From: Chloroflexota bacterium
GTDB lineage: Bacteria > Chloroflexota > UBA11872 > VXOZ01
NCBI GenBank assembly: GCA_965216245.1
Contig: OZ244145.1
Location: 820,943 to 884,942, forward strand
Reading direction: 5' to 3'
DNA length: 64,000 nucleotides
Shown: piece after piece, positions 1 through 64,000 of the stretch
How positions within the stretch are numbered: the stretch's first letter is position 1
Layout: each line of letters begins with the position of its first letter
The notes under the pieces: model-generated
Databases searched by the model: none
What the model was told of the DNA's origin: nothing
The model's input: the letters and a program-made list of their open reading frames with translations, nothing else
Program-made: the position numbers and the translations under genes

Positions 1-864
1 ATGGGTGTGCAGGTCGCCAAAGAAGATGCGGTCGCTGCTTGCCTCTACTACGTCAATCGGGTTGCTAACGCCGGATAAGCCAGATTCCCACGCCGCAGCC
101 GTAACCGTGACCGGGCCTACCGCATTCCTGGCAACGATGAATGGCCCAATCCGCGCCGTGCCGCCTTCACTCGCCGCAATGGCGAAAGGTGCAGGTCCGC
201 TGATGCCGCCCGGCTTCGCACCGAGAGCGACTTCCCCTTTAAAGTCCGTACAGACATTGCCATACGCATCCTCCACCCGCACCAGCACGGAAAATGCTTC
301 ACCAGTAGTAACCGTGGCAGGGGCAACCACGCCCAGGCGGGCGGGCGACCCGGCTACCACATCCACAATCGGCAATTCCGGCAACAACCGATAGCCTTTC
401 GGGTCGCCGCCGGGATAGCGCGGATTGCTGTAGCTGGCATTGCCCTGCACGTCGACCAAGACCTGGAAGTACATCTCAGTCATCGCGACTTCCTGGGCAC
501 GCGCGCGTTCGTAGAAACCGGCTACGTACGAGCCGGCATCACCGATGGTTACGGCGATTTCTTCGCCCGGTTGCAGCGCAGCACCCTCAACCGTGACAAA
601 GACACAAGGAAACTGCGCATGGTGGTATTTGAGCGGGTAGTCGTTCCGTACCTGCACGGAGACGCCACAGCTACCGCTCGTCGTGGCAATTACGTGGCCG
701 AGCCGCCACCGCACGCTATGCACACAGGGCGGAACCACGGCAATACCGCCGCCGGGAACGATACCGGCACTCCCCGCCGTATAGGTAAGCGTCCACGTGC
801 CAAATGCACCCGCAACGACCGGGCCCGCCGGATCAAGCGTGCAAGAGCCAAGTTCGGCTCGCAT
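1..864 (-). CDS. Hypothetical protein, C-terminally truncated by the window edge. It has a beta-rich N-terminal region followed by an FGDLHTH motif typical of the start of a PHP-type metal-dependent phosphoesterase domain. The start is an ATG at 864, or alternatively a GTG at about 957.
   Basis: Manual translation of the minus strand gives one uninterrupted frame from about 990 down to position 1 (..DRIFFGDLHTH at the edge). The ORF track does not list it because it has no in-window stop. The plus-strand ORFs 5-394 and 571-939 are low-complexity antisense artefacts. Confidence 0.45.
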   Translation of the reverse strand, partial: MRAELGSCTLDPAGPVVAGAFGTWTLTYTAGSAGIVPGGGIAVVPPCVHSVRWRLGHVIATTSGSCGVSVQVRNDYPLKYHHAQFPCVFVTVEGAALQPGEEIAVTIGDAGSYVAGFYERARAQEVAMTEMYFQVLVDVQGNASYSNPRYPGGDPKGYRLLPELPIVDVVAGSPARLGVVAPATVTTGEAFSVLVRVEDAYGNVCTDFKGEVALGAKPGGISGPAPFAIAASEGGTARIGPFIVARNAVGPVTVTAAAWESGLSGVSNPIDVVEASSDRIFFGDLHTH

Positions 865-1107
865 TGCAGCGTCTGTTGCTTCTGCAGTGACCTGCACGCC
901 ATGGGTAACACCCTGTTCTACTGGCGTTGGTGGTGCTGATTTCTTGCTTTCGCTCACTAGTGCGCTCCTCTGTAAGGAATGTAGCGCGATGACCTATCCG
1001 CTTTCCAATGCGCAGAGATTTGCCCCCCCCCCTCTTTGCCGTCCACTATGCCAGACGATCAACTCTAGACTTTGGGGCTATCTCACAACTCCCCATTTGT
1101 AAGGAGG

Positions 1108-1134
1108 GCGCAGGTTACAAACCTGCGCTACCGG
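1108..1134 (-). repeat. 26-nt hairpin repeat, reverse orientation (reverse complement is CCGGTAGCGCAGGTTTGTAACCTGCGC).
   Basis: Exact-match family with the copies at 19931 and 41751. Confidence 0.55.
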
Positions 1135-1295
1135 ACTACTCTCCCTTACTAAGACATTTCCGCGAACCGGTCCGCGAACCGGGACAGGCGAGAATACTCC
1201 TTCTCCCTGGGGAGAGGGCCGGGATGAGGGGAAATTCTCACCGTTTCAGCCAATTTCCGCGCGCTCGTCAGTTTTGCGCAAAGGTCTTCTTACGG

Positions 1296-2066
1296 CTACG
1301 CGCCAAATAGACGCGCCGCATTCTCTTTGAATAACTTCTGTTTGTACGCGTCCGCTATCTGCGTCTCGGTCTCGATGCTGAGCAACGCTGATTCATGGTA
1401 GTGCAGCGGAGAGTTGGAGCCAAACAGCACGTGGTCCGGCCCGATGGTCTTGCAGAGCTTTGCAACGTCGTGGATTGGCCCCTGCACGCGGCTGTTCTCT
1501 ACATACAGGTTATCGCGCTTATCCACGCCCTGCCAGATGCTCGTAACCTCTCGAAAACGCCCAGCAGTGACAAGAAAGCGCACCTGCGGGAAAGCGTTTA
1601 CCGTCTGGGCAATATCGCCAGCCGCAACATCCGGGACTATCACTAGACGGTGGTGATGCCGCACGTCTTCCAGGCCGATGGCAATGAGGATGAGCAGACC
1701 ATGCTCCTGCGCCATCTCCAGCAAGCGCAAGTTCTCTTGCCCAAGCAACTCATACTGGTGGTAATTGGGATGCAGGCGCAGATTCTGTACGCCAAGTTCT
1801 TCTAAGCAGATTTCCAAGTCTTCGTCCCAGCCCGGATACGCCGGATTGACGGTATACGCCGGAATGAAGCGGTCCGGATGTGTTTGCACGATCTTGTGCA
1901 GTTCGCGGTTGCCGACGAGCAGGTCTTTGAAGAAGACATTCTCCAGACGTGAAACCACAGCCTTTTCTATGCCGAGGGCATCCATCTTGCGCAGCAGGGC
2001 ATCAGGCTGAGAGCAGGGCAAGCGGCGAAACGGCCACTCGCCGACATAGGCATTACTATCGATCAT
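1296..2066 (-). CDS. Amidohydrolase-2 family (PF04909) paralog with degenerate metal ligands (MIDSNAY instead of IDVHVH; GSN instead of GTD). It is a probable non-metal or pseudoenzyme variant. The start was moved to the internal Met that aligns with the paralog N-termini.
   Basis: Fold-level similarity to the two downstream paralogs. The N-terminus MIDSNAY aligns with MKGDLVAIIDVHVHT and MNAVIIDVHVHPH. Using M16 removes the 28-bp overlap with the upstream gene. Confidence 0.6.
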   Translation of the reverse strand: MIDSNAYVGEWPFRRLPCSQPDALLRKMDALGIEKAVVSRLENVFFKDLLVGNRELHKIVQTHPDRFIPAYTVNPAYPGWDEDLEICLEELGVQNLRLHPNYHQYELLGQENLRLLEMAQEHGLLILIAIGLEDVRHHHRLVIVPDVAAGDIAQTVNAFPQVRFLVTAGRFREVTSIWQGVDKRDNLYVENSRVQGPIHDVAKLCKTIGPDHVLFGSNSPLHYHESALLSIETETQIADAYKQKLFKENAARLFGA

Positions 2067-2083
2067 GAAATCCTGCCCTTCTT

Positions 2084-2884
2084 TCAAGCCTGGTGCTGGG
2101 CCGACTTGCACGCCGCCAGCACGCGCGCCATGTTTCTGTAGAGAATCTTCTCTTTATCTTCATTCTGCAGGTCCGTGCCAAGTACTTTCGCAAGCTGTGA
2201 GGGGAACGAGCGGCCCGGCATGTCGGTGCCAAAGATTACGCGGTCAGCTCCAACATGGTCAACGAGTATGTGCACGCCAGCCGCATTGCATTCGTTACCG
2301 GCGATATCCAGCAAAACATTGGGACAACTACGGAAGACCTTAGCGCCGTATTCGTAATCACCGCCGGCATGCGCCGCAATGATGGTGGCGTTCGGATGGC
2401 GGCGCGCCATATCCGCCACTATCTCCGGCGACGATTCCCCGTAGCCTAGTCCATCTGCCTTCAGCCACGTGTGCTGCAAGGCCGGCACGCGGTAGTGCGC
2501 ACAGATTTCCAGCAAGCGGTCCACGCGTGGATCGGAGCACGGCAGCGCGTGCCACAGCTTGAGACCGACAAAGTGCTGCTCCGTCAAGCGTCTCTCTAGC
2601 TCCGCCGCCGCGGCGTCAGCATGGTAGGGGTTCACGTAGCAGAAACCGCGCACGCGCTCGGGATAGCGCTGCATGAGCGCGTACGTCTCGTCATTGGAGC
2701 GCCGGCAGAATTCCGGCGTTGGGAATGAGTAGCGAGAAGCATCAGCCACCGGCCGGATGGCGTACGTCACAAGCACCGCGTCGAATTGCTCCGCTATTTC
2801 GATCTGTTCCGCGAAGTCGTCCAACGATTTCCCTACGTCGGTATGGACGTGGACGTCAATAATCGCCACCAAATCGCCTTTCAA
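2084..2884 (-). CDS. Amidohydrolase-2 family metal-dependent hydrolase/decarboxylase (the superfamily includes ACMSD, LigW and LigI).
   Basis: IDVHVHT HxH motif, a later AHAGG His and a GTDMP Asp, with TIM-barrel amidohydrolase_2 spacing. It is a close paralog of 3027-3836. Confidence 0.75.
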   Translation of the reverse strand: MKGDLVAIIDVHVHTDVGKSLDDFAEQIEIAEQFDAVLVTYAIRPVADASRYSFPTPEFCRRSNDETYALMQRYPERVRGFCYVNPYHADAAAAELERRLTEQHFVGLKLWHALPCSDPRVDRLLEICAHYRVPALQHTWLKADGLGYGESSPEIVADMARRHPNATIIAAHAGGDYEYGAKVFRSCPNVLLDIAGNECNAAGVHILVDHVGADRVIFGTDMPGRSFPSQLAKVLGTDLQNEDKEKILYRNMARVLAACKSAQHQA

Positions 2885-2908
2885 GTCTCAAGTGGGATAG
2901 TTCGCGAT

Positions 2909-2936
2909 GTCATTCCGAGCGCAGCGAGGAATCTAG
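2909..2936. repeat. Solo terminal-repeat unit of the same family (GTCATTCCGAGCGCAGCGAGGAATCTAG) between the two amidohydrolase paralogs.
   Basis: Exact match of the 18-nt core to the 22859 and 23244 copies. Confidence 0.5.
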
Positions 2937-3026
2937 GGCCTCGGTTTGCCATCCCTCGCCAGTTCTCTGCCCAAAATGACGGCACAACGGACCTGAATTC
3001 AATAGGAGCGCATTGCGCCCAAGATT

Positions 3027-3836
3027 TCAACACTGTGTAGCAAAGATCAACGGATTCTTGATGGTCTTGGTCCCGGCCAGTACTCGCGCCATATTCCCAT
3101 AGAGAATGTTGTCTTTATCGTCTGTACTTAAGTCCGCGCCCAGCACCTTTGCCAGTTGCGATGGAAAGGAACGGCCCGGCATGTCTGTGCCGAAGATTAC
3201 ACGGTCCGCCCCCACGTGATCCACGAGTATTTCCACATAGCCGGCGTTGCACTCGTTGCCGCCAATGTCGAGCAACACGTTGTCACACGAACGAAAGACC
3301 TTCGCACCATACTCGTAGTCGCCGCCGGCGTGGGCGGCAATGATTGTGGTGCGCGGATGGCGTTTTGCCAGCGCGGCGACCATCGCCGGCGGCGATTCGC
3401 CGGTCTTCTGTCCATTCGCCTTAATCCACGTGTGCTGAAGTGCGGGCACGCGGTAGTGGGCGCAAATCTCCATGAGCGCATCGAGCCGTACATCAACGCA
3501 CGGCACCGCCACCCAGAGCTTGAGGCCGACGAAGTGCTGCTGCCCCAAACGAAAATCAAGTTCGTCACACGCCTCCCGCGCATGGCCGGGGTTCACGTAG
3601 GCGAATCCCTGCACGCGCTCAGGGTAACGCTCCATCAACACGTGAGTCTGATCGTTGCAGGCGCGGATGTTCTCCGGTGTAGGGTATTCGTGGTTGTTCC
3701 CGACCTCTACCGGCCGCACTGAGTAGGTGACAAGGTGGGCATCAAACTGCTCAGCAATAGCGATCAACTCAGCGAAGTCATCTAATTTGCGTGAAACGTG
3801 TGGGTGCACGTGTACGTCTATAATCACCGCATTCAC
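3027..3836 (-). CDS. Amidohydrolase-2 family metal-dependent hydrolase/decarboxylase (tandem paralog).
   Basis: IIDVHVHPH, AHAGGDYEYGAKVF and GTDMPGRSFPSQLAKVLG are conserved with 2084-2884. I estimate about 75-80% nucleotide identity from eyeballing aligned stretches. Confidence 0.75.
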   Translation of the reverse strand: MNAVIIDVHVHPHVSRKLDDFAELIAIAEQFDAHLVTYSVRPVEVGNNHEYPTPENIRACNDQTHVLMERYPERVQGFAYVNPGHAREACDELDFRLGQQHFVGLKLWVAVPCVDVRLDALMEICAHYRVPALQHTWIKANGQKTGESPPAMVAALAKRHPRTTIIAAHAGGDYEYGAKVFRSCDNVLLDIGGNECNAGYVEILVDHVGADRVIFGTDMPGRSFPSQLAKVLGADLSTDDKDNILYGNMARVLAGTKTIKNPLIFATQC

Positions 3837-4021
3837 GCTCTTCTTTGGTTACACTGGGTTGAACTGCGAAGTTTCAAATTGCAATAGGAAACCAATCGCC
3901 AGCATAAGAACCACTAATCACTACACCGCGCACCCGCTGGCAACTGCATAAACTCAATGACTCCATGCGTAGAACACGCTGGCTTAGCAGCAAATGCCGC
4001 TAAGCCAGCGCAGCACGTCTT

Positions 4022-5467
4022 CTACCAACCGCCCACAAGCTCCTGCCACTTCTCGATGATAATGTTCCACTCCTGTTCGACGTTTGCGAGACCTTCTTGA
4101 ATCGTGATGTTCCCCGCCATGACATCGGGCAGGAATCTACTCAACGACGTCCGCATCTCGTCAGCGCCGGGAATCGGCAGCGAATGCGACGCTCGGAACG
4201 GGATCTGATAGCTCTGGTGTTCGAGGAACGGATCACCCTCGGTGAAATCGGGCGAATTGGCGACGGAGAGTCGAATGGGCACGCGGTCCCAGGCCTTTGC
4301 CCAGCGAATGTTATTCTCCGGGCGTGACACGAACTCAATCCAAGCAAACGCCTCTTCGGGCACCGTCGTCCACGACGCCATGATCCAGATGTGATGACCG
4401 CTCCAACTCGCTTGGCGCACGGCGTTGGGCGGCTTCGGGTGCTCGATGATACTAAACCCGAAGTCCGGGTCAATTGGATAGATTTCCGCCTTGCGCGTGG
4501 AGTACGTTGCATACATTGAGGCGGTAAAGTCGTTGACAAGCGCAGCCCCACGCGGAGATCCAGAAGGACGAGCCGTCTTGTGCAGTGTAGCCAGCGCATC
4601 CCAGCCGCCCTGCATATCGTTTAGCTTCTTGACCCACGTCAGTGCCTCAACGGCTTCGGGGCTATTGATGGCCGCTTTGGTCAGGTCGTCACTGACCCGC
4701 TGGCCGCCGAGCTGTAAGAACGGCGTAATCCATTGGAACCGTCCGCCGCTGCCCCATTCGGGCGGGAAGCCCGCTACCACTACATTGCCAGCAGAATCTT
4801 TCCGCAGGGTCTTCTGAATGACCGATTCAAGCTCATCCCACGTTGCAGGACCATTTTCCGGGTCCAATCCATTTTCCAGAAAGATGCTATTGTGCATATA
4901 GATAACGCGCAGATCCGGGCCGTAAGGAAAGCCATAGAGCTGACCGTCTTTGCTCCAGACCATATTCTCGGTCAGGCTATCCCAAATGTCCTCCATATCG
5001 ATGTTGGAGCTCTTGACGAGGTCATTCAAACCGCGCGCCTGGCCGAGCGCACCGTGCTCAATGGCGTGCCACTCGCCCCAGGAACTAATGTCGTGAGGAG
5101 TGTTGGCAGCGAACGCCGTTCTGAATGCGGCATAGCGTTCGCCTGAATTACTGGACGGCGGATTGACATCAAAGTCGATATCGGGATGCTCTGCGCGAAA
5201 CTCCGCCACAAGCTCCGCAGATACACCCTCTTCATCCTGGAACTTGAAGTACGGATGCGTTGCAAACAGCACGTATACGGACTCTTTTTCGGGGGCAGCA
5301 GCCTCTGCTTGCGGTGCTTCCGCTTGCTCTTCTGTAGCCGCGGTCTGAACAGGCACGGCACCGCAAGCTGCAAGTGCGAGGACACCTAATGCGCCTCCTG
5401 AACCTACCAGAACGTTGCGGCGTGAAATTCGCTTTGCGTGAAAATCCATTGGTCTGCCTTTCTCCAC
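4022..5467 (-). CDS. ABC transporter extracellular solute-binding protein, family 1 (carbohydrate-type). It is a Tat-signal lipoprotein (SRRNVLVGSGGALGVLALAAC). An alternative start is MDFHAKR at 5449.
   Basis: RR motif followed by a lipobox Cys. A Glu/Ala/Pro-rich linker is followed by a periplasmic-binding-protein type fold. It is paralogous to 13056-14432 (shared DPENGPATWDE block). Confidence 0.75.
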   Translation of the reverse strand: MEKGRPMDFHAKRISRRNVLVGSGGALGVLALAACGAVPVQTAATEEQAEAPQAEAAAPEKESVYVLFATHPYFKFQDEEGVSAELVAEFRAEHPDIDFDVNPPSSNSGERYAAFRTAFAANTPHDISSWGEWHAIEHGALGQARGLNDLVKSSNIDMEDIWDSLTENMVWSKDGQLYGFPYGPDLRVIYMHNSIFLENGLDPENGPATWDELESVIQKTLRKDSAGNVVVAGFPPEWGSGGRFQWITPFLQLGGQRVSDDLTKAAINSPEAVEALTWVKKLNDMQGGWDALATLHKTARPSGSPRGAALVNDFTASMYATYSTRKAEIYPIDPDFGFSIIEHPKPPNAVRQASWSGHHIWIMASWTTVPEEAFAWIEFVSRPENNIRWAKAWDRVPIRLSVANSPDFTEGDPFLEHQSYQIPFRASHSLPIPGADEMRTSLSRFLPDVMAGNITIQEGLANVEQEWNIIIEKWQELVGGW

Positions 5468-5741
5468 ACTTCTACTTAGCTTTCCGGTCGCACAAACGCG
5501 CTACCTTGAGCGCTTTGCGCAGCCGCTCTTAGCCATCCATCGGCAAAAAGAACTTACGCGCCCGTACCTCCTTTCCGCTTAATTCGACAGTCCACTTTCG
5601 CCTGAGAGTAGCGGCCGTCGGCGGTATTCGGCTTGCTTAAGTTTTCGTTATTCTGCGCTGAGTCCGAACGGCGTCGCCCAAGGATTCTCTGCTCGATATC
5701 CTGCCAGGTGTTGGATTTCCAAACCGATCGCAGGGCAGTTG

Positions 5742-6518
5742 CTAGAGAATCTGCGACAAGAAACGGCGCACCCGCTCGTGGCGCGGATTATTGAAGAACT
5801 CAGCAGGCGGCAGGTCTTCGACGATCTGGCCTTCGTCGAACATAACGATGCGGTCGGCCACTTCGCGGGCAAAACCCAACTCGTGGGTGATAGCCACGAT
5901 GGTCATCTGCTGTGAAGAAGCCAGTTCTTTCATTACTTCCAGCACTTCCTTGATCATCTCCGGGTCCAGAGCCGACGTGGGCTCGTCGAAGAGCATGATC
6001 TTGGGTTGCATCGCCAGCGCACGGGCGATAGCGACACGCTGCTGCTGACCGCCCGAGAGTTCGCCTGGATATTTGTCAGCCTGTTCCGGTATGCCCACAC
6101 GCTCCAGGAGCTCCCGCGCACTGTTCTCCGCATCGGCCAAGGGCGTTTTGCGCACCTTGGTTGGAGCCAGCGTGATGTTACGCAGTACCGTTAGATGGGG
6201 AAAGAGGTTGAACGATTGGAACACCATGCCTACCTCTCGGCGAATGGCGTCTATGTTGCGCACATCATCGGTCATCTCGACCCCATCAACGATGATATCG
6301 CCGCGCTGATGTTGCTCCAAGCGGTTGATGGCGCGGATAAACGTAGACTTACCCGAGCCGGAGGGGCCGATAACCACCACCACCTCGCTGCGGCGCACAG
6401 AGGTGGTGACGCCACGCAGGGCATGGAAGTCACCGAACCACTTGTGTACGTCACGGGCCACTATGATGTTGTCTGCTTCAGGAGCCTGTTCCGACGCTAC
6501 TGCTGCTTCTGCTGCCAC
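5742..6518 (-). CDS. Polar amino-acid ABC transporter ATP-binding protein (AapP/GlnQ-like).
   Basis: Walker A GPSGSGKST, signature LSGGQQQRVAIARAL and Walker B MLFDEPTSALD. Confidence 0.85.
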   Translation of the reverse strand: MAAEAAVASEQAPEADNIIVARDVHKWFGDFHALRGVTTSVRRSEVVVVIGPSGSGKSTFIRAINRLEQHQRGDIIVDGVEMTDDVRNIDAIRREVGMVFQSFNLFPHLTVLRNITLAPTKVRKTPLADAENSARELLERVGIPEQADKYPGELSGGQQQRVAIARALAMQPKIMLFDEPTSALDPEMIKEVLEVMKELASSQQMTIVAITHELGFAREVADRIVMFDEGQIVEDLPPAEFFNNPRHERVRRFLSQIL

Positions 6519-6589
6519 GTTAACCTCCGAGTGTTTCGACGCCCCATCGCAACCCTTGCGTGGGACTCATCCTTTGAAATCACTACGCA

Positions 6590-7879
6590 TTACCGTTGGC
6601 CAACGCCAAGATGCCGTTCCACCCGACGACTGACAAATGACATTGTGTACGTAAAGATCCAGAACACCACCGCCACGAATATGAAGAGCTCCCGTGCGTT
6701 GTCCGCGAATTGGACGTTGCCCTGCACGATGGAGCGTCCCATCTCCAAAATATCCAGCATGCCGACAATGTAAACCAGACTCGTGTCCTTGAACAGCGAA
6801 ATGAACTGCCCCACGATTGCGGGTATCACATTGCGGATAGCCTGAGGCAATTGTATCAGCATGGTGACCTGCCAGCCCGGCAGACCCAGGGCACGTGCCG
6901 CCTCGGCTTGACCCGGATGCAGTCCCTGCAGTCCCCCACGAATATTCTCGGCCGTGTACGCCGCCGAGAAGAGCGTAATCACAATAGCCGCCCGCGTCAC
7001 GGAGTCGACGGGAAAGTTCGACGGCAAGGCGAGCGGTACCAGCACTTGCGACATGAAAAGCAGCGTAATCAGCGGTACGCCGCGAAAAACCTCGATGAAT
7101 ACCACGCAGAGAACCTTGACCACCGGCAGATTGCTCCGCCGTCCGAGCGCCAGCAGCACACCAATTGGAAAAGCAAAGAAGATACCCGATACTGCCAGAA
7201 TCAGGTTGAGCATCAGGCCGCCCCACTTACGCGGCGCCACCTCTTCCATGCCGGGAAAACCCGGTAATCCGTTGAGCAACAGTAGCAGGAACACGTAGAT
7301 CGCAATGCCGCCGAGCACGAACGTGCGTGGTTGCCCGGTTCTAGGATGGCTACCCAAGCCGTAGCCTAGGCCGATGGTCAACACGTTAGCCAGAATAAGA
7401 GCACGCACCCACCAGGGCATTACCACGCCCTCGTGGAAGAGGCCGTAGGGCAGCACTCCTAGCAACACCGTAACGACGCTATAGCCGATGGCAATGCGCC
7501 GGGCAGCTCCACCCCACATGGCGGCAGCCATGCCGAAGAGGATTGAGACCAGCAGCCAACCTACTAACGGCCGCCATGCGAGTTCTGTTGGGTACAGGCC
7601 GATGAGATACTGTTGCGGTCGGCTCGCGATGAGCGTCCAGTCAGCGGTGCCGAAAACCCAGCGTATAATGCTCCAGATCAACCATAGGAGCATCGGTACA
7701 GTGACCACGGTCACAATGCCGCTAAGCCAGTTGCCAAATAAGTTGGTCCTAGCCCAACCAATCCAACCTGTTTCTGTGAGTGGCGGAGGCAGTGAGGGCG
7801 CCGGTTGCCACGATTCCGCAGTAGCCATAAAGCAGCTAGCCTTAATTGAACTGGATGTGCCGGTTATAAAGATTGCCAA
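6590..7879 (-). CDS. Amino-acid ABC transporter permease (AapM/BztC-like large permease). The likely true start is the internal Met at about 7828, which removes the 38-bp overlap.
   Basis: Multiple TM segments and the EAA loop motif GQAEAARALGLPGWQVTMLIQLPQAIRNVIP. Confidence 0.8.
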   Translation of the reverse strand: MAIFITGTSSSIKASCFMATAESWQPAPSLPPPLTETGWIGWARTNLFGNWLSGIVTVVTVPMLLWLIWSIIRWVFGTADWTLIASRPQQYLIGLYPTELAWRPLVGWLLVSILFGMAAAMWGGAARRIAIGYSVVTVLLGVLPYGLFHEGVVMPWWVRALILANVLTIGLGYGLGSHPRTGQPRTFVLGGIAIYVFLLLLLNGLPGFPGMEEVAPRKWGGLMLNLILAVSGIFFAFPIGVLLALGRRSNLPVVKVLCVVFIEVFRGVPLITLLFMSQVLVPLALPSNFPVDSVTRAAIVITLFSAAYTAENIRGGLQGLHPGQAEAARALGLPGWQVTMLIQLPQAIRNVIPAIVGQFISLFKDTSLVYIVGMLDILEMGRSIVQGNVQFADNARELFIFVAVVFWIFTYTMSFVSRRVERHLGVGQR

Positions 7880-9038
7880 TCAGGGAGTATGTGAGACTGA
7901 AAAGCAAGTAAACGCCCATGATAATGAGAAATATGGTAACCGCTGGGGCCGTCTGAGTCATGGTCTTAGCCACACTGGTCAAGTCCGCGTAGCCGATGGC
8001 CAAAGCCAGACTACTGTTCTTAGTTAAGTTTAGGTACTGACTGATAAGAGGCGGGACGATGACACGCAGCGCCTGTGGGAAAGTAACGAAGCGCAACGTC
8101 TGCATGGTACCCAAGCCCAAAGAGCGGGATGCCTCGCTCTGTCCCCGCAATACGGATTGCAACCCACCGCGCACTATCTCGGCAATAAAGGCTGAGGTAT
8201 AGATGATCAATCCTAGCAACAACGCTGTCAGTTCGATAGATACGGCGTAGCCGCCTACCGGATGACCGAAGCGACCCTCCGGATGCGGGACACTCATGAT
8301 GAACGGGGCATCACCAATGATCACCCACACCACCCACGCAATCAAAGAACCCACTAACGCCACGCCAATCGCCCCCAACCAGGGATAGGACGAGCGGCCG
8401 GTTCGCAGTTCGCGCCGATCCAGATACAGGTGTGCGACGAACCCCAACGCGATAGCCGCTACAACGCATAGAAGCCACAACCCCGGCCGCTGTTGACCCT
8501 CAGGCCATGGAAACGACAACCCCGCGTTATTGTTCAGGTAGACAGCATCAAACCAGACAAATCCACCCTGTTGTACCGATGGCAGTCCCAGCAGCAAGAT
8601 GTACCAGAAGAAGAGTTGCACTAACAGGGGAACATTGCGAAAGATCTCCACGTAAACAGTAGCTACTTTGCTAATCACCCAGTTGCCGGAAAGCTGTACC
8701 GCGCCCACGATGATGCCTAGAGTAGTAGCGAGTATCACACCCACTATAGACACCATCAGCGTGTTGGTGGCGGCTACGAGGAAGGCATAGCCAAAGCTAT
8801 CGCTCTCTTCGTAGGGCAGCAGGTGTTCACTTATAGGCGTGGAGTACTCTCGGTTCAGAAACGACCAGCCGAAGGGAATGTCTCGTTGATCCATCGCAGA
8901 CGCAATGTTGGAGATGAAGAACGCCACAGCCGCCACCACAAGGATCCCCGACACGATCTGCGTGGTCCAGCTAAGGATACGAGAGTGTCGCCAAAGAGGA
9001 ATTCCCTGGTACGTTAGCGAAAGTCGCATTTCGTGCAA
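7842..9038 (-). CDS. Amino-acid ABC transporter permease (AapQ/BztB-like).
   Basis: EAA loop GQSEASRSLGLGTMQTLRFVTFPQALRVIVPP and polytopic membrane topology. Confidence 0.8.
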   Translation of the reverse strand: MHEMRLSLTYQGIPLWRHSRILSWTTQIVSGILVVAAVAFFISNIASAMDQRDIPFGWSFLNREYSTPISEHLLPYEESDSFGYAFLVAATNTLMVSIVGVILATTLGIIVGAVQLSGNWVISKVATVYVEIFRNVPLLVQLFFWYILLLGLPSVQQGGFVWFDAVYLNNNAGLSFPWPEGQQRPGLWLLCVVAAIALGFVAHLYLDRRELRTGRSSYPWLGAIGVALVGSLIAWVVWVIIGDAPFIMSVPHPEGRFGHPVGGYAVSIELTALLLGLIIYTSAFIAEIVRGGLQSVLRGQSEASRSLGLGTMQTLRFVTFPQALRVIVPPLISQYLNLTKNSSLALAIGYADLTSVAKTMTQTAPAVTIFLIIMGVYLLFSLTYSLIGNLYNRHIQFN

Positions 9039-9101
9039 CTCCTAGCAATTCTGCCGCGTCATTACGGGCGACGGTTCTCCAAGTGACCCGACGCCCTTTG
9101 G

Positions 9102-10238
9102 CTAGCGCAGTGGCGCCGCATATATCTGACCGCCCTTGGGGCAGTCCGAGCACGGGGCATTCGACCACAACGCGTTGCGGGATCCTTCCCGCGGTAGATC
9201 GATGTCTGTCTCCGGACCCAAGTTCCGCGCATAGATCTCGCCGTAGTTCCCAACCATCTTGATTACGGTCTGCCCTACGATTTTATCGAGGCCCAATTCA
9301 TCTTGCCCGAACGAACCCTCTGTGCCAAGCAAGCGCTTTGCCTTCACGTTGTCCCCAACGGCCATCTCGTCAACGTTGGTCGAGTTGATACCGTACGCCT
9401 CGGCGTAAATCAAGATGCTCATTACCGTCTTTACAATGTCGAACCACTGCTCGTCGCCGTGAGGCACCAGCGGTCCCAGCGGCTCCTCGGAAATCGTCTC
9501 CGGCAGGATGACGTGTTCATCCGGATTAGTCAAAGAACTCCGCAGCGCCGTAAGCGCCGAGCGGTCGGTCGTGAACACTTCACAGGCGCCGCTCTTATAG
9601 GCCGCGAAGGCCACTTGCGCCTCTTCGAATGTCTTTGGATTATACTCCATATTGTTCTGGCGGAAGAAGTCGGCCATGTTCAGCTCAGAAGTGGTGCCGG
9701 TATTTACGCAGACCGCCGCGCCTGCCAACTCGTACGCGCTCGCCACTCCCAGGTTCCTAGGTACCATGAAGCCCTGGCCGTCATAGAACATCGTTTGCAC
9801 GAAATTTCCCCAAGCGGCGTCGCGGGACGTCGTCCACGTTGTCACGTACACGAGTAAATCCACTTCGCCCGACTGCATCACAGGCCCGCGCTCGGCAGCC
9901 GAAATCAGACGAATCTCAACGGCATCAGGATCACCTAACACGCCCGCAGCCACGGCCCGGCAGAGATCGATGTCAAAACCGACACTATTACCGGTTTCGT
10001 CCACGTAGCCAAACCCCGGCGTGTCGTTGAGGCTGGCACAGATGAGACGACCCCGAGCGCGCACTGCCTCAAGACGCGAGGTCTCAGCCTGCGCCACTAC
10101 AGCCTCGGTCTCAGGTTTTTCGGCAGAATTTTCCATCTCCGGCTCGGTAGTCGTGGCGCAGGCCGCGCTCAGCGCGAACATGAGCGCCATTCCCAAGACA
10201 GCCAAACACTTTCCCGTCTGATTCAAGCAAGTCCTCAT
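9102..10238 (-). CDS. General L-amino-acid ABC transporter substrate-binding lipoprotein (AapJ-like), copy 1.
   Basis: Signal peptide plus lipobox LSAAC. It has a family-3 SBP-like fold and shares most of its length with 10495-11622. Confidence 0.8.
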   Translation of the reverse strand: MRTCLNQTGKCLAVLGMALMFALSAACATTTEPEMENSAEKPETEAVVAQAETSRLEAVRARGRLICASLNDTPGFGYVDETGNSVGFDIDLCRAVAAGVLGDPDAVEIRLISAAERGPVMQSGEVDLLVYVTTWTTSRDAAWGNFVQTMFYDGQGFMVPRNLGVASAYELAGAAVCVNTGTTSELNMADFFRQNNMEYNPKTFEEAQVAFAAYKSGACEVFTTDRSALTALRSSLTNPDEHVILPETISEEPLGPLVPHGDEQWFDIVKTVMSILIYAEAYGINSTNVDEMAVGDNVKAKRLLGTEGSFGQDELGLDKIVGQTVIKMVGNYGEIYARNLGPETDIDLPREGSRNALWSNAPCSDCPKGGQIYAAPLR

Positions 10239-10439
10239 GGCATTCCCAGCCTCTTTGCTAAAGGCACCCTAAGACTCCACATCAATCAGAGCATACACCC
10301 ATTGCCGCAGCAGGGAAACCATTCGCAGTGCGGCACGCTGCGTAAGCTAGTCTATCTTGAACCTTGACCCAGCCCCTCATAACTACAGCGCAACACTGCT
10401 CCAGCATCCAGCAGCGCAGCGAGGTGGTAATACCAAAAG

Positions 10440-10475
10440 TCGCGTCGACCCGGAAGAGGTCCAGGCCGACGCGAC
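10440..10475. terminator. Hairpin GTCGCGTCG-N18-CGACGCGAC between the two aapJ paralogs.
   Basis: 9-bp stem read directly from the sequence. Confidence 0.35.
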
Positions 10476-10494
10476 GATTATCAGCGACTACGAA

Positions 10495-11622
10495 CTAGCG
10501 CAGCGGCGCAGCATAGATCTGTCCGCCCTTCGGGCAGTCAGTGCAAGGCGCATTCGACCACAGCGCATTGCGCGAACCCTCACGCGGCAGATTGACGTCC
10601 GTCTCCGGACCCAAGTTCCGCGCATAGATCTCGCCATAGTTGCCTACTGCCTTGATAACGTTCTGGCCCACTAGCTTATCAAGTCCCAACTGTTCTTGAC
10701 CAAATCCGCCTTCCGTGCCCAGCAAGCGCTTCGCCTTCACATTATCGCCAACGGCCATCGCGTCAACGTTGGTCGAGTTGATGCCGTAGGCTTCGCCGTA
10801 GATCAGGATGCTCATCACGGTCTTCACAATGTCGAACCACTGCTCGTCACCGTGGGGCACCACCGGTCCCAGCGGCTCCTCGGAAATCGTCTCCGGTAGA
10901 ATGATGTGTTCATCCGGATTAGGCAGAGCCGTCCTCAGCGCGGCAAGCTGCGAGCGGTCGTTAGTAAAGACTTCGCACGCGCCACTCTTGTAGGCTTCAA
11001 GCACCACGTCTGTATCTTCATAGACCTTCGGGTTGTACTCCAAGCCGTTCTGGCGGAAGTAGTCGGCCATGTTCAACTCGGTGGTCGTACCGCTGGTCAC
11101 ACAGACCGCGGCGCCAGCCAACTCAAGTGCGCTACTCACACCCAGGCTCTTCGGAACCATGAAGCCCTGGCCGTCGTAGAACATTGTCTGCGCGTAGTTA
11201 CCCCATGCAGCATCGCGCGAGGTCGTCCATGTGACGGTGCGTACGAGCAAGTCCACCTCGCCCGACTGGACGGTAGGTCCGCGCTCGGCAGCCGTAATCA
11301 AGCGGATTTCAAATGCATCCGGGTCGTTCAGCACGGCCGCTGCCACGGCGCGGCAAAGGTCGATGTCGAAGCCCACGCTATTGCCGGCCTCGTCTATGGA
11401 ACCGTAGCCCGGCACATCGTTGCGGCTAGCGCAAATGACGTGTCCCCGTTCCTTCACGGTTTCCAAGCGTGAAGTCTTAGCCGTTTCCACCACCACGGGC
11501 TTGGGTTCGCCATCTTTTTCCATCTCTCCCGAATCCGCCTCGTCATCACCGCACGCCACACTGAAAAGCAGCGCGAGCATGACGCCCAAAACGACCAGGA
11601 GCTTACAAAGATTTCTCATCAT
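10495..11622 (-). CDS. General L-amino-acid ABC transporter substrate-binding lipoprotein (AapJ-like), copy 2 (tandem paralog).
   Basis: Signal peptide plus lipobox FSVAC. Long near-identical blocks are shared with copy 1 (e.g. GNSVGFDIDLCRAVAA, LPETISEEPLGP). Confidence 0.8.
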   Translation of the reverse strand: MMRNLCKLLVVLGVMLALLFSVACGDDEADSGEMEKDGEPKPVVVETAKTSRLETVKERGHVICASRNDVPGYGSIDEAGNSVGFDIDLCRAVAAAVLNDPDAFEIRLITAAERGPTVQSGEVDLLVRTVTWTTSRDAAWGNYAQTMFYDGQGFMVPKSLGVSSALELAGAAVCVTSGTTTELNMADYFRQNGLEYNPKVYEDTDVVLEAYKSGACEVFTNDRSQLAALRTALPNPDEHIILPETISEEPLGPVVPHGDEQWFDIVKTVMSILIYGEAYGINSTNVDAMAVGDNVKAKRLLGTEGGFGQEQLGLDKLVGQNVIKAVGNYGEIYARNLGPETDVNLPREGSRNALWSNAPCTDCPKGGQIYAAPLR

Positions 11623-11849
11623 TTCCCCTCCCTCATAGCACCTCTTCGTGCTTCGATATTGCGATCCATTATATTGACTACACTATCCCGTTGCAACTAA
11701 GAAAACTGCCCTATCAACATCGACTTGCCACCGGCATCTAGCCTCGTTGCCAAGCACAGCTTGACTTGCGGGCACATAGAGATGTCTCCTAGGCCTCCTT
11801 TCAATCGCAAATCACTAAACTGCGGTGCCGGAATAACTTGAATCTAGGG

Positions 11850-12791
11850 CTAACCAACCACCACGGACTGCTGCGCAAGCACACGTTCCGCTTCACGAGT
11901 TGAACGATCGTGGTATTCCACCCAATTCTCAAGACCGTACTCGCTCTTGATGCGTGACATCGGCCACGCGTCGTCGTTGGATTCCACCATGAATACGCCG
12001 TCGTCCCGTGTACCTATTATAGTTACCCTGTGCCCGAGATCCGTCTGCATCTGGCGAATCTGCTCGTATTGCATGTCGTAGTGGAAAACTTCAGCTTCAA
12101 GATCAACCGTACTGTGAGCCACGTGCACGCCCAAGCCACTGGCGGCAACCTCGTCTCCGAGTTTGTTGATAATGCGCGAGCGTCCGCCGCTCACCGAAGA
12201 GACGATGATGTAACTGTGCAGCCAGGCATACGCTCGCAACCGCAAGCCGCCGTCGCACATGCTTGGGAAGACTACAAGCTCGGCCCCTGCCGCGCCGAGC
12301 CGCGCCCACTCTTCCGGATAGTCAACGTCGAAGCAGATGAGCATTCCTACCCTGCCAAAATCCGTCTCGAAAACCGGCAATTCGGAATAGACTCCGGGAA
12401 CCGTCCCTGCCTCGAGCTCTCCCAGCGTAGGATGGACCTTGTCATATTGACCGACGATTTCGCCCTGACGATCAAAGAGGACGCTGGTATTGAGCCGCAC
12501 GTTACCGCGCACCTCACACATGCCGGCAACGACATACATGCCATGCTGACGGGCCTTTTCCGCATAGACGTCTGAGGTCGGACCGGGAATGGGCTCCCAT
12601 GCTTTCTCACGTTCCTCCGCGTCGCCCGACAGGCCCAAAATAGTGAATTCTTCCGGCAAGCACGCAAGATCAGCGCCCAAGCCTCCCATCCGATCCAGCA
12701 GTTCCGCCGCCAATTCGTGGTTCGCGGCAATCGAAGCGCGGCTACTCATGTGGCCGACGCACGCAGTGGCTACCAACGCTTTGCGCGGCAT
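11850..12791 (-). CDS. Carbon-nitrogen hydrolase family protein (nitrilase/amidase superfamily).
   Basis: CN-hydrolase layout with catalytic Glu, Lys and Cys. The Cys lies in the GMLICFD context. Confidence 0.75.
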   Translation of the reverse strand: MPRKALVATACVGHMSSRASIAANHELAAELLDRMGGLGADLACLPEEFTILGLSGDAEEREKAWEPIPGPTSDVYAEKARQHGMYVVAGMCEVRGNVRLNTSVLFDRQGEIVGQYDKVHPTLGELEAGTVPGVYSELPVFETDFGRVGMLICFDVDYPEEWARLGAAGAELVVFPSMCDGGLRLRAYAWLHSYIIVSSVSGGRSRIINKLGDEVAASGLGVHVAHSTVDLEAEVFHYDMQYEQIRQMQTDLGHRVTIIGTRDDGVFMVESNDDAWPMSRIKSEYGLENWVEYHDRSTREAERVLAQQSVVVG

Positions 12792-12962
12792 GCTCTTTGC
12801 TCCTCATTGAAAGAGAATAAACTCAAGGAAAAGCGTGTGTTCATTCACTAGAGTATACTCTAATTGCGGCAAAGTCAAACTAGCCTTTTTGTCAGATAGA
12901 GCCTCTTCTTGCGGGCTATGGCTTTCACCCGGTCTCGACCGATATCCGCGAAGAGCAAGAGA

Positions 12963-12996
12963 GGCTGCAGGGTCCACACAGTAGAGTCCTGCAGCC
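12963..12996. terminator. Hairpin GGCTGCAGG-N16-CCTGCAGCC downstream of the SBP gene at 13056.
   Basis: 9-bp stem read directly from the sequence. Confidence 0.35.
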
Positions 12997-13055
12997 AAAC
13001 TTCTCGAGCGTCCTAAAGACGCCGGATATTGCTCCTCAGTCTACTTGGACAGTCT

Positions 13056-14432
13056 TTACAGTCCTAGTCGTTCTGCCCACTCGTCCAGCGAATCCTGCCC
13101 GGCCTTCTCATACTGGGCGAGCGCTTCGGGAATAGTAGTCTTGCCGTCTTTGAGATCATTCAGCATCGTGTTGACCTCTCTGCGAATTACGGCAATCCCC
13201 GGCACGCCAAGCCAGAAATGAGCGCCCTCCATCTGGGCGATGACAAACTCCTTGAACGGGTCGCCTTCGGTGTAGTCCGCACTCTGTGCAGTGGCCTTCT
13301 GCACAGGGATGCGATCCATCGCAATCGACCACTTCAAATCAATATCGGGGCGGTACATGAAGTCCAGGAAGGCAAAACCTCCATCAGGATTCTCGCTGCC
13401 GCTCGGCAGGCAGAGCGCCCAGTCGCCTGTGTACGTGGCCAATTCGCCGCCTTCTGACGGCAAACCATAGCTTGCGTAGACCCAACTGAGCCCTTCGAAC
13501 CCGTTAATAGTGGGACGAGACGCATTCGTCGCGTATAGGTGCGACATAATCCCGTTACCGAATTGCTGGTTGAAGTTGGTGCCCTCATGGAAAGCCTTGA
13601 TCGCCGGCCAACCGCCCTGGGCCGCAAATTGCTTCATATGCCACTGCAGCGCCCGCACCGCCTTCTCATTGTTAACGGTGAATTTGGAGCGGTCGTCGCT
13701 GAAAATCGACCCGCCCTGCTGCCAGTAAGGCACCATCCATTGCGCCGAACCGCCGGAGCCACGGTATGGGTCCCAGGATAATCGCGCAACCTTGTCCCCT
13801 TCCGCTTTGAAAGTCTTGAGCACCACGGAATCCATCTCGTCCCAGGTTGCGGGCGGGTTCTCGGGGTCAAGCCCGGCTTCTAAGTAGTGCTCCGCATTGA
13901 TGTAAAGGAGCCGCGTATCTATGCTATAGGGCAACGCGGACCGTTGACCGCGGTAAGTGGTCTGCTTATCGGCATCCGGCCACATCTTTTCGGGCGCCAC
14001 GTTCTCGGAGGTCTTCTGGTACGAATCGAGCCAGCGAGTCACTTCTAGCAGAGCCCACTCATTCTGAATCCACGACTGGGTCTTCACCACGTCGGGAGCG
14101 GTGCCCGCGGCGACTACGGTAGCCACGTCATTGAAACCGCCATTTGGCTGTGGATTGGAAACCATGGTGTAGCCGCTGGTGGCATCGAATTCCCCTTTGA
14201 TCTCCTGAGGAACGGGTGCCTGCCCGAAGTCCCAATTGTTAAAGCCGTGGTGCCACACAATGACATCTTTGACTTCCGGTTCCGGTTGAGCTTCCGGTTG
14301 CTTGGCTTCAGGCTGGGCCTCTGCCTCCCCAGCACTCGGAGCAGTCACCGCCTGCCCACAAGAGCCAAGTAGCATAGCGCCGCCAATTAGCGGTGTGGCT
14401 CCCAAAATTGTACGCCGTGAAAAACGGGACAT
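13056..14432 (-). CDS. ABC transporter family-1 solute-binding lipoprotein with Tat-type signal (orphan; no permease nearby).
   Basis: MSRFSRRTILGA..LLGSCG RR motif plus lipobox, followed by an EAQPEAKQPE linker. It is paralogous to 4022-5467. Confidence 0.75.
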   Translation of the reverse strand: MSRFSRRTILGATPLIGGAMLLGSCGQAVTAPSAGEAEAQPEAKQPEAQPEPEVKDVIVWHHGFNNWDFGQAPVPQEIKGEFDATSGYTMVSNPQPNGGFNDVATVVAAGTAPDVVKTQSWIQNEWALLEVTRWLDSYQKTSENVAPEKMWPDADKQTTYRGQRSALPYSIDTRLLYINAEHYLEAGLDPENPPATWDEMDSVVLKTFKAEGDKVARLSWDPYRGSGGSAQWMVPYWQQGGSIFSDDRSKFTVNNEKAVRALQWHMKQFAAQGGWPAIKAFHEGTNFNQQFGNGIMSHLYATNASRPTINGFEGLSWVYASYGLPSEGGELATYTGDWALCLPSGSENPDGGFAFLDFMYRPDIDLKWSIAMDRIPVQKATAQSADYTEGDPFKEFVIAQMEGAHFWLGVPGIAVIRREVNTMLNDLKDGKTTIPEALAQYEKAGQDSLDEWAERLGL

Positions 14433-14971
14433 ACTGCAACCCCTTTACCTACCAACCTTAGGAACCACCGTTCTCCTGCCCAAACCAGTAGTTCCTGTAA
14501 GAACACTCAAGCGCAGACTTACAGCAAGGTTATCACAATCAATTCAATTGCAATAGCCAATTCTGCAAGCCATCATTCATGTCAAATCCCGCTACAAAAA
14601 CGCAAAAGAGATGTGGGGGTTGAAATACGGGCTGGGGGTTATTGCAGTATCCCACGCGTTGGCCTGCAAGACCGGGCAGCAGTTTTCATGTGCTTGCCGG
14701 ATTTAGAAATGCGATTTGGCCCGTTCGCGCCTGCTCGAATTCATCTGAATGCGGTACGGTGACCATGCGTCAATGAATCTCGGTATCAATGGCCGACCAC
14801 GCAAGGCGGTCTCGAAGAGATCACCCGGGTCGTTACAAAGAGCTCTGTGCTTGGATTGGGAAACATTGTGAATCATGCTTGCCGTCTAGTATGGTAGGAA
14901 TTAGAGGGCAACCGATCGCATCCACCGCCCCTTTCACCCGCCTCTACATGCAATAGGCACATTGACCACAC

Positions 14972-16438
14972 GTGGGCATCAGGATCTTACATACCAACGA
15001 CTTGCATGGCTTCGTGCGCGCGGCGCCGCGCCTGGCGCAGCGCGTGCAAGCAGAGCGCGCACAACACGACACTGTGCTCTTCATAGACGTTGGTGACTTC
15101 TTTCGACTAAATCGCCACCGCCGTCCGCAAGATGATGACCATGTGACGGCCTGGACTCTGCGCTCGCTTAGGTACGACATCGTAACGCCCGGGAATTCGG
15201 AACTCTCGCGCTTCGATCCTTGGCATCTGGACTTCTTGATCGCTCAGAACTGCGGCGCCATGCTCTGCACCAGCGGGTTCAACGCGCGCCTGCCGGCGTC
15301 GTGCCGACCCTACCGCTTGTTCACGCTGGACGGCTATCGGGTGTTGTTCATCGGCATCTGCACGGAAGACAACCACTGGGACTTGGCAGCGCCCACCAAC
15401 AACTTCTACGCTTCTGCGCGCCGTTCGGCGGCGAAGACCGCGAGCTTGGTGAACGCCTACCGCGATCGCGTAGATATGGTCGTTGTGCTCTCCCACTCCG
15501 GCATGGCGCAGGACATCCTGCTTGCCGAACAGATTCCAGAGATAGATCTCATTCTCAGCGGCCATTGCCACCATCCAACACTAAGGCCGATCTGCATTGG
15601 TAAGACGAAAATCGTCCAGGCCGGCCTCAACGGCATGTTTATGGGTCAGGTGGATATTACATCCTCAGATGGGAAACCTGTGATTGAGTCTAAGCTGCAT
15701 TCCATAGACGCGGAATCCCCTGAGGACCCGGTGATGGAGCGCCTTCTGCGCCTGCAGGGCCGACGGAAAGACCCCGAAATGCTGCGAACCATCGGCACTG
15801 CCGGGGAGAACGTGGGACAGGGCTACCTTTCGAGCAATGGGCTAGGCAACACCGTCACGGACATTTGGCGCAAGGCGACAGGAGCCGATATTGCTTGGAC
15901 GAAAGCGACCTTCATCACGCCGCTCTTTGCCCCAGGTCATGCCCTTACGGCCTGGGATATCCAACTCTGCATCAGAGGGTTCCCTCTCTCAAAATTGCTG
16001 ACGCTGACAGGCAATCAAGTCCGGCAAGCGCTCGAACACAGTGTCGCAGACCAATCGTATGCCTTCTTGCCACCCGATCGGCGTGACGAACTCGTGGGGC
16101 ATCTGGAATCCGCGTCGGCCCAGCCAGGCTGTAATTTCCTCCACCAATCCGGCATGCAGGTTCACGTCGACTTGACGCAACCGTTCGGCGAACGAGTGCA
16201 AGAGATTCGAGTGGGTGACAAGCCGCTGCAGCCAGAGGCTACCTACCGTGTGGCGATGGACGCATTCCACGCCAGAGGCGGATCGGCGTTTACGATGCTT
16301 GCCGATGCCCAAAGCCGAGAGGATCTAAGCATGGAAAACCCGATTGAGGCGTACGTGCGCGAGAATGGGACTCTCGAGGGTACGCTCGATGAGCGCTACA
16401 GCATCGTTGGGGCCACAGAGCTTGCCGCGCCGGCATGA
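14972..16438 (+). CDS. 5'-nucleotidase/UshA-like bifunctional metallophosphatase (calcineurin-like phosphoesterase domain plus 5'-nucleotidase C-terminal domain). There is no signal peptide.
   Basis: N-terminal ILHTNDLHG motif, a GNSE (GNHE-like) block and a long C-terminal substrate-binding domain. Confidence 0.75.
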   Translation: MGIRILHTNDLHGFVRAAPRLAQRVQAERAQHDTVLFIDVGDFFRLNRHRRPQDDDHVTAWTLRSLRYDIVTPGNSELSRFDPWHLDFLIAQNCGAMLCTSGFNARLPASCRPYRLFTLDGYRVLFIGICTEDNHWDLAAPTNNFYASARRSAAKTASLVNAYRDRVDMVVVLSHSGMAQDILLAEQIPEIDLILSGHCHHPTLRPICIGKTKIVQAGLNGMFMGQVDITSSDGKPVIESKLHSIDAESPEDPVMERLLRLQGRRKDPEMLRTIGTAGENVGQGYLSSNGLGNTVTDIWRKATGADIAWTKATFITPLFAPGHALTAWDIQLCIRGFPLSKLLTLTGNQVRQALEHSVADQSYAFLPPDRRDELVGHLESASAQPGCNFLHQSGMQVHVDLTQPFGERVQEIRVGDKPLQPEATYRVAMDAFHARGGSAFTMLADAQSREDLSMENPIEAYVRENGTLEGTLDERYSIVGATELAAPA

Positions 16439-16462
16439 CCGCAGAATGAACGTCGAGTACAC

Positions 16463-17359
16463 GTGATTCGCACGCTGCTTTCACTCACTGCTATCGGGGC
16501 CCTTGGCGTGGGGGCTTACGGAGCCTTCATTGAGCCATACCGCCTGGGCGTGCGGCGCGTCCGCGTGCCTGTATCGTCCCTCCGCGCACCCAATATCGCT
16601 ATTCGCATTCTCCATATTACCGATTTGCACTTTCGCGCTGGGGATTCACGGCGGGTGCGCATGCTGCAGCAGCTTTCCGAGTTGAAACCCGATCTCCTGC
16701 TCCTGACGGGCGACCTCATCCACGGCGGTCGTGATCCTGACGCCGAACTGCAGACGGTTCTTGAGGCGCTTGCGCCAATCCGCGCCAATTATGGCGCTTA
16801 TGCCGTGCTTGGAAATCACGACCACGTGCGCCGCCACCGCATAAGAAGTTGGTTCGGGCACCCGTTGCACTTTCACGATACGAGCAAACTGGTACGGACG
16901 CTGGAGTCCCACCAAATTCGCGTTCTAACCAACACGCATGCAAACGTTACTATTCACGGACAGCCCCTCACACTCTTTGGCGTGGACGATCCTTTCTACT
17001 GGCTTGACGACATTCAGCGTGCAACGGCGGGAGCGCCAAAGGATACCACACGCTTGCTGCTCGCGCACACGCCCGACATCATTCGCACCTTGGGCGATGA
17101 ACGGTTTGATCTCATACTTTCCGGCCACACGCACGGCGGGCAAATACGCTTGTCGGAGAGCATCGTTTGGCATACAAACACGCGCATCAAGCTGCCGCGC
17201 AACGCCGGCTTGATGCGGGTCGGCGACCACCTCGTCTATTGCTCCGGCGGAGTTGGGGTTTCCATGCTGCCAATCCGCCTCAATTGTCCGCCCGAAGTGG
17301 GATGGATCGAACTCGTGGCGGCACGGCCTGCAGAGCCGCAGCGCTCTGCAACAGCGTAG
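16463..17359 (+). CDS. Membrane-anchored calcineurin-like metallophosphoesterase (YkuE/CpdA-like).
   Basis: N-terminal TM helix, then the ILHITDLH, GDLIHGG, GNHD and GHTHGGQ phosphoesterase motifs. Confidence 0.7.
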   Translation: MIRTLLSLTAIGALGVGAYGAFIEPYRLGVRRVRVPVSSLRAPNIAIRILHITDLHFRAGDSRRVRMLQQLSELKPDLLLLTGDLIHGGRDPDAELQTVLEALAPIRANYGAYAVLGNHDHVRRHRIRSWFGHPLHFHDTSKLVRTLESHQIRVLTNTHANVTIHGQPLTLFGVDDPFYWLDDIQRATAGAPKDTTRLLLAHTPDIIRTLGDERFDLILSGHTHGGQIRLSESIVWHTNTRIKLPRNAGLMRVGDHLVYCSGGVGVSMLPIRLNCPPEVGWIELVAARPAEPQRSATA

Positions 17360-17367
17360 CAGCACAG

Positions 17368-18027
17368 ATGCTAGGCCCTATCTTACGTCTCCTCTTTTCC
17401 TTCATCCTGCTGCCGCTGCTCTTAGTCCTTCTCCACGTGCAAGCAGTCTCGCTGGCATTCTCCAACCTGGGTCTGTCACCCACGCTTGTGATCATAATCT
17501 TCTACCTCTCTCTGCTGGGGAGCTTCGTGAACATCCCGATTTCGCGCCGCAGAATTCGAGTAGAACGGAAGTCGCTGCTGCCCTTTCCCTTTTTCCTGCC
17601 GCTCTTCTACTACCCGCCGCGCGTACAAGAGCAAGTGGTCGCGGTGAACGTGGGCGGCGCGGTGGTCCCTCTATTGCTATCGCTCTACGTCTTGCCAAAT
17701 GCGCCAATCGGCAGTGTGCTCTTGGCTACTTCGGTAGTGGCTGCCGTATGCTTCGCGCTGGCGCGTCCGGTAAAGGGCGTAGGCATCACCATGCCCGCGC
17801 TAATACCGCCAATCATCGCAGCCGTACTGGCGTATCTGCTCGTCTCCGACCCCGCAGGGCGCACCGCCCTGGCTTACACTTCCGGGGTACTGGGCACCCT
17901 AATCGGTGCTGACGTTCTCAACTTGCCGCGCATCCACCGACTCGGCGCTCATGTCGTCAGCATTGGCGGGGCAGGGGTCTTTGATGGTATCTTCCTGGTA
18001 GGTATCTTGGCAGCAATTCTCACGTGA
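17368..18027 (+). CDS. Integral membrane protein, DUF1614-like. The start was moved to the MLGPIL Met; the upstream part of ORF 17167-18027 overlaps the previous gene in another frame.
   Basis: Several hydrophobic helices and a Gly-rich SIGGAGVFDGIF segment. It lies 8 bp after the preceding stop. Confidence 0.5.
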   Translation: MLGPILRLLFSFILLPLLLVLLHVQAVSLAFSNLGLSPTLVIIIFYLSLLGSFVNIPISRRRIRVERKSLLPFPFFLPLFYYPPRVQEQVVAVNVGGAVVPLLLSLYVLPNAPIGSVLLATSVVAAVCFALARPVKGVGITMPALIPPIIAAVLAYLLVSDPAGRTALAYTSGVLGTLIGADVLNLPRIHRLGAHVVSIGGAGVFDGIFLVGILAAILT

Positions 18028-18034
18028 GGAAGCA

Positions 18035-19252
18035 ATGAGCACAGCAGAAGTACAAACACGAGTCCGCGCACTGCAACCGGAACTCGTGGCCATACGCAGA
18101 AAAATCCACCAACACCCCGAAGTAGCCTTTGAACTGGATAGAACGACGCGCATTGTCGCCGACCGCCTCGCGGCATCAGGCTGGGAGGTGGAAACGGACG
18201 TGGGCGGGCAGGGCGTGGTCGGCATCTTGCACGGCAGCCGCCCCGGCAAAGTGCTCGCTATTCGTCCCGACATGGACGCACTGCCTTTCCCAGACTGGAA
18301 GCAAGTGCCCTACGCCTCGCAAACCCCAGACGTGATGCACGCCTGCGGACACGACGCCCACACGGCTATTGGGATCGGCATCGCCGATATCCTCGCGAAC
18401 ATGCGCGACCAGTTCCAAGGGACGGTCAAGCTGCTTTTCGATCCGGCAGAGGAGACGGGCGGGGCATCTGAAGCCCTGGGCGGCCCGCCGTGCGGACCCA
18501 AAGCGCTCCGCGCCGCCGGCGTGCTCGAGAATCCCAAGGTGGACGCCCTGATGGGGTTTCACAACCTGCCGGAAATTCCCGTCGGACAGGTCTGGGTGCG
18601 CTCCGGCGTTATCTTCACCGGCTACGATACGTTTGCAATGGAAGTTACGGGAAAAGAGACCCACGCCGCGCGCCGCCATCAGGGCAAGGACGCGATTCTA
18701 GCAGCGAGCAACGTCATCCAAACGCTCTATGGGGCCGGTTCCCGCATGGCGCCGGCAAACCAGGTCTACTCCCTGAACATCGGCCTCATCGAGGGCGGCA
18801 AGGACTACAACCTGATTCCATCTACGGTTAGAATGCGGGGCACCGTGCGCTGCGGCGACCTCCCTACCCGCACGAACCTCGGCAAGCGCTTGGAAGCCCT
18901 CGTGCATCCCGCGGCGGAGAGCGCGGACTGCACCGTGGATTTCAAATTTACCCCCGGCAATCCACCAGTGGTCAACGAGCCCGCCTTGACCTCGCTCGTG
19001 CATGAAACTGCAGCTTCAGTACTTGGCTCGGACAACGCCGTGCTCATGGACGCCCCGCTGCTCATTGGCGATACCTTCTGCTTCCTGGCAGAAGGAGTGC
19101 CCAGCATCTACTGGCTGTTCGGATCCGGCAATGCCGAACGCGGAATCACCCATCCGCTCCACCACAGCCTCTACGATCTAGACGAAGCTTCGATTGGGCA
19201 CGCGCTGCAAGTAGCGGTTGAAGCCAGTCTGGCGTATCTCAACGGCAGCTAG
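18035..19252 (+). CDS. M20D family amidohydrolase (aminoacylase/hippurate hydrolase-like).
   Basis: HACGHDAHTAIGIGIA metal-binding block and an N-terminal IHQHPEVAFEL motif. Confidence 0.8.
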   Translation: MSTAEVQTRVRALQPELVAIRRKIHQHPEVAFELDRTTRIVADRLAASGWEVETDVGGQGVVGILHGSRPGKVLAIRPDMDALPFPDWKQVPYASQTPDVMHACGHDAHTAIGIGIADILANMRDQFQGTVKLLFDPAEETGGASEALGGPPCGPKALRAAGVLENPKVDALMGFHNLPEIPVGQVWVRSGVIFTGYDTFAMEVTGKETHAARRHQGKDAILAASNVIQTLYGAGSRMAPANQVYSLNIGLIEGGKDYNLIPSTVRMRGTVRCGDLPTRTNLGKRLEALVHPAAESADCTVDFKFTPGNPPVVNEPALTSLVHETAASVLGSDNAVLMDAPLLIGDTFCFLAEGVPSIYWLFGSGNAERGITHPLHHSLYDLDEASIGHALQVAVEASLAYLNGS

Positions 19253-19366
19253 GTCTATTCCAGATCAGACAACGCTGGCAATTCACATCTTGAGTTCAGC
19301 ACCTGGATGAGTTTCAGCAACGCTGCAGAAAGTATCATTGCATGGGTTCCCGCTGCTAGGCCGAGG

Positions 19367-19810
19367 TTATTGTTGCCCTTCGTGTGGCAGGTACGCGAGC
19401 AACTCCGGCTCGATCTCCTCCAACGGAAGGGCTTCATGGCAGATTGTGACGTCCGGCGGCGATCCGCCGGGAAGCCAAACAATGCGCCCAACCACCAGAT
19501 TATTTACAACGAAGAGCACCAGTATGCGCGCGTGCGGATAGCGGGCATGGAGGAATTCCGCAAACGGCAGCATGCGCTCCCGGCGTTGGGCGTCATCGAA
19601 GCCATGCCACGTCGCTACCGAAGGCTCATCCAGCGGCATGACGATTAGATTGGCGGCGTTCACCGCGGTCCGATACTCATCTTCCGTGCCGACGCAATCC
19701 ATGCTTTCCGGATTGAGCGAGAGGAAGGCGTCGCAGTTCCAATGCTCGCGCTTCTCCTGTCGGGAAATGAGGTCCGCGGCGGAGCGCGCTTCTCGGTTAT
19801 TGCCTGCCAT
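19367..19810 (-). CDS. Hypothetical protein (147 aa), same strand as and downstream of mutL.
   Basis: GC-rich third codon positions across the frame and non-repetitive composition. I recognise no family. Confidence 0.45.
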   Translation of the reverse strand: MAGNNREARSAADLISRQEKREHWNCDAFLSLNPESMDCVGTEDEYRTAVNAANLIVMPLDEPSVATWHGFDDAQRRERMLPFAEFLHARYPHARILVLFVVNNLVVGRIVWLPGGSPPDVTICHEALPLEEIEPELLAYLPHEGQQ

Positions 19811-19930
19811 GATTGTCGTTAGCCCCTGTTTGGGAAAACTGAGTCTTCGTTTTTAAAGCGGAGGACAAGCCCTAATATTGTCGCATTAACTTTTCTGGCA
19901 AGGAACATGGCGCTTTCATTGCCCCACATC

Positions 19931-19956
19931 TCCGGTAGCGCAGGTTTGCAACCTGC
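19931..19956 (+). repeat. 26-nt hairpin repeat CCGGTAGCGCAGGTTTGCAACCTGCG in the mutL downstream intergenic region.
   Basis: 6- to 7-bp stem CGCAGG(T)/(A)CCTGCG with a 7-nt loop TTTGCAA (anticodon-loop-like). Confidence 0.55.
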
Positions 19957-20136
19957 GTCTGTTGTAGGGTCAATCCCTTGCGCACCCGTTTCTCTCAGCG
20001 AAAATGCTAAAGACGCGCCCTGTGCTGCTGACGTGGCCGCAGTTCCGCGTGCTCTGGCGGGGGACAAGCCCCCGCGCTACATTTCATCTTTCATCTGGGC
20101 AAACATACCCACTACACTATGGAATTTTATTCTTGG

Positions 20137-21846
20137 TCACGTGCGTCCGAATTCCCGCGCCAATTGCGAGTGCGAGAGGCGCACCATCGTGGGCCGGCCG
20201 TGGGGACACGTGCGCGCAAGGTCGCAGCGCTCCAGCGCGCCCAACAGCGCCTCGATCTGCTCGTGCGAAAGCACGTCTCCGGCCTTTACTGCTCCGTGGC
20301 ATGCAATTATCCATCGGAGCCGCTCTAGGGGGTCGCCGCGATAGTCGGGGTTATCCTTTTGCTCGATCACCGTCGCCACAAATTGCCCCCAGTCATAACC
20401 TTTCTCCGCAAGGAAAACGGGAACCGCCCGCAAGAGCCATGCGCCACTGCCAAATGGCTCCAGTTTAAACCCCATACGCTGGATTTCCTCCACGTGCGCC
20501 TCCAGCCATTGCAGGTGCGTCGGCGCGAGTGAAAGCGGCTGCGGCTGGAGTAACTGCTGGCTCAGTGCTTCGGGCAATCGCTTGAGCACGGCTTCGTAGA
20601 GGACACGCTCGTGCGCTGAATGCTGGTCGATCAGATACATGCCGTCGAATCCCTCGGCTATCACGTACATCGCGCTGAGCTGCCCCACGACGCGCAACTC
20701 TGAGGGCGCAACTGGAGCGGCAGGCACCGAACCGTTGTCCGGTGCGACTGATGCGCCATCCGCCGGACGAAAGAGGTCTACTGCCTGCGCTGATCGGCCC
20801 GAGTCCACGGACACTTCGGTTCCGCGCCACGAATCCATGGACTGAAAGTGCTGGCGCATTGGCTGCACTGCAACGTGCTGCGCTAATTCCGACCGCATCA
20901 CGTGGCGCATCTGCCGCATGACACGGCCGCTATCTTTAAGCCGAATATCCGACTTTTGCGGGTGGACGTTTACGTCGACTTCCTCCCAAGGGAGCGAGAC
21001 GTCCAAGGCTGCCAAAGGGTACCGTCCGTCAGGCATGAGCTCTGCGTATACATCCGTGACAGCGTAGGCTAGGGCCCGCTGCTGCACCCAGCGGCTGTTT
21101 ACGAAAAGAGAAACTCCCGTCCGGTTGCCGCGATTCACGGTGGGCTGAACGAGCACGCCGTGCATTAGCGGATCGTCCACCGGAATCAATTGCTCGGCAA
21201 TCTCGTGGCCGTACATTGAGATAAAGACGTCCTCCATCCGTCCGCTGCCACTTGAAGAAAAGACCTCTCGCCCATTGACGCTAAGTTCAAAGCGCACCGC
21301 GGGATGGCTCAGAGCAAGATGCTGCACGCACTGGACGATACGCTGCGTTTCTGCCTGAGGGCTCTTACAAAAGGCGAGCCGCGCCGGTATGTTGAAGAAG
21401 AGGTGCCGCACGTCCACGGCAGTGCCTACCGACCCGGCCGTCGCCGCCATCTCGGTCTGCTCGCCGCCAACGGCTGTCAGCACGTGCGCCGAGCGGTCCT
21501 GTGCTGTACGGGATCGGATATCCAAATGGGAAACCGCCGCTATTGAAGCCAGCGCTTCACCCCGAAACCCCAGCGTACGTATGGCCGCAAGATCATCCAC
21601 GCTGCTGATCTTGCTAGTGGCGTAACGGCGCACCGCGAGCGGAAGATCCTCCGCTACAATCCCAACACCGTTATCTTCAATACCGATCCGGCGCAATCCG
21701 CCCTGCTCGATTCCAACGGTGATGGCAGTGGCCTGGGCATCGAGGGCGTTCTCACAGAGTTCCTTCACCACCGATGCCGGACGTTCGACTACTTCCCCCG
21801 CCGCAATCTTCGCCGCGAGTGCTGCAGACAATACTTGGACGGCCAT
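20137..21846 (-). CDS. mutL: DNA mismatch repair protein MutL. The start was moved to the internal Met (MAVQVLSAALAAKIAAGEVVERP); the ORF extension to 22038 is upstream read-through.
   Basis: GHKL ATPase N-terminal motifs (ELCENALDA, GIEDNGVGI) and a C-terminal dimerisation domain. Confidence 0.85.
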   Translation of the reverse strand: MAVQVLSAALAAKIAAGEVVERPASVVKELCENALDAQATAITVGIEQGGLRRIGIEDNGVGIVAEDLPLAVRRYATSKISSVDDLAAIRTLGFRGEALASIAAVSHLDIRSRTAQDRSAHVLTAVGGEQTEMAATAGSVGTAVDVRHLFFNIPARLAFCKSPQAETQRIVQCVQHLALSHPAVRFELSVNGREVFSSSGSGRMEDVFISMYGHEIAEQLIPVDDPLMHGVLVQPTVNRGNRTGVSLFVNSRWVQQRALAYAVTDVYAELMPDGRYPLAALDVSLPWEEVDVNVHPQKSDIRLKDSGRVMRQMRHVMRSELAQHVAVQPMRQHFQSMDSWRGTEVSVDSGRSAQAVDLFRPADGASVAPDNGSVPAAPVAPSELRVVGQLSAMYVIAEGFDGMYLIDQHSAHERVLYEAVLKRLPEALSQQLLQPQPLSLAPTHLQWLEAHVEEIQRMGFKLEPFGSGAWLLRAVPVFLAEKGYDWGQFVATVIEQKDNPDYRGDPLERLRWIIACHGAVKAGDVLSHEQIEALLGALERCDLARTCPHGRPTMVRLSHSQLAREFGRT

Positions 21847-22157
21847 GCTTAGTTCCTCTCCACGTTCTCCCTGATAGCAGGATAGCAATCGCAACCGTTG
21901 GGGGTCAAAAGCCCACGCCGACCGTGCGCACATTGACGGGAAGAGTCTGGATGGTGATGCAAGCCCCTGCAACGGCCCTGCCGGATGGAAACACAGTTCC
22001 GCTCGTTCCTTTGACCCGCATAGAATCGCTAGGCTCACGTCCGGAGTGCGGACAAAGTCAAAGACTTACCCTCTGCCACTGCATACAAAATCCGAGAGCA
22101 ACTCATGTATATATATCTCTAGACACTATATTATCTAAACTATATTCATAAAGATAC

Positions 22158-22186
22158 TTGACAGAGTGCGACGCATATTTTAGAAT
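22158..22186 (+). promoter_or_regulatory. Sigma-70-type promoter for hsp20: TTGACA, a 17-nt spacer, then TAGAAT, in an AT-rich block. The RBS GGAGG lies 7 nt before the ATG.
   Basis: Both hexamers were read directly from the sequence. Confidence 0.55.
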
Positions 22187-22233
22187 GCTACTAGAGGCTT
22201 GGTTCAAAACAAACAGCAATTGGAGGTAATACC

Positions 22234-22683
22234 ATGGCTGAACTCAAACGCTACGAGCCCCACACGTTCGCAACCGCACAGGACGTCTTCGATCGACTAT
22301 TCGATCGGTCCCTCTTTGGCCCGGGACTCTTCGCCAATGGGACCACGCCGCATGCAAGCCGAGGCTTCCCTTCCAACCTATGGGAAACCGACGAGGCATA
22401 CGTGCTGGAGTTGGCGATACCGGGTGTCAACCCCGACGACGTCGAGATGACCCTGAGCAAAGGCAGCTTGATCATCAAGGGCCGGTACGATCAATCTGGG
22501 GCCACCACAGGAACGCGCATCTGGCACAATCTGCCTGAGGGCAAATTCGAGATTGCGTACACATTGCCGAGCGCTGTCTACGCCGATGAGGCTGCGGTCT
22601 CCTGGGCGAACGGCATCTTCAAGGTGCACCTGCCCAAGGAGGAGAAAGCCAAGTCGAAGCGGCTAAAGATCAACGTCGGCTAG
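22234..22683 (+). CDS. Hsp20/alpha-crystallin family small heat-shock protein.
   Basis: Alpha-crystallin domain (AYVLELAIPGV..KGSLIIKG..HNLPEGKFEIAYTLP) with a C-terminal I/V-x-I/V-like tail. Confidence 0.9.
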   Translation: MAELKRYEPHTFATAQDVFDRLFDRSLFGPGLFANGTTPHASRGFPSNLWETDEAYVLELAIPGVNPDDVEMTLSKGSLIIKGRYDQSGATTGTRIWHNLPEGKFEIAYTLPSAVYADEAAVSWANGIFKVHLPKEEKAKSKRLKINVG

Positions 22684-22728
22684 TGGGAATCTCTCTGTAG
22701 GTACCTGCCCATTAGTAAACCAACGCCC

Positions 22729-22750
22729 ACGGAGCTTGCACGAGCTCCGT
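22729..22750 (+). terminator. Hairpin ACGGAGCT-tgcacg-AGCTCCGT immediately after the hsp20 stop.
   Basis: 8-bp perfect stem read from the sequence. No strong U-tract. Confidence 0.4.
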
Positions 22751-22808
22751 AGGCGTCTTGGTATTCTAGGCTGGATCGCTAAATTGCCGTCATTCCTGTA
22801 AATGTTGA

Positions 22809-23058
22809 GTAATTCGTTGACAGAATTCGCTTTCCACCAGGCAGCGTTGACCGATTATGTCATTCCGAGCGCAGCGTCGAACAGTGTTCGCTGACTTCGT
22901 CAAAGACGCGGAATCTGGAGTCCATGTCGCACCTAGTCCAATAGGCTCAGCACTTTAGATTCCTCTCTGCGCTGCGCTCCGTTCGGAATGACATGTGTAC
23001 AAGGCATGCACGACGCGTCGCTTATCTTCTCTTTATTGAAAATCTGTCAACGAATTAC
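22809..23058. mobile_element. Composite MITE-like element, consistent with nesting. Outer inverted repeats GTAATTCGTTGACAGA (22809-22828 and 23043-23058). They enclose an inner 135-bp element (22859-22993) bounded by GTCATTCCGAGCGCAGCG...CGCTGCGCTCCGTTCGGAATGAC inverted repeats.
   Basis: The inverted repeats were read directly. There is no ORF encoding a transposase, so it is non-autonomous. Confidence 0.55.
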
Positions 23059-23243
23059 CTGACACCTACAATTCCCGTGCAAACGGGAATCCATCTTCTC
23101 CGCACTGCGCACGTAGCCATTGGCGGAGGACAAGCCTCCGTGCTTCAGTTTCTTGCAATCAAATTCCGAAACGGAATTAGTAGACCTAGGCTTGAAGCCT
23201 TTGCGAGGCAGCGGTTCTTGTCATTTGCATATTGCCTTTTGGT

Positions 23244-23357
23244 GTCATTCCGAGCGCAGCGTCGAACAGGGTTCGCGGAATCTAGAATGCCCCCGACTCT
23301 AGATTCTTCGTCGCGGAGTTTATCCTGAGCTTGCCGAAGGGCTCCTCAGAGAATGAC
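23244..23357. mobile_element. Second MITE-like copy of the same family (GTCATTCCGAGCGCAGCGTCGAACAGGGTTCGCGGAATCTAGA ... GAGAATGAC) with an internal GAATCTAGA/TCTAGATTC palindrome.
   Basis: The left end is nearly identical over about 30 nt to the copy at 22859. The right end is degenerate. Confidence 0.5.
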
Positions 23358-23533
23358 AGTTTGAGGACCTGGCTTAGGCCCGGGTACGACCACGTGTCTT
23401 GCATGTGACTCATCTAAGCCCAAGACTGCTAATTCCGTTCCGAAATTCAGGCTTACTTGTGTCAGAGCTACTCTTCGTAATTGAACACAACCCATACATG
23501 GCCCCGCAGAGATGTCCACCGTCTTCACGCCCC

Positions 23534-25294
23534 TCACCGCTCGACGAGCGCGCTCCCTTGTTCCACTTTCCAACGTTGTGCCCGGTCGTAGAGTTCGCGC
23601 GCGCTGCGCTCGGCCGCTGCTCCCGCTGCTCCGCCCATCGCTGCCAACTCATCGATTCGCTCATCCGGTGACAGAGCATGCACGTGCGTAGCCGTGCGGT
23701 TATCCACCGTTTCCTTGTGAATGAAAAAGTGTTGGTCGGCGTACGCCGCCACCTGCGGCAGGTGCGTCACGCAGATCACCTGGTGATTCCGCACAAGGCT
23801 CCACAGCTTCTCACCTAGCACCGCGCCGCTGCGGCCGCCGACGCCAATCTCAATCTCGTCGAAGATGAGCACCGGCGTCTCGTCGACGTGGGCGAGCGCC
23901 GCCTTGAGGGCAAGCAGGAGGCGGGATGCCTCGCCGCCGGAAGCAATAGTCGCCAGTGGCTTCAAGGGTTCGCCGCGATTGGAGCTAATGAGAAACTCCA
24001 CGGTATCGATACCCGTTTGCCCGCATTGCAGCGTCCGCGGCCCTTCCTCAGTTTCCACCAAGAGCCCTTGCGGCACTTCCTCCTGAGTCACGGCCACGTC
24101 AAATTGCATATGCGGCATACCGAGCAATGTTAGTTCGCGGTGCACGGCAGCGACCAAGTCTCCTACGCCGGACTTCCGTTTCGCCGAGAGTTCAACGGCG
24201 CGTGCAGCGAGCTCGCCGGTGAGTCGTTGCAGTTCGCGCGCGATATCTTCTGCGCGGTTCTCGCTGGTTTGAATGCCGGTCAGCTCTGTCGCCGCTTGCT
24301 CCGCATACGCCAATATCTCTGCGATGCTATCCCCGTACTTGCTTTTCAAGCTTTCGATTATGTCCAGCCGGGCCTCTACCTCCAGCAGTCTCGTCGGCTC
24401 ACATTCCAGACTGCCGGCATAGCGCCGCATGTCAGCGACCAACTCCTCCAACTGAGCCGAAAGCTCTTGACCGACCTGGAGATACGGCTCTGCCTCGGGA
24501 TCGAGTTCCACCAATTGTTGCAGAGCCTTTACGGCCTCTCCCACCCAATCGTTTGCAGGCCGCGCGGGTTCGGCGGCATCGCTGAGCGCTTCGAGAATCT
24601 GACCCGAGAGATCCACAAGCTCCGCACTGTGACGCAGCCGCCGATACTCGCCCCGCAGCGCATATTCTTCGCCGGGGGAAAGGCTTGCCTCGACGATTTC
24701 CTGGATTTGAAAAATAAGCAAGTCGGAGCGCTGCGCAAGCTCCCGTCCATCCTGCTGGAGATGCCGCATTTCAGTCTGCACGGCATTTGACACACGATAC
24801 GCGTGCGTAACTTGCTGCCGCACTTCATCCAGGCCGGCAAAGCGATCGAGAAACTCCAATTGCAGCTTGGAACGAAGCAGTGAGAGATTCTCGCCCTGAC
24901 CGTGAATGTCGACAATGAGGCCGGTCACCTGCTGCAATGCACTTACGGGCATTGCTCGGCCTTGAATGCGGGCAGTGGTGCGCCCGGAAGCCGCGATCTC
25001 CCGCGAGAGCAGCAAACGACCGCCATCATCTAGGGTAACACCGACCTCATCCAATGCTTCTGCGAGGGCCGGGCAAACCGTCTCCAGCACGAAAGTACCT
25101 TCAACCCGCGCCGTACGAGCGCCGCTGCGCACGTCGGCAGCGCCTACACGATTGCCGAGCAGAGCGCCGATAGCATCGATGACGATCGACTTGCCGGCGC
25201 CGGTCTCACCGGTAAGGACATTGAACCCAGCGCCAAGCTCGACCTGCACTTCGTCAATCAGCGCGAAGTCATGAATTTCCAAGTGCTCCAACAT
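23534..25294 (-). CDS. recN: DNA repair protein RecN.
   Basis: N-terminal MLEHLEIHDFALID..LTGETGAGKS Walker A, a long coiled-coil middle and a C-terminal ABC signature/Walker B (LLALKAAL..LIFDEIEIGVGG). Confidence 0.9.
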   Translation of the reverse strand: MLEHLEIHDFALIDEVQVELGAGFNVLTGETGAGKSIVIDAIGALLGNRVGAADVRSGARTARVEGTFVLETVCPALAEALDEVGVTLDDGGRLLLSREIAASGRTTARIQGRAMPVSALQQVTGLIVDIHGQGENLSLLRSKLQLEFLDRFAGLDEVRQQVTHAYRVSNAVQTEMRHLQQDGRELAQRSDLLIFQIQEIVEASLSPGEEYALRGEYRRLRHSAELVDLSGQILEALSDAAEPARPANDWVGEAVKALQQLVELDPEAEPYLQVGQELSAQLEELVADMRRYAGSLECEPTRLLEVEARLDIIESLKSKYGDSIAEILAYAEQAATELTGIQTSENRAEDIARELQRLTGELAARAVELSAKRKSGVGDLVAAVHRELTLLGMPHMQFDVAVTQEEVPQGLLVETEEGPRTLQCGQTGIDTVEFLISSNRGEPLKPLATIASGGEASRLLLALKAALAHVDETPVLIFDEIEIGVGGRSGAVLGEKLWSLVRNHQVICVTHLPQVAAYADQHFFIHKETVDNRTATHVHALSPDERIDELAAMGGAAGAAAERSARELYDRAQRWKVEQGSALVER

Positions 25295-25302
25295 GGGGCA
25301 TC

Positions 25303-26130
25303 CTAGGAGCTGTCGAGGGGGATTCGGAGCTTGCGCACCAGCGTCTCGTAGAAGTAGGTACGTTCCTGCACGCGAGCGAATTTGCAGGTTTGAGTCGCGG
25401 TAGTCAGATGCATCATGCCTTCGTTGGGAAGATCACCTACCAGCAGCCCGTCAATTGTGACCACCGCCTCATGCTGGTGAAATACCTGCAAACGTAACCG
25501 CGCCGATTGGCGCAAGACAAACGGAGTCGTCGGCCCCCGCAGAGAGTACATCGGTGTGATGAGCAAATTCCGGACCTCTGGATGCAAAATCGGCCCGCCG
25601 GCCACCATAGAATAGGCCGTTGACCCGGTTGCGGTAGAAATCATTAGACCGTCCGCCACGTAGTCGGCGAGAAAGGCATCGTCAATCCATACCTTTATGT
25701 CTAGCACGCGCCGCACGTGCCCCTGACTAATCACCGCCTCATTGAGCGCTACCGTCTCTTGCATTTCGCCCTCAATTTGGCAGTCAAGCATAGAGCGTTC
25801 TTCAATCCAGTAGTCCTCATTCAAGAAGCGCGGCAACGTCTGGATCGCTTCTGTGGGCAAGAGTTCCGAGAGAAACCCGAGCCGTCCAAACTTCACTCCA
25901 ACAATAGGTACGTCATGCTGCGCGCAGAGCGGCGCCGCTCGCAAAATGCTGCCGTCACCACCGAGAGTATAGAGCAGGTCTGTGGCAGGGATTCGCTCTT
26001 GCCATTCCGCCTCGGCTTCCACCGGCACGTGCCAGGCGCCGTGTCCTTCTTTCTCGATGAGAGAGTGCAGAACGGTAGCAAGCGATTGTGCCTGCGGACG
26101 TCCGGGGTGGTAGAGCAATCCTACTGTCAC
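25303..26130 (-). CDS. nadK: NAD+ kinase. It sits 8 bp upstream of recN, the conserved nadK-recN arrangement.
   Basis: GGDGSILRAA motif and an NAD-kinase C-terminal domain. Confidence 0.9.
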   Translation of the reverse strand: MTVGLLYHPGRPQAQSLATVLHSLIEKEGHGAWHVPVEAEAEWQERIPATDLLYTLGGDGSILRAAPLCAQHDVPIVGVKFGRLGFLSELLPTEAIQTLPRFLNEDYWIEERSMLDCQIEGEMQETVALNEAVISQGHVRRVLDIKVWIDDAFLADYVADGLMISTATGSTAYSMVAGGPILHPEVRNLLITPMYSLRGPTTPFVLRQSARLRLQVFHQHEAVVTIDGLLVGDLPNEGMMHLTTATQTCKFARVQERTYFYETLVRKLRIPLDSS

Positions 26131-26480
26131 AGCTCTTCGCCTATCTCTTGTTCCAGACTAGACCAACAATTGTGCTTTGGTAGAAGCTTGTCATACCACC
26201 GGCACTTAAACCCAGGACTTAGGTGGCAGTGAACAGCGGGCCTTGCTGAGACGCCATCTTCACTTCTGCTGCGCAGTAACCAATAGCGGTTTGATTATAC
26301 CGCAGGGGTAGCGGGGAAAGTACGTGCAGCACTGCGCAACGGGGAGAGTCCCGCGTCCTCTCTTGCCACGACATGGCTGCGCGATAGCACGCTTCGGCAG
26401 CATCTCCCTCAGCGTCTTGGCGTGGAAGCAGCTCTTGCGAGAAGCGCCCTTGGCCCATGTCCCAGCACTGCCGTATATTG

Positions 26481-27641
26481 CTAGAGGTCGGTCGTCTGCC
26501 GCTGCGCGCCATACAGCAAACCGTGGGTTAGTTGGCGATACATGAGCACCGTTCTCGCCGCAATGCGTTCTTGTGTAAACTCACTGAGAACCCGCTCTCG
26601 CCCTTGTGCGCCAAGTTTGCGCCGCAGCGACGGATCTTTGTGAAGCTTGGTCAATGTCTCCGCCAGCGCCTCTGCATCACCCTCCGGGAACGTCATGCCG
26701 CCCCGTTCCGCATCGGTGCTACCGACAATTTCAGGGATTTCTCCGGATTCCGATCCCACCACAGACACCCCACACGCCATTGCCTCGATGAGCACGCGAC
26801 CGAACTGCTCTTTCCAATTCGGCATGGTGAGAGAGGGCAAGACGCAGACGTGCATTGCCTGGTAGTGTGCCGGCATTGAATTGCTGGGCACGTGGCCGAT
26901 GAACTCAACTTTATCCTGAATTCCCAAGGATTCAGCCTGCGACCGCAGCATCGGCTCTGCCGGGCCGGTCCCAATGAGCTTCACCTGGTAGGGGAATGCG
27001 AGACGTGACGCCGCGTTGAGCAGCACGTGAATACCCTTTGCCCGGACCAACCGACCCACGTAGCCGATTCTAAAGACTTCGTCGGAATCGTCCGGCTGGG
27101 AGACCGGAGAGAAGAGGGCAGCGTCTACGCCGAATTGCGGAAAGACCGCAGACGGGCACGAGTAGCGCTTTCGGCGCAGCACCTCTTGAGCCTGCCGCGT
27201 GCCGGCCTGTGCCGCATGTGACCGCAGCAGCGAGTAAAGTTCGATGAAGTAGAATGGCGGCGGTAAAACCCGGTAGATATTTTGCCAGGCAAAGAAGATC
27301 GCCTTGGCCCCGACTCGCCTTGCCTGCCAAATCGCATGTGCCGTGGCGAAGTTGTAGGGCTCTTCATCAACGTGCACCACGTCGGGCTGCCACTCGACGA
27401 GATGACGCCGCAGGCCGGGATAGTAGTGCATGTGGTAGTGCCCATTGAAGCGCATGTGCGCAGGAACCAGCTCATAGCCGGTGGTGTAGCGAGGTTCCAA
27501 CACCTGGCGATAATCACCTTCCCGCCAATAGGGAGGCACAATTGCGCGAAGCTCGACATCCGGAAACTTGGCGATCTCTTCCATCTTGCGTTGGTACGTG
27601 GCCACTACAAGCGCCTTGGAAATGTAAAGCACGCGCATCAT
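26481..27641 (-). CDS. Glycosyltransferase family 4 (GT-B fold, group-1 glycosyl transferase).
   Basis: EAMACGVSVVGSESGEIPEIVG E-x7-E motif. Confidence 0.8.
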   Translation of the reverse strand: MMRVLYISKALVVATYQRKMEEIAKFPDVELRAIVPPYWREGDYRQVLEPRYTTGYELVPAHMRFNGHYHMHYYPGLRRHLVEWQPDVVHVDEEPYNFATAHAIWQARRVGAKAIFFAWQNIYRVLPPPFYFIELYSLLRSHAAQAGTRQAQEVLRRKRYSCPSAVFPQFGVDAALFSPVSQPDDSDEVFRIGYVGRLVRAKGIHVLLNAASRLAFPYQVKLIGTGPAEPMLRSQAESLGIQDKVEFIGHVPSNSMPAHYQAMHVCVLPSLTMPNWKEQFGRVLIEAMACGVSVVGSESGEIPEIVGSTDAERGGMTFPEGDAEALAETLTKLHKDPSLRRKLGAQGRERVLSEFTQERIAARTVLMYRQLTHGLLYGAQRQTTDL

Positions 27642-28768
27642 TTCACCTGCTTGTAGACCGCAATGGTCTGTGCGGCCGTACGCTCCCAGGAGAACGCCTG
27701 GGCTTGCGCAATCGCCCGTTCAGCGTATTGCGCTCGTTCCTGGCCGGATTCCCAAAGACGACCGATGGCTGCCGCCCAGGCTTTGGCGTCGTCTGGCGGG
27801 ACTAAGATGCCGCCTTCGCCTACCACCTCCGGCAACGACGTGGCATCGCTGCATACGACCGGTGTGCCGCAAGCCATGGCTTCTAACGGATCGAGGCCGA
27901 ATCCTTCATAGCGCGAAGGGAACACGAAGACCGTCGCGGCACGATACAAGAGCGGCTTATCCGCTTCCGGTACGCCGCCCAGAAAACGCACGCGGTGCCC
28001 TATCTCCGATTCAGTGGCTTGGCGCACCCAGTCGGGAAAGAGAGCGGCCTTTCCATGTCGCGTTCGGCCCGCAATAACAAGCGAGACATCTTCCGGTAAC
28101 TTCTCGAGCGCCGTAAAAAGTATCCCAAGGTTCTTGCGCACGTCCAGGCCGCCGAGATAGAAGAGGAATCGTTCCGGCAGATCGTAGCGCCGCCGTGCAG
28201 CCTTGACATCCTCATCTCGTAAGTCTGGCGAAAATCGTGCATCCGCGGCCAGATGCACAACGTGCACATCGTCTTCGCTAAGGTTAAGCCGCTCGATCAC
28301 GTCGCGCTTGGCGGCTTCAGAATCCGTAATGATGGCATCCGCTTTGTGCGCCGCCGCCATTACAAGGCTCGTATAGAGTCGCACGAGGGGGTTGCCGCGA
28401 TACTCAGGCAGCACAACCGGAATCAAGTCGTGAATAGTAGCTACCAGCGGAAAGCTATGGTAATGCGATGGGGCGAAGTAAGGCACGTGGCCCACTACGT
28501 CCTGGCCCGACTTAGCAGCCAGCCGGGGCCACGTTACTTGCTCCCACCACAGTTTTGCCAGGTTGCCTCGGCGCAGCAAGCCGCCCATTGGGGCGTGCGC
28601 CCGGATACCGCCGACCGGACGCATCGTATCGCGCATGAAGTAGGGCAGTTGCACAGAGACCTGAACTTCGTCGCTGCGCTTTTGCAACGCCCGCAGTAAA
28701 TGGTAGGTGTACTGCGCGCTTCCGGTGTGGAGCACATTAAGGAAATACCCATTTACGGCAATTTCCAT
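27638..28768 (-). CDS. Glycosyltransferase family 4. It overlaps the downstream GT4 by 4 bp, indicating translational coupling.
   Basis: EAMACGTPVVCSDATSLPEVVGEGG motif. Confidence 0.8.
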   Translation of the reverse strand: MEIAVNGYFLNVLHTGSAQYTYHLLRALQKRSDEVQVSVQLPYFMRDTMRPVGGIRAHAPMGGLLRRGNLAKLWWEQVTWPRLAAKSGQDVVGHVPYFAPSHYHSFPLVATIHDLIPVVLPEYRGNPLVRLYTSLVMAAAHKADAIITDSEAAKRDVIERLNLSEDDVHVVHLAADARFSPDLRDEDVKAARRRYDLPERFLFYLGGLDVRKNLGILFTALEKLPEDVSLVIAGRTRHGKAALFPDWVRQATESEIGHRVRFLGGVPEADKPLLYRAATVFVFPSRYEGFGLDPLEAMACGTPVVCSDATSLPEVVGEGGILVPPDDAKAWAAAIGRLWESGQERAQYAERAIAQAQAFSWERTAAQTIAVYKQVK

Positions 28769-28779
28769 AGTGGCGCGGG

Positions 28780-30507
28780 CTATTTCGGAAGTGCTTGTAA
28801 CGCCAGGTATGCAGGTCTCGGGTTCAAGTGTTCGTCGAGAATCCCGAAGGAATAAGCGCTGTCAGTCGGTTCGATTTGATTGGCAAAGTTCAAATTGAAA
28901 ACTACCAGTCCGGTGACATACGGAAACCTATGCTTCGCCAGTAGATAGGATTCGGCCAGATACCGCCCCTGGTCTTCGTCGGAAACCTCTACCCCATAGG
29001 GAAATTCAGGATGCAAGTTGTGCGTGGTCCATCCCATCTCCGTCAACCAGATACTCTTACCCGTGTCACCGTACTTTTGCAGCACGTCCCAGTGATTCTC
29101 AAAGCGGCGGAAGTAGAACGACCAGTGGTGTTTGTACGTGGTACCGGACGTCGAGTAGTTATCGGGCGTATCGCCCGGCGCATTATTGAAGCCATATGAG
29201 TGCAACCCGAGCACATCGAAATAGTTGCGGATTATGCCATCGCGGTACTGGTACATAGCCTCCAGGTATGCCACGTCGTCCATGGCAACTCCCTCGCGAT
29301 TGACTCCTGTGGGCGACAAGCCGCCGCTGACGACAATAGCGTTCGGATTCCCGCGCTTCACTCCCCGATAGCCCGCGCCCATGAGCTCAACGAATTCCCA
29401 TGGCGCGACCGTACCATCCCAGTTTCCGGCCAAGTTAGGCTCATTCCAGAGTTCATAGGATTGCACCTGATCGCCGTAACGCGACGCGATGATGGCCAAG
29501 AAGTTTTCAAAGTCGCCGAAATTCGCCGGCGGGCCGTTGTGGAAACTTCCAAACTGCGCCCACCACTCCTCGACGGAGCCAGCAGCGGAGCCTTGCTGTA
29601 CGGCGATTTGATTCCCTGTGGGTCGTACACGGCGCATCCAATAGGGCGATGCATAGATGCCCAGCATCACTTCCAAGCCGTGCCGGTTTGCCGCCTCTAC
29701 AATGCGGTCTACCTGGTCCCACATATACCCGCCGGGATGGAGTTCTACCGCCTTCCACTCTACTTGCTGCTTGATGCCGGTAAAGCCCGCGGCCTTTGCT
29801 AACGCGAGCACGTGCTCGATATTAGGGTCGTAGAAAAGCGAGACTTGCGCGATGAGCTTCAGTTGCGAATCTCGTGCAGGCTGGTCCACTATTGTTTGCA
29901 ACGTGCCACGCAACGAGAGGAAGGCTCGACCTAGCGGCGCCAGTTGTACCTCGTCGGGGGTGCCGGACTTGGTTGGATCATAGCGAAATACGGCTCGTTC
30001 GAAGTATTGGACCGCATGCTGCCAATCGTCATCAGCCGGTAACTCTCCGGAAATCGGCAGCCCAAACACTTGCACACCGCCGTGCTCTTGGAAAAAACGG
30101 AGGAATGCAAAGCGCACGGCATGGCCTGTCTCCGGGAAAAACCGCTGCGCAGACGTCTCTGCTACCGGTTCTTCCTGGGAGAAGAAGCGCCAGTGCGGAT
30201 AAAGCAAGCGACCCAACGGGCTGAACCGCACCTGGCCGCGCTGCGGCCACCACTCCAGCCGCGCATTCTCGAAATATTGGACGACGTGACCGTCTTCGCT
30301 TTGCTCATTAGTCAGCGGCTGTCCTAGAACGCTTTCGCCTCCCATTTGCTCGAAGTAGTCGAGCATAGCCCCATGCACAATAGTATTCGTGGCCTGAAAA
30401 TGCCTCGGCTCCGAATTGGCGAAAACCGGAGTCGGTAGGAGCATGAAGCAGGTAAAGAATAGTAGCAATCGAACATACCAACGCCGTGGGCCAATACCTT
30501 TCATCAT
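28780..30507 (-). CDS. Secreted glycoside hydrolase, clan GH-A (GH5/GH39-like). Its N-terminus carries LGFP-type repeats.
   Basis: Signal peptide. Repeated GQPL/GLPI..QYFE.A blocks match the LGFP repeat. The catalytic acid/base lies in ELWNEPN and the nucleophile in LTEMGW. Confidence 0.7.
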   Translation of the reverse strand: MMKGIGPRRWYVRLLLFFTCFMLLPTPVFANSEPRHFQATNTIVHGAMLDYFEQMGGESVLGQPLTNEQSEDGHVVQYFENARLEWWPQRGQVRFSPLGRLLYPHWRFFSQEEPVAETSAQRFFPETGHAVRFAFLRFFQEHGGVQVFGLPISGELPADDDWQHAVQYFERAVFRYDPTKSGTPDEVQLAPLGRAFLSLRGTLQTIVDQPARDSQLKLIAQVSLFYDPNIEHVLALAKAAGFTGIKQQVEWKAVELHPGGYMWDQVDRIVEAANRHGLEVMLGIYASPYWMRRVRPTGNQIAVQQGSAAGSVEEWWAQFGSFHNGPPANFGDFENFLAIIASRYGDQVQSYELWNEPNLAGNWDGTVAPWEFVELMGAGYRGVKRGNPNAIVVSGGLSPTGVNREGVAMDDVAYLEAMYQYRDGIIRNYFDVLGLHSYGFNNAPGDTPDNYSTSGTTYKHHWSFYFRRFENHWDVLQKYGDTGKSIWLTEMGWTTHNLHPEFPYGVEVSDEDQGRYLAESYLLAKHRFPYVTGLVVFNLNFANQIEPTDSAYSFGILDEHLNPRPAYLALQALPK

Positions 30508-30776
30508 GCTCTGTCTACCTCCCTAATTGCACCGCATTCTCTGCTAGGAGCGCTCAATTCCGTGTCCCGGCCATCGGCAATAGTAATCTCGCGGTATTGC
30601 CATCAACTGGGCACCGCAGAGTAACCCAATGTGGCGAGGACACAAAGCAAGCACTTTGCCACATTATAGCAGATACGGACGCCACTCCACGCTACCGATC
30701 TGTCTTCATTTCGCGAACATACTTTTAGGCGTCGCGCCGCTCTCTCGGACGCTAGACTGCCGTCCTCAATTCACTT

Positions 30777-31910
30777 TCAGCCACCGCGAACAGCACGCAC
30801 CAAATGTGCACGAAGTTCGCTCGCTGCCCGCTCCCACGTGAATCCAGCAGCGCGTTCTCTTCCCGCGGCAATGAGTTGCGCACGCTTGACTTCATCTGTA
30901 GCAAGCACCAAGAGCGCCCCGCCAATGGCATCAACGTCGTTGGGATCTACGAGGATGGCCGCCTCACCCGAGACCTCGGGCAGGGATGACGTATTCGAAG
31001 TGACTACCGGTGTGCCGCACGCCATGGCTTCGAGCACGGGCAGCCCAAAACCCTCGTACAGGCTGGGAAACACAAGAGCGCTCGCGCTGCTGTAAAGGAC
31101 CGCAAGATCCTCATCGGAATCGACGGTAGTCAGGAAGTGCACCCGCTCGGAAACGCCGTGTTCCTGCGGGGCGGCGAGTATCTGCTCGTAGAGCCAGCCC
31201 GGACGCCCCACGTGCACGAGGTGATGGGGCAGCCCAGCATCAACAACCGAGCGCATGGCCGCGATCACGCGGGCAATGTTCTTTCTTGGCTGAATTGTGC
31301 CTACTGTAAGAAAGTAGGAATACGCTATGCCATGTCGCTGAAGCACTGCCGCACGTAAGGCTGGGTTATTGCGGGAACGGAATACCCCGTCAACGCCGCA
31401 ATGAAGCACTTCAATACGGGCGGGCTCGACGTGATATGCGCCTATCAAGTCTTGCCGGGTAGCTTCCGAGTCCGCGAGCACCAATTGAGCGCGCGCGACA
31501 CTGCGCGGAACGACAGATTCCAAGTACGAACGCAAGGAATTCGGGTAGGAGTCTGGAAAGTGAAGGTATGAAAGATCGTGGACGGTGATGACGCCGGGTG
31601 CGCGCCACAGCGGCGGCAAGACGAAATCCGGCGCGTAGAAGACATCGACCCCGCCCGCGAGCAGATCGGCATAGAGAGGCAGCCGCAGCCGATGCCAGAT
31701 GCGCGTCAGCGCGCGCTCGGATAGCGGCAGATACCGATACCTCAATTTAGGAGATACGAGGCGTCGCCAATGCCCTTCTGAGAATCGTGGCATTAAGAGT
31801 GTGATTTGGTCGACGAAGGGCTGTGCTATGAGCGCACTGACAAGCGACCACGTATACCTGCCAATGCCGGCCGGTTGGGTGGCTGCGGTAAAGTCAATTC
31901 CTATTCTCAT
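30777..31910 (-). CDS. Glycosyltransferase family 4. An ATG start at 31910 (MRIGIDF) is preferred over the TTG at 31934.
   Basis: EAMACGTPVVTSNTSSLPEVSGEAA motif. Confidence 0.8.
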   Translation of the reverse strand: MRIGIDFTAATQPAGIGRYTWSLVSALIAQPFVDQITLLMPRFSEGHWRRLVSPKLRYRYLPLSERALTRIWHRLRLPLYADLLAGGVDVFYAPDFVLPPLWRAPGVITVHDLSYLHFPDSYPNSLRSYLESVVPRSVARAQLVLADSEATRQDLIGAYHVEPARIEVLHCGVDGVFRSRNNPALRAAVLQRHGIAYSYFLTVGTIQPRKNIARVIAAMRSVVDAGLPHHLVHVGRPGWLYEQILAAPQEHGVSERVHFLTTVDSDEDLAVLYSSASALVFPSLYEGFGLPVLEAMACGTPVVTSNTSSLPEVSGEAAILVDPNDVDAIGGALLVLATDEVKRAQLIAAGRERAAGFTWERAASELRAHLVRAVRGG

Positions 31911-31983
31911 GACACTAGGAACACCAAACGGCAACTCTGCTTGGAGCCTGTCGTGGCCAACCTATCCATTAGAGCTATGCCGC

Positions 31984-32397
31984 CTATATTGCACAGTCGG
32001 CGAGCCTCGCTAGCAGTTTTTTCGAGGGCTTTGGGCTACTGTAAATGCCCTTAGTCTCCCAAGACTTGGTGTGAAGCCAATCGGTCACCTCTCCTACTAT
32101 GGCAACCAGTTCGTCGTGAAGGATCAAGTACCACTTTCCTCGAACCGGAAACGTCATGTATAAGCCCTTGCACAAGTAGCTTCGGTTGATGGTTAGACGG
32201 GCCTTGAGTTGCACTTTGAGCGTCTGGGTTCCGTCTTTGTGGTATGCAAGAAAGTCTGCACCTTGCCAGTCATCGGACAACTTGAGGCAATTATACCCAT
32301 ACTCCGCAAGCAACCCAGCAACTTTCTGAAAATTGTAGATTTCCTTTTGCTTTGCATTCAGCTCATCATACTTTGCACGCTGTAATCTCACCGCCAC
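31984..32397 (-). CDS. Hypothetical 137-aa protein in a low-GC (about 48%) patch. It may have a PD-(D/E)xK nuclease-like fold (GADFLAYHKDG...LKVQLK).
   Basis: Compositional drop relative to the ~60% flanks. The ORF is intact and on the same strand as the surrounding operon. The fold call is motif-level only. Confidence 0.45.
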   Translation of the reverse strand: MAVRLQRAKYDELNAKQKEIYNFQKVAGLLAEYGYNCLKLSDDWQGADFLAYHKDGTQTLKVQLKARLTINRSYLCKGLYMTFPVRGKWYLILHDELVAIVGEVTDWLHTKSWETKGIYSSPKPSKKLLARLADCAI

Positions 32398-32409
32398 ACT
32401 ACCCCCTTC

Positions 32410-33372
32410 TCAGTGTTGCGAAGCTACTTCCGCGCGATTGCGACCCCAGAGCCGTAGGCGCGCGTGCGTGAAGTAGTAGGCTGCACCGGGAATCAGGACC
32501 AGCCAGTAACTAATGAACCGGTCGAGGATTGCCACTGCCGCTGCCATGTCCACCGGCACGCCAAGCAGCAACATTACCCCTACCATACCCCCTTCCACCG
32601 CGCCCAGGCCCCCGGGGGTGGGTGCGGCGAGCAAGAGCGCGCCTGCCGCAAAGACAAACAGCAGTTGCGGCGCCTCAAGCGAGACACCCATCGCGTTTGC
32701 CACCAGGAAGAAGCGTCCGGCTTCAGCAGCCCATGCCAGCGCAGTAAGTACAATCATGAGCCACAGTGGCTTTGTCGACGCAAAGATACCGCGCTGAAAG
32801 CGCTCGAACCGTTCGCCCAACTTATGGGGCAGCCGTGATAGGAGAGTGCTGTCCAAGCGCCAGAATAGAAACAAGCCGCCCGCCATGAGCACCGCCAAAA
32901 TTCCAACGCTCAGGAGGACTCCTCGCATCTCGCTCAGCAACTCGCCGCGCACAAAGAAGAGTGCAGCAGTTACTGCAATTGCTAGCAGAGCGAGCATATC
33001 AATCACACGCTCCGCAAGTACGCTACCCGTGGTAAGCGCGAATGAAATCCGTTCTCTGCGGCGTAGGATTAGCCCCCGGTAGAGGTCTCCCATCTTGGCG
33101 GGAATCAGATGATTAACGAACCAAGAGAGGAAAATGACCTCTCCCAATAGGCGCGTCGGGACCGTGTGGCCTAGATTTTGCAACATCCTGCGCCACCGCA
33201 CCGCCCGCGGCAGCAACGTTGTGTAGTAAACCATCAACGCAAGCAAATAGAGCCGTATGTCTATTTGCCTGATTTCGGCCCAAATTCCCCGCCAATCGAG
33301 CCCACCCAGGCGCCAAAGCGCGACCAAGAGCGCCGCCGCAACGAGAAAGGAGAAGATCGTCTGCGGACTCAA
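32410..33372 (-). CDS. Flippase-like / lysylphosphatidylglycerol-synthase-TM-domain (UPF0104, PF03706) membrane protein.
   Basis: About 8 TM helices with a conserved Gly-rich C-terminal segment (APTPGGLGAVEGGMVGV), typical of this family. It is commonly linked to GT operons. Confidence 0.65.
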   Translation of the reverse strand: MSPQTIFSFLVAAALLVALWRLGGLDWRGIWAEIRQIDIRLYLLALMVYYTTLLPRAVRWRRMLQNLGHTVPTRLLGEVIFLSWFVNHLIPAKMGDLYRGLILRRRERISFALTTGSVLAERVIDMLALLAIAVTAALFFVRGELLSEMRGVLLSVGILAVLMAGGLFLFWRLDSTLLSRLPHKLGERFERFQRGIFASTKPLWLMIVLTALAWAAEAGRFFLVANAMGVSLEAPQLLFVFAAGALLLAAPTPGGLGAVEGGMVGVMLLLGVPVDMAAAVAILDRFISYWLVLIPGAAYYFTHARLRLWGRNRAEVASQH

Positions 33373-33770
33373 GAAGCGCTGCTTGAAAGTTGCAGGCGCG
33401 CCTTCTGCTGCGTCGTTAGGCTCAATCTGGGAGGAAGTCGTGGGCTCGATGACGTTGTCTCACGTTTCTAGGATGAATTACCTTCTCATAATACCGAATG
33501 CCCTGCAGTCGCCGCTAACCGCCAGGCGATTCTGCGCGCTGCCGCCCCTCATCGCTCTCAAGGGCGGAATCACCGATTGTAGGCCGGCAAACTCCGGCTA
33601 CGCACTCAATGGTTCCCACTACTGGCACACTTGCCTCCCTCATGTGCTAGAGTTCTTCCCTATTAGCCCCGAAACGATGCACCTAGCAGCAAGCTTTGAA
33701 CACCGTTACACTACAAAGATGCATAGAAACAACTCAGCCACCTCCATGGTTAAGGCAAGGAGCAAGAGAA

Positions 33771-34808
33771 ATGGACCTTTTGAAGCGGCTATGTGAAACA
33801 CCAGGCATTCCCAGTCGCGAAGAGGCGATACGAAGTGTAATCTGCGAGGAGTTGGAACCGCTCGTTACAACGACCAGGGTCGACGCCCTGGGCAGCGTGA
33901 TTGCCTACCGCAAGGGGCAGGGCGGACCCAAAGTCATGATCGCTGCCCACATGGACCAGATTGGTTTCATGGCGCGCCACGTGGACGAGAATGGCTTCAT
34001 CCGTTTGCAACCCGTAGGCGGCTTCGATCCCCGCACGCTCGTAGCGCAGCGGGTGCGCGTACACGGCAAGGAAGAACTGACGGGCGTACTCATGCCCGCC
34101 ACCAAACCGACGCACCTGCTGGACGATTCCGAGCGGGGCAAGGCGCTGAAATTGGATGACCTCTTCGTTGACGTGGGGCTCTCCGGCGAACGCACGAAAG
34201 AGCTCGTTCCCCTCGGCACTCCCATTACGTTCGACCGCACGTGCATTGATCTTGGTGACGTGCTCGTGTCGCCGGCCATGGACGACCGCGTCAGCGTTTA
34301 CGTTATGATCGAGGCCATTCGCGGCCTGACCGATCATGTCGCAGAGGTCTACGCCGTTGCTTCCTCCCAGGAAGAGGTCGGTCTGCGCGGCGCGACGGTC
34401 GCGGCCTTTGGCGTCGAACCCGACGTCGGCTTGGCGCTTGACTCAACATTGGCCGTAGACATACCCGGTAGCACGGAAGCGGATCGCGTCTCGAAACTCG
34501 GCGACGGCACGGCAATCAAGATCATGGATTCTTCGCTCATCTGCGACCCGCGCCTCGTGGAACACTCCCGCAAGATCTGTGAGGCAGACGACATCCCGTT
34601 CCAGATGGAGATCTTGCCGCGGGGCGGCACCGACGGCGGCGCTATTCAGCGCACGCGCGACGGCGTGCCGGCGATTACGATCTCAACCCCGACGCGCTAC
34701 GTGCACACAGTCAACGAAATGGTAAACAAAAAGGACGTAGCGGCTACGGTTGACCTGGTGCGGCGCTTCATCGAAACCGCCCATGAAATCGATCTCTCTT
34801 GGGACTAG
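33771..34808 (+). CDS. M42 family metallopeptidase (FrvX/CelM glutamyl-aminopeptidase-like). The start is at MDLLKRL, with an AGGAG RBS 8 nt upstream.
   Basis: VMIAAHMDQIGFM motif and overall M42 layout. Confidence 0.8.
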   Translation: MDLLKRLCETPGIPSREEAIRSVICEELEPLVTTTRVDALGSVIAYRKGQGGPKVMIAAHMDQIGFMARHVDENGFIRLQPVGGFDPRTLVAQRVRVHGKEELTGVLMPATKPTHLLDDSERGKALKLDDLFVDVGLSGERTKELVPLGTPITFDRTCIDLGDVLVSPAMDDRVSVYVMIEAIRGLTDHVAEVYAVASSQEEVGLRGATVAAFGVEPDVGLALDSTLAVDIPGSTEADRVSKLGDGTAIKIMDSSLICDPRLVEHSRKICEADDIPFQMEILPRGGTDGGAIQRTRDGVPAITISTPTRYVHTVNEMVNKKDVAATVDLVRRFIETAHEIDLSWD

Positions 34809-34980
34809 TCCCGCCATTCGCTCCGCAAGCATGAGTGTACAAGAGGGGCCAAGCTCCCGGTTCCGATCCACGATGCGCTCCGGGGGTGATCGCACAGCCT
34901 TCATCCCGGCGCGGAACCCGCCTGGTACTTGATGCGGAACCGGAATCCGATTGTACCAAGCCCCCCATGCACGGGCACAC

Positions 34981-35025
34981 AAAACGTTACGCCTGTGGGT
35001 GGAAGGCCCACAGGCGTAACGTTTT
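34981..35025. terminator. Bidirectional terminator between convergent M42 and CxxCH genes. It has 19-bp perfect inverted repeats (AAAACGTTACGCCTGTGGG / CCCACAGGCGTAACGTTTT), an A-run on one side and a T-run on the other.
   Basis: Palindrome read directly from the sequence. Confidence 0.65.
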
Positions 35026-35062
35026 CTTTCTCACTAGGTAAGACGCTGCGAGCGCCGCGCGC

Positions 35063-35560
35063 CTACTTCACGTCCGCAGAAAAGAGAAAGTCATTGTCGC
35101 GCACGTCGCCGTGGCACTCAGTACAGCCCTCGACTTTGCCCTCGGCCTCTATCATGCCGTCGGCCGCATATTTCAGGAAGAACCACCCGTTCGCATCCGC
35201 ATTCTCGTAGCCGGCAGGCTTATACATCACTGTAACTGCGGCCAGCGTACCGTCGGGCTTGTAGTTCTCTTTGACGACCATACCGCCAACGGGAATACTC
35301 CCCGCCTTGTCTTCAATCGCCTGCATAGCGATCGCGTTGAAGTACGTGCTCAGCAAAGCGCCGTGCGGGTCCTGCCCGGTATACAAGGGCTCCGCTCCCG
35401 GCAAATGCTGCCAGGCGTTCTGATAATCGGCTGCCCCGAGATATTCTATGATGGCGGCTCCGTCGGCAGCCGGGGCCTCAGCACCCATATCCTCGGATTC
35501 TTCGGCGACTGCGCATCCCGCCAACAGCACCATCGCTCCCAAGAGCACGACACTGAGCAT
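35063..35560 (-). CDS. Haem-binding lipoprotein of the cytochrome P460 / cytochrome c'-beta family (166 aa). The start was moved to MLSVVLLGAMVLLAGC; the longer ORF to 36046 runs antisense through the crp gene.
   Basis: Signal peptide plus lipobox LAGC. A single C-terminal CTECH (CxxCH) motif and a size of 160-170 aa, as in P460 and c'-beta proteins. Confidence 0.5.
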   Translation of the reverse strand: MLSVVLLGAMVLLAGCAVAEESEDMGAEAPAADGAAIIEYLGAADYQNAWQHLPGAEPLYTGQDPHGALLSTYFNAIAMQAIEDKAGSIPVGGMVVKENYKPDGTLAAVTVMYKPAGYENADANGWFFLKYAADGMIEAEGKVEGCTECHGDVRDNDFLFSADVK

Positions 35561-35704
35561 CACGAAATTCCTGCGCAGAAGAGAAAATCTACAACGCACA
35601 CTAGCCTCCTTTTTAAACTGCGAATACAGAGAGTTGTGTATGATGATACGTAGTTGCATAGGGCAATTCTGTTGGCTGGACGACATTGACGAAAGGAGAA
35701 TTAC

Positions 35705-36436
35705 GTGAGCGCGCTGAGCAATCTGCTCCCGACCAAGAAACGCAGCCCTATCCTCAGCAAGGACGAGCGCACGGCCCTCCTCATGCGGCATCTCATTCAC
35801 GTAGAACTCTTTCGTGATCTGACGAAAGCAGAGATGGAGCGCCTCTTCGGCCACTTGCCCATGTACTCCTTTCCCAAAGACACACTTGTCTATGCTCCCG
35901 ATGACCGCAGCGAGAACCTCTACATTCTCAAGATGGGGGCCGTAGACATCTACCGTCTTAGCGAAGAAGGCAAACGCCTGAGCATCCGCCGTGTGTTCAT
36001 GGGTAGTGTGTTCGGCGAAATGGGACTGCTGGGGCAGTCGATGCACGGCTGCTTTGCCGAGACGGTCGCGCCCAGCCTCGTGTGCGTGATGACGCGTGTT
36101 GAAATGGAAAGCCTCTTAAGCCAACGACCCGATGTCGGCTTGCGCTTCTTCAAGGTAATTGGGGACCGGCTCAAGGCGCTCGAGGACCAATTGGCGCGAC
36201 TTGCGTTCAGTCCGGTGCGCGCTCGTGTGGCGACCTTTCTCCTCACACACGTAGACCCTGCCAACAAGGAAGTGCGCGGGTTCACACACGAGGAGATTGG
36301 CGATAGTATTGGGGCATTGCGCTCCACGGTCACACAAACCCTGGGCGATATGGCCCGAGTCGGTGTGTTGGAGGTAAGACACAAGTGCATCCACGTGCGT
36401 GACTTGCAAGAACTTGCTGTTTTCGTAAGGGAGTAA
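35705..36436 (+). CDS. Crp/Fnr family transcriptional regulator (cNMP-binding domain plus C-terminal HTH). It has a GTG start with an AGGAGA RBS.
   Basis: C-terminal HTH ([26 protein letters not shown]) and an N-terminal beta-roll region. Confidence 0.75.
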
Positions 36437-37179
36437 TGCAGATGTCTGAGTCGGTCGGCGTCACCGTATGGAACGAATTCCGCCACGAGAAGACAGACGA
36501 GCACATCAGGCGGGTATATCCCCGAGGTATTCACGGCGCCATAGCCGAATACCTAGAGCAACAACCGGGTCTATCGGCGCACACCGCGACCCTGGACGAA
36601 CCGGAGCACGGTCTGACAGAAGAGGTGCTCGCCGAGACCGACGTGCTCATCTGGTGGGGACATCAAGCGCACGGCGCCGTGGAAGATGCAATCGTGGACC
36701 GCGTGCATGCGCGCGTGCTGGACGGCATGGGGCTGATCTGCTTGCACTCCAGCCACTTCTCGAAAATCTTCAGGAAGCTCATGGGCACAACCTGCAACCT
36801 CAAGTGGCGCGAAATTGGCGAAAACGAGCGCCTTTGGGTCGTGGACCCCAGCCACCCCATTGCGGCGGGCGTGGGACAATACATCGACATTCCCCATGAA
36901 GAAATGTACGGCGAGTTCTTCGATATCCCTCAGCCGGATAGGCTGGTCTTCGTAAGCTGGTTTCCAGGTGGCGAGGTCTTCCGCAGCGGCTGCTGCTACC
37001 ACCGCGGCCGCGGCAAGGTATTCTATTTTCGTCCCGGACACGAGACTTTCCCCACGTTCTATCAAGCGGAAGTGCGCCAAGTGATCGAAAACGCCGTGCG
37101 CTGGGCAGCGCCCTCGGACGGTCCCGCTCCCGTATTCGGCAACGTGCAGCCGCTGGAAGAAGTGACCGTGCAGGAATGA
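36436..37179 (+). CDS. ThuA-like (trehalose-utilisation, class-I glutamine-amidotransferase-like fold) protein. Its start overlaps the crp stop (TAATG).
   Basis: Size, the VWNEFRHE N-terminus and the LIWWGH/ICLHS blocks are typical of PF06283. Confidence 0.6.
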
Positions 37180-37219
37180 CCGTTCGGTGGTATGAGGCTC
37201 GGTGCGTTTGAATACTAAA

Positions 37220-37247
37220 GTAGGGGCGGTTCGCGAACCGCCCCTAC
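37220..37247. terminator. Bidirectional terminator: perfect 14-bp inverted repeat GTAGGGGCGGTTCG/CGAACCGCCCCTAC, flanked by AAA and TTT.
   Basis: Read directly. It lies between the convergent ThuA (+) and SBP (-) genes. Confidence 0.7.
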
Positions 37248-37304
37248 TGTTTAACGTGTCAAAGCGAAAATTGCTCCTCACGCCGCATCCGTACAAACAC
37301 GCAC

Positions 37305-38777
37305 TTACTGGCGCAGCATTTCCTGCATTGCTACCGACACTTGCTGAGCCGCGTCAGCCACGCTACTCTCGCCACTCAAGATCGGCGTCATGAGATGCTG
37401 CTGGAACAAAGACTGCAAGTGAGGCGCAAGGAGAGGCGGCACGCCGCGACTATAGTCGAGGGCATTTGAGATTATCGTTGCATCTTCAATCGTCAAGCTC
37501 GGCCTCACCTGTTTGATGCGCTCGCCGGAGACGTTATACACCGGATAGCCGAAGAACGTAACGGGAAGCTGGGAGAGTTCCCGTGCCAGCACCACTGCCG
37601 CCTGCGCTGCTAGGCCGGTATCTTTTGCTTGCGTGCCCACGCCCAATCCCGCGACCGGCGATACCCACGTGGCCTGGCGCGTATCGACCGGCAGTGCGGC
37701 AGCGCGGATCTGTTCCGCGCCCAGTCCCTGTCCGCCGCCGGAACGTACGGCGGTCGCCAAGCGCGCCGTATCGCTGGGCTGTCCACCACCGCGGCCTTGG
37801 CCCGGCATTTGGTCGAACGAAACCACTTGCATGCCGTTGCGGTTCGAGCGCACGAAGGAAAAGGTGCCTGCGGGCGGATTCGGGGCAATTTGGTGAAACG
37901 TTATCATGTCGCGCCATAGCTCAATGCCCCTAATTGCCTCCGGTTCGGAGAGACGCACGGCACCATTCTCAGCACTGAAAACCTCACCGCCGTGACTCCA
38001 AATCAAGCTCAGCAGCATCGGCACAGAGGCATGCGCATACGTGCCCCACTGCGTTCCCGAATCGTCGGTATAGGTCAAGCGTTTTCCCGCTTCAATCATT
38101 TCGGTCCAGCTCCACGATTCGCTGGGCGCGGCAACACCGGCATTCGCAAAGAGATCGGTGTCATAAGTAAGCGTGTTGATGGAACTAGAAAGAGGCAACA
38201 CGAGAACTTGACCCTGCCACGTCACCGCCTCCAACGCGCCGGGGGCAAAAGCGGAGAGATCGATGCTGCCGTCTACACGAGTAGCCTGCTCGAAAGGCTC
38301 GATGATGCCCTCAGCGTAGAGCAGTGGGAGTTCGTTCATATTGCTGATCATCAAAATGTCTGGCAGCGGGTCGCCGCTTGCCAACTGTCCGCTTGCCGCC
38401 GCCTCGTTCAGCGTGTCGGCTATCGGACTGAAAGGGGTTGGCGTGGGCTCCGCGTTTGCGTTGGCTGTGCCGAAGAAAGCAGCAAAATTGAAGGCGGGCC
38501 CCGGCGGCACGACGGTTAGGTTCACCTCCACCCGGAAGCCAAGACTCTGATCGTTTATTTCATTTGCGGCGGTCTGGAGGCTGGCAAGGATGTTGCCGGC
38601 CTGTGCTGCTTGAAAATTGGCCCCTTCCCCTTGTGGGAGGAAAACCGCTACGTTAACCGTCTTGTCACCGGAATCACCGCCGACCAGGTCGCTAAAAAAA
38701 CCACAACCGGATGCGAGACTTGCCGCTAGCGGCACGCCCCCGATCAACCCTAGAAACGAACGACGCGTCATTCCCAT
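37305..38777 (-). CDS. ABC transporter family-1 solute-binding lipoprotein with Tat signal (MGMTRRSFLGLIGGVPLAASLASGCG). It is an orphan.
   Basis: RR motif plus lipobox, then a PBP-like alpha/beta domain. The start was chosen at the Met preceding the signal. Confidence 0.7.
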   Translation of the reverse strand: MGMTRRSFLGLIGGVPLAASLASGCGFFSDLVGGDSGDKTVNVAVFLPQGEGANFQAAQAGNILASLQTAANEINDQSLGFRVEVNLTVVPPGPAFNFAAFFGTANANAEPTPTPFSPIADTLNEAAASGQLASGDPLPDILMISNMNELPLLYAEGIIEPFEQATRVDGSIDLSAFAPGALEAVTWQGQVLVLPLSSSINTLTYDTDLFANAGVAAPSESWSWTEMIEAGKRLTYTDDSGTQWGTYAHASVPMLLSLIWSHGGEVFSAENGAVRLSEPEAIRGIELWRDMITFHQIAPNPPAGTFSFVRSNRNGMQVVSFDQMPGQGRGGGQPSDTARLATAVRSGGGQGLGAEQIRAAALPVDTRQATWVSPVAGLGVGTQAKDTGLAAQAAVVLARELSQLPVTFFGYPVYNVSGERIKQVRPSLTIEDATIISNALDYSRGVPPLLAPHLQSLFQQHLMTPILSGESSVADAAQQVSVAMQEMLRQ

Positions 38778-39432
38778 TGCTAACCTCTCCTTGTGGGCCC
38801 CGCCGGACCCAATCTGAAGTTTGCCACTAACCATTCATTCCTGCGGAATCTGCATGAGTGTTCTTGTCTATATTTGGCGCAAACGCAGTCTCTTTACGTC
38901 TACGCCGAAGATTCCTTAGCACATTATAGACGATTCGGTGTTGACATTCGAGACTTCAGTATCTTCAAGACACTGTTGATGCCGAACATGTAACAAGCTC
39001 AACCGCCAAAGCGGACGGAACTCTCACACTGCCCCATGCTAATGCATGATTTTCAAGAGAATGTGAAGAAATGACAACGAGAGGAAAGTTGGGAACCACT
39101 TATGCAAACAGATAGCTTGCATGAGAAAGCACGCCGCGTTGAGCCGGCTTACGGCTTTGCCGGCGCAGTGACATGCAACCGCCGCGCGAATTACTCCACC
39201 CGCGGCAGAGTGCGCTATTGTTCGGTCAGAGCCTCAGGAGCAGCCTTCGCAGCCTCGCCACAGCACATGTTTCAGCACCATCTCATCCGACCCAGCAGCG
39301 AACGAAAAGCAAATTCCACGCATAGCAAGACCGCTCATGGTTCGACAGAGCCTGCACTGAGCTTGTCGAAGTGCTCACCACGAACGGTCTGCGGGCTGCA
39401 AATCTCTTCACTAGGGCCCCTGGGCCGGAAAT

Positions 39433-40416
39433 CTAAAGGGGCAGAGAGATATCTCCACCTTGCTCGGCCGATTGGAACGTCGCCACACACACTTCCAGGG
39501 CGCGGCGGCCGTCGTGGCCGTCGGGCATGGGCGGCGTGCCGTTGCGCGCAGAATCGTAGAAGGCGGCGAGTTGGTTGCGCATCCCCACACTGTGGCCTTC
39601 AACCTCGATTTCCTCGCGCTTGCCGTCGTGGGTCACTAAGAGCGGCCCGGAGTGCCTGCTGAGGTGAATTGCGCCCTTGGTGCCGGCAATGCCGAAGTTC
39701 GACGCCCCCGCCGGGTAGATCTGGCTGCTGTGCAGTGAACCAATGGCGCCATTCTCATAATTCAACGTCGTAATGAAGGTATCCTCGACGTCGGTATTGG
39801 CAAACGTGCCGAACGTGGCGTTACCGTGCACCGAAGCAACGGGACCGCCCATCCAGAGGAGTAAATCAAGTTCGTGCACGGACGACGACCACGTGCCGCC
39901 GACCGTCTCGCGCTTCAACCGCCACTCGCCGACGCCAAACGGGGGCCGTCCGCTCAATCGCGTCGACCACGCCAGCTTCAGATCACCGATGTCGCCGTTC
40001 TCCAATCGCTTATGCACTTCGACGTAGGTCGGCCAATACCGCATGACGAAGCCAAGCATGAGGGGCACGCCGTTCTTGTCTGTGGCTTCAATCATGGCAT
40101 CGCAATCGTCGAGTTTCAGCGCCATAGGCTTCTCGCAAAATACGGCAATGCCGGCGTTGGCCGCGTCGACGCAGATTTCCCGATGCGTCCACGTGGGTGT
40201 TACAACCAAGACGGCATCCAGTTTCTCGTCCAAGAGATCTCCGTGGTTTGTAAACGCCTTGACGCCAAGTTCATCGGCCACCGCTTGGGCGGACTCGATG
40301 TTCACGTCCACTACGCCGACCAACTCGATGCCTTCCATCTCATGCGAAATCTTCGCTTCGCTCGGCCCAAGGCCTCCACACCCGATTACACCGGTACGCA
40401 ACGTTTTCGCCATGGT
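39433..40416 (-). CDS. Gfo/Idh/MocA family NAD(P)-dependent oxidoreductase. The start is at MAKTLRTGVIGCG with a GGAGG RBS.
   Basis: N-terminal Rossmann GxIGxG and a C-terminal Gfo/Idh/MocA alpha/beta domain. Confidence 0.8.
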   Translation of the reverse strand, partial: TMAKTLRTGVIGCGGLGPSEAKISHEMEGIELVGVVDVNIESAQAVADELGVKAFTNHGDLLDEKLDAVLVVTPTWTHREICVDAANAGIAVFCEKPMALKLDDCDAMIEATDKNGVPLMLGFVMRYWPTYVEVHKRLENGDIGDLKLAWSTRLSGRPPFGVGEWRLKRETVGGTWSSSVHELDLLLWMGGPVASVHGNATFGTFANTDVEDTFITTLNYENGAIGSLHSSQIYPAGASNFGIAGTKGAIHLSRHSGPLLVTHDGKREEIEVEGHSVGMRNQLAAFYDSARNGTPPMPDGHDGRRALEVCVATFQSAEQGGDISLPL

Positions 40417-40615
40417 CGAACCCTCCTCATCGCTCACTAGTCTAAGACACATCCGTTTACATCACGCGGATTTGGACATCATGATAGCAGCTAGCTTGCC
40501 CGATGGGAACTGTGCGGCCGGGCGGGCGCTATCACAGCGTTGGAAGTGCCGCGCGCGTGCAAGTCTGGCTACAATAGAGCCATGGTTGTCTTGGTTATTC
40601 GCATAGGAGAACACA

Positions 40616-41659
40616 ATGGCGGAAAAGTTTCGCGTAGGCATAATCGGTTGCGGCTGGATGGGCAAGTCGCATGCGCAGGCATATGCCGAATTAGATGCCG
40701 TACAGATGGTAGCCGCCTCAGATACCCATCCCACGTCCCTGGCGGAGTTGCAGGAAGAGCACGGCATCCCTAACGGCTATGCCGACTATCACGACATGCT
40801 GGCTAAGGAAGACCTGGATATCGTCAGTGTCTGCTCCTGGCCGGGGCTGCACGCCCCCATGTCGATTGCCGCCGCCGAAGCCAAGGTGCCCGGTATTATC
40901 TGCGAGAAGCCGATGGCGCGCACGCTGGCCGAGGCCGACGCGATGATTGCCGCCGCCGAGCAGCACGGCTCCAAGCTCGTGATCGGACACCAAGGCCGCT
41001 TTCGCAAGCAGACGAACGCCATTCGCAGTCTCATCCAGGACGGCGCGATTGGGCGTGTGGAGATGCTGTACATCCAGCAAAACGGCGGCCTGACGAATAG
41101 TTCTATCCACAACGTGGACTATGCGCGCTTCATTCTCGGCGATCCCAAAGTGAACTGGGTGATGGGCTCGGTTGAACGCCGCACCGACCGCTATGAACGT
41201 GCGCAGCGCATCGAGGACCGCGCCCAAGCCCTCATCGGCTTTGCGGGCGGCGTGCGGGGCGTGTTGGAATCGGACATTGGTGACGACCGGCGGGTGCAAC
41301 CGTGTGTTGTCTATGGTTCCCATGGCAGCATCTTCCCCGTGAGCAACGGCCTACGGGTGCTGGACTCCAATGGGATCAGGGAGATTTCGTTCAATGAGCC
41401 AAACTCTCAGGCCCTTCAAGCGCAAGAGTTGATAGAGTGGATCCAGGGACGGCGCGAGCATCGTGGGCATGCATATAACGGCCGCCAGGCATTGGAAGTG
41501 CTGCTGGCGATATCCGCCTCAACATACACGCGCGGCATTGTCCATCTGCCGCTGGAAATCACGGATTACCCGCTGGGGCTTGCCGTAGAAGAGGGCGTAT
41601 TGCCGGTCGAACAACCCGGCGCCTACGACATCCGGGGCTATCTGGTGCGAAAAGACTGA
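40616..41659 (+). CDS. Gfo/Idh/MocA family oxidoreductase (divergent from 39433-40416).
   Basis: FRVGIIGCGWMGKSHA Rossmann motif and the EKP catalytic block (ICEKPMA). Confidence 0.8.
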   Translation: MAEKFRVGIIGCGWMGKSHAQAYAELDAVQMVAASDTHPTSLAELQEEHGIPNGYADYHDMLAKEDLDIVSVCSWPGLHAPMSIAAAEAKVPGIICEKPMARTLAEADAMIAAAEQHGSKLVIGHQGRFRKQTNAIRSLIQDGAIGRVEMLYIQQNGGLTNSSIHNVDYARFILGDPKVNWVMGSVERRTDRYERAQRIEDRAQALIGFAGGVRGVLESDIGDDRRVQPCVVYGSHGSIFPVSNGLRVLDSNGIREISFNEPNSQALQAQELIEWIQGRREHRGHAYNGRQALEVLLAISASTYTRGIVHLPLEITDYPLGLAVEEGVLPVEQPGAYDIRGYLVRKD

Positions 41660-41750
41660 GCGGAGTACACTGTGAGAAAGGCGCAGACCCATAGACTGGA
41701 TCTCCCACCAATTGTGGTCCATTGCCGTCTTACTTAAGAATGCCGACAGA

Positions 41751-41776
41751 CCGGTAGCGCAGGTTTGTAACCTGCG
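41751..41776 (+). repeat. 26-nt hairpin repeat CCGGTAGCGCAGGTTTGTAACCTGCG upstream of the dcyD-like gene.
   Basis: Same core. The loop is TTTGTAA. Confidence 0.55.
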
Positions 41777-41874
41777 GCTCTTGGCGGCACCTCAAAAAGA
41801 GGTATGAGACCACACACCTAGGCACAACTGCCCGGTCGTTCATGACCTTGGGCGCAAAACAAGGAGCAATCAAT

Positions 41875-42921
41875 ATGGCGGTACAGAGCGCGCAGATACT
41901 GTCGCAGGACGAGTTGGCGGCAAAACTGGCAGAGCAGCCTCGCGTTGAGCTAGGTACCTTTCCTACACCCCTAGACTCTTGTCCCCGGCTCTCCGAGGCC
42001 GTTGGCGGGCCGCCGATCTACATTAAGCGTGACGACCTCACGGGACTGGCCCTTGGAGGCAACAAGACGCGGAATTTAGAGTTTCAAATTGGGTCAGCGC
42101 TGGCGCAAGGCTGCGATAGCGTAGTCGCCGGCGCCGATACCCAGTCGAATCAATGCCGTCAGGCCGCTGCGGCCTGCGCCAAGGTGGGGCTGGACTGTTT
42201 CCTGGTGCTCTCCGGCGGTCTTCACACGGAGGTTCAGGGCAACCTCCTGCTCGACCACATCTTTGGGGCGGACGTTACCGTGCTTGAAGACGCGAACATC
42301 GATAATCTGCAGGAGCAAATCGACCCCATCGAGGCGAATTTGCGCGCCCAGGGACGGAACCCGTACCGGATTACGAGCAAGTATTCGGAACCGGCGCTGC
42401 GGGCAATGTGCGGCTACCTGAGTTGCGCTCTGGAGCTTTCTACACAGCTCCCGTCGCTCCCGCAACCGCCGAGCACTATCTTCATCACCTCCGGTTCCGG
42501 CACGACCCACGCGGGCTTCGCTGCCGGTATCAAGGTGCTGGGTCTGCCCATCAAGGTGATCGGCATCTCCATCAAGGAGCCCGCCGACGAACAGCGCGAA
42601 AACGTAGCGGCACGCTCGCAAACGCTCGCGAAAGAGCTCGACATCCCCTGCGGCCTCTCGGTTGACGAGGTGCACGTATCGGGTGACTTTATCGGTGAGA
42701 AGTACGGCGTAGCGACACAGGATGGTATGGCAGCGCTGCAGCTCACGGCCCAGCAAGAGGGTATTCTGCTCGATCCGGTCTACACCGGCAAGACGATGTC
42801 CGGTCTCATCAGTATGGCGCGCAGCGGCGCAGTCCCCGCCGATCAGCCGGTCATCATGGTGCACACCGGCGGCATTCCGGCACTCTTTGCCTACCACGAA
42901 GAACTGATAGCAGCGCTGTAA
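41875..42921 (+). CDS. PLP-dependent D-cysteine desulfhydrase / ACC deaminase family enzyme. The start is at MAVQSAQ with an AGGAG RBS.
   Basis: KRDDLTGLALGGNKTRNLEF motif containing the PLP lysine, and a Gly-rich TSGSGTTHAG loop. Confidence 0.75.
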   Translation: MAVQSAQILSQDELAAKLAEQPRVELGTFPTPLDSCPRLSEAVGGPPIYIKRDDLTGLALGGNKTRNLEFQIGSALAQGCDSVVAGADTQSNQCRQAAAACAKVGLDCFLVLSGGLHTEVQGNLLLDHIFGADVTVLEDANIDNLQEQIDPIEANLRAQGRNPYRITSKYSEPALRAMCGYLSCALELSTQLPSLPQPPSTIFITSGSGTTHAGFAAGIKVLGLPIKVIGISIKEPADEQRENVAARSQTLAKELDIPCGLSVDEVHVSGDFIGEKYGVATQDGMAALQLTAQQEGILLDPVYTGKTMSGLISMARSGAVPADQPVIMVHTGGIPALFAYHEELIAAL

Positions 42922-43202
42922 GCGGCGCGCATCCGGTTCTCAGGGGTAGCCTTTTGCTATCCACTTAATTAGACCCCTACTCCACGGGTCTATGATAGAG
43001 ACTCAATTTATGATTCTTCCTTCGCCGAACGAAATCGGGATTAAGCACCGATATTGCACTAGGATTGGTTCCTAGTATCTTGACTTTGCAGCCTTGTAGA
43101 TATAGCATCTAGACAGAGTTGCGGCCATAGCGTCTATCGAGAAGTTGGCGGATTGAGCACCGTCTCTTGCTGAAGGCGCGAGACAGAAGGAGATACTCCA
43201 AG

Positions 43203-44615
43203 ATGAATTTTACTCGTACACTGAAGGTCACGCGGCGCACGGCGCTCGCGGGCATGGGGGCAGGTGCCCTTGGCGCGGTGATTGCCGCTGCCTGCGGACA
43301 GGCGACCATGACGCCGGAGGAAGCGCCGAAGGCTGAGATGAAAGAGGAGGCGCCCAAGGCCGAGGCCACGGCAATGCCGGAGGTCGAAACTACGACAATT
43401 TCCATGATCTCGGCGGAGAAGCCCACCACCCGACCCGTACTGGAGCCGATCCTGGCCGACTTCACCGGGCAGATGCCGCACATTGCGGTAGACCTCGTGC
43501 CTTCCGGCGGCTGGGGCGAGGTGAGAACGAAGTTCTACGCGGCACAAGCGGCCGGCGACCCGATCAACATCATGGAGAATGGCTGGAGCGCAGTCCTGAC
43601 CACGTTTGAGACCGGCGTGACGATTGACCTCGCGCCTTTCTTTACGCGGGACAAGATTGACCCGGAGGCTACCTTTGCCGCGCCGGCGATTGGCATGTGG
43701 ACGGTTGAGGGTAAAATCCTCGGGATGCCGATCACCATGTCGGTGGATTCAATGGCCTATAACGTTGATCTCTTCGAGGCGAACGGTATCAATCCGCTGC
43801 CGGTGGACCTGAACGATACCGATTGGAATATGGAAACCTTCTTGGACTTGGCAACCAAGCTCACCAACGACGACCGCACGCAGTTCGGGCACGGCGGCGG
43901 CATTACCTGCTCCAACGGCGGCGGTATTGGCACCGGCACCTATTGGGGGGCGGGCCCGTGGGACTCGGCAGCCGGCCGCGCAACCATAGACACACCGGAG
44001 TTCATCGATGCCCTAGACTGGTGGCGCGATTTCGGCGACAGCCACCGCGTGACGCCAAACGCTGACGAGCGTGCAGGGGCCATGGGCGGCCAGAGCGGCA
44101 ACGTCTTCATGTCCGGCAAAGTGGCGATGCAGCTTACCTGCACCTCCTTCCGCGACGCGCCGTTCCGTTGGGCCATAGGGACAATGCCGTACTCCGGCGA
44201 GGGGCAGAGTCAATCGGGCCGCACGTGGACCCATCCGCTGCAGATGGCTGACGACGGAGTCGATCAAAACGATCGCTCGTGGGACCTCTTCAAGTGGCTC
44301 CTGCAACCGGAGAACGGCGGACGCTATCCGCCGTCCGCGGGCCATGTCGTCTCGCCGCTCCTCGATGACAATGCATCCACGCTCGCGCAGGAAGGCTACA
44401 AGGAGAGCCTGGGCGTCGATCCCAGAGCGTTCTTGCTCCATTCCCGCACCACGAAACCGGCCGGTTGGGGCCTCTGGACGTTTACCGAGTTCGGAGAAAT
44501 TTCCGGCGATCTCAATGCTCGTTACCGCGACGAGTTCAATGCCGGCACGCTCACGGCGGCGGAGTATTCACGCTGGGCCGCTGATCTCATCAATGCGACC
44601 CTTGGTGGTAAGTAG
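43203..44615 (+). CDS. ABC transporter family-1 solute-binding lipoprotein with Tat-type signal (TRRTALAGMGAGALGAVIAAAC). It is an orphan.
   Basis: RR motif plus lipobox, a PEEAPKAEMKEEAPKAEA linker and a PBP fold. Confidence 0.7.
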   Translation: MNFTRTLKVTRRTALAGMGAGALGAVIAAACGQATMTPEEAPKAEMKEEAPKAEATAMPEVETTTISMISAEKPTTRPVLEPILADFTGQMPHIAVDLVPSGGWGEVRTKFYAAQAAGDPINIMENGWSAVLTTFETGVTIDLAPFFTRDKIDPEATFAAPAIGMWTVEGKILGMPITMSVDSMAYNVDLFEANGINPLPVDLNDTDWNMETFLDLATKLTNDDRTQFGHGGGITCSNGGGIGTGTYWGAGPWDSAAGRATIDTPEFIDALDWWRDFGDSHRVTPNADERAGAMGGQSGNVFMSGKVAMQLTCTSFRDAPFRWAIGTMPYSGEGQSQSGRTWTHPLQMADDGVDQNDRSWDLFKWLLQPENGGRYPPSAGHVVSPLLDDNASTLAQEGYKESLGVDPRAFLLHSRTTKPAGWGLWTFTEFGEISGDLNARYRDEFNAGTLTAAEYSRWAADLINATLGGK

Positions 44616-44700
44616 TCGGATTCACCGTTAGCCAGGGCACCGAGTTTGGCTTCTACTAGGGGCAGCTATCGGACGACGACGCGGAAACAAACGTCAAAGG

Positions 44701-44724
44701 GGCGACGCGTAGGGGCACGATATA
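44701..44724. terminator. Perfect 24-nt palindrome AGGGGCACGATAT/ATATCGTGCCCCT downstream of the SBP gene. It is a likely terminator or protein-binding site.
   Basis: Read directly. It sits just upstream of the MITE-like element. Confidence 0.45.
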
Positions 44725-44749
44725 TCGTGCCCCTATGCGATAGTTGGGA

Positions 44750-44936
44750 AGACACTCCCGTCATTCTCGCGGAAGCGGGAATCCATCTTCATGGTGCCAG
44801 GTTGTCTCATAGCGGGGTGCAGCGAGAGTACACACAGGCTCTACAGTTTACGGATCACTTTCCTATCCATGCGAGGAGCCATGCAACAGTGAGCCCCTGC
44901 AACCAATTGAGATTCCTCGCTTCCGCTCGGAATGAC
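44750..44936. mobile_element. MITE-like element of the same family (about 187 bp). The 27-bp terminal inverted repeats are CGTCATTCTCGCGGAAGCGGGAATC and GATTCCTCGCTTCCGCTCGGAATGACG.
   Basis: The inverted repeats were read directly. The internal GGGAATCCATCTTC block is also present at 23085. Confidence 0.55.
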
Positions 44937-44959
44937 GGTACCGCTGAAGGAGAACTGGT

Positions 44960-46429
44960 GTGGCGGATCTCCCACAAAGTGAGCTAAGACTTGGTGTCGG
45001 CGCCGAGCGCATCAACCCGCCTCTCGGCGTGCCGCTGCCGTTAGCCTATTCCGGCGGCGGCTCACCGGTTGCAGTAGAGGGCCGGTACGATGACTGCTGG
45101 GCGCGGGCGCTGGTGCTGCAGCAAGACGATATCCGTCTAGCGCTCGTCTCGGTTGACCTCTGCACCATGCGCGACGACCAGTACCAAGCAATAGTCGACC
45201 GCATCGCCGTCCGCTGCCGGATCCCTGCCAAAAACATTCTTATTGCGTGTACGCACAATCATTCCAATGCGTCGCTCTTAGAGCCGTTCGATGCGCCGCC
45301 CTCGCCATGGCAGGAAACCCTGAATGACCTGATCGTCTCTGCCGTCTATCAAGCATCCCGGAATTTGGAGCCAGTGTCTCGTATCCGCATCGCTACGGCA
45401 AAGTACGGACGCGTCGCGCATAACCGGCGCGTGGTGCTGCCGGATGTCTGCGACGAAGTCGAAGTCGTGTGCATGCTCATCGGCGCTGAACCGAAATGGG
45501 AAGCCATTGTAGAGCGGTTGGCAGTCACGCTAGGAACGACACGGGAACAGTTGGGCATCTCGAGCGAACCCATAAAGCCCCAAGGGATTGTAGACGATGC
45601 CCTAAGACTGTTGACCTTCGAATCCGGCGAGGGCAAGACGCTAGCCAGCATCGTGAGTGCCGCATGTCACCCGGTAACCCACAGCTTCGCCGACCGGCAT
45701 ACGTGCGCCGACTACCCCGGTTATCTTGTAAGGCTAGTGGAGCATGAGTTGGGTGGGATGGGGCTCTTCCTGCAAGGCTGCAGCGGCGACGTGCGCCCGC
45801 GCTATCGCGAATCTGTATATGCGGAAGTAGAACGGGTAGGCCGACAGTTCGGCAGCGCATTGCTCCAAGCGGTGAGCAGGCTGCAGGACGCCGAGGGGCC
45901 GCTCGTTATCGGCGCAGTTAGGCAACAGGTCGAACTGCCGTTGAAGCAGTACCAAACGCGCGAACAGCGGCAGTCCAGACTTGATGAGCTGGAGCTAGCG
46001 CTGGGGAAGATGGCTCAAACTCCGGTGGCTGGCACCGCAGTCATCCGGGAACGTTGGGCCGTATATCAGGAATGCGCGTTTTTACGCTACCAATTGCGGT
46101 GGGGCGATTTGGAAACCCGGCAGACAGACTTGAAACGCCAAAGTGTCGGAGCGATGCTGCAGGCCGTTCGGCTGGGAAACGTACTCTTGCTCACCTCGCC
46201 CGCAGAGGTCTTTGCCACGACGGGCATAGAACTCTCCGCCTGGGCGGCAGAACAGGGCTGGCAAGGCAGTATCGTCTCATCCTGCACGAACGGGTACATC
46301 AACTACATCCCACCCCGCGCAGAGGCGGAGCGGGGCGGCTTCGAGCCAAGCTGTACCATGCTCGCTCCAGGCTCATGCGAACAGATGGTCGTCGCATTGG
46401 AGGCGCTGGGGCAGCAGCTCTCGGACTAG
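44960..46429 (+). CDS. Neutral/alkaline non-lysosomal ceramidase-like hydrolase (PF04734-like). It has a GTG start.
   Basis: The block order WARALV..R.ALVSVDL....NILIACTHNHS matches the conserved N-terminal ceramidase blocks (WARAFV..AFVS.DL..NVLLSATHTHSGP), which I recall rather than searched. Confidence 0.5.
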   Translation: MADLPQSELRLGVGAERINPPLGVPLPLAYSGGGSPVAVEGRYDDCWARALVLQQDDIRLALVSVDLCTMRDDQYQAIVDRIAVRCRIPAKNILIACTHNHSNASLLEPFDAPPSPWQETLNDLIVSAVYQASRNLEPVSRIRIATAKYGRVAHNRRVVLPDVCDEVEVVCMLIGAEPKWEAIVERLAVTLGTTREQLGISSEPIKPQGIVDDALRLLTFESGEGKTLASIVSAACHPVTHSFADRHTCADYPGYLVRLVEHELGGMGLFLQGCSGDVRPRYRESVYAEVERVGRQFGSALLQAVSRLQDAEGPLVIGAVRQQVELPLKQYQTREQRQSRLDELELALGKMAQTPVAGTAVIRERWAVYQECAFLRYQLRWGDLETRQTDLKRQSVGAMLQAVRLGNVLLLTSPAEVFATTGIELSAWAAEQGWQGSIVSSCTNGYINYIPPRAEAERGGFEPSCTMLAPGSCEQMVVALEALGQQLSD

Positions 46430-46538
46430 GCCGATCCCGGCCAGTCCTCCTGAATATTTGCAGTAACAGAGGAACACCGCATTCAGGAGAGACGTTGGGA
46501 AAAGTGCCGCGGAATATCCCTTCAATCCGAATGCAAAA

Positions 46539-46558
46539 GAGCGCCCAAATGGGCGCTC
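46539..46558. terminator. Hairpin GAGCGCCCA-aa-TGGGCGCTC between the convergent ceramidase-like and ftsH genes.
   Basis: 9-bp perfect stem flanked by AAAA and CCTCATT. Confidence 0.5.
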
Positions 46559-46611
46559 CCTCATTCCCGTAGCACTACCGGGACCTGCCATCGGCAAGCC
46601 AAGTAGGAATT

Positions 46612-48573
46612 CTATGTCGCCATACCCGGATAGGGTCGCGTGCGGGGTTTCTGGGCGCTGTCATCGCTGTCTTGCGGCGGTGAGGCCGGCTGTTGGTCTT
46701 CATTGTCCACAAGCGTACTTGCCGCCTGGGTATCCACGTCGTCGGAGGGTTCAGGCTTCTCTTCGAAGAAGGAACTGAAGGCCTTCCCGTCGAATGTCTC
46801 AACCTCTATCAACGTGTCGGCAATCTCCACTAGCTTGTCCTTGTTCTTGGTGAGTAGGCTCGAGGCCCTATCGTGGGCCTCCTGAATCAAGCCTTCGACT
46901 TCGCCATCAATTTCTTGTGCCACGGCCTCGCTGTAGTTGCGCTGCTCTTGAATGTCGCGTCCCAAGAAAATCAACTCTTCCTTACGGCCGAACGCACGGG
47001 GGCCGAGCTTCTCGCTCATGCCGTATTCCATCACCATACGTCGCGCCAAGCTGGTGGCCATCTCGATATCGTTGGAAGCTCCGGTGGTCATCTCGCCAAA
47101 GACCAGCACTTCCGCCACGTATCCACCGAGGGCAAACGCTATCTGCTGCCTAAATTGGGAACGCGTCCAAAGGTGGCGGTCTTCCGGCGGGAGAACCCGC
47201 GTGTACCCACCGGCACGACCCCGTGCCACGATGGAAATCTTGTGTACCGGGTCGACGTCCGGCAGCAATTGCGCCACCAGAGCGTGGCCCACCTCATGGA
47301 AAGCCGTGACTTTCTTCTCGCGAGGGCTGATGATGCGGCTGCGCCGTTCCGGTCCGGCAAGCACGCGCTCGACGGCTTCTTCAACTTCTTCCTGGCTGAT
47401 GGCCTTCTTATTGCGTCTCGCGGCCAGCAACGCCGCCTCATTGAGCAAATTCTTCAGGTCCGCACCGGAAAAGCCTGGCGTTTGTCGCGCAATGGTCTCC
47501 AAATTCAAGTCTTCCGCCAGCGGTTTATCCTTGCCATAGAGTTGCAGAATGTGCTCGCGGCCCCTCACGTCGGGGCGGTCAAGGACCACCTGCCGGTCGA
47601 AGCGGCCAGGGCGCAGGAGGGCAGGGTCCAGCACGTCGGGGCGGTTTGTCGCTGCCAGCACGATCACGTTGACACTGCTCTCGAAGCCATCCAACTCCAC
47701 GAGAATTTGGTTAAGGGTTTGTTCGCGCTCGTCGTGGCTACCGCCCAGCCCGGCGCCGCGTTGCCGACCAACGGCGTCGATTTCGTCAATGAAGACGATG
47801 CAGGGCGCGTTGCGTTTGGCTTGGTCGAAAAGGTCGCGCACCCGCGAGGCACCGACGCCGACGAACATTTCGACGAATTCCGAACCGCTAATACTGAAGA
47901 ACGGCACGCCTGCCTCACCGGCTACGGCCCGGGAAATATGCGTCTTGCCGGTTCCGGGCGGCCCCACGAGCAGTACGCCTTTAGGGATCTGTGCGCCTAA
48001 CGCCTGGAAGCGCTCAGGATACTTGAGGAACGCCACGACTTCCTGAAGCTCTTCTTTGGCCTCCTCCACACCAGCCACTTCCGCAAATGTGATGGTTGGA
48101 TTATTGCTCTTGAAGACTCTGGCTTTGCTCTTGCCAAACGAGAGGGCTTGATTATTCGAGCCCTGCGCCTGGCGCATCATGAGCAGCAGAATTCCGCCAA
48201 AGATGAGAATGGGAAGGAAGGTGCCGATAATGGGAAGGAAATTGCTGAATTGGCTGGGCTCTTGCACCGACACGTCCACTTGATCGTAACCGACGCCGCT
48301 ATTGTGCAGTGCCTCGAGAATGTCAAACTGGTCCCACTTGAGAGTGGTGATCCGCTTATCGTCAATCTCAGCTATGAGTCGATTGTCTGAAATGATGACG
48401 TGCGGGAGCTCGCTGTCTGTCCACGCTGCATCCTGGACAATAGCAATGAATTCGGATAGGGAAACCTTAGTATTTTCGCGCGGCTCCGGAGCAAACAGGG
48501 TAAAGATGATAGCCAGAATCGCTACCGTGATGACCAGGTAGACGAAACCATTCTTCAACCACTTACTATCCAC
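46612..48573 (-). CDS. ftsH: ATP-dependent zinc metalloprotease FtsH.
   Basis: Two N-terminal TM helices, the AAA+ Walker A GPPGTGKT, the SRH region, the Zn-binding HEVGHAL motif and an acidic C-terminal tail. Confidence 0.9.
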
Positions 48574-48972
48574 TACGCTCTCCCTAAATCAGACGCTCTG
48601 TAAAGGACAACGTTCGCTATATTTCATTATGTGGTCGCCACAGTCATTATACCATACCGCTTTGCGCACCAATTCACCTACGTGCCTCTCTTGTTGCGCC
48701 GACCTTCAGTACCTGCCGGGTGGCGGAACTGTCAGTCACGCTCTTTGCTTTTTGTCAGTTCTGTGACACGAAGCTCTGCGCCGCGAGATTCCAATCAATT
48801 GAGAGAAGCCTCACCCCTCTGACTGGAGCCTGCACAACAGCAGATAAAATACCAATTACAAGGCTAGTTTAGAAAGCTGGGAATTTGGCGATGCTTGATT
48901 AAGAGGGTTGCGCGCCCGATGAAAAGCAGACTTGTGGTATCGCATCATCGACGTGACATCACATTAGGACAT

Positions 48973-50877
48973 CTATGTCGACGGTACAGCACTTGGCTTG
49001 CCGGCGGTTTCCTCAACTTCCATGCCTGAGGTGACACCGGTTGTGTAGAGATCGGCATAGAATCCCCTTGCTGCCAGCAAGTCTTCGTGCACACCGCGCT
49101 CAACGATCTTCCCGTCGCGCAGCACGAGGATGTTGTCTGCGTTCTTGATAGTTGAGAGGCGGTGGGCAATGACGAACGCCGTGCGTCCTTGCAGAAGGGT
49201 AGCAAGGGCACGCTGGATGAGGATTTCTGTATGGGCGTCGACACTGCTCGTCGCCTCATCGAGAATCAGGATGTGCGGATCGATGAGCAGCGCGCGGGCA
49301 AAGCAGATCAACTGCCGTTGACCGACGGAGAGTCTTCCGCCTCGCTCCATCACCGCAGTTTCATAACCATCCGGCAGACGTTGGATGAAGCCATTGATCC
49401 CCACGGTTCGCGCCGCTGCCTCAACCTCCTCCATGCTGGCCTCAGGCCGCCCGTAGCGTATATTTTCCAAAATCGAGCCGGAAAACAGGAAACTATCTTG
49501 GAGCACCATACCAACTTGGCGGCGCAGCGAACCAATCTGCACGTCCCGCAAGTCGTGGCCGTCGATCATGATACGCCCTTGCTGCACGTCGTAGAAGCGC
49601 ATCAGAAGGTTGACGATGGACGTCTTGCCCGCGCCGGTGGGGCCTACGAGCGCTATCGTCTCGCCCGGCTTCGCTTCCAAGTTGATCTCTGTGAGCACCG
49701 GTTGTTCGGGATCGTAGCCGAAGGTCACGTCTTCGAAACGCACGTGGCCGTTCACTTCCGTCAGCGCCGACGCGTCCGGTTTGTCGACAATCTCGGGGTC
49801 GGTATCGAGCAAAGCAAAGATACGCTCGCCGCCCGCCATCGCCTGCTGGAGGTTGGTGTACCAGGCCGAAATCTCACGGATGGGATTGAAGAATTGCTGG
49901 ACGTATGAAAGAAACGCCACCAAGACTCCGATACTGATTGCTCCATCCAGCACGCGATATCCGCCATAGACAATCACCAAACCGATAGCCAGCGCAGTGA
50001 CTAGCTCCACAGCCGGCGGGAACGCCGCCATAACCCGCGCCGCCCGTACCGAGGCGTCGAGATTCTCGCGGTTGGTGCCCTGAAACTGGCGGTAGTTGAG
50101 ATCCTCACGCGTAAAGGATTGGGCGACGCGCACACCACTGATGTTCTCTTGCAGATTCGCGTAGACCTTGCCGACTCGGTGCCGTACCTCACGAAACCGG
50201 CTCCGCGCTTGGCCACTGAATATGCGCGTAATCAAAAACATGATCGGCAACACCACGAACGTAGCGAGGGAGAGCAGGGGATCCAAAATCACCATAACAC
50301 CAAGAATGAGGCCAAGACCCAACAGATCGGCCACGAGCGTCATAGTGCCCTGGGAGAAGGCATTGTTGAGGGCGTTCACGTCGCTCGTAACGCGGGCAAT
50401 GATCACGCCGATTTCATTGCTATCGAAGTAACGAAATGAGAGCTTCTGCAGGTGGGTAACGACCTGTACCCGGAGGGCGTGCAGCATACGCTGTGATATC
50501 GCCGCGATCATGGCGCCGTGCGTATAGGAAGCCACACCCATGACTATAAGGCTAAGTAAATAGAAGACTGCCGCAAATGCCAGCATGCGTGTGTCTTTTT
50601 CGACAATGCCGTCGTCGATTGCAATTTTTATTAGGAGTGGCCCAGCCATAGTTGCACACGACGTAACCAGCACGAGAAAGATAGCCACGAAGAGCTGTCC
50701 GCGATGAGGTCCAAGATACGGCAGCATGCGCTTGACGACGTTCTGGTCGTAGAGCTTGGCATCCGGGTCGAGTTCGCCAAAATCGTCGCCGCCGCCGCGC
50801 CAACTGCCGCCTCCCCGCGACCCCATACTGCCGCCGCCGCGCCATCCGCCGCCCATGTCGGAGCCACCGCTTATCAT
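48973..50877 (-). CDS. ABC exporter, fused permease-ATPase (type I exporter, MsbA/ABCB-like), second half of a heterodimer. The ORF begins with a 50-aa Gly/Arg-rich extension. An alternative start is the internal Met at about 50730 (MLPYLGP).
   Basis: Six-TM domain followed by an NBD (GPTGAGKTS, LSVGQRQLICFARAL, ILDEATSSVD). There is an ATGA overlap with the upstream gene. Confidence 0.8.
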   Translation of the reverse strand: MISGGSDMGGGWRGGGSMGSRGGGSWRGGGDDFGELDPDAKLYDQNVVKRMLPYLGPHRGQLFVAIFLVLVTSCATMAGPLLIKIAIDDGIVEKDTRMLAFAAVFYLLSLIVMGVASYTHGAMIAAISQRMLHALRVQVVTHLQKLSFRYFDSNEIGVIIARVTSDVNALNNAFSQGTMTLVADLLGLGLILGVMVILDPLLSLATFVVLPIMFLITRIFSGQARSRFREVRHRVGKVYANLQENISGVRVAQSFTREDLNYRQFQGTNRENLDASVRAARVMAAFPPAVELVTALAIGLVIVYGGYRVLDGAISIGVLVAFLSYVQQFFNPIREISAWYTNLQQAMAGGERIFALLDTDPEIVDKPDASALTEVNGHVRFEDVTFGYDPEQPVLTEINLEAKPGETIALVGPTGAGKTSIVNLLMRFYDVQQGRIMIDGHDLRDVQIGSLRRQVGMVLQDSFLFSGSILENIRYGRPEASMEEVEAAARTVGINGFIQRLPDGYETAVMERGGRLSVGQRQLICFARALLIDPHILILDEATSSVDAHTEILIQRALATLLQGRTAFVIAHRLSTIKNADNILVLRDGKIVERGVHEDLLAARGFYADLYTTGVTSGMEVEETAGKPSAVPST

Positions 50878-52766
50878 ACCGGCCTACCTCGGGGTGTCTC
50901 GGCGCTTTCTGCCACAACGGCTGCCCCATCAAGGCTCAGGCCGTCCGTTTGTGCCGCGCGCTGCCGCTCCATGTGCTCTTCTTGCTCCTGCAATTGGTAC
51001 ACGTACATGTCGCGATAGAGGCCATCCTGTGTCACCAACTCTCCATGTGTACCTCGCTGCACTATCTGCCCTTCGTGTAGAACGACGATCTCCTGTGCCT
51101 CGCGCACACTGGAAATTCGTTGCGCAACGATGAACGTCGTCCGTCCGCGCATGAGCTCCTTAAGTGCCACCTGCAAGGCTGCTTCAGTCCGTGTATCAAC
51201 CGCCGACGTGGACTCATCGAGGACAAGGACGCGTGGGTCAAGCAAGAGTGCGCGCGCTATGGCGATACGCTGCTTCTGACCGCCGGAGAGTGTTACGCCG
51301 CGCTCGCCGACGTGTGTATCATAGCCCTCCGGGATTTGCATGATGAAGTCATGGGCCTGCGCAGCCTTGGCGGCAGCAATAATACCTTCTTCAGTCGCGT
51401 CCGGCCGCCCGTAAGAGATATTCTCTCGAATGGGTGCGGCGAAGAGGAATGTCTCCTGCGCCACCAGGCCGATGTGCTGCCGCAGCGCCCGGAAGGTAAG
51501 GTCGCGGATGTCGTATCCATCCAACGTAATTCGTCCGCCTGTCACGTCATAGAAGCGGGGTAACAGATTGATAATGGTGCTCTTGCCGGAACCGGTGCTG
51601 CCAACGATACCAATTACCTCACCCGCCCTTGCCTCGATTGTAATGTCTTCGAGCACCGGTAAGCCGCTCGCGCCATAAGAGACCGATTCGAACTTGACGT
51701 TTCCAGCTACTGAGGCCATGTCAATGGCATCGGGCTTCTCCTCGATCTCTGATTGGGTATCGAGAATCTCAAAGATGCGCTCGCCGGCCGCGACTGCTCG
51801 CGCGTAGGTATTAATCGTCATACCCAGCATCCGGATCGGGCGCTGGAGCATCATGAGGTAGGCACTGAACTCCACCATGGTGCCGAGCGATATCGTACGA
51901 TCAATGACTTGCAGGCCCCCGTACCAGATCACCGCAGTAGTCCCGATTCCGGCAATGAACTGGAGCAGCGGGTTGCGCATGGCAAAGAGTTCCATGGTCT
52001 TTGACGTAGCAACCGCCAGTCGGTCCGAGCTGTAAAGGAACTTGGCGGTTTCTTGATCTTCCTGGGCGAATGCCCGCACCACCCGCATACCGGAGAGGTC
52101 TTCCTGCAAGACGGTACTGAGCTGCGCCGTCTCCTGTTGCACCCGGCTGAACATCGGCCGCAGTTGGCGCGCAAAAAGCACGGCAATCACGAAGAGCACC
52201 GGCATCGTCGCCAGGGAAAGAAGCGCTAACTTCCAGTTTATCAATAGTAGAACGACAAGCACCGCCACGAACGTCAGCAGCATGAGGGCACCGTTTATAA
52301 GGCCTTGCGAGACGAAGAAGCGGATCTGCTCCACGTCGCTCGTCGCCCGCGACATGAGCTGTCCGGTTTGGGAGCGATCGTGGTACGCAAAGGAGAGGCG
52401 CTGATACTGGTTGAATATGCGGTTGCGCAAGTCGAAGCAAACGCGCTGCGAAAGGTATTCGCCCACGAACACCTGTGAAAACGTAAAAACGCCCTTAACA
52501 AGCGTAGCGGCAAGGATTAGACCAGCGAAGAAGAGGAGCGGCTGGACCTGTTCGAGCACAGGTGTGCTGTCAACGGCCTCAACGATCGAACCGGCGAAAA
52601 TGTAAAAGTCTTTTTCAAGCGCTTCGACAACGACATTAACGACATTGCCGAACAGGCGCGGGATTACGAGACTGAGGAGGGCACTGCCGGCCAGGGCGCC
52701 ATAGGCAAGGAAGGCAAGCTTCCGGTAGCGCCACGTGTAGAAGAAAAGTCGTCGCAGCGTATCCAT
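50874..52766 (-). CDS. ABC exporter, fused permease-ATPase, first half of the heterodimer.
   Basis: TMD plus NBD (GSTGSGKST, LSGGQKQRIAIARAL, LVLDESTSAVD). Confidence 0.85.
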   Translation of the reverse strand: MDTLRRLFFYTWRYRKLAFLAYGALAGSALLSLVIPRLFGNVVNVVVEALEKDFYIFAGSIVEAVDSTPVLEQVQPLLFFAGLILAATLVKGVFTFSQVFVGEYLSQRVCFDLRNRIFNQYQRLSFAYHDRSQTGQLMSRATSDVEQIRFFVSQGLINGALMLLTFVAVLVVLLLINWKLALLSLATMPVLFVIAVLFARQLRPMFSRVQQETAQLSTVLQEDLSGMRVVRAFAQEDQETAKFLYSSDRLAVATSKTMELFAMRNPLLQFIAGIGTTAVIWYGGLQVIDRTISLGTMVEFSAYLMMLQRPIRMLGMTINTYARAVAAGERIFEILDTQSEIEEKPDAIDMASVAGNVKFESVSYGASGLPVLEDITIEARAGEVIGIVGSTGSGKSTIINLLPRFYDVTGGRITLDGYDIRDLTFRALRQHIGLVAQETFLFAAPIRENISYGRPDATEEGIIAAAKAAQAHDFIMQIPEGYDTHVGERGVTLSGGQKQRIAIARALLLDPRVLVLDESTSAVDTRTEAALQVALKELMRGRTTFIVAQRISSVREAQEIVVLHEGQIVQRGTHGELVTQDGLYRDMYVYQLQEQEEHMERQRAAQTDGLSLDGAAVVAESAETPRGRPV

Positions 52767-52806
52767 ATTCGGCTGCCCTACACCTCCTCTTCTCTACGTG
52801 CCATCT

Positions 52807-52870
52807 TCGCGTCTGCGCGCAATTCTCGCGTCTACGCGCCGTTTTCGCGTCTGCGCGCCGTTCTCTCGCG
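52807..52870. promoter_or_regulatory. Three tandem direct repeats of about 20 bp (TCGCGTCTGCGCGCAATTC / TCGCGTCTACGCGCCGTTT / TCGCGTCTGCGCGCCGTTC) upstream of the ABC exporter pair. It is a candidate transcription-factor binding array.
   Basis: Repeats read directly from the sequence. Confidence 0.45.
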
Positions 52871-53110
52871 GTGCTGTACTCCTAGCTGACGGAGAATTGT
52901 AGGCTGTACTCGCACGTTTACGTTAATGTGCATGCTAGCACGCGCAGTATGGCCAGTCAACCGACTTTCTTCGACGGGATTTATCCGCATCCCCCCAGCG
53001 AGTTCTTGCATTTTGGCGATACCAAGAGATCGGGCCGACGCACTCACGTGGTGGCACGCCGGTTGTGGGCCACTTCCGCCAGCGAGCCACAACTAAGAGT
53101 TTCTATACAT

Positions 53111-53926
53111 CTATACCTGGCATCGGGGACAAACATGGGTGCCGCGCTGCGCAACGACGATGCGCTCGATAGGCGCACCGCAATCAAGGCACGGCTCACC
53201 CGTCCGACGGTAGACCGCCAGGTGCTCACGGTGGCGGCCCGGCTTGCCTTCAGCGTCGCTATAGACGGCGTCGAAGGTGGTGCCCCCGTTTGCAATCGCC
53301 GCGCGCAGTATGCGGCGCGTCGTCTCAAGAAGCCCGGTGACCTCATCCCTATTGAGCGAATCGGCCGGACGGCGGGGATGGAGCTTGCAGGCGAAGAGCA
53401 CTTCATCCACGTAGATGTTGCCCAGACCCGCAATGAAGTGCTGATTGAGCAGGAGCGCCTTCAATGCGGTTGTGCGGCTTACAAGGCGTTCCCGCAGGAC
53501 GTCTGCCGTAAGCGACGAATCGAAGGGCTCCGGGCCAAGCGGAGCGAAGAGCTCTGCCAGGCGGGCATCGTCCACCAGCCAAATGCGGCCAAAGCGCCGC
53601 ATGTCAAAGAAGCAAAGCACGTGTCCGGATTCAAGATTCCACTGTGCGCGCAGGTAGCGAATGTCCTCCAACGGTCGCACGAGCCTGAGCCGGCCGCTCA
53701 TACGCAGGTGCACAACCAGATTCAGGCCTTCAAGGGCAAACACCAGGTATTTCGCGCGGCGGTTGACCGCAACGATGCGCCGGCCCGGCAGCAGCGCTAC
53801 GATCGCATCCGGGCCTGGCTCAGCCACGGCATGAGGATCGAGCAGCGGCACCGCGGCAATAACGTCCCCGCAAAGATGGGGCACCAAGCTCCGGCGAATG
53901 GTTTCAACTTCGGGAAGCTCAGGCAT
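53111..53926 (-). CDS. mutM: Formamidopyrimidine-DNA glycosylase (Fpg/MutM).
   Basis: N-terminal MPELPEVETIRR with the catalytic Pro2 and Glu3, an H2TH domain and a C-terminal zinc finger (CxxC...CPRCQ). Confidence 0.85.
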   Translation of the reverse strand: MPELPEVETIRRSLVPHLCGDVIAAVPLLDPHAVAEPGPDAIVALLPGRRIVAVNRRAKYLVFALEGLNLVVHLRMSGRLRLVRPLEDIRYLRAQWNLESGHVLCFFDMRRFGRIWLVDDARLAELFAPLGPEPFDSSLTADVLRERLVSRTTALKALLLNQHFIAGLGNIYVDEVLFACKLHPRRPADSLNRDEVTGLLETTRRILRAAIANGGTTFDAVYSDAEGKPGRHREHLAVYRRTGEPCLDCGAPIERIVVAQRGTHVCPRCQV

Positions 53927-54040
53927 GTTAGGCCCGTCACCTATTCACCTTCTAGTAAACCGCTAAACTCCCCCGGCGACGGGAAGCAGGCGAAACGCGG
54001 CGCGCAAGCTGGCGGCGCAGCGTCACGCTGTGAATAGTTG

Positions 54041-54631
54041 CTAACGCAGGCGTTCGCCGGCAAGGCGTAGCTCTCCCGGCAGGATCTCGACGCTCGTTAC
54101 ACGTATCCCGTACTCCGTCCTGAAATAGGTATCTAGGGATTCATTGACCTCATCGGTGGCCTCCGCCATGTACGATTCCGGCACGGCGATGAAGCCAATC
54201 CTTCCCTTCACCATCTCAGCCTCTACTCTACCGTTGCGCATCACGAGACGTCCGCTCACCTGGATTGTAGTACGGAGAGCACGTTGAAGCGTGCCCCGGA
54301 TAACGAAGGCGTCGCGCTCGAACGTAAGGACAACGTTTGTTACCTGCCCTTCATCGTTTCTTGCCACGATGGCTTCTTCGATCTTAGGGACCAATTCGCG
54401 GTCGGTAATGGTCAACATACACTGTTCCGGCGCTGCGAAGGGGTCTTGAAACTCAACCATTGCCGGCAGCCCCCACTGACGCGGCAGACAAGACACCCGC
54501 GCCCGCGGCGCGGATTGGGATGCTTGAGGTGTTTCTCCGGTTTCCGGCGCTTCTATCTCGCCGCAGTGCACGAGGAACAGCATGCACGCGACGACGGCAA
54601 ACCCTTTCGCTAGTGACCGCATTCGCCCCAT
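54041..54631 (-). CDS. Hypothetical lipoprotein (signal peptide plus LVHC lipobox). It is a paralog of 54924-55646.
   Basis: Shared blocks NVVLTFERDAFVIRGT / NLVVTFERDAFVASGT and a C-terminal ..SVEILPG..GERL. Confidence 0.5.
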   Translation of the reverse strand: MGRMRSLAKGFAVVACMLFLVHCGEIEAPETGETPQASQSAPRARVSCLPRQWGLPAMVEFQDPFAAPEQCMLTITDRELVPKIEEAIVARNDEGQVTNVVLTFERDAFVIRGTLQRALRTTIQVSGRLVMRNGRVEAEMVKGRIGFIAVPESYMAEATDEVNESLDTYFRTEYGIRVTSVEILPGELRLAGERLR

Positions 54632-54923
54632 AGCACAGCACCTCGGTACGCGGCATCACATCCTCATTAATCCATCGTATAGAATCCACCGGCATTCGTG
54701 TTGGAGACGGAGCACCGGCGCATGCTGCTTTACCGGCGCTGGCGGGGCAGAGATCCCCGTGGGGCGCTTCACTCATAGTGCAGACGGCGTGGACGCGCGG
54801 GCTGTGCGTTTGCCGGTAGCGACTTAGAGTGAAAAATCTCATGTCTCGCGCATTCGCGTAGAGGTGCAAAAGCCAATGAATGCACACGGGTTAGAGACCC
54901 TCCCGGCGTTCAGGAATTCGGCG

Positions 54924-55646
54924 CTACTGTGCGAGGCGCTCGCCCGTTACGACAATCTTGCCCGGCAAGATCTCAACACTCTCTATGCGTAGTCCACTTT
55001 CTGCACCGACTTCATCAGCCAGGAACTCGTTTGCCTGCACTGTCAGAGGATCGAGCAATGCTTTCGGCATCACCAATGCGCCCAACCGGGCCTCCGTGAA
55101 CTCGATCTGTACGGTGTCGTCGCTTACAACGAAGTGCCCCGTGGCCTGGATGTTGGCGCGAAACGGCGTCGTAATCGTGCCGCTTGCCACGAACGCGTCC
55201 CGCTCGAACGTGACAACCAAGTTAGATACCGGCGGATTATCGACGGAAGCAATCACCTCGCCTAGCAGCGCGGTGAGATCGCTATCGGTGACCTCTATGG
55301 TGAAGCGGCCGGGCTGATCGGCCTGTTGGATGGCATCTTCCGCTCGCTGTATTGCCGTCGTTTCCTCTATGCTTGCCGCTGAGGTCGGCGTTGCTTCCGG
55401 GACCGGTGTCTCGGACACTATTGCGGAATCTTGCGTAGACTTGTCCGATCCGGTCTCTCTTGCGATGATCACGGTCGGAGTAGGTGTCGGCTCAGCGCCA
55501 AACCCAAAGAGCCTGCTCAGCCCCGGTATCTCCACCGCGCCAATCCCTGCGAGCAAGAACACACCTACAAGGAGAAGCACGAGGAATAGGGTGAAAAACA
55601 GTACGGAAAGGGCCTTATAGACTTGCCACAAACATCCCATAGTCAT
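54924..55646 (-). CDS. Hypothetical membrane-anchored protein (N-terminal TM helix, Thr/Pro linker). It is a paralog of 54041-54631.
   Basis: Same domain blocks as 54041-54631. Confidence 0.5.
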   Translation of the reverse strand: MTMGCLWQVYKALSVLFFTLFLVLLLVGVFLLAGIGAVEIPGLSRLFGFGAEPTPTPTVIIARETGSDKSTQDSAIVSETPVPEATPTSAASIEETTAIQRAEDAIQQADQPGRFTIEVTDSDLTALLGEVIASVDNPPVSNLVVTFERDAFVASGTITTPFRANIQATGHFVVSDDTVQIEFTEARLGALVMPKALLDPLTVQANEFLADEVGAESGLRIESVEILPGKIVVTGERLAQ

Positions 55647-55931
55647 TATCCGGGTTCAGGAGTAACCGCTCTCTCCATGTTACAATACCGGCGACCTAGG
55701 ATAGCGAATTCGTCTACGGCGGCCCTGGCAAGGCGCGAGTGCCTTGTGGGCAGGTATGACGTATCCGCAGCGTCATTCGTAGGCGTGCAAGTGCCGAATC
55801 CCTTTATCCGTCGACCCTTCGACGTGCTCAGGACAGGCACGCTCAGGACGAACGGTAGCTGACTTTGGCCGTCGAATGCCGGCCATGCCAATCGGATACC
55901 GGCCCTTCTGACAAACCCTTGTTTCCTCGCG

Positions 55932-56561
55932 TTGGGTAGCCAGGCCACTCGAGTGCACCACAGGCAAATGCCGGAACAGCTTCGAAACGATGCTGCAGCG
56001 CTGCACCGCAAGGGCTCCCTGACGCTTGAGCGGTTGGAGCATGCGCGGCTAAGTTCGCCGCGAGCCCCAACCTTGACCGCCCCGGAATGGGAACTCCTCG
56101 CAGCATTTCAGCTCAACACGATGGATGCGGTTCGGCAGCGCAAGCATGAGCGCGCCATGCTTGCCGCGTACGATGGCGCTCCCAGTGCGCTCACGGAAAT
56201 GCGAATCGAGCAAGCACCGGCACTAAAGGAAGACAAGGGTGTGCAAAGCCGCCCGCAGAAACTCCCCGACACGGAGAAGGAAGCACTGTTGGAAACCACG
56301 CTTAGCTACGATCCGGATACATTTCGCGCAAGTCTGCGTTACATGGTTACGTGGCGGCAGGTCGAGCAGCTAGCGGACGGTCAACCACTGGAGACTCAAG
56401 AGAGCGCCTTCCATGCAGTATCATTCGATGTGCACACGGGAAGGGTGACGCAGCGCGAGTACGGTACGACTCTCAAGTCTCCCCATCAAGCCACAGCACA
56501 ACATGACGTTGCGCTTGAAATAGTGGACCCGACCCTCTCGCCAACAACTGGGCTACACTAG
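55932..56561 (+). CDS. Hypothetical protein (209 aa, TTG start; the first ATG is at 55968).
   Basis: It is the only long ORF in an otherwise empty 1.15-kb gap. It has a plausible amino-acid composition but no recognisable motifs. Confidence 0.35.
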   Translation: MGSQATRVHHRQMPEQLRNDAAALHRKGSLTLERLEHARLSSPRAPTLTAPEWELLAAFQLNTMDAVRQRKHERAMLAAYDGAPSALTEMRIEQAPALKEDKGVQSRPQKLPDTEKEALLETTLSYDPDTFRASLRYMVTWRQVEQLADGQPLETQESAFHAVSFDVHTGRVTQREYGTTLKSPHQATAQHDVALEIVDPTLSPTTGLH

Positions 56562-56796
56562 ATGCCACGGCCTGCAACGAGTACGCCTCACTGCTGAAGT
56601 CTCATAGGTGGAGATTCCGACGCCAGGAAGTCTTAGCGCCCGGCAAATCGATCCGATCGAGTGTCTTGGTCGATCCGCATGCAGTGAGGTCGATTTGCTG
56701 AATTCGAGTCCACTGAGAACAAGAATGCTCCTACTGGGCGGATAGCCCCTCTCGCTACGTGCCAGCGTTCATTTTAGCCGGTCAAGTCACAGGTTA

Positions 56797-57546
56797 TTGA
56801 GCATGACCGAATTTCAAACGCTTCTCCTCTTTGGGGGCATGGTGACGTTCTTTGCGGCCACCGTTGCCGGCATGACGGGGTTTGGTTACGGTCTCGTCAG
56901 TGTGCCGCTGCTCATGCTCATGCTGCCGCCGCGGATGGTTGTGCCTGCCGTCACAATGCACATCTTCCTAATCTCTCTGCTCATACTCTTGGAGGTCATC
57001 AAGCAGGTTGACGTACGGCGCATTTGGCCGCTGATGGCGACGGGTCTGTTCGGGTTGCCACTTGGTATCTTTGTGCTGCTCGTCCTTAGCGAAGGTGCGC
57101 TCAGGACGATTGTCGGCGTTGTGATCGTGTTATTCGCGCTTGCCTTGCTCCTGGGCCTCAACCTTGAAATCAAGAACGAAAAACTTGCACTTGCGCCGGT
57201 GGGCATTTCGAGTGGATTGCTCGCCTCCGGTATTGCGATGGCTGGGCCGCCGGTAATCCTCTTCTTTACCAACCAAGGCATGCGAAAGCAGGTCTTTCGC
57301 GCAAATCTGGCTGCCTACTTCGTATTTCTCAACACCATTACCATTCCAGCTCACGCCGCGAGCGGGCTCATAACAGGAGAGGTGGTGCGCTATGCGCTGC
57401 TCTTTCTGCCGACACTTGTCGTCGGCAAGGTCCTTGGCAGCTTTCTCTCACGCAAGGTCCCGGAGGCGCTCTTTCACCGCGTGGTGTTGGTTGTTGTGCT
57501 CTTTTCAGGACTGCTCTCCATAACCTCCGGCCTGGGTCTTTTCTAG
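56797..57546 (+). CDS. TauE/SafE family (DUF81) sulfite/anion exporter membrane protein.
   Basis: Two internally repeated 4-TM halves, each with the Gly-rich GMTGFGYGL / GIAMAGPPV motif. Confidence 0.75.
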   Translation: MSMTEFQTLLLFGGMVTFFAATVAGMTGFGYGLVSVPLLMLMLPPRMVVPAVTMHIFLISLLILLEVIKQVDVRRIWPLMATGLFGLPLGIFVLLVLSEGALRTIVGVVIVLFALALLLGLNLEIKNEKLALAPVGISSGLLASGIAMAGPPVILFFTNQGMRKQVFRANLAAYFVFLNTITIPAHAASGLITGEVVRYALLFLPTLVVGKVLGSFLSRKVPEALFHRVVLVVVLFSGLLSITSGLGLF

Positions 57547-58058
57547 CCGAAGCCGGTCTTACGCAATGTCTCCATGACTGCCTCCCAGCGTGCGGGATAG
57601 CTCTCATGGCTCATTAACGGCTTGAAGCCAAGCTTCAGATAGATGTGGACTGCAGTGAGGCGCTCGTCGTCGGTAAGCAGTTGCACAGAGCGAAAGTTGC
57701 GCTCGCGGAAGCGGTACAACACCGCGAGAGAGAGCCAATATCCCAGGCGAAAGCCGCGATGGTCCGGGTGGACGCAAACCATGTGCACCGTGCCGCGATC
57801 AGGCGGGTTCTGCTCATCGTGAAATGCGCAGGCAGTGCCTACTACCTTTTCACCTTTAATGGCGAAGAACATGCCGTCAGGATCGAAACCCGGCGCGGCA
57901 ATGATGTTCTTGCGGCAAGCCTCGACGGTCCAAGAGGAGTTCATCGCCACCCCCACAAGCTCCGTCCAAAGCACCTCGTCGTTGGGCCGATAGGAACGGA
58001 TGCCGTAGGGTTCCGGTACCTGCATTGGGGGCAGATCGTCCAGATGGGGACGTTCCAT
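57543..58058 (-). CDS. GNAT family N-acetyltransferase. The start was moved to MERPHLDD; the upstream ORF extension is Arg/Ser-rich and implausible.
   Basis: Acetyl-CoA-binding motif region (VHPDHRGFRLGYWL). Confidence 0.65.
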   Translation of the reverse strand: MERPHLDDLPPMQVPEPYGIRSYRPNDEVLWTELVGVAMNSSWTVEACRKNIIAAPGFDPDGMFFAIKGEKVVGTACAFHDEQNPPDRGTVHMVCVHPDHRGFRLGYWLSLAVLYRFRERNFRSVQLLTDDERLTAVHIYLKLGFKPLMSHESYPARWEAVMETLRKTGFG

Positions 58059-58089
58059 CTTTAACTGTGGTTTTGAAGCGCTCACTGCG

Positions 58090-59274
58090 CTACTCCTTGC
58101 CATGCGCTGTAGTTGGGTCGTTGAAGATCGTACCGCCCCAGGTGTCCACCGTCGGACGGCTCCAGGGCGTGGGAATGTTTCGGTAGGGATGCTTTCGCAA
58201 TTCCTCTTCATCCAGTTCTATGCCTAGTCCCGGCGCCTCCGGTATGCGTAACGTGCCGTCCGGCTGGAGGACTTCCAGTGAGTCTACAACGATGTCCTGA
58301 CGCCACGGACACCCAAAGAGGAACGACTCGAGAATCAACACGTTTGGGATGCAACCAACCGCCTGGAGAGTCGCGGCCATCGCCACCGGGCCGTACGGGT
58401 TATGGGGAGCCACAGGAATATCGTAGGTCTCGGCCCAGGCCGCAATCTTCTTGGCCTCCAAGATGCCCCCGGTGTGGCTGATGTCCGGCTGGATTACGTC
58501 GAGGAGTTGCTGCTCGATGTACTCGCGAAACCCCCAACGGGTGAAGAATCGTTCGCCCGCCGCGATTGGCATCCCAATTTTCGCCTGCGCCAGCTTGGCG
58601 TAAGCTGCGGGATTGTCCGGTCTGAGCGGTTCTTCGTAGAAGAAGGGCCGGTAGGGACGCAAGGCCTCCGCCGCCGCAATCGCGCTCGTTACATTTAGGC
58701 GACCGTGGACCTCCACGCAGAGGTCGATATCATCGCCTACTGCCTCTCGCACCGCCGCGACGCTGTCTGCCGCTTCTCTAATCTCCTGTTCGGAAGCCGT
58801 AATCCAGGAGGTGAATGGGTCCCACTTCAAGGCCGTGTAGCCCTGCGCAACCACCGCTTGGGCGGCAGTAGCGAATTCGTCCGGTGTGCTCGCGCCCTCG
58901 AACCAGCCATTCGCGTAGACGCGCACGCGCTCACGGCACGGGCCGCCCAGCAGCGCGTGCACCGGCAGTCCGGCGTCTTTGCCTTTGATATCCCAGCACG
59001 CCTGCTCCAAAGCACTGATGGCAGTGTTATACACGGGTCCTGTGCCGCCGTACTCACCCCGGTGCAAGAGTTGTAGATTGGCTTCGATGTGCCGTGGGTC
59101 CTCGTCAATCAGCACCGCGCCAAGCTCTTTGATAGCGGTAGCCGCAGTGTGCTCTTTCCATGCCAGGGGCGCTTCGCCCCAGCCGTGGAGACCGCTATCC
59201 GTGGTGACTTTGGCAAAGACCCAATTCCACCACTGGCCGTCCACTATAAAGGTTTGAATGTCCCTGATTCTCAT
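58090..59274 (-). CDS. Enolase-superfamily enzyme, mandelate racemase/muconate lactonising family (D-galactonate-dehydratase-like). The start is at MRIRDIQTFIV.
   Basis: N-terminal capping domain (..GWGEA), then barrel metal ligands in D..E..D blocks. Confidence 0.75.
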   Translation of the reverse strand: MRIRDIQTFIVDGQWWNWVFAKVTTDSGLHGWGEAPLAWKEHTAATAIKELGAVLIDEDPRHIEANLQLLHRGEYGGTGPVYNTAISALEQACWDIKGKDAGLPVHALLGGPCRERVRVYANGWFEGASTPDEFATAAQAVVAQGYTALKWDPFTSWITASEQEIREAADSVAAVREAVGDDIDLCVEVHGRLNVTSAIAAAEALRPYRPFFYEEPLRPDNPAAYAKLAQAKIGMPIAAGERFFTRWGFREYIEQQLLDVIQPDISHTGGILEAKKIAAWAETYDIPVAPHNPYGPVAMAATLQAVGCIPNVLILESFLFGCPWRQDIVVDSLEVLQPDGTLRIPEAPGLGIELDEEELRKHPYRNIPTPWSRPTVDTWGGTIFNDPTTAHGKE

Positions 59275-59278
59275 ATGT

Positions 59279-60037
59279 CTATGGCATTGGTGTCTTATGG
59301 AACGTGCGGACGAAATCCGCAAGGTTCTTGGTAATCACGTCCAAGATGGCCTTGCCTTTTTCGGCCGTAGCGAGCGTTGGGTCGCCGGCCACGCCCGTTG
59401 TCCCAGGGTCGAAGACCGGCCAAAAGTAGACCGGCCCTCCCGTGGGCAAGCGTGTGGGCGGGATTCTCAGGTCTTTGACTGCCGTGCTCATGTCTACTAG
59501 TTCCTGCCGGAGATAGAGGTATAGTGATGTCTCAATCTCACAGGCGTGGCCGACATTCTTGCGCTCCCCCTCGACCAGTTCCGCAATTTCTGCCGCTGCC
59601 AGGTCCCAATAGGTCACCGCGCCCACTTCGATGCCTTCGGCGCCGAGCTTGAGAGTCGTCGCTTTCATTGTTTGGTCGTTGCCGCCGTGCCCGTTCAGCA
59701 GCAAGATGTGCCGGAATCCATGCCGCCACATGCAGGTTACGATCTCGCGGATCACTTCGGAAAAGGTGTCGACCGAGAGCGTCAGCGTGCCGGTGAAGTG
59801 CATGTGATGCGGCGAAACGCCCGACCATAGCGGCGGCGCAACGAGCACGGGCACGTCCGGCGATAGCGCCTGTGCCGCGGCTAGGGCAACGGTCTGTGCC
59901 ATGAAGATGTCGGTATTCACCGGTAGGTGAGAGCCGTGCTGCTCGATCGACCCTATCGGCAGTATCACGACGGCATCGTGGTCGCGCATCTCCGCAATCT
60001 CGTCCCGCCGCATCTGTTGCCACTCGTATTTTTCCAT
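59279..60037 (-). CDS. Creatininase-family amidohydrolase (creatinine amidohydrolase, PF02633).
   Basis: ILPIGSIEQHGSHLPVNTD motif and a size of about 250 aa. Confidence 0.8.
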   Translation of the reverse strand: MEKYEWQQMRRDEIAEMRDHDAVVILPIGSIEQHGSHLPVNTDIFMAQTVALAAAQALSPDVPVLVAPPLWSGVSPHHMHFTGTLTLSVDTFSEVIREIVTCMWRHGFRHILLLNGHGGNDQTMKATTLKLGAEGIEVGAVTYWDLAAAEIAELVEGERKNVGHACEIETSLYLYLRQELVDMSTAVKDLRIPPTRLPTGGPVYFWPVFDPGTTGVAGDPTLATAEKGKAILDVITKNLADFVRTFHKTPMP

Positions 60038-60321
60038 AGTCCCCTCCTCTTGCGCTTAACCTCACTGCGGGTATAGTACGCAGCTACGCATTATCTTACC
60101 AACAGTTCTGCCCACAGACCGCCCCCGACCGAACAAGACACAATCACCTTTTCAACGGGCTCCGGGGGCAGCAAGAAGCGAATCATACGCCTCTGGCCCG
60201 TATTCTTGATCACATCTGCCGAGAAAGCATGCCGCCCATGAGCATCGGCATACAGTGGCATTCTGTAGGCCGCCCCACTTTAGGACAATGGCATACCAAA
60301 GTATCTTATGTAAAGTATCAA

Positions 60322-61149
60322 TTAGGCATCGGCCTGCGCCGAAGCGGAATACGGCTGAATGAGGCGCGCGGTGCTGAGGGTTTCCAGCACCGCATCACCG
60401 CAATACTCTACCGTCCTCGGACCGATCTTGCTGCAGATGCTCCCGTCAAAATACATGCGGTCGACGAGATCCGTGCTGTTGTAGCGAATACGCACGGTAA
60501 CCGGCGCAGGCACAGCATAGGGCGTAAGTTCCCGTGCTCGCTCCACGGCGCGGCGCGCTTTGGACTTGAGCAGTTCACGCGCCCGCTGGGGCGAGAGCAA
60601 ACGCGCCGCGTGGCGTCCCAGCGCCTGCTTCACTTGCGCCGTCTCGATGTCGCCCAATAAGTGCCGGGCCTCTCCACACGCCTTGTCGTCGCCGGTGACC
60701 AGACCGACCGGCACCCCATGCGCACCGGCAATCGCAGCATCGATCATGATTTCTCCTGCCGGCGCGGCATTGATCCAAATGTCTTGGTACGATGCTGAAC
60801 TCATGGTATGGTCGCGCACGGCATTTGCTGTACCCGACATGGCATGGTAACCCACCAGCATCATGACGTCGGAGTCCTCCAAGAAGGGGAACCGCTGCTG
60901 GTGGGCACCGCCTGAAATGTAATCGGCAGCGGGATGCAACTCCTCGTAAATGAAGTTGAAGCCGGAACTATGGGCATCGATTACGAGCACGTCATCGGCA
61001 CCTCCGGCCAGCGCGCCGGCAATCACCGCGTTGGTGTCATTCACCAACATACGGCGCGCTTCTTGGTAGAAGAGCCGCCCATGCCCAAGTTGCTCCGTGA
61101 TGACGACACCACTGATCCCTTCCATGTCCACGGCAATGTACGCCTTCAT
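60322..61149 (-). CDS. M55 family D-aminopeptidase (DppA-like).
   Basis: MKAYIAVDMEGISGV N-terminus, characteristic of Peptidase_M55. Confidence 0.8.
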   Translation of the reverse strand: MKAYIAVDMEGISGVVITEQLGHGRLFYQEARRMLVNDTNAVIAGALAGGADDVLVIDAHSSGFNFIYEELHPAADYISGGAHQQRFPFLEDSDVMMLVGYHAMSGTANAVRDHTMSSASYQDIWINAAPAGEIMIDAAIAGAHGVPVGLVTGDDKACGEARHLLGDIETAQVKQALGRHAARLLSPQRARELLKSKARRAVERARELTPYAVPAPVTVRIRYNSTDLVDRMYFDGSICSKIGPRTVEYCGDAVLETLSTARLIQPYSASAQADA

Positions 61150-61643
61150 ATTCGCGCATCCTTACTTGGGGAAGTACTGTTCAATCACGTCAAACATGCT
61201 GCCGGCAGGGAGGCAAGTGGAGATTTGGAAAACCGTGTCAGAGCGTATCGTGCCGCCGCCCCTTTCGCACAGGGTCGGAGGGACGATAGACCCAGGATAA
61301 TTCTCAGATGCCACGGGGTCCCTCCTACTGCGGCGGGCCCCGCTTGTCGGTCACGAGGCATAGCGACAATTGGTGCGCAGAATCCCTCCCAAGGCCGGTA
61401 TAAGATAGGCTATTATAGGCATGCGCATCCTATTCCGTAAACGAACGTATCGTTAGCTGACATGCCCTCGAAACTATGGTACTCTCATTTAGTACGCAAT
61501 TTGCGTGAGTCTCTCATATGGGATTCAGCTTTGGAAGAGATCATTCTCCTTAAGTATTCTCAGCGTACAATCTCGGCGCCAACGACTTACTTACGGACAA
61601 TTCTGGCGGTCACGCCCACGATGAAGAGGAGAACTAACCCACC

Positions 61644-63500
61644 ATGCGAAGATTGATTCGATTACGTCACGTACCTGGGGCGCTCGCTCTTATGGTGATG
61701 CTTTTCGCTATGGCCGTGGCGCCAATCAACGCGCAAGAAGGCACCACCTTTTCGTCGGCGGTGGTCACGAACAACCACTACGATCCCACGCTCAGACACA
61801 ACATCCCAAATCTCCAGATTGTGCGTAATGGTGTGACGAATAGCGTAAACTTCCTCGACCACTACAACAATACCGGTGGTCTGACACGGTGGGGATACCC
61901 CACCTCCGAGGTAATTGAGGAGGAGACCGGCAACCTCGCGCAATACTACCAGCGGGGTGTGGTGGACTGGCACTGGCGTCCCGATCTTGGGCGCTACGAG
62001 ATGGAGCGCCGGTTGGCTTGGGACTTCTTTGGAGGCGGCTCCGGCGTCAGCGTCGACCAGGGCGTCGAGCCGGGCCGCACGAACCCAAATCCGGGTACTA
62101 TTCTGGGACCCTGGGGACACAAGGTTTCCGACTTTTCAATTGAGGGCATTTTTACCGGCTTCAAGGGCTTCTTCGAGGCGCTCGGCGGCATTCAGTCGTT
62201 CGGCTTCCCCAAGACCGATGCTCGTATTGACACGAATTCTCCCGGTACGCTGCATATACAAACTGCCAGTCCCGGCTTCACCCGCCAGTACTTCCAGGCG
62301 GCAGTACTTGAACACCACCAGGGCGATCCGGAACCGGTCAAACTGCGTTTGCTTGGCGACGATCTCCGCAACCTAAACTACCCAAGCAATAGTTGGCAGA
62401 CCTATGCAGCGTTCAATGCCTCGGTGGCCCTTACCCCGGGGCAACTGTACACGATTTCGCGCGTTGTTCGGGGGCATACCTCAAGCGGACAACCGGTAGC
62501 ACCCGAAGCGCAGCCCGCGCCAACGACTCCCGCACCGCAACCGGCAGCACCTACTCCCGCGCCGACCGGCCCCACACCCACGCCAGCTCCTGCTGCAACC
62601 AGCACTAGCGTGTGGTTCGGCGCTTTCGGTGGGGGGGCTATACACTATGACGGATCTGTCTGGAGAACGTATCGCGGCTTCAGGAGCCCGCTTCCGAACG
62701 ACCGCGTGAACGATATTTTCGTCGCGAAAAATGGTGCGAAGTGGTTTGCGACTGAGGATGGTTTGGCGCAATTGCGCGGCACCACGTGGTCCCAGTATGA
62801 CACCGGTACCACCGGGTTTCCTGGAAACAACGTTACGGCGGTCCATGTTGTCGGCGATTTGGTTTGGATTGGCACTGCAGAAAACGGCACCGGTATGTAT
62901 GAGATTTCAAAGAACAAGTGGACGAGCTTCCACACCGAGAACTCTGATATTCCCAGCAACTCCATACGAGACGTGCTAATTATCAATGAGGATCTCAAAC
63001 GTGTTTGGCTCGCAACAGCCGAAGGCGCCGCGCTGTACAACAACGGCCAATGGCAGATCTTCAAGACGCCTTCGCTTGCTTTTAACAAAGTCTTGAGTCT
63101 AGGCATTGACACTCATGGCAATGTTTGGGTAGGTCTGGATGGTGCCGGTCTCAGTGCGTTCAACGGCACAACGTGGACCGACTTCCACGTAGGTAACTCC
63201 GGCCTCACGAATGATACTGTGCGCAGTATCACCGTCGGGCCGGATGGGCGCGTCTGGTTCGGTACGAGGGGCGGCGTAAGTGTTTACGATAACGTTAGCG
63301 GGAAGTGGACTAACTACAATGAGTTCACATCTGGCCTAGCATACAATGAGGTCTTCGACATAGCGATAGACTCGAGCGGCCGCGTTTGGATCGCAACGGC
63401 CGACGGCGCCTCTCTCCTGGAAGGCGGTGCTTGGAGGACCTTCCAAACGAATCAGTCAGATATCACTTATGACGCCCTGCGCGCCGTAGCAGTGGAATAG
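61644..63500 (+). CDS. Secreted multi-domain protein: signal peptide, LGFP repeats, a Pro/Thr/Ala linker, and two-component-regulator-propeller (Reg_prop, PF07494-like) beta-propeller repeats.
   Basis: GGLTRWGYP and GIQSFGFP LGFP-type repeats. The linker PAPTTPAPQPAAPTPAPTGPTPTPAPAA. About 8 repeats of the form W.......G/GL..F.G..W. Confidence 0.65.
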   Translation: MRRLIRLRHVPGALALMVMLFAMAVAPINAQEGTTFSSAVVTNNHYDPTLRHNIPNLQIVRNGVTNSVNFLDHYNNTGGLTRWGYPTSEVIEEETGNLAQYYQRGVVDWHWRPDLGRYEMERRLAWDFFGGGSGVSVDQGVEPGRTNPNPGTILGPWGHKVSDFSIEGIFTGFKGFFEALGGIQSFGFPKTDARIDTNSPGTLHIQTASPGFTRQYFQAAVLEHHQGDPEPVKLRLLGDDLRNLNYPSNSWQTYAAFNASVALTPGQLYTISRVVRGHTSSGQPVAPEAQPAPTTPAPQPAAPTPAPTGPTPTPAPAATSTSVWFGAFGGGAIHYDGSVWRTYRGFRSPLPNDRVNDIFVAKNGAKWFATEDGLAQLRGTTWSQYDTGTTGFPGNNVTAVHVVGDLVWIGTAENGTGMYEISKNKWTSFHTENSDIPSNSIRDVLIINEDLKRVWLATAEGAALYNNGQWQIFKTPSLAFNKVLSLGIDTHGNVWVGLDGAGLSAFNGTTWTDFHVGNSGLTNDTVRSITVGPDGRVWFGTRGGVSVYDNVSGKWTNYNEFTSGLAYNEVFDIAIDSSGRVWIATADGASLLEGGAWRTFQTNQSDITYDALRAVAVE

Positions 63501-63757
63501 CCTTGAGCTCCAAAGACACCGTATTGAGTCTCTAGTTAGGCAGCAAGGAGTGACCGCATCAGCGACAATGTGCGCGGGTGCGGTCGCTCGTTGTCGGGCT
63601 AGATCACACTTTTCACTGTCGGAAATCACGGTTAGCTAAACGCCCGAACGGTCAAGCAGGAGTCCAACAGCACCTCATCCGATATTTCATGAATGCAGTG
63701 CATCACGCCGCAGCAGCCGACACTTCACGCAGCACCAAGCCCACCGAGCAATAGATC

Positions 63758-64000
63758 ATGCGAGACCCAATTCGACATCTTAAAGCGCTGGCATTTGCGG
63801 TGACCGTGTTCTTGATCACCTCATTTGCTTTGGCGCAAGTCTATCCGCAGGTCTTTCCTTTCATGCCCTATGTCTGGCCGTACGTAACCGGCGGATCCTT
63901 GACGTACGCCGGCACCGACCTCGAAATCGCCCCGGCGGCGCCATTTGCCCTCCAAGACCAACGTGGGGCAACAGTCTCACTTGCGGACCAACAAGGGAAA
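63758..64000 (+). CDS. Thioredoxin-fold/redoxin-like (TlpA/AhpC-TSA type) protein, truncated by the window end.
   Basis: An N-terminal membrane anchor, then APFALQDQRGATVSLADQQGK. This resembles the canonical start of TlpA/ResA-type redoxins (AP.F.L.D..G..V.L.D..GK). Confidence 0.4.
   Translation, partial: MRDPIRHLKALAFAVTVFLITSFALAQVYPQVFPFMPYVWPYVTGGSLTYAGTDLEIAPAAPFALQDQRGATVSLADQQGK

Follow-up and report, generated by a model that had tools for sequence, protein, structure and literature searches.

Organization of the locus

The window, which is the whole 64-kb stretch of DNA analysed, begins with five genes at positions 1−5467, all on one strand, as originally predicted, here the minus strand: a solute-binding protein (SBP), three members of the Amidohydro_2 family (A, B and C) and a DUF3604 protein (Table 1). 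In this order, the genes are separated by 185 (SBP−A), 142 (A−B), 17 (B−C) and 338 nt (C−DUF3604). Their junctions had been described as short or overlapping; only that of B−C is short, and none of the genes overlap. The stop codon of B (TGA, 2086−2084) is followed by a purine-rich spacer of 17 nt and then by the ATG of C. The mechanically derived ORF of C reaches back to a GTG at 2111; because homologues begin with MIDxN, the start was assigned to the ATG at 2066, and the apparent overlap with B disappears.

Table 1. Genes found at window positions 1−5467 and their Pfam matches.
Gene	Product	Length	Position	Strand	Pfam
SBP	Solute-binding protein, sugar-type family	481 aa from GTG 5467	4022..5467	−	PF13416 (SBP_bac_8), 98 bits; PF01547 (SBP_bac_1), 68 bits
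A	Amidohydro_2 paralog, partner family	269 aa	3027..3836	−	PF04909, 83.6 bits
B	Amidohydro_2 paralog, partner family, directly upstream of C	266 aa	2084..2884	−	PF04909, 98.5 bits
C	Amidohydro_2 member, predicted to be ligand-less	256 aa from ATG 2066	1296..2066	−	PF04909, 61.9 bits
DUF3604	DUF3604 protein, cut at window edge	N-terminal 319 codons	1..957	−	PF12228, matched by a 96%-identical orthologue

At the N-terminus of the SBP (RISRRNVLVGSGGALGVLALAACG), a Tat-like SRRNVL (SRR) motif and a LAAC lipobox were read by eye. An alternative Met start lies six codons inside GTG 5467. Among solved structures, SBPs for sugars or glycerol-3-phosphate come closest (E 1e-12 to 1e-8), and dN/dS values of 0.05−0.08 were obtained for the gene. 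The same SBP family adjoins the amidohydrolase module in 17 loci, one of them a paralogous cluster. The SBP had been reported to have neither a permease nor an ATPase partner. However, an ABC ATPase and two permeases of ~400 aa (6590−9038) lie immediately upstream on the minus strand (5742−9038), together with two SBP_bac_3 proteins at 9102−11622 that belong to this transporter. From the size of its permeases and the SBP_bac_3 proteins, the transporter looks like one of the polar-amino-acid type. The claim does stand for sugar-type partners, as no MalF/MalG-type permease pair for the SBP was found within the 64-kb window. The sole transporter permeases in this range are the ~400-aa pair and a pair of ~630 aa, the latter presumably ABC exporters. 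The window contains three ‘orphan’ sugar-type SBPs.

The fifth gene, which stops at the window edge with FFGDLHTH, had been taken for a PHP-motif protein and is better described as DUF3604. By itself the window fragment gave no Pfam match, and over its 319 aa it is nearly identical to an orthologue of 671 aa (L006:7042−9057). Full-length orthologues matched PF12228 with 39.8 (L006) and 50.7 bits (gathering score 20.4). No match to the PHP profile (PF02811) was found at E≤0.1 in the full-length orthologue, and no solved PHP relatives were found by sequence. The resemblance of GDLHTH to PHP is one seen by eye only.

Metal ligands in the three amidohydrolase paralogs

A and B are 71% identical to each other, and A is probably a recent duplicate of B. 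PF04909 (gathering score 26.4 bits) covers both over the whole profile (positions 1−287 for A). Both contain the motifs IIDVHVH, QHTW, AAHAGG and FGTDMP, the last two being read in A as the longer AAHAGGDYEYG and FGTDMPGRS. In alignments with solved Amidohydro_2 proteins, the QHTW, AAHAGG and FGTDMP of B matched the His, His and Asp ligands, respectively. All of the ligands tested (β1 HxH, β5 and β6 His and β8 Asp) are carried by A and B, in agreement with the original prediction that these two related paralogs keep them. The dN/dS of A was 0.05−0.13 against nine of ten orthologues and 0.17 against the tenth, a divergent copy (L013) of 71% identity.

C was matched by PF04909 from profile position 40 only (40−288), with a score above the gathering threshold. 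Where A and B read IIDVHVH, C reads MIDSNAY, and the Asn of its FGSNSP (GSN) aligned with D314 of LigW2 and the catalytic Asp of γ-resorcylate decarboxylase; the NAY and GSN positions are homologous to ligand positions in these enzymes. Likewise, LILIA-IG and FLVTAGR stand where A and B show ALQHTW and IIAAHAGG. The MAFFT alignment was poorly registered in these two regions, and the absence of the β5 and β6 His was a reading from strand positions in the model and the family consensus rather than from a clean column. On its sequence and model, C is without every canonical ligand position (HxH, β5 His, β6 His and β8 Asp). The fold-defining blocks common to C and the decarboxylases remain, namely the N of helix 2, the NP after β3 and the (E/D)LxRC helix, and a (β/α)8 amidohydrolase barrel was predicted for C with high confidence. 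Both parts of the earlier reading of C, loss of every metal ligand and retention of the fold, were borne out to this extent.

LigI, though metal-free, keeps the His and Asp residues as catalytic groups. A LigI-type metal-independent lactonase was considered for C and rejected, as the β1 His pair, β5 His and β8 Asp retained by LigI are absent.

C belongs to an ancient family

When C was compared to B by BLAST, 30% identity was found over 53 residues only. C-type orthologues were intact in all 85 loci examined, and C was under purifying selection in all relatives, its dN/dS of 0.05−0.12 being the same as for A and B; the frameshifts that would mark a simple pseudogene were not seen. In contigs of species-representative genomes (one per species), at least 518 C-family loci were confirmed, and at E≤1e-30 the family comprised 807 clusters at 50% identity. 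The hosts include Chloroflexota, Planctomycetota, Verrucomicrobiota, Acidobacteriota and Lentisphaeria. Mean pairwise divergence was 0.57 in the C family and 0.59 in the family of A and B (the partner family). C is an ancient separate family and not a decaying copy.

The family has conserved motifs of its own: DxN, WPFR, HPNYH and EDxRxxH. Among 76 non-redundant sequences, the invariant or near-invariant polar residues were D3 (99%), N5 (92%), R14 (97%), H103 (97%), E133, D134 (95%), R136 (100%), H139 (93%) and E225 (93%). At β1 the pattern is DxNxx, with a variable second position, and the former Asp position of β8 may be N, H, Y, G, L or F. In the model the conserved polar residues sit at or just after β1, β4, β5 and β8, and barrel topology would place them on the catalytic face.

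Pairing with a second amidohydrolase

Within flanks of ~6 kb, a partner-family gene was found on the same strand in 73 of the 85 loci, in most cases with canonical ligands, and on the opposite strand in a further three. Nine loci were without a partner; four of these were cut beside the C-family gene on one side, and about five with adequate flanks had no partner-family gene within ~6 kb. The same-strand partner was mostly adjacent, either upstream or downstream of the C-family gene, the widest nearest gap being 490 nt, and in 42 loci the two genes overlapped by 4 nt. The surrounding genes vary between lineages, and the pair is conserved across the five phyla. Distance matrices of the two families were correlated (r = 0.89, Mantel p ~0.001).

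Eight of the 150 best C-family representatives were fusions of 520−600 aa that join a partner and a ligand-less part through real linkers, in both orders. One fusion recurs unchanged in two independent NCBI assemblies. For the fusion P0159, AlphaFold2 gave a pTM of 0.88, a value that requires the two halves to be predicted in a fixed relative position; the alignment was deep for the ligand-less half only. A linker predicted to be disordered (residues 266−284, pLDDT <50) connects the two barrels. A Tat-like leader was noted on the ligand-less part of at least the Gimesia fusion and on some unfused proteins.

In lineages with a downstream partner, the partner itself is without HxH and Asp (IWDSYFT, FGSHLPSRS), so a metal site in the partner is not universal. 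In the planctomycete, verrucomicrobial and Kuenenia lineages, both paired proteins are without these ligands. A DUF1501-like gene was present in 12 loci, mostly from these three lineages; DUF1501 is one half of the enigmatic PSCyt/DUF1501 pairs, genes that adjoin the module in planctomycetes. In Chloroflexota, both sponge/coral-associated and free-living, a genome may contain as many as three copies of the module, beside orphan SBPs.

Comparison with known systems

The best Foldseek matches to C were to the ACMSD/γ-resorcylate decarboxylase/LigW group (TM ~0.75, E ~1e-12), which is 12−19% identical to C. A and B resemble this group in their ligand set, whereas C does not, and the enzymes of the group are homo-oligomers with ligands in every subunit, whose active site can be completed by a neighbouring subunit. 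The title of PDB entry 4ifk describes ACMSD as needing an Arg from the neighbouring subunit.

AibH1H2, the 2-aminoisobutyrate hydroxylase of Rhodococcus wratislaviensis, is an (αβ)2 heterotetramer of two PF04909 members, one of which was judged auxiliary or structural (PMC10401708). The likeness lies in a heteromeric PF04909 architecture, which is proposed here from the genes. The metal site of AibH1 is mononuclear and that of AibH2 is a dinuclear Mn/Fe site with six ligands, whereas here the partner has an ordinary mononuclear-type set and C has none. Moreover, AibH1H2 is an oxygenase that works with a Rieske protein and a reductase, and its proteins are ~350 aa rather than ~260 aa. Rieske/reductase genes, reported to co-occur with 90% of AibH2-like genes (PMC10401708), were found neither in the neighbourhoods read nor at window positions 1−22000, and PDB searches gave no significant sequence match to AibH chains. 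A dinuclear oxygenase of the AibH1H2 type was rejected, as both the six-residue ligand set and sequence relatedness to AibH2/PtmU3 are missing.

Prozymes, such as that of trypanosome AdoMetDC, are described in two sources as dead paralogs needed by an active paralog (PMC5201418; bioRxiv 10.1101/776112). Prozymes, CRMPs and DPEP3 are, like C, conserved paralogs without catalytic residues. They are, however, eukaryotic and encoded by unlinked genes, while C is bacterial, operon-encoded, ancient, sometimes fused and from another branch of the superfamily, and its inactivity is putative.

Discussion

The explanation that we favour, and regard as probable, is that C provides the ligand-less subunit in an amidohydrolase-2 enzyme of two subunits, whose metal centre lies in the canonical partner. 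Judged from the ligand motifs, the metal-dependent catalytic centre would lie in B and probably also in its duplicate A. The C and partner families would have arisen by an ancient duplication and have been passed on together ever since. Their genes mostly overlap or almost touch, and in some lineages they are fused. In the predicted structure, the two TIM barrels would be packed in a fixed arrangement. We infer that the unfused B and C also form a physical complex, with catalysis in B and not in C. In this Chloroflexota lineage, the module lies behind a lipoprotein sugar-type SBP and ahead of a DUF3604 hydrolase-like gene. It probably processes an imported compound, and the reaction would be one of those known from other Amidohydro_2 enzymes, namely hydrolysis, decarboxylation or hydration. 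The themes among the neighbouring genes suggest a nitrogen-containing carbohydrate derivative as the substrate class. With the same SBP family at 17 loci, the uptake-plus-hydrolysis/decarboxylation pathway first proposed is plausible.

For C itself, the original prediction had offered a choice between metal-independent chemistry and a non-catalytic partner subunit. The pairing, the 4-nt overlaps, the fusions and the fusion model argue strongly for a partner subunit, and AibH1H2 and the shared Arg of ACMSD offer precedents within PF04909. ‘Non-catalytic’ is not established, because C is an ancient separate family with invariant polar residues of its own; these fit an active or binding site in C better than a purely inert scaffold. 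It also weighs against the two-subunit explanation that enzymes of consecutive steps can likewise be encoded side by side, by overlapping genes or even as fusions.

C may thus be an enzyme itself, a possibility that we rate as real but rather doubtful. Its site would be relocated or non-canonical, either metal-free or with new ligands from H99/H103, E133/D134 and H139, and its reaction would precede or follow that of the partner, the pairing and fusion then reflecting substrate channelling. The family-specific polar residues at and after β1, β4, β5 and β8 are consistent with this, as is purifying selection that matches that on the canonical enzymes in strength. Any of several residues can occupy the former Asp position, which would indicate that the old site was abandoned rather than randomly degraded, and the module persists in the downstream-partner lineages even though both proteins are without HxH and Asp there. 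However, near-obligate 1:1 pairing over unrelated contexts would be expected of subunits more than of pathway neighbours. Furthermore, we know of no Amidohydro_2 enzyme that works without the β1/β5/β8 residues, the metal-free LigI included.

A third explanation, which we consider unlikely, is that C and its partner share a composite or wholly non-canonical site built from DxN, WPFR, HPNYH and EDxRxxH, with or without a newly liganded metal. The clearest case for it comes from the planctomycete, verrucomicrobial and Kuenenia lineages. If true, the amidohydrolase superfamily would have a catalytic solution that had so far gone unrecognised.

It is very improbable that C is not an enzyme but binds a ligand or has a regulatory role, for instance as a sensor or chaperone serving the partner or the compound that the SBP delivers, and forms no stable heteromer. 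Such a role would accord with the conserved polar residues of C, which resemble a pocket but include no catalytic ligands, and the superfamily pseudoenzymes CRMP-5 and DPEP3, which are non-catalytic, were among the structural matches to C. Against it, the partner fusions and the confidently predicted packing of two domains point to a stable association, and no DNA-binding or signalling domain is attached to C. Finally, the loss of canonical ligands might have marked C as a pseudogene, duplicated from the neighbouring amidohydrolases and now decaying, but this is refuted by the intact 256-aa frame in all relatives, the purifying selection, the distance from A and B and a five-phylum family with its own motifs and conserved residues.

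The routine label ‘metal-dependent hydrolase’ covers a large, phylum-spanning subset of Amidohydro_2, in hundreds of species and ~800 clusters, that is without the canonical ligands and travels as a unit with a second Amidohydro_2 member. If the preferred two-subunit explanation is true, this would be the second such architecture in Amidohydro_2 after AibH1H2, the annotation of thousands of genes would be corrected, and the pair or its natural fusions would provide a defined target for substrate finding. A function for the pair would also illuminate the orphan-SBP sets of Chloroflexota and the PSCyt/DUF1501 sets of planctomycetes.

Gene organisation of the amidohydrolase cluster

The cluster comprised five same-strand genes, as the original prediction had stated; they lie on the minus strand in the order SBP (a sugar-type solute-binding protein), amidohydrolases A, B and C, and a last gene crossing the window start. 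The start of C was placed within the mechanical ORF, since its homologues, nearly all of about 256 aa, begin with M-I-D-x-N. From this start, C is separated from the stop codon of B by a purine-rich spacer of 17 nt. The junctions of the cluster had been described as short or overlapping, which held for B-C only; the other gaps measured 185 nt (SBP-A), 142 nt (A-B) and 338 nt (C-last gene). No NCBIfam model matched A, B, C or the DUF3604 fragment. A promoter and terminator scan gave counts no higher than those of shuffled sequences, and an Rfam search of positions 1-6000 returned zero matches. Downstream of C, the gap before the DUF3604 gene (958-1295) contained an exact 12-nt tandem duplication of TCCGCGAACCGG, weak inverted repeats and a run of nine G residues; neither an Rfam match nor a terminator-like site was found there. 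The 'CCCTCTCCCCAGGGAGAAGG' motif of this gap had no second copy in the window.

Genes and sequence features of the cluster and its surroundings (window coordinates)
Feature	Position	Strand	Description
Last gene	GTG 957 to beyond window start	−	Ends FFGDLHTH at the edge; DUF3604 in syntenic relatives
Nine-G run	near 1022-1030	−	Gap between C and last gene
Tandem duplication	1159-1182		Gap between C and last gene
Amidohydrolase C	1296-2111 (mechanical ORF); start placed at ATG 2066	−	PF04909, 61.9 bits
Amidohydrolase B	2084-2884	−	266 aa; PF04909 Amidohydro_2, 98.5 bits
Amidohydrolase A	3027-3836	−	269 aa; PF04909 Amidohydro_2, 83.6 bits
SBP	4022-5467	−	481 aa; Pfam SBP_bac_8 and SBP_bac_1
ABC ATPase	5742-6518	−	Upstream of SBP
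Two permeases	6590-9038	−	~400 aa each; upstream of SBP
Two SBP_bac_3 proteins	9102-11622	−	Upstream of SBP
CN-hydrolase	11850-12791	−	Adjoins the next SBP
Lone SBP_bac_1/8	13056-14432	−	No adjacent permease or ATPase
Four-gene group	14972-19252	+	5'-nucleotidase/metallophosphoesterase, second metallophosphoesterase, DUF1614 (7-TM), M20 peptidase
Lone SBP_bac_1/8	43167-44615	+	No adjacent permease or ATPase

Loss of the metal ligands in C

Proteins A and B were 71% identical, and both carried IIDVHVH, QHTW, AAHAGG and FGTDMPGRS. The last three of these blocks in B aligned with the β5 His, β6 His and β8 Asp, respectively, of solved Amidohydro_2 proteins. For C, the PF04909 match began only at profile position 40, leaving the N-terminal HxH block unmatched, and the first block of the protein read MIDSNAY. 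The Asn of its FGSNSP block aligned with D314 of LigW2, with the corresponding position of the deposited D314N mutant and with the Asp of γ-resorcylate decarboxylase. The model of C that AlphaFold2 gave from an alignment of 31 family members was confident, with eight strand-helix units (pLDDT 94.3, pTM 0.92). After strands 5 and 6 of this model, Ala/Ile-Gly and Ala-Gly were found instead of His; the strand positions of the model were used at these sites, where the MAFFT alignment was poorly registered. The LigW2 and γ-resorcylate decarboxylase alignment, together with the model strands, ruled out a chance or misaligned loss and bore out the claim that the metal ligands are gone, the NAY and GSN segments lying at the ligand positions. 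C thus has the fold of the Amidohydro_2 family but none of its canonical ligands, lacking every ligand that marks the metal-dependent decarboxylase/hydrolase group and every one that marks the LigI-type lactonases.

C represents a separate, conserved family

By BLAST, C showed marginal similarity to B (30% identity over 53 residues), and by sequence comparison it is assigned to a family separate from that of A and B, hereafter the ligand-less and the partner family. A word-indexed search with C recovered 90 relatives, the lowest at 25% identity. Scanning one genome per species with a 13-sequence alignment gave at least 518 confirmed loci, and an exhaustive profile search gave 807 clusters (50% identity) at E<=1e-30 and 3352 at E<=1e-10. 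Hosts included Chloroflexota, Planctomycetota (among them Kuenenia, Gimesia and Pirellulaceae), Verrucomicrobiota, Acidobacteriota and Lentisphaeria. Among the matches listed, the closest relatives of the window module (97% identity) lay on complete Chloroflexota MAG chromosomes of ~3.5 Mb. Other relatives were also from MAGs, and the isolate names SB0662 and Plut suggest sponge and coral hosts.

Against ten orthologues, dN/dS was 0.05−0.12 for C, 0.06−0.11 for B and 0.05−0.13 for A, and reached 0.17 for A against the divergent, 71% identical copy at locus L013. The values for C were indistinguishable from those of A, B and the SBP; C is under strong purifying selection. The size of the family and these dN/dS values ruled out a simple pseudogene, one of the outcomes that had been named as counting against the original prediction.

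In 76 non-redundant sequences of the ligand-less family, D3, N5, W11-P12-F13-R14, N53, N74, W80, R97, P100, Y102, H103, D134, R136, H139 and E225 were invariant or nearly so, with N101 (86%) and E133 (87%) less conserved. N53, N74-P75 and the (E/D)LxRC helix are general Amidohydro_2 blocks; WPFR, HPNYHxY and EDxRxxH are specific to the ligand-less family. The position of the former β8 Asp was freely variable. The conserved polar residues fall at the ends of strands 1, 4, 5 and 8 or directly behind them and, by barrel topology, would lie on the catalytic face. This speaks for a site of C's own, a reading we consider less likely, though the strongest of the alternatives.

Pairing with a canonical amidohydrolase

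In the neighbourhoods inspected initially (Gimesia, a 5-Mb Chloroflexota contig, Lentisphaeria and a syntenic Chloroflexota chromosome), a canonical Amidohydro_2 gene of ~260−270 aa directly preceded the ligand-less gene. HMMs were then made for both families and 85 loci were scanned with ~6-kb flanks. A same-strand partner-family gene was present within these flanks at 73 loci, so that the neighbourhood comparison proposed originally found the C-like gene paired in most relatives. At three further loci the partner was on the opposite strand, and at nine none was found within the flanks, four of these being cut on one side next to the gene. The nearest same-strand partner lay upstream in 59 of the 73 loci and downstream in 14. 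The paired genes overlapped by exactly 4 nt in 42 of the 73, and the largest gap was 490 nt. Beyond the pair, gene neighbourhoods varied by lineage.

The pairwise distances of the two families were correlated (r = 0.89, Mantel p ~0.001), and mean pairwise divergence was 0.59 for the partner and 0.57 for the ligand-less family. Both results agree with co-inheritance and with an absence of relaxation in C; alone they are no proof of contact.

Chloroflexota relatives carried up to three modules per genome. Loci L006, L020 and L029 were on one chromosome (OZ244922.1), as were L007/L022/L025 and L008/L018/L026 on theirs; the three paralogous modules of each ~3.5-Mb genome were 97%, 58% and 56% identical to C. 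SBPs of the same family precede both the window module and a 58% identical paralogous module; each of these modules contains two partner genes and a single ligand-less gene.

Natural fusions of the two domains

Among the 150 top-ranking representatives of the ligand-less family, eight were fusions of both domains (520−600 aa) with linkers of 30−50 residues, the partner domain being first in six and the ligand-less domain in two. Two independent NCBI assemblies, of which one is a closed chromosome of 7.8 Mb, encode the same P0091 sequence, so this fusion is not an assembly error. The genomes are presumably Gimesia maris. This 600-aa protein (ligand-less domain, then partner domain) starts with a Tat-like leader, RREFLTTSATVGFAA. 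Its gene shares 4 nt with the end of a preceding DUF1501 gene, which itself follows a PSCyt1/PSCyt2/PSD1 gene, an arrangement (L089 and L090, 1662-7803) also identical in the two assemblies. A DUF1501-like gene family occurred in 12 loci.

In fusion P0159, from a forest-soil contig, all canonical ligand positions were present in the N-terminal half (LIDIHGH, QHTW, GGHTGG, YGTDVAGRS), and the C-terminal half was ligand-less (LLDANSF, WPTRR, PGYHTY, EDSRMHH, FGTNAP). AlphaFold2 gave a mean pLDDT of 87.3 and a pTM of 0.88, with values below 50 only in the linker (266-284); the underlying alignment was deep only for the ligand-less half, MAFFT having put the single-domain rows of both families on one half. 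Neither barrel alone reaches half the chain length, so a pTM this high requires confident placement of both relative to each other. The fusion is predicted to be a compact two-barrel unit.

Partners lacking a classical metal site

The partner was downstream at L044, L045, L049, L050, L058, L059, L062, L067, L068, L072, L078, L079 and L084, with a further variant at L071. Such partners had neither HxH (IWDSYFT) nor the β8 Asp (FGSHLPSRS) and kept QHTW and AHAGGEW. They were found in Kuenenia, Rhodopirellula, other Planctomycetota and some Verrucomicrobiota, and the Gimesia fusion P0091 is also of this type. Judged from their motifs, the classical metal site is missing from partner and ligand-less protein alike at these loci, so metal-dependent catalysis by the partner is not universal for the module.

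Transport genes and neighbourhood

The SBP had been called an orphan. No MalFG-type permeases for a sugar-type SBP were found in the 64 kb, in keeping with that description; however, ABC transporter genes do lie upstream, and the ATPase, permease and SBP_bac_3 genes are read as a polar-amino-acid-type system. With the two further sugar-type SBP_bac_1/8 genes, three lone SBPs occurred in 64 kb, and orphan SBPs are therefore a genome trait rather than special to the cluster. The CN-hydrolase gene of the window lies beside one of them; on the P0159 contig (L088:4134-6419), a 30% identical CN-hydrolase and an SBP_bac_1 gene adjoin the fusion, with a class-III aminotransferase and an AraC regulator also present. 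The four-gene plus-strand group is, as far as seen, unrelated to the amidohydrolases.

A 97% identical relative (L006, 7042-11791) shows how the cluster goes on beyond the window start: the complete DUF3604 gene (671 aa) after C, then GNAT acetyltransferases, two or three in number, and a shorter DUF3604 of 500 aa. At L005 these are followed by genes for a DegT-type aminotransferase and an S-methyltransferase. Full-text literature searches gave no paper linking DUF3604 to amidohydrolases, and the domain came up in one paper on an unrelated subject. In other lineages the pair neighboured a class-III aminotransferase (only 8 of 90 loci), Gfo/Idh/MocA oxidoreductases, xylose-isomerase-like TIM proteins, RidA, ThuA, a heparinase-like protein, a polysaccharide deacetylase, a sulfatase, or a CN-hydrolase with SBP. 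Taken together, the neighbours point tentatively to nitrogen-containing carbohydrate derivatives; they were lineage-dependent, and none in the neighbourhoods compared was conserved enough as a third gene to name the substrate.

Proposed role of C

On balance we favour an obligate two-subunit enzyme in which C is the ligand-less subunit. B, and possibly A as well, would form a heteromer with C; metal-dependent chemistry would take place in B or A, and C would complete, shape or stabilise the enzyme. The case for a physical heteromer is comparative and draws on predicted structure. A composite site is possible, in which event this proposal and a site belonging to C overlap.

By profile and fold the module belongs to PF04909, where there are precedents for such cooperation. 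AibH1H2 is an (αβ)2 heterotetramer in which AibH1 is regarded as a structural subunit (PMC10401708). Its architecture resembles that proposed for the pair, but the pair falls outside this group of oxygenases, having no sequence relationship to it beyond the fold, no Rieske/reductase partner in the neighbourhoods compared and another ligand pattern. The title of entry 4ifk states that ACMSD needs an arginine from the adjoining subunit. That a dead paralog may serve an active one is an established idea, with prozymes, CRMPs and DPEP3 as examples. A full-text literature search found no description of the ligand-less family, which is not proof of absence. Hundreds of its members are mis-annotated as 'metal-dependent hydrolases', and for these the pairing and the fusions give a concrete, testable claim.

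Follow-up and report, generated by a model that had tools for sequence, protein, structure and literature searches.

The hairpin that recurs three times in the 64-kb window, the whole stretch of Chloroflexota DNA that was analyzed here, represents a dispersed family of GTAG-type repetitive extragenic palindromes (REPs), which we denote as REP1. REPs are palindromes of 20–50 nt that follow a conserved unpaired tetranucleotide, usually GTAG, and that are multicopy, mainly intergenic, and often clustered (PMC8266576; PMC3733652). The short palindrome, the unpaired 5′ GTAG, the high and dispersed copy number, the extragenic bias, and the clustering were all observed for REP1, and its assignment to the GTAG-type REPs is therefore very probably correct. 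The overall explanation that best accounts for the data, to which we assign a probability of approximately 0.8, is that REP1 is a dispersed GTAG-type REP family that presumably originated through the activity of a REP-associated tyrosine transposase (RAYT), that its hairpins have been retained at their sites, and that one of the three copies in the window (copy 2) was delivered by a MITE. As a sequence family, REP1 is new, with the 24 listed GTAG families having been compared by description only, and it belongs to a kind of repeat that has long been known. Since the family belongs to a known class and its likeness to a tRNA is coincidental, the finding is real but ordinary.

Exact matches to the 26-mer CCGGTAGCGCAGGTTTGYAACCTGCG were identified at three positions in the window (Table 1), which confirms the three copies claimed in a preliminary description of this DNA and places them within 1 nt of the coordinates given there. 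None of 100 dinucleotide-preserving shuffles of the sequence contained a match, even when up to three mismatches were allowed, and the gene map and Pfam annotation place all three copies between genes, as had also been claimed. The exactness of the three copies, their absence from shuffled sequence, and their intergenic location indicate that the repeat is real and non-random. No additional degenerate REP1 copies emerged in the window when the stem or the 5′ half was sought under relaxed conditions, and a repeat finder recovered the same three copies, extended by at most 1–3 common bases. When 260 nt around each copy were aligned, the core alone was common to the three and the flanks did not align.

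The neighbors of copy 1 are an amidohydrolase gene (1296–2111, minus strand) and an unknown gene (1–957, minus strand); on the minus strand, the copy is positioned 162 nt past the amidohydrolase stop and approximately 150 nt ahead of the start of the next gene. Copy 2 is flanked by a small open reading frame (ORF; 19367–19810, minus strand) and by the 3′ end of mutL (20137–22038, minus strand). Copy 3 lies between genes encoding a GFO/IDH/MocA oxidoreductase (40616–41659, plus strand) and a PALP / D-cysteine desulfhydrase-like protein, 92 nt past the stop of the former and approximately 99 nt ahead of the likely start of the latter, which was placed at approximately 41875 because its orthologues comprise 348 aa.

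Table 1. REP1 copies and associated hairpin and MITE features in the 64-kb window.
Feature	Position	Strand	Description
REP1 copy 1	1109–1134	−	CCGGTAGCGCAGGTTTGTAACCTGCG; exact match, fold
MITE left end remnant	19858–19890	+	Half REP2 hairpin GCGGAGGACAAGCCC, then terminal inverted repeat TAATATTGTCGCATTAAC (19873–19890)
REP1 copy 2	19932–19957	+	Exact match; loop TGC; within truncated MITE
REP2 copy	20056–20080	−	GTAGCGCGGGGGCTTGTCCCCCGCC; approximately 100 nt downstream of copy 2, tail-to-tail; internal REP2 of the MITE
GTAG palindrome tagged on both strands	37219–37248	.	AGTAGGGGCGGTTCGCGAACCGCCCCTACT; between convergent genes; window hairpin census
REP1 copy 3	41751–41776	+	Exact match; loop TGT
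GTAG-tagged hairpin	44709–44735	+	GTAGGGGCACGATATATCGTGCCCCTA; further REP-like class; window hairpin census

Minimum free energy folds, calculated for either RNA or single-stranded DNA, comprise a stem of 8–9 bp (GCGCAGGTT/AACCTGCGC) that is closed by a loop of 3 nt. The hairpin had previously been drawn with a stem of 6–7 bp and a loop of 7 nt; while a 6-bp stem with a 7-nt loop can indeed be drawn, the T-T and A-A of that proposed loop pair with each other in the favored fold. The folding energy of the REP1 core as single-stranded DNA ranged from −8.9 to −11 kcal/mol, with a z score of approximately −4.3 relative to shuffles, and the z scores of 66-nt RNA contexts ranged from −1.8 to −3.4. 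In each of the three copies in the window, GGTAG directly precedes the stem, and the GTAG is unpaired in the folds.

REP1 is abundant in related genomes. A scan with the pattern GGTAGCGCAGGTTNNNAACCTGCG, conducted on one genome per species and with matches grouped in 8-kb blocks, identified at least 149 further exact-stem copies in at least 115 such blocks, for a total of at least 152 when the three copies in the window are included. Flank-limited extraction was possible for 147 of the 149 locus copies. Nearly all of the listed blocks are from approximately 16 Chloroflexota MAGs, with at least 18 separate blocks on chromosome OY760183.1 and at least 13 on OZ244922.1. Several blocks (L024, L039, L048, L068, and L101) are from MAGs that are labeled as other phyla, and these have other loop triplets.

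The consensus of the family is c-T-C-C-G-GTAG-CGCAGGTT-TGY-AACCTGCG-y-C-C. The GGTAG was demanded by the scan pattern and its conservation among the loci is therefore by construction. Bases that the pattern did not require were also kept: T, C, and C at positions −3 to −1 were present in 98, 128, and 131 of the 152 copies listed, respectively, and C at position +2 was present in 99 of the 152.

The listed copies are predominantly extragenic, with 101 of the 152 located outside of greedily called ORFs that together cover 85% of the DNA. The ORFs that contain the other 51 are mostly short (100–220 aa) and have codon-position GC contents (GC1/2/3) like those of non-coding DNA, and approximately 6–9 of the listed copies appear to be truly intragenic. 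Among the copies listed, convergent spacers were more common than divergent spacers (30 vs. 10), while orientation relative to flanking co-directional genes was nearly balanced (27 sense, 23 antisense). Orientation with respect to local GC skew, a weak test of replication strand, was 55 vs. 37 (p = 0.08). No T-run was found 3′ of the REP1 stem, where positions +1 through +6 are instead rich in C, and a scan of positions 900–1400 around copy 1 detected nothing that resembles a terminator. Without a T-tract, REP1 does not qualify as an intrinsic terminator.

More than half of the listed REP1 copies have another GTAG hairpin within 400 nt. This second class, denoted as REP2 (GTAGCGCGGGGGCTTGTCCCCCGC), has the GTAGCGC and the stem base in common with REP1. 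A total of 86 REP1-REP2 pairings at distances of up to 400 nt were identified among the listed loci, 65 of which are inverted and 21 direct. Pairs of neighboring REP1 copies are mostly direct (28 of 32), and two of the four inverted pairs (those of L051 and L068) are in fact single palindromes with GTAG on both strands. With 4 of 32 pairs inverted, REP1 rarely forms REPINs, which are inverted doublets of the same REP at a short, fixed spacing. Direct tandem arrays were found to comprise six units of approximately 98 nt (L083), three units of 57 nt (L069), or three units of approximately 50 nt (L104). A census of hairpins in the window identified two more GTAG-tagged elements (Table 1). The palindrome that is tagged on both strands represents an additional class of REP within this genome, and a hairpin at locus L117 (GTAGGGGCACGGCATGCCGTGCCCCT) resembles the second of the two elements.

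A single RAYT ORF (L014, positions 7371–7865, minus strand) was identified among the listed REP1 loci and the window in phmmer searches that used a sequence of E. coli RayT as a probe and then the Chloroflexota RAYT itself. This ORF includes one in-frame TGA that was read through for scoring. Its product scored 93.1 bits against the NCBIfam model NF047646 (‘REP-associated tyrosine transposase’; cutoff of 80) and matched PF01797. The best match in the PDB was 4er8, the TnpA-REP of E. coli (E = 3.6e-6), which indicates that the Chloroflexota RAYT is related only distantly to enzymes that have been studied. Further homologs comprise an intact RAYT of 165 aa in a 3.37-Mb Chloroflexota chromosome (L116; OZ244803-like genome), a RAYT of 135 aa on a 580-kb contig (L117), and an intact RAYT of 163 aa in OY760183.1 (L204, positions 4695–5183) with the HUH motif MPDHAHLV and the Tyr motif RYVLNNPV. 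Thus, two genomes that carry REP1 also encode an intact RAYT, namely the OZ244803-like genome and OY760183.1, the latter of which is the genome richest in REP1 matches listed. The syntenic RAYT locus (L204–L206) was reached via a neighboring AP_endonuc_2 protein; the RAYT site is empty in one related genome (L206), and the context of L205 is unrelated.

The RAYT genes of L014, L116, L117, and L204 are bracketed by inverted REP2. Upstream of each gene are several REP2 in its own orientation and downstream are several in the opposite one, an arrangement that is classic for REPtrons. A metagenome scan with the RAYT alignment identified 80 REPtron-like loci, none of which have REP1, and no RAYT flanked by REP1 was found in these 80 loci, in the 115 listed REP1 loci, in the window, or in the four related RAYT loci. 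Because the flanks of RAYT comprise REP2, the REPtron arrangement applies to REP2 and not to REP1, and for the same reason the link between REP1 and RAYT is one that we infer. We consider the chances to be about even that the same RAYT, or a paralogue since lost, serves REP1. A shared enzyme is plausible because the two hairpins have the GTAGCGC and stem base in common and because relatives of RAYT are often accompanied by two hairpin classes. Specifically, GTAG hairpins were present within 450 nt in 67 of 84 loci that encode RAYT relatives, and at least two distinct classes were present in 36, as judged by clustering of whole hairpins, which replaced an uninformative classification by loop length. 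The typical pairing at such loci comprises a CTTGT-loop class (REP2-like) and a TTTA/TTCA-loop class (REP1-like). No RAYT was detected in the window, and none of the RAYT clusters among the homologs found was assigned to the genomes nearest to the window (OZ244922.1 and others), which suggests that the lineage of the window may lack RAYT.

Approximately 19 of 146 listed REP1 copies, including copy 2 of the window, have approximately 100 nt in common on each side. Inverted ends with the sequence (C)CCyAATGCTGTCGCATTAA were identified 160–280 nt apart in at least nine loci, and in at least 14 loci plus copy 2, REP1 is at a fixed position within an element of approximately 200 nt. The interior of this element also includes an inverted REP2 that is located 68–70 nt beyond REP1 in approximately 15 copies. 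The element interrupts a target REP2 hairpin within its loop, and the loop sequence (ACAAG or CTTGT) is found as a duplication at both ends. At L204, a 1.2-kb IS that is bounded by these same ends encodes a DDE_Tnp_1 transposase and is also inserted in a REP2 loop, with the CTCGT loop duplicated or, on an alternative boundary, with a 13-bp duplication. This full-length IS does not include REP1. The composite around copy 2 is non-coding, shorter than 300 nt, and multicopy, and has inverted ends that match the IS and a target duplication. Its IS-identical ends and its insertion in a REP2 loop therefore indicate that it is a MITE of a REP-targeting IS. The left end, REP1, and internal REP2 remain in the window and the right inverted repeat is missing; since the left end alone survives, the window element is a remnant. 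The inverted-repeat ends are absent near copies 1 and 3 of the window and near most loci, which indicates that the MITE is a secondary vehicle rather than the origin of the family.

Comparison of orthologous spacers suggests that REP1 copies are long-lived. The stem of copy 1 is kept in orthologous spacers in L049, L092, and L040, with loops ACA, TCA, and ACA, respectively. The ortholog of copy 2 in L046 is 96–98% identical, and OZ244922.1 and the window are likewise 96–98% identical around copy 2. Copy 3 is in the same relative place in L018, L112, L198, L201, and L202/L203, and the rest of the spacer is unalignable. More generally, the stem is exact and the surroundings are unalignable in orthologous spacers among the listed REP1 loci, a sample that is biased because the loci were chosen for the repeat. 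An unbiased set of spacers was obtained via the PALP protein encoded beside copy 3, whose orthologues are 82–97% identical. The copy 3 site is occupied in all four assemblies that were fetched independently of the repeat in this way (L198, L201, and L202/L203), and the flanking protein is 82–88% identical in the diverged genomes that keep the copy. The variant in L202/L203, CACGTAGCGCAGGTTGCAAACTTGCG, keeps its pairing by a G-T wobble on the sense strand. From the conserved stop-codon region to the ribosome-binding site, REP1 is the only part of the copy 3 spacers that aligns. No empty REP1 site was found in any orthologous spacer recovered. The presence of copy 3 at one site across the clade indicates that it is ancestral to the clade and has been retained. 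This agrees with the long-term vertical persistence that has been published for REP/RAYT systems (bioRxiv 10.1101/2021.07.10.451892), and it also fits selection on the hairpin. Exact stems in otherwise unalignable spacers fit such selection at least as well as they fit selfish spread.

Several other explanations for REP1 were weighed against this evidence. The preliminary description recognized in the hairpin the logic of a tRNA anticodon arm and included a remnant of tRNA-targeted integration among its three candidate explanations. A tRNA-derived REP1 would be what is left of a tRNA gene or of tRNA-targeted integration, or it would imitate the anticodon stem-loop of either tRNA-Ala(UGC) or tRNA-Thr(UGU). 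The possibility of drawing a 6-bp stem with a T-T-NNN-A-A loop speaks for such an origin, as does the predominance of TGC (61) and TGT (51) among the loop triplets of the copies listed. However, the favored loop is 3 nt and the stem is 8–9 bp, compared to 5 bp in an anticodon arm. Moreover, the loop triplet varies, with 11 distinct triplets among the listed copies (the others being TGA, 12; TCA, 5; ACA, 5; TGG, 4; TCC, 3; TAT, 2; and three singletons), and at orthologous sites it may flip to its reverse complement (TGT in the window vs. ACA/TCA; TGC vs. GCA). ARAGORN detected no tRNA in the window, and thus none at or beside any of the three copies, which bears out the earlier statement that the hairpin is not a tRNA gene; it also detected none at any REP1 copy in the 115 listed related loci, or approximately 150 copies in all. 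Five tRNAs were identified in approximately 0.9 Mb of REP1 loci, each at least 0.5 kb from the nearest copy, and neither tRNA-Ala(UGC) nor tRNA-Thr(UGU) was present in the retrieved DNA. Rfam yielded no match across the whole window at gathering thresholds and noise matches only when relaxed to E ≤ 10 for positions 19700–20200. Integrase or att-like context was also absent. A restriction of the hairpin to three copies, or tRNA pseudogenes in its flanks, would have spoken against the earlier account; at least 149 further exact-stem copies were found in related genomes, and no tRNA remnants. Collectively, these observations effectively refute a tRNA-derived origin, to which we attach next to no probability, and the likeness to an anticodon arm is a coincidence of a triloop closed by T and A. 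The first of the three candidates, a REP-like palindromic repeat, is the one that the data bear out. We attach a similarly negligible probability to the possibilities that REP1 is a palindromic binding site for a transcription factor, serving as an operator or promoter within a regulon, or that it is a repeat like those of CRISPR arrays. In favor of these readings, REP1 is a perfect palindrome, two of its three copies in the window precede genes, and periods of 47–57 nt are regular at some loci. Yet, the flanking genes are functionally unrelated, convergent spacers are preferred over divergent ones, a scan confined to the region around copy 1 found nothing like a sigma-70 site, and at least 152 copies are too many for one regulon. 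The ‘spacers’ of the arrays are 70–80% alike, indicating that these are tandem duplications and not CRISPR arrays. Readings as sigma-54 or ECF promoters were dropped upon inspection by eye, where the spacing did not fit and nothing downstream was conserved. It is also improbable, albeit less so, that REP1 is simply an internal segment of the MITE that owes its spread to the DDE transposase encoded by the parent IS. The fixed place of REP1 within an IS-ended element with a duplicated target, in copy 2 and at least 14 loci, and the inverted REP2 at +68 to +70 in approximately 15 copies, would follow from such an origin. However, this context characterizes approximately 19 of 146 copies, whereas copies 1 and 3 and most loci are without an inverted-repeat end (AATGCTGTCGCATTAA ends) and have unrelated flanks, and REP1 is missing from the full-length IS.

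The alternative with the most to recommend it is that REP1 is a host-selected hairpin, a stem-loop that is kept for a function in the cell and for which a transposase is irrelevant today. This is compatible with REP1 being a REP, and we regard it as a possibility of some substance, if on balance an unlikely one. Candidate functions include protection of the 3′ end of an upstream mRNA, attenuation of read-through between co-directional genes, and binding of a nucleoid protein or gyrase. Exact or nearly exact stems at the same site, in independently obtained spacers that are otherwise unalignable and next to a protein that is 82–88% identical, are consistent with such a role. So too are the bias toward the 3′ ends of genes that is evident in the excess of convergent over divergent spacers, the G-T wobble that preserves pairing on the sense strand in L202/L203, and the lack of RAYT in the genomes nearest to the window among the clusters found. 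In contrast, selection for a function in the transcript would not predict the lack of orientation preference (27 vs. 23), although a palindrome folds on either strand, and the tandem units of L083, L069, and L104 are nearly identical and resemble the products of amplification rather than function. The absence of a T-tract after the stem and of a terminator-like site also argues against it. Further, a simple RNA hairpin has no use for the conserved, unpaired, and strand-specific TCCGGTAG extension. An unpaired, strand-specific 5′ extension is a hallmark of RAYT substrates (PMC8266576).

Based on these considerations, we favor the interpretation of REP1 as a dispersed GTAG-type REP family, and its history might be envisioned as follows. 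The top strand of REP1 would fold into a hairpin when single-stranded, as is the case in characterized REP systems. A RAYT would recognize the GTAG together with the hairpin, cut at a nearby dinucleotide, and rejoin the strands, and it is through such cutting and rejoining that copies of REP1 may have been created and maintained. Once settled, copies would long persist at unchanged intergenic positions, probably because the hairpin is useful or harmless in the transcript or in the DNA, for example as a hairpin at the 3′ end of an mRNA. Copy 2 arrived by a different route, having been carried by a MITE whose parent is an IS with a DDE transposase that inserts into REP2 loops. A more specific version of this scenario is tentative and, taken as a whole, doubtful: REP1 may be an orphan GTAG hairpin class that brackets no transposase gene and that is either served in trans by a domesticated, single-copy RAYT flanked by REP2 or unserved in the lineage of the window. 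Selection on the hairpin would then keep its copies at specific intergenic positions throughout a Chloroflexota clade of genus or family rank, and layered upon this would be a DDE IS that targets REP2 loops and a MITE that ferries REP1.

Among the known systems, REP1 is most readily compared with the GTAG-type REP superfamily of Di Nocera et al. (2013), in which 24 GTAG families were described, some of them in Chloroflexi, such that GTAG-type REPs have already been reported in this phylum in general terms (PMC3733652). Members of the superfamily, like REP1, have an unpaired terminal GTAG, a stem of 6–13 bp, and a loop of 2–3 nt, are located between co-directional or convergent ORFs as singletons, dimers, or clusters, and are represented by several families per genome with occasional intragenic copies; REP1 differs from the superfamily so described in its conserved TCCG extension 5′ of the GTAG (PMC3733652). 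The Chloroflexota case also resembles Group 3 REPtrons, in which a TnpA-REP is associated with short perfect-palindrome REPs, for example in Stenotrophomonas maltophilia and Marinomonas Mb (Corneloup et al., 2021; PMC8266576). Both feature a GTAG followed by a short perfect palindrome and a single-copy HUH/Y1 gene that is bracketed by inverted REPs. Unlike in Group 3 REPtrons, however, the gene for the Chloroflexota enzyme is bracketed by the sibling REP2 and not by REP1.

The BIMEs of E. coli are mosaics of the y, z1, and z2 REP classes, and the stems of E. coli REPs have a bulge. REP1 and REP2 are like BIMEs in that two REP classes are often adjacent and inverted (65 vs. 21) and in that tandem reiterations are present. 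In contrast to BIMEs, the stems of REP1 are perfect, its spacing is irregular outside of the MITE, and its homodimers are mostly direct. Inverted homodimers (REPINs) are typical of Pseudomonas systems. ISs that target REPs are also known and include IS1397 and ISPpu9/10, among others (Tobes and Pareja, 2006; PMC1525189). Similarly, the IS of L204 and its MITE derivatives, including the remnant around copy 2, interrupt REP2 loops, and the loop sequence is duplicated to either side of the insertion. Features that set the L204 system apart from these ISs are its DDE_Tnp_1 transposase and a MITE that carries REP1 and REP2 as cargo. To our knowledge, a MITE with REP1-like and REP2-like internal cargo has not been described.

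For annotation, these findings suggest that such hairpins should be masked as REP repeats and that calling them operators, small RNAs, or relics of tRNAs would be mistaken. What is known of REP/RAYT systems in general is unchanged. REP1 adds to this picture a non-proteobacterial example from Chloroflexota MAGs, in which several GTAG classes coexist and one RAYT is bracketed by one of them. It further provides a case in which a copy has been kept at one orthologous site despite 82–88% identity of the neighboring protein, with a second such site supported by a biased sample, and a case of an IS/MITE pair that lands in REP loops. Finally, REP1 and REP2 represent a tractable pair of substrates for examining how a RAYT discriminates between hairpins.

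Between orthologous sites, the 3-nt loop of the GTAG-tagged hairpin REP1 is often the reverse complement of its counterpart (TGT versus ACA, TGA versus TCA, TGC versus GCA), as revealed by comparison of window copies 1 and 3 with five related loci (L049, L092, L040, L112, and L202). Where the loop is reverse complemented, the stem is constant. Collectively, these sequence comparisons suggest that the loop may have been inverted through the palindrome or that the REP1 copy may have been replaced.

In a related genome (L204), a 1.2-kb insertion sequence (IS) has inserted exactly in the loop of a hairpin of the second GTAG class, REP2, that lies directly upstream of the gene for a REP-associated tyrosine transposase (RAYT). 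The IS ends, CCCCAATG...CATTGGGG, rebuild a hairpin on each side of the element, and MITE derivatives of this IS carry REP1 and REP2 as cargo. The RAYT gene of a second relative (L014; 7371-7865(-)) has one in-frame TGA at the position of a Trp in intact orthologues (QRQV*KLGE versus EVWKLG); either this gene is a pseudogene or the TGA is a sequencing error.

REP1 copy 1 is adjoined by a hairpin-like insert, CTCCCTGGGGAGAGGGCCGGGATGAGGGG (window 1195-1235). L092 and L040 lack this insert in their orthologous spacers, which gives it the appearance of a further small mobile repeat; two other loci (L004 and L016) contain a similar sequence, GGGGAGAGGGCCGGGGTGAGGGG. A second dispersed repeat, (A)TGTCATTCCGAGCGCAGCG..., is unrelated to the GTAG hairpins, and the spacer at 22.8-23.3 kb contains a cluster of three of its copies along with other inverted repeats (22797-22827 / 23040-23070). 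The TCTRCGCGCCRTTYTCGCG array sits in the spacer between divergent genes (50874-52766(-) and 52928-54037(+)), and a related 18-mer occurs at 15409-15426. The inverted repeat located between convergent genes 33696-34808(+) and 35063-36046(-) is likely a bidirectional intrinsic terminator. The tandem paralogues share 71-82% DNA identity (9102-10238 versus 10495-11622) and ~73% identity (2084-2884 versus 3027-3836).

Coordinates of repeats, genes, and mobile elements in the window and in related loci
Feature	Source	Positions
(A)TGTCATTCCGAGCGCAGCG... repeat copies	Window	2907-2944, 22857-22894, 22975-22994(-), 23243-23279, 44924-44960(-)
Tandem paralogous gene pairs	Window	9102-11622; 2084-3836
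19-nt unit TCTRCGCGCCRTTYTCGCG, four head-to-tail copies	Window	52793-52868
Perfect 19-bp inverted repeat, 7-nt loop, TTTT at end	Window	34981-35025
1.2-kb IS encoding DDE_Tnp_1 transposase	L204 (OY760183.1)	3375-4575
REP1 copies within long ORFs	L022; L041; L078; L015	1115(-); 5575/5641(-); 4521(-); 2842(-)

The few REP1 copies within these ORFs may be truly intragenic insertions, since the host ORFs are long (412-1087 aa) with gene-like GC3. The GGTAGCGCAGGTT...AACCTGCG stem was also identified, with other loops (CCC, TCC, and AGT/ACT), in L024, L039, L048, L068, and L101, from metagenome-assembled genomes labeled Armatimonadetes, Ca. Hebobacteria, Bacillota, Acidobacteriota, and, in one case, unclassified ‘uncultured bacterium’. 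Its presence in these genomes could reflect mis-binning, convergence, or horizontal spread.

Follow-up and report, generated by a model that had tools for sequence, protein, structure and literature searches.

A stretch of Chloroflexota DNA of 64 kb (the window) was found to carry four genes for substrate-binding proteins (SBPs) of the CUT1 family, SBP1 to SBP4, none of which has a CUT1 permease or a MalK-type ATPase gene in its vicinity. The same arrangement recurs throughout the lineage. On balance we favor the explanation that one or a few CUT1 translocators, with genes at other sites of the genome, are shared by many such SBPs.

Identification of Four CUT1-family SBPs

The genes are located at positions 4022..5449 (SBP1, reverse strand), 13056..14432 (SBP2, reverse strand), 37305..38777 (SBP3, reverse strand), and 43203..44615 (SBP4, forward strand). 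They encode lipoproteins of 475, 458, 490, and 470 aa, respectively, counted from the likely ATG starts, and these lengths fit independent gene calls of orthologues (P0001, 475 aa; P0056, 492 aa; P0057, 470 aa). The original prediction placed all four genes correctly except for the start of SBP1, for which the ATG at 5449 is more likely than the proposed GTG at 5467. Its assignment of the proteins to the family-1 type was borne out by Pfam and PDB matches. All four scored above the Pfam gathering threshold of SBP_bac_8, SBP_bac_1, or both, and their top PDB sequence matches were CUT1 sugar- or glycerol-3-phosphate-binding proteins. SBP1 scored 98 bits with SBP_bac_8 and 68 bits with SBP_bac_1, and its PDB matches were sugar and UgpB binding proteins. 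SBP2, identified by Pfam, PDB matches, and pairwise BLASTP, is a paralogue of SBP1 with 33% identity, and SBP4 was recognized by SBP_bac_1 (59.7 bits) and PDB matches. SBP3 is a divergent CUT1-type protein, for which the SBP_bac_8 match (38 bits) covered residues 145-310 only and the PDB matches spanned residues 130-300.

The AF2 model of SBP1 reached a pLDDT of 82.8 and aligned with CUT1 SBPs in Foldseek at a TM score of ~0.8. The model of SBP3 was poor (pLDDT 59), and Foldseek aligned ~390-408 of its columns to CUT1 SBPs. In the SBP1 model, residues 1-53 were disordered, and the folded domain comprised ~420 aa, a normal CUT1 size. The proteins had been described as larger than typical, but the excess consists of signal and linker. 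Most likely, the four genes encode functional CUT1-family SBPs.

Signals for Export and Lipid Anchoring

As predicted, a twin-arginine motif and a lipobox cysteine could be read in each of the four N termini: SRRNVL...LAAC29 in SBP1, SRRTIL...LGSC25 in SBP2, TRRSFL...ASGC25 in SBP3, and TRRTAL...AAAC31 in SBP4. The Glu/Ala/Pro linker claimed for all four proteins is present in three. Cys29 of SBP1 is followed by an Ala/Glu/Pro linker up to about residue 53, Cys25 of SBP2 by a Glu/Ala/Pro/Gln linker, and Cys31 of SBP4 by a Glu/Ala/Pro/Lys linker, but Cys25 of SBP3 is followed by a short Gly/Asp/Ser spacer. Tat dependence and lipidation of the four SBPs are predicted from these features. Both features were present in 93 of 100 SBP ORFs of full length from Chloroflexota but in 0 of 13 from the outgroup loci of a genome scan, and nearly all of the closest ~40 library representatives had both. 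The family-3 (AapJ-like) SBPs of the same window carry Sec-type lipoprotein signals. Judged by signal type, predicted Tat use is therefore confined to one SBP family and does not extend to all SBPs of the organism.

Genes and Hairpins Adjacent to the SBPs

When virtually all large ORFs of the window were scanned with Pfam, the types of neighboring enzymes named in the original prediction were confirmed. Downstream of SBP1 lie three tandem Amidohydro_2 genes (1296-2111, 2084-2884, and 3027-3836, together 1296..3836, reverse strand), and beyond them a DUF3604 gene is cut by the left edge of the window, a gene order that continues in locus L003. The cytoplasmic CN_hydrolase (nitrilase/amidase superfamily; 11850..12791, reverse strand) directly downstream of SBP2 scored 98 bits in Pfam, and every NCBIfam match to it was far under its cutoff. 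SBP3 is convergent with a gene for a cytoplasmic ThuA-like protein (36436..37179, forward strand; ThuA, 121.7 bits) and has a Gfo/Idh/MocA oxidoreductase gene upstream on its own strand (39433..40452, reverse), the product of which lacks a Tat signal. SBP4 is preceded on the forward strand by genes for a second Gfo/Idh/MocA oxidoreductase (40616-41659) and for a PLP enzyme (PALP) of the D-cysteine desulfhydrase/CuyA family (41842-42921; NCBIfam CuyA, 314 bits, under the cutoff of 450). It is followed by a ceramidase-like protein of 489 aa (44960..46429, forward strand), which matched the neutral-ceramidase N-terminal domain weakly (Ceramidase_alk, 36 bits, residues 46-104 only). Inspection of N termini revealed no signal peptide in any SBP-adjacent enzyme, the Amidohydro_2 trio and the ceramidase-like protein included, in the window or in paralogous loci. 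Cytoplasmic enzymes recurrently encoded downstream of SBPs of the lineage were Amidohydro_2, amine oxidase, PhyH, 2-hydroxyacid dehydrogenase, enolase-superfamily protein, and DUF3604.

Between SBP1 and SBP2, an Aap-like polar amino acid (PAAT-family) ABC importer is encoded on the reverse strand (5742..11622). It comprises two family-3 SBPs (10495-11622 and 9102-10238; 77% identical), two AapQ/M-like BPD_transp_1 permeases (7842-9038 and 6590-7879; NCBIfam HEQRo_perm_3TM above cutoff), and the ATPase AapP (5742-6518). The AapQ/M-like pair (6590-9038) represents the sole BPD_transp_1 permeases of the window. The claim that the aap system holds the only permeases is therefore correct for binding-protein-dependent ones but not in general, as the window also encodes two half-transporters of ABC exporters (48973-52766) and, at 56797-57546, a TauE permease, none of them SBP-dependent.

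Inverted-repeat searches detected hairpins behind three of the SBP genes. The one after SBP1 (3977..4010, reverse strand, 16-nt arms) lies 12 nt past the stop codon and probably serves as a transcript end or mRNA stabilizer; that after SBP2 (12963..12996, reverse strand, perfect 9-bp stem, weak on its own) lies ~60 nt, and that after SBP4 (44706..44739, forward strand, 17-nt arms) ~90 nt past the stop. A terminator scan added a terminator-like, GC-rich hairpin (37219..37248, reverse strand; 13-bp stem) where SBP3 and the ThuA gene converge. Promoter and terminator consensus scans were overall not above chance. The presence of a hairpin 3' of each SBP gene suggests that each SBP is transcribed on its own.

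Search for CUT1 Permeases and ATPases

Neither the 64-kb window nor the 10 kb to the left of SBP1 contained a CUT1 permease or MalK-type ATPase gene. Cognate permeases just outside the window had been considered; for SBP1, the SBP nearest an edge, these 10 kb held enzymes only, and the SBP closest to the right edge sits 19 kb inside. Our own CUT1 permease HMMs were applied to the window, to the lineage loci L001-L072, and to 20 outgroup loci (L074-L093). As a positive control, a permease pair was detected in 20 of 20 outgroup loci, and two of these positive controls were confirmed as BPD_transp_1 by Pfam. No permease was detected in the window or in L001-L072, and MalK-type ATPases were seen in outgroup loci only. 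Precomputed Pfam tables of L001-L005 and L094 agreed with the HMM result. Altogether, none of 111 SBP ORFs in 27 paralogue groups had a CUT1 permease within ~10 kb in ~1.4 Mb of related Chloroflexota loci, a highly redundant sample that amounts to ~4-5% of any one genome. Of 11 independent cases from other lineages, 10 had the homologue in a canonical SBP-permease-permease operon, and distant homologues with 23-28% identity occupied canonical SBP-permease-permease(-MalK) operons. In a conservative Fisher test for a nearby CUT1 permease (0/10 Chloroflexota versus 10/11 outgroup; p = 3e-5), the pattern of SBPs without permeases exceeded chance.

Conservation within the Lineage

The window is ~95% identical to a 3.6-Mb chromosome of a sponge/coral "Chloroflexota bacterium." Within the sponge/coral Chloroflexota clade, the SBPs have radiated into at least 11 paralogue groups, with only 20-45% identity from one SBP to another, and the same SBP arrangement recurred in >14 genomes that had been assembled independently, many as complete chromosomes. 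SBP1 orthologues from >14 genomes showed a dN/dS of ~0.05 (range 0.04-0.08, dS up to 1.6), demonstrating purifying selection and a maintained function. SBP1 remained adjacent to aap in 14 of 14 orthologous loci (L006-L019); the orthologue in L010 is frame-disrupted. The exact SBP2 protein was recovered on two further metagenome contigs, where its neighbors are the same, and SBP2 is absent from the position beside aap in most related genomes. Orthologues of SBP4 (85-97% identity) were found on contigs of up to 650 kb, and those of SBP3 (83-94% identity) inside the lineage only. Three SBP3 variants (P0071, P0072, and P0074) are shortened copies.

Proposed Delivery to a Shared Translocator and Alternative Explanations

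A distant permease shared by the SBPs, one of two ideas in the original prediction, is the best explanation of these results, even with no CUT1 permease or MalK-type ATPase in the lineage DNA examined. The SBPs would leave the cell via the Tat pathway and be lipid-anchored at the lipobox cysteine on the outer face of the cytoplasmic membrane, with a short flexible linker keeping them clear of it. During the radiation of these SBPs in Chloroflexota, SBP genes would have been split from permease and ATPase genes and set beside those of cytoplasmic catabolic enzymes. In the resulting hub-and-spoke system, one or a few CUT1 permease/ATPase complexes, encoded at other sites of the ~3.5-Mb chromosome, would receive a different substrate from each SBP. 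After import, the compound would be processed by the enzymes encoded beside that SBP, and SBP-enzyme adjacency would reflect substrate-specific co-regulation. We infer both the docking on a shared translocator and the co-regulation with the neighbors. Two SBPs per translocator are seen in the Aap system of the window itself. In Pseudomonas, CaiX and BetX are described as orphan SBPs served by the Cbc (CbcXWV) core transporter (Chen et al. 2010; Thomas 2010, "Homes for the orphans"; via PMC8938411). As far as that account goes, these SBP genes likewise stand in catabolic operons without permease or ATPase genes, and several SBPs are proposed to bring different substrates to one core translocator, so a shared distant permease fits this precedent. 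Against it, the hub was not seen in the redundant ~1.4 Mb, and one translocator for >10 SBPs of such low mutual identity would be unusually promiscuous for CUT1.

That missing hub would also be expected if the lineage had no CUT1 translocator at all and the SBPs held scarce substrates at the surface, fed another transporter class, or sensed ligands. Carbohydrate ABC importers are apparently missing from sponge SAR202 genomes, the bearing of which on this lineage is uncertain, in a study that annotated some transporters only partly (PMC6306507); the SBP scaffold is known to have been co-opted for signaling (PMC8938411; PMC11113362). We regard this explanation as unlikely. The sample covers only a small part of a genome, and the SBP genes directly upstream of cytoplasmic catabolic enzymes argue for uptake. 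No membrane protein recurs beside different SBP paralogue groups, those encountered (MMPL, NfeD, MFS, and ion-channel-like) being each confined to one syntenic block, and single-sequence phmmer searches, a weak negative, revealed neither histidine kinase nor LacI/GntR-type genes in the vicinity of SBPs of the lineage. Use of the adjacent Aap-like permease and ATPase by SBP1, and perhaps SBP2, across SBP family boundaries is very improbable. SBP1 does follow aapP on the same strand after a gap of 292 bp that contains no hairpin, a strong hairpin lies after SBP1, and this adjacency is the conserved one. The Aap operon, however, already owns two SBPs, other paralogue groups of the same subfamily are far from any Aap system, SBP2 is mostly missing there, and the aapP-SBP1 spacer is poorly conserved. 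CUT1-type SBPs are not, to our knowledge, known to dock on PAAT translocators.

The second idea of the original prediction, SBPs as substrate receptors or chaperones of the adjacent enzymes, draws on nothing but the recurrent gene adjacency, and topology contradicts it: with export and lipid-anchor signals on the SBPs and no signal peptides on the enzymes, the membrane would separate the partners. We give it hardly any credence, and the same holds for the view that the SBPs are left over from broken operons and decaying, or are assembly and annotation artefacts, to which the damaged copies in L010 and among the SBP3 variants might point. For the four SBPs of the window, this last reading is refuted by the low dN/dS, the recurrence in independent assemblies, and the intact signals and Pfam domains.

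Relation to Known Transport Systems

On the shared-translocator explanation, the orphan SBPs are a clade-wide variant of an already known arrangement. Cbc, as far as described, differs in belonging to another ABC family (quaternary amines), with two extra SBPs and an identified core transporter; the Chloroflexota proteins are CUT1-type and form their many paralogue groups per clade, with every sampled member an orphan. Synechococcus MsBP (Cyanorak CK_1342) is likewise a conserved orphan cluster-D/CUT1 SBP of a marine bacterium, encoded away from the LacF/LacG-type permeases predicted as its partners (PMC8938411). As an orphan it stands alone, in a housekeeping (mreBCD) gene context, in contrast to the large paralogous set beside catabolic enzymes in Chloroflexota. 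More than one SBP per translocator is also known from HisJ and ArgT, which use HisQMP, and from LivJ and LivK, which use LivHMGF. Escherichia coli MppA works with OppBCDF and is encoded away from opp (PMC3173086). All of these are cases of one or two extra SBPs of peptide or amino acid families, with the primary SBP staying in the operon.

Numerically closer are the "Bug" proteins of tripartite tricarboxylate transporters in Bordetella and Cupriavidus, with tens of orphan SBP paralogues per genome and very few membrane components; these belong to the TTT superfamily of secondary transporters, and their SBP family is unrelated to CUT1 SBPs. The modularity of CUT1 systems is illustrated by MsiK, a shared ATPase of Streptomyces. 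Bacillus subtilis MsmX is another shared CUT1 ATPase (PMC5730181). In both, one separately encoded component serves many systems, but the unlinked part is the ATPase, with SBP and permease together, whereas in Chloroflexota it is the SBP. Tat-exported lipoprotein SBPs occur in Streptomyces. They have also been described for haloarchaea (PMC3387779). The binding proteins of ABC importers there share the combination of twin-arginine signal and lipobox, which in Chloroflexota stands beside Sec-type signals on the family-3 SBPs of the same window.

Identity and Fold of the Four Solute-binding Proteins

The four orphan solute-binding protein (SBP) genes of the window, termed SBP1 to SBP4, were present as open reading frames where the original prediction had placed them. 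SBP1 (4022-5449, minus strand) encodes 475 residues, SBP2 (13056-14432, minus strand) 458, SBP3 (37305-38777, minus strand) 490, and SBP4 (43203-44615, plus strand) 470, counted from the most plausible ATG starts and in agreement with independent gene calls for orthologues. All four exceeded the Pfam gathering scores for SBP_bac_8 and/or SBP_bac_1, SBP3 for SBP_bac_8 only (38 bits versus 27, residues 145-310). Among solved structures, the best match was in each case a CUT1 protein that binds oligosaccharides or glycerol-3-phosphate. At 33% identity, SBP1 and SBP2 are paralogous to each other; SBP3 and SBP4 share only 18-28% identity with the other SBPs of the window, and this in partial alignments. 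Linkage between SBP and permease genes is usual in the CUT1 family, yet it does not define membership of the protein family. The predicted role of the proteins is ligand-dependent docking on a CUT1 translocator with stimulation of its ATPase.

In an AlphaFold model of SBP1 (pLDDT 82.8), residues 1-53, comprising signal and linker, were disordered. About 420 columns of the model aligned to CUT1 SBPs with target-normalised TM scores of 0.77-0.85, the best matches in the PDB having only 15-20% sequence identity. According to the model, these approximately 420 residues adopt the standard two-lobed MalE/UgpB-like fold of CUT1 binding proteins. Thus, the size of the SBPs, which had been described as larger than typical, is explained for SBP1 by signal and linker, the folded part itself not being enlarged. 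SBP3 was an outlier. Its similarity to Pfam and PDB entries was confined to residues 130-310, and its orthologues were found solely within the lineage. A model calculated from a shallow alignment (pLDDT 59, TM approximately 0.6) was matched by Foldseek over about 390-408 columns to CUT1 SBPs, which lends weak support to the same fold.

Export Signals

The n-regions of all four SBPs contained a twin-arginine motif resembling [ST]-R-R-x-[FLIA]-L, followed by a hydrophobic stretch and, at the end of the h-region, by a lipobox ending in cysteine: SRRNVL and LAAC29 in SBP1, SRRTIL and LGSC25 in SBP2, TRRSFL and the less canonical ASGC25 in SBP3, and TRRTAL and AAAC31 in SBP4. The Glu/Ala/Pro linker that had been attributed to all four proteins was seen in SBP1, SBP2, and SBP4, whereas SBP3 has a short Gly/Asp/Ser spacer. 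Among 100 full-length SBP ORFs of the Chloroflexota loci, 93 carried the RR motif followed by a lipobox, and the seven exceptions were mostly truncated at locus ends or over-extended. Both features together occurred in none of the 13 SBPs in the outgroup loci of the genome scan. The SBP subfamily comprised 770 representatives at E ≤ 1e-30 in a library of 1.84 billion proteins, and nearly all of the closest 40 or so had RR motif and lipobox. Because the homologues P0078 and P0079, which are encoded in canonical operons, carry both features too, Tat-dependent lipoprotein export as predicted from these motifs occurs independently of the orphan state. For haloarchaea, lipoprotein SBPs exported by Tat have been described before (PMC3387779). 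Genes for TatA/TatC and for Lgt/Lsp are absent from the window. Whether such export is general in this lineage had been left as a question. Judged by the motifs, it would apply to nearly all CUT1 SBPs but not to the two family-3 SBPs of the polar amino acid (PAAT-family) importer Aap in the window, which have Sec-type lipoprotein signals without an RR pair.

Absence of CUT1 Permeases beside the Orphan SBPs

A genome scan with an alignment of the SBP1/SBP2 subfamily, restricted to one genome per species, yielded 80 loci of up to 21 kb each. Two HMMs were built from MalF- and MalG-type permeases adjoining SBP homologues in non-Chloroflexota loci, and two of the permeases used were confirmed as BPD_transp_1 by Pfam. 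Every ORF of at least 150 residues in all DNA fetched (93 loci, 1.72 Mb) was searched. As positive controls, all 20 outgroup loci from other lineages (L074-L093) showed a permease pair beside the SBP, and many of them also encoded a TOBE-domain ATPase of the MalK type. The HMM search detected neither a CUT1 permease nor a MalK-type ATPase in the window or in 72 Chloroflexota loci (approximately 1.4 Mb), a lineage sample that is centred on the SBPs and amounts to about 4-5% of any one genome. Likewise, no MalF/MalG-type BPD_transp_1 pair was located around any of the 111 SBP ORFs in the lineage loci. These ORFs formed 27 groups at ≥65% identity, at least 11 of which occur in the sponge/coral clade; the latter consist of the four window SBPs and of paralogues from four further sites on the chromosome, with two SBPs apiece at two of these sites. 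Counted as independent groups, an adjacent CUT1 permease was found for 0 of 27 Chloroflexota groups versus 10 of 11 outgroup operons, and a conservative Fisher test (0/10 versus 10/11) gave p = 3e-5.

Precomputed Pfam gene tables revealed the orphan arrangement also for the homologues P0007 (45% identity, on a circular genome of 3.55 Mb), P0009, P0012, and P0013, and textbook SBP-permease-permease operons for P0078, P0079, P0081, and P0087 (23-28% identity). A CUT1 permease of the lineage was sought through the gene context of homologues and through the genome scan, and none was obtained: all contexts returned were either orphan SBPs of this lineage or canonical operons of others. The claim that translocator genes are lacking nearby held for SBP1 beyond the window as well. 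In a contig of 640 kb that includes a copy of SBP1 with 99% identity (P0001), the 10 kb to the left of the gene contained enzymes only, namely a DUF3604 protein, two GNAT acetyltransferases, a DUF3604-like protein, an aminotransferase, and an S-methyltransferase. In soil and groundwater Chloroflexota MAGs, four loci (L060, L064, L067, and L069) had clusters of about 10 kb with two to four genes for CUT1 SBPs but none for a permease; the orphan arrangement thus also occurs outside the sponge/coral clade.

SBP1 orthologues across the clade exhibited dN/dS values of 0.04-0.08 with dS up to 1.6, showing that the SBP genes are not relics. One SBP1 orthologue (locus L010, 10001-11428) appeared frame-disrupted, its ORF starting about 410 nt late with an apparent dN/dS of 0.55, and the SBP3 variants P0071, P0072, and P0074 were 97% identical to SBP3 over the first 278-322 residues and divergent thereafter. 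These disruptions may be either real pseudogenes or indel errors of long-read sequencing.

Genes Neighboring the SBPs and Other Transporters

Pfam analysis of essentially every large ORF in the window confirmed the neighbors that had been named for the SBPs. Three tandem Amidohydro_2 genes lie downstream of SBP1 and a CN_hydrolase gene downstream of SBP2. SBP3 is flanked by a convergent ThuA gene and an upstream Gfo/Idh/MocA (ThuB-like) gene, with no permease or ATPase genes. A trehalose/disaccharide locus of the thuEFGK-thuAB type was rejected for SBP3, as ThuF/ThuG permeases and a ThuK ATPase are missing. SBP4 is preceded by a Gfo/Idh/MocA gene and a PLP enzyme gene and followed by a gene for a weakly ceramidase-like protein. 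The PLP enzyme (41842-42921, plus strand) had its highest score, 314 bits, with CuyA, a D-cysteate sulfo-lyase, short of the cutoff of 450, and a gene of the TauE/SafE sulfite exporter family (56797-57546, plus strand) is located 14 kb from it; judged from sequence, the two genes hint at organosulfonate catabolism. Further along (57543-61149), a GNAT acetyltransferase, an enolase-superfamily MR_MLE protein, a creatininase-family amidohydrolase, and a D-aminopeptidase (M55) are encoded, a run which we take to be typical of marine Chloroflexota degrading dissolved organic matter (DOM) and osmolytes. A cytochrome P460-family domain forms the C-terminal part of an over-extended ORF (35063-36046, minus strand), the true start of which is probably the internal Met opening MLSVVLLGAMVLLAGC; the product would then be a Sec-type lipoprotein.

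The amino acid importer had been considered the only system with permeases in the window. This is correct for SBP-dependent permeases, which are confined to the AapQ/M-like pair (6590-9038), but two ABC exporter half-transporters identified by Pfam (48973-52766) and the TauE permease had been missed; neither type uses SBPs. The Aap set consists of the permease pair, an ATPase, and two family-3 SBPs encoded in tandem (9102-10238 and 10495-11622, minus strand), which are 77% identical to each other and separated by a strong, terminator-like hairpin of 16 bp (10439-10475).

Downstream of the SBP paralogues, three Amidohydro_2 genes and then DUF3604 recurred in the SBP1 group. Other groups had an amine oxidase followed by DUF3604, PhyH (two groups), a 2-hydroxyacid dehydrogenase plus an enolase-superfamily protein, or an unidentified protein followed by DUF3604. 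No signal peptide was found in the enzymes adjoining SBPs, neither in the window nor at the paralogous loci, and the recurring downstream enzymes are predicted to be cytoplasmic and catabolic. DUF3604, a large protein without signal peptide, was the most recurrent neighbor of the subfamily, its gene following that of the SBP at a distance of one to four genes in three separate groups of paralogues (L003, 14282-16372; L004, 13516-15876; L048, 14130-16145); in the window it occupies approximately 1-1170 (minus strand) and runs off the left end. No membrane protein recurred across the SBP paralogue groups. Those near SBPs (MMPL, NfeD, MFS, and ion-channel-like proteins) were each bound to one syntenic block.

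With respect to ligands, no NCBIfam model came near its cutoff, and the structural neighbors (15-20% identity) bind compounds from oligosaccharides through glycerophosphodiesters, so that no ligand was assigned. Gene context provides hints: for SBP1 and SBP2, the chemistry of amides, nitriles, or methylated amines, for SBP3 a 3-keto-sugar route of the ThuA/ThuB-like type, and for SBP4 the CuyA-like PLP lyase together with the ceramidase-like protein. On this basis, candidate ligands also include lactams for SBP1 and SBP2, disaccharides or glycosides for SBP3, and sulfonated compounds, amino compounds, or N-acyl amines for SBP4.

Proposed Uptake Arrangement and Alternatives

On balance, we favor a model in which many SBPs deliver to one or few CUT1 permease/ATPase complexes encoded elsewhere on the chromosome and the imported compounds are used by the enzymes encoded beside each SBP. 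The SBPs would be functional receptors for uptake. Exported by Tat and lipidated, they would reside on the outer face of the membrane, where each would bind its own substrate and then dock on the shared complex; the compound, once inside, would be metabolised by the neighboring enzymes. The hub itself, a CUT1 permease with a MalK-type ATPase, was unseen in the lineage DNA, which samples about 4-5% of any genome. Two readings had been offered originally. The shared distant permease is plausible but unproven, whereas a function of the SBPs as receptors or chaperones for the adjacent enzymes is highly improbable and was rejected on topology, because the SBPs are placed outside the membrane and the enzymes, devoid of signal peptides, inside. 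Equally hard to credit is the idea that the SBP genes are relics or artefacts, which was rejected in view of the dN/dS values and the recurrence in independent assemblies.

It is unlikely that a CUT1 translocator is missing from the lineage altogether and that the SBPs work with some other partner or serve as surface traps or sensors. Slightly less probable still is that the clade maintains at least a dozen Tat-exported CUT1-type SBPs under purifying selection in the absence of any CUT1 translocator, with a novel partner or as surface traps; such a partner would be, for example, a PAAT-type system like Aap or a secondary carrier. A genome devoid of CUT1 translocators would be a finding of far greater interest. 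Against sensors, single-sequence phmmer searches found no histidine kinase and no LacI/GntR-type regulator gene near the lineage SBPs, a weak negative since single query sequences were used. For SBP1, service by the neighboring Aap translocator draws on an adjacency conserved in 14 genomes, but the Aap operon has two SBPs of its own and the SBP1 paralogues are located away from Aap; we regard this as quite improbable.

The shared-translocator model has precedents. According to the summary in PMC8938411, an established case is that of CaiX and BetX of Pseudomonas, SBPs encoded as orphans within catabolic operons and served by the CbcWV translocator, an arrangement discussed there as "Homes for the orphans," and an orphan CUT1 SBP is described in Synechococcus (PMC8938411). 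The Chloroflexota SBP genes likewise lie among catabolic genes without adjacent permease or ATPase genes, and uptake through a core transporter is suggested by analogy with the Cbc/CaiX/BetX layout. They differ from these examples in scale and consistency: within a Chloroflexota clade, the separation of SBP and translocator extends to all sampled members of a large CUT1 radiation. The arrangement is a clade-wide variant of a known one and extends well past the window.

Chloroflexota of sponges and corals are abundant as symbionts, with a presumed role in the processing of dissolved organic matter. If the hub model is true, the number of SBP genes and not that of complete transporter operons sets their substrate range, and module-based annotation (e.g. 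KEGG) would rate such importers as incomplete and so put uptake capacity too low. In one study of sponge Chloroflexi, the annotation of some transporters is flagged as incomplete (PMC6306507), and uncoupling of SBPs from their translocator may be the cause. Each SBP with its enzyme forms a compact unit for substrate discovery: once found, the SBP ligand would name the substrate of the poorly understood DUF3604, Amidohydro_2, PhyH, or ceramidase-like neighbor. Within CUT1, such sharing among SBPs would moreover be of unusual extent, and the system could serve to study how one translocator recognises many divergent SBPs. We consider the finding of moderate interest because of the altered count of transporter capacity in abundant symbionts and because of these SBP-enzyme units.

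Hairpins, Repeats, and Relatives of the Window

A hairpin follows each of the four SBP genes of the window, at 3977-4010 after SBP1 (16-nt arms), 12963-12996 after SBP2 (9 bp), 37219-37248 after SBP3 (13 bp, GC-rich), and 44706-44739 after SBP4 (17-nt arms). Together with the spacers of 185-655 bp flanking each gene, this suggests either that the genes are transcribed separately or that the hairpins increase the amount of SBP mRNA. The 5' side of SBP1 is a possible exception: no hairpin lies between aapP and SBP1, and conservation of the spacer is poor except at the ribosome-binding site and, some 100 nt before the start of SBP1, in a block rich in purines, GAAAGGAGGTA[C/T]GG (5554-5575, minus strand). 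In some relatives this block can be read as a Shine-Dalgarno sequence plus an ATG opening a tiny ORF, which is not so in the window. Scans for consensus promoters and terminators did not rise above shuffled expectation, so that only individual strong hairpins are given here, and Rfam gave no match.

A short dispersed intergenic repeat, with the core TGTCATTCCGAGCGCAGCG followed by either AGGAATCTA or TCGAACAGGGTTCGCGGAATCTA, was noticed at 2908-2926, 22858-22891, and 23236-23300 of the window, in L005 (3435-3519 and 4716-4831, flanking an IS110-family transposase gene), and in many other lineage loci. Used as a metagenome probe, the 18-mer core GTCATTCCGAGCGCAGCG was present in at least 120 soil, peat, and sediment contigs, none of them from the lineage; the repeat is therefore a widespread element of REP- or MITE-like type and not a lineage marker.

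The 64-kb window, of metagenomic origin, has a G+C content of 57-60% and no tRNA genes. Over 15.4 kb its nucleotide identity to OZ253463.1, a complete chromosome of 3.63 Mb, is approximately 95.5%. Close relatives include MAGs from the coral Porites lutea (Plut_88905) and, judging by isolate names such as SB0662_bin_44, from sponges, together with many long-read assemblies of 3.35-3.63 Mb. RecN placed the organism in a tight clade of its own with at least 70% identity, the next relatives, at no more than 51%, being found among "Chloroflexota" and "Anaerolineae" MAGs.
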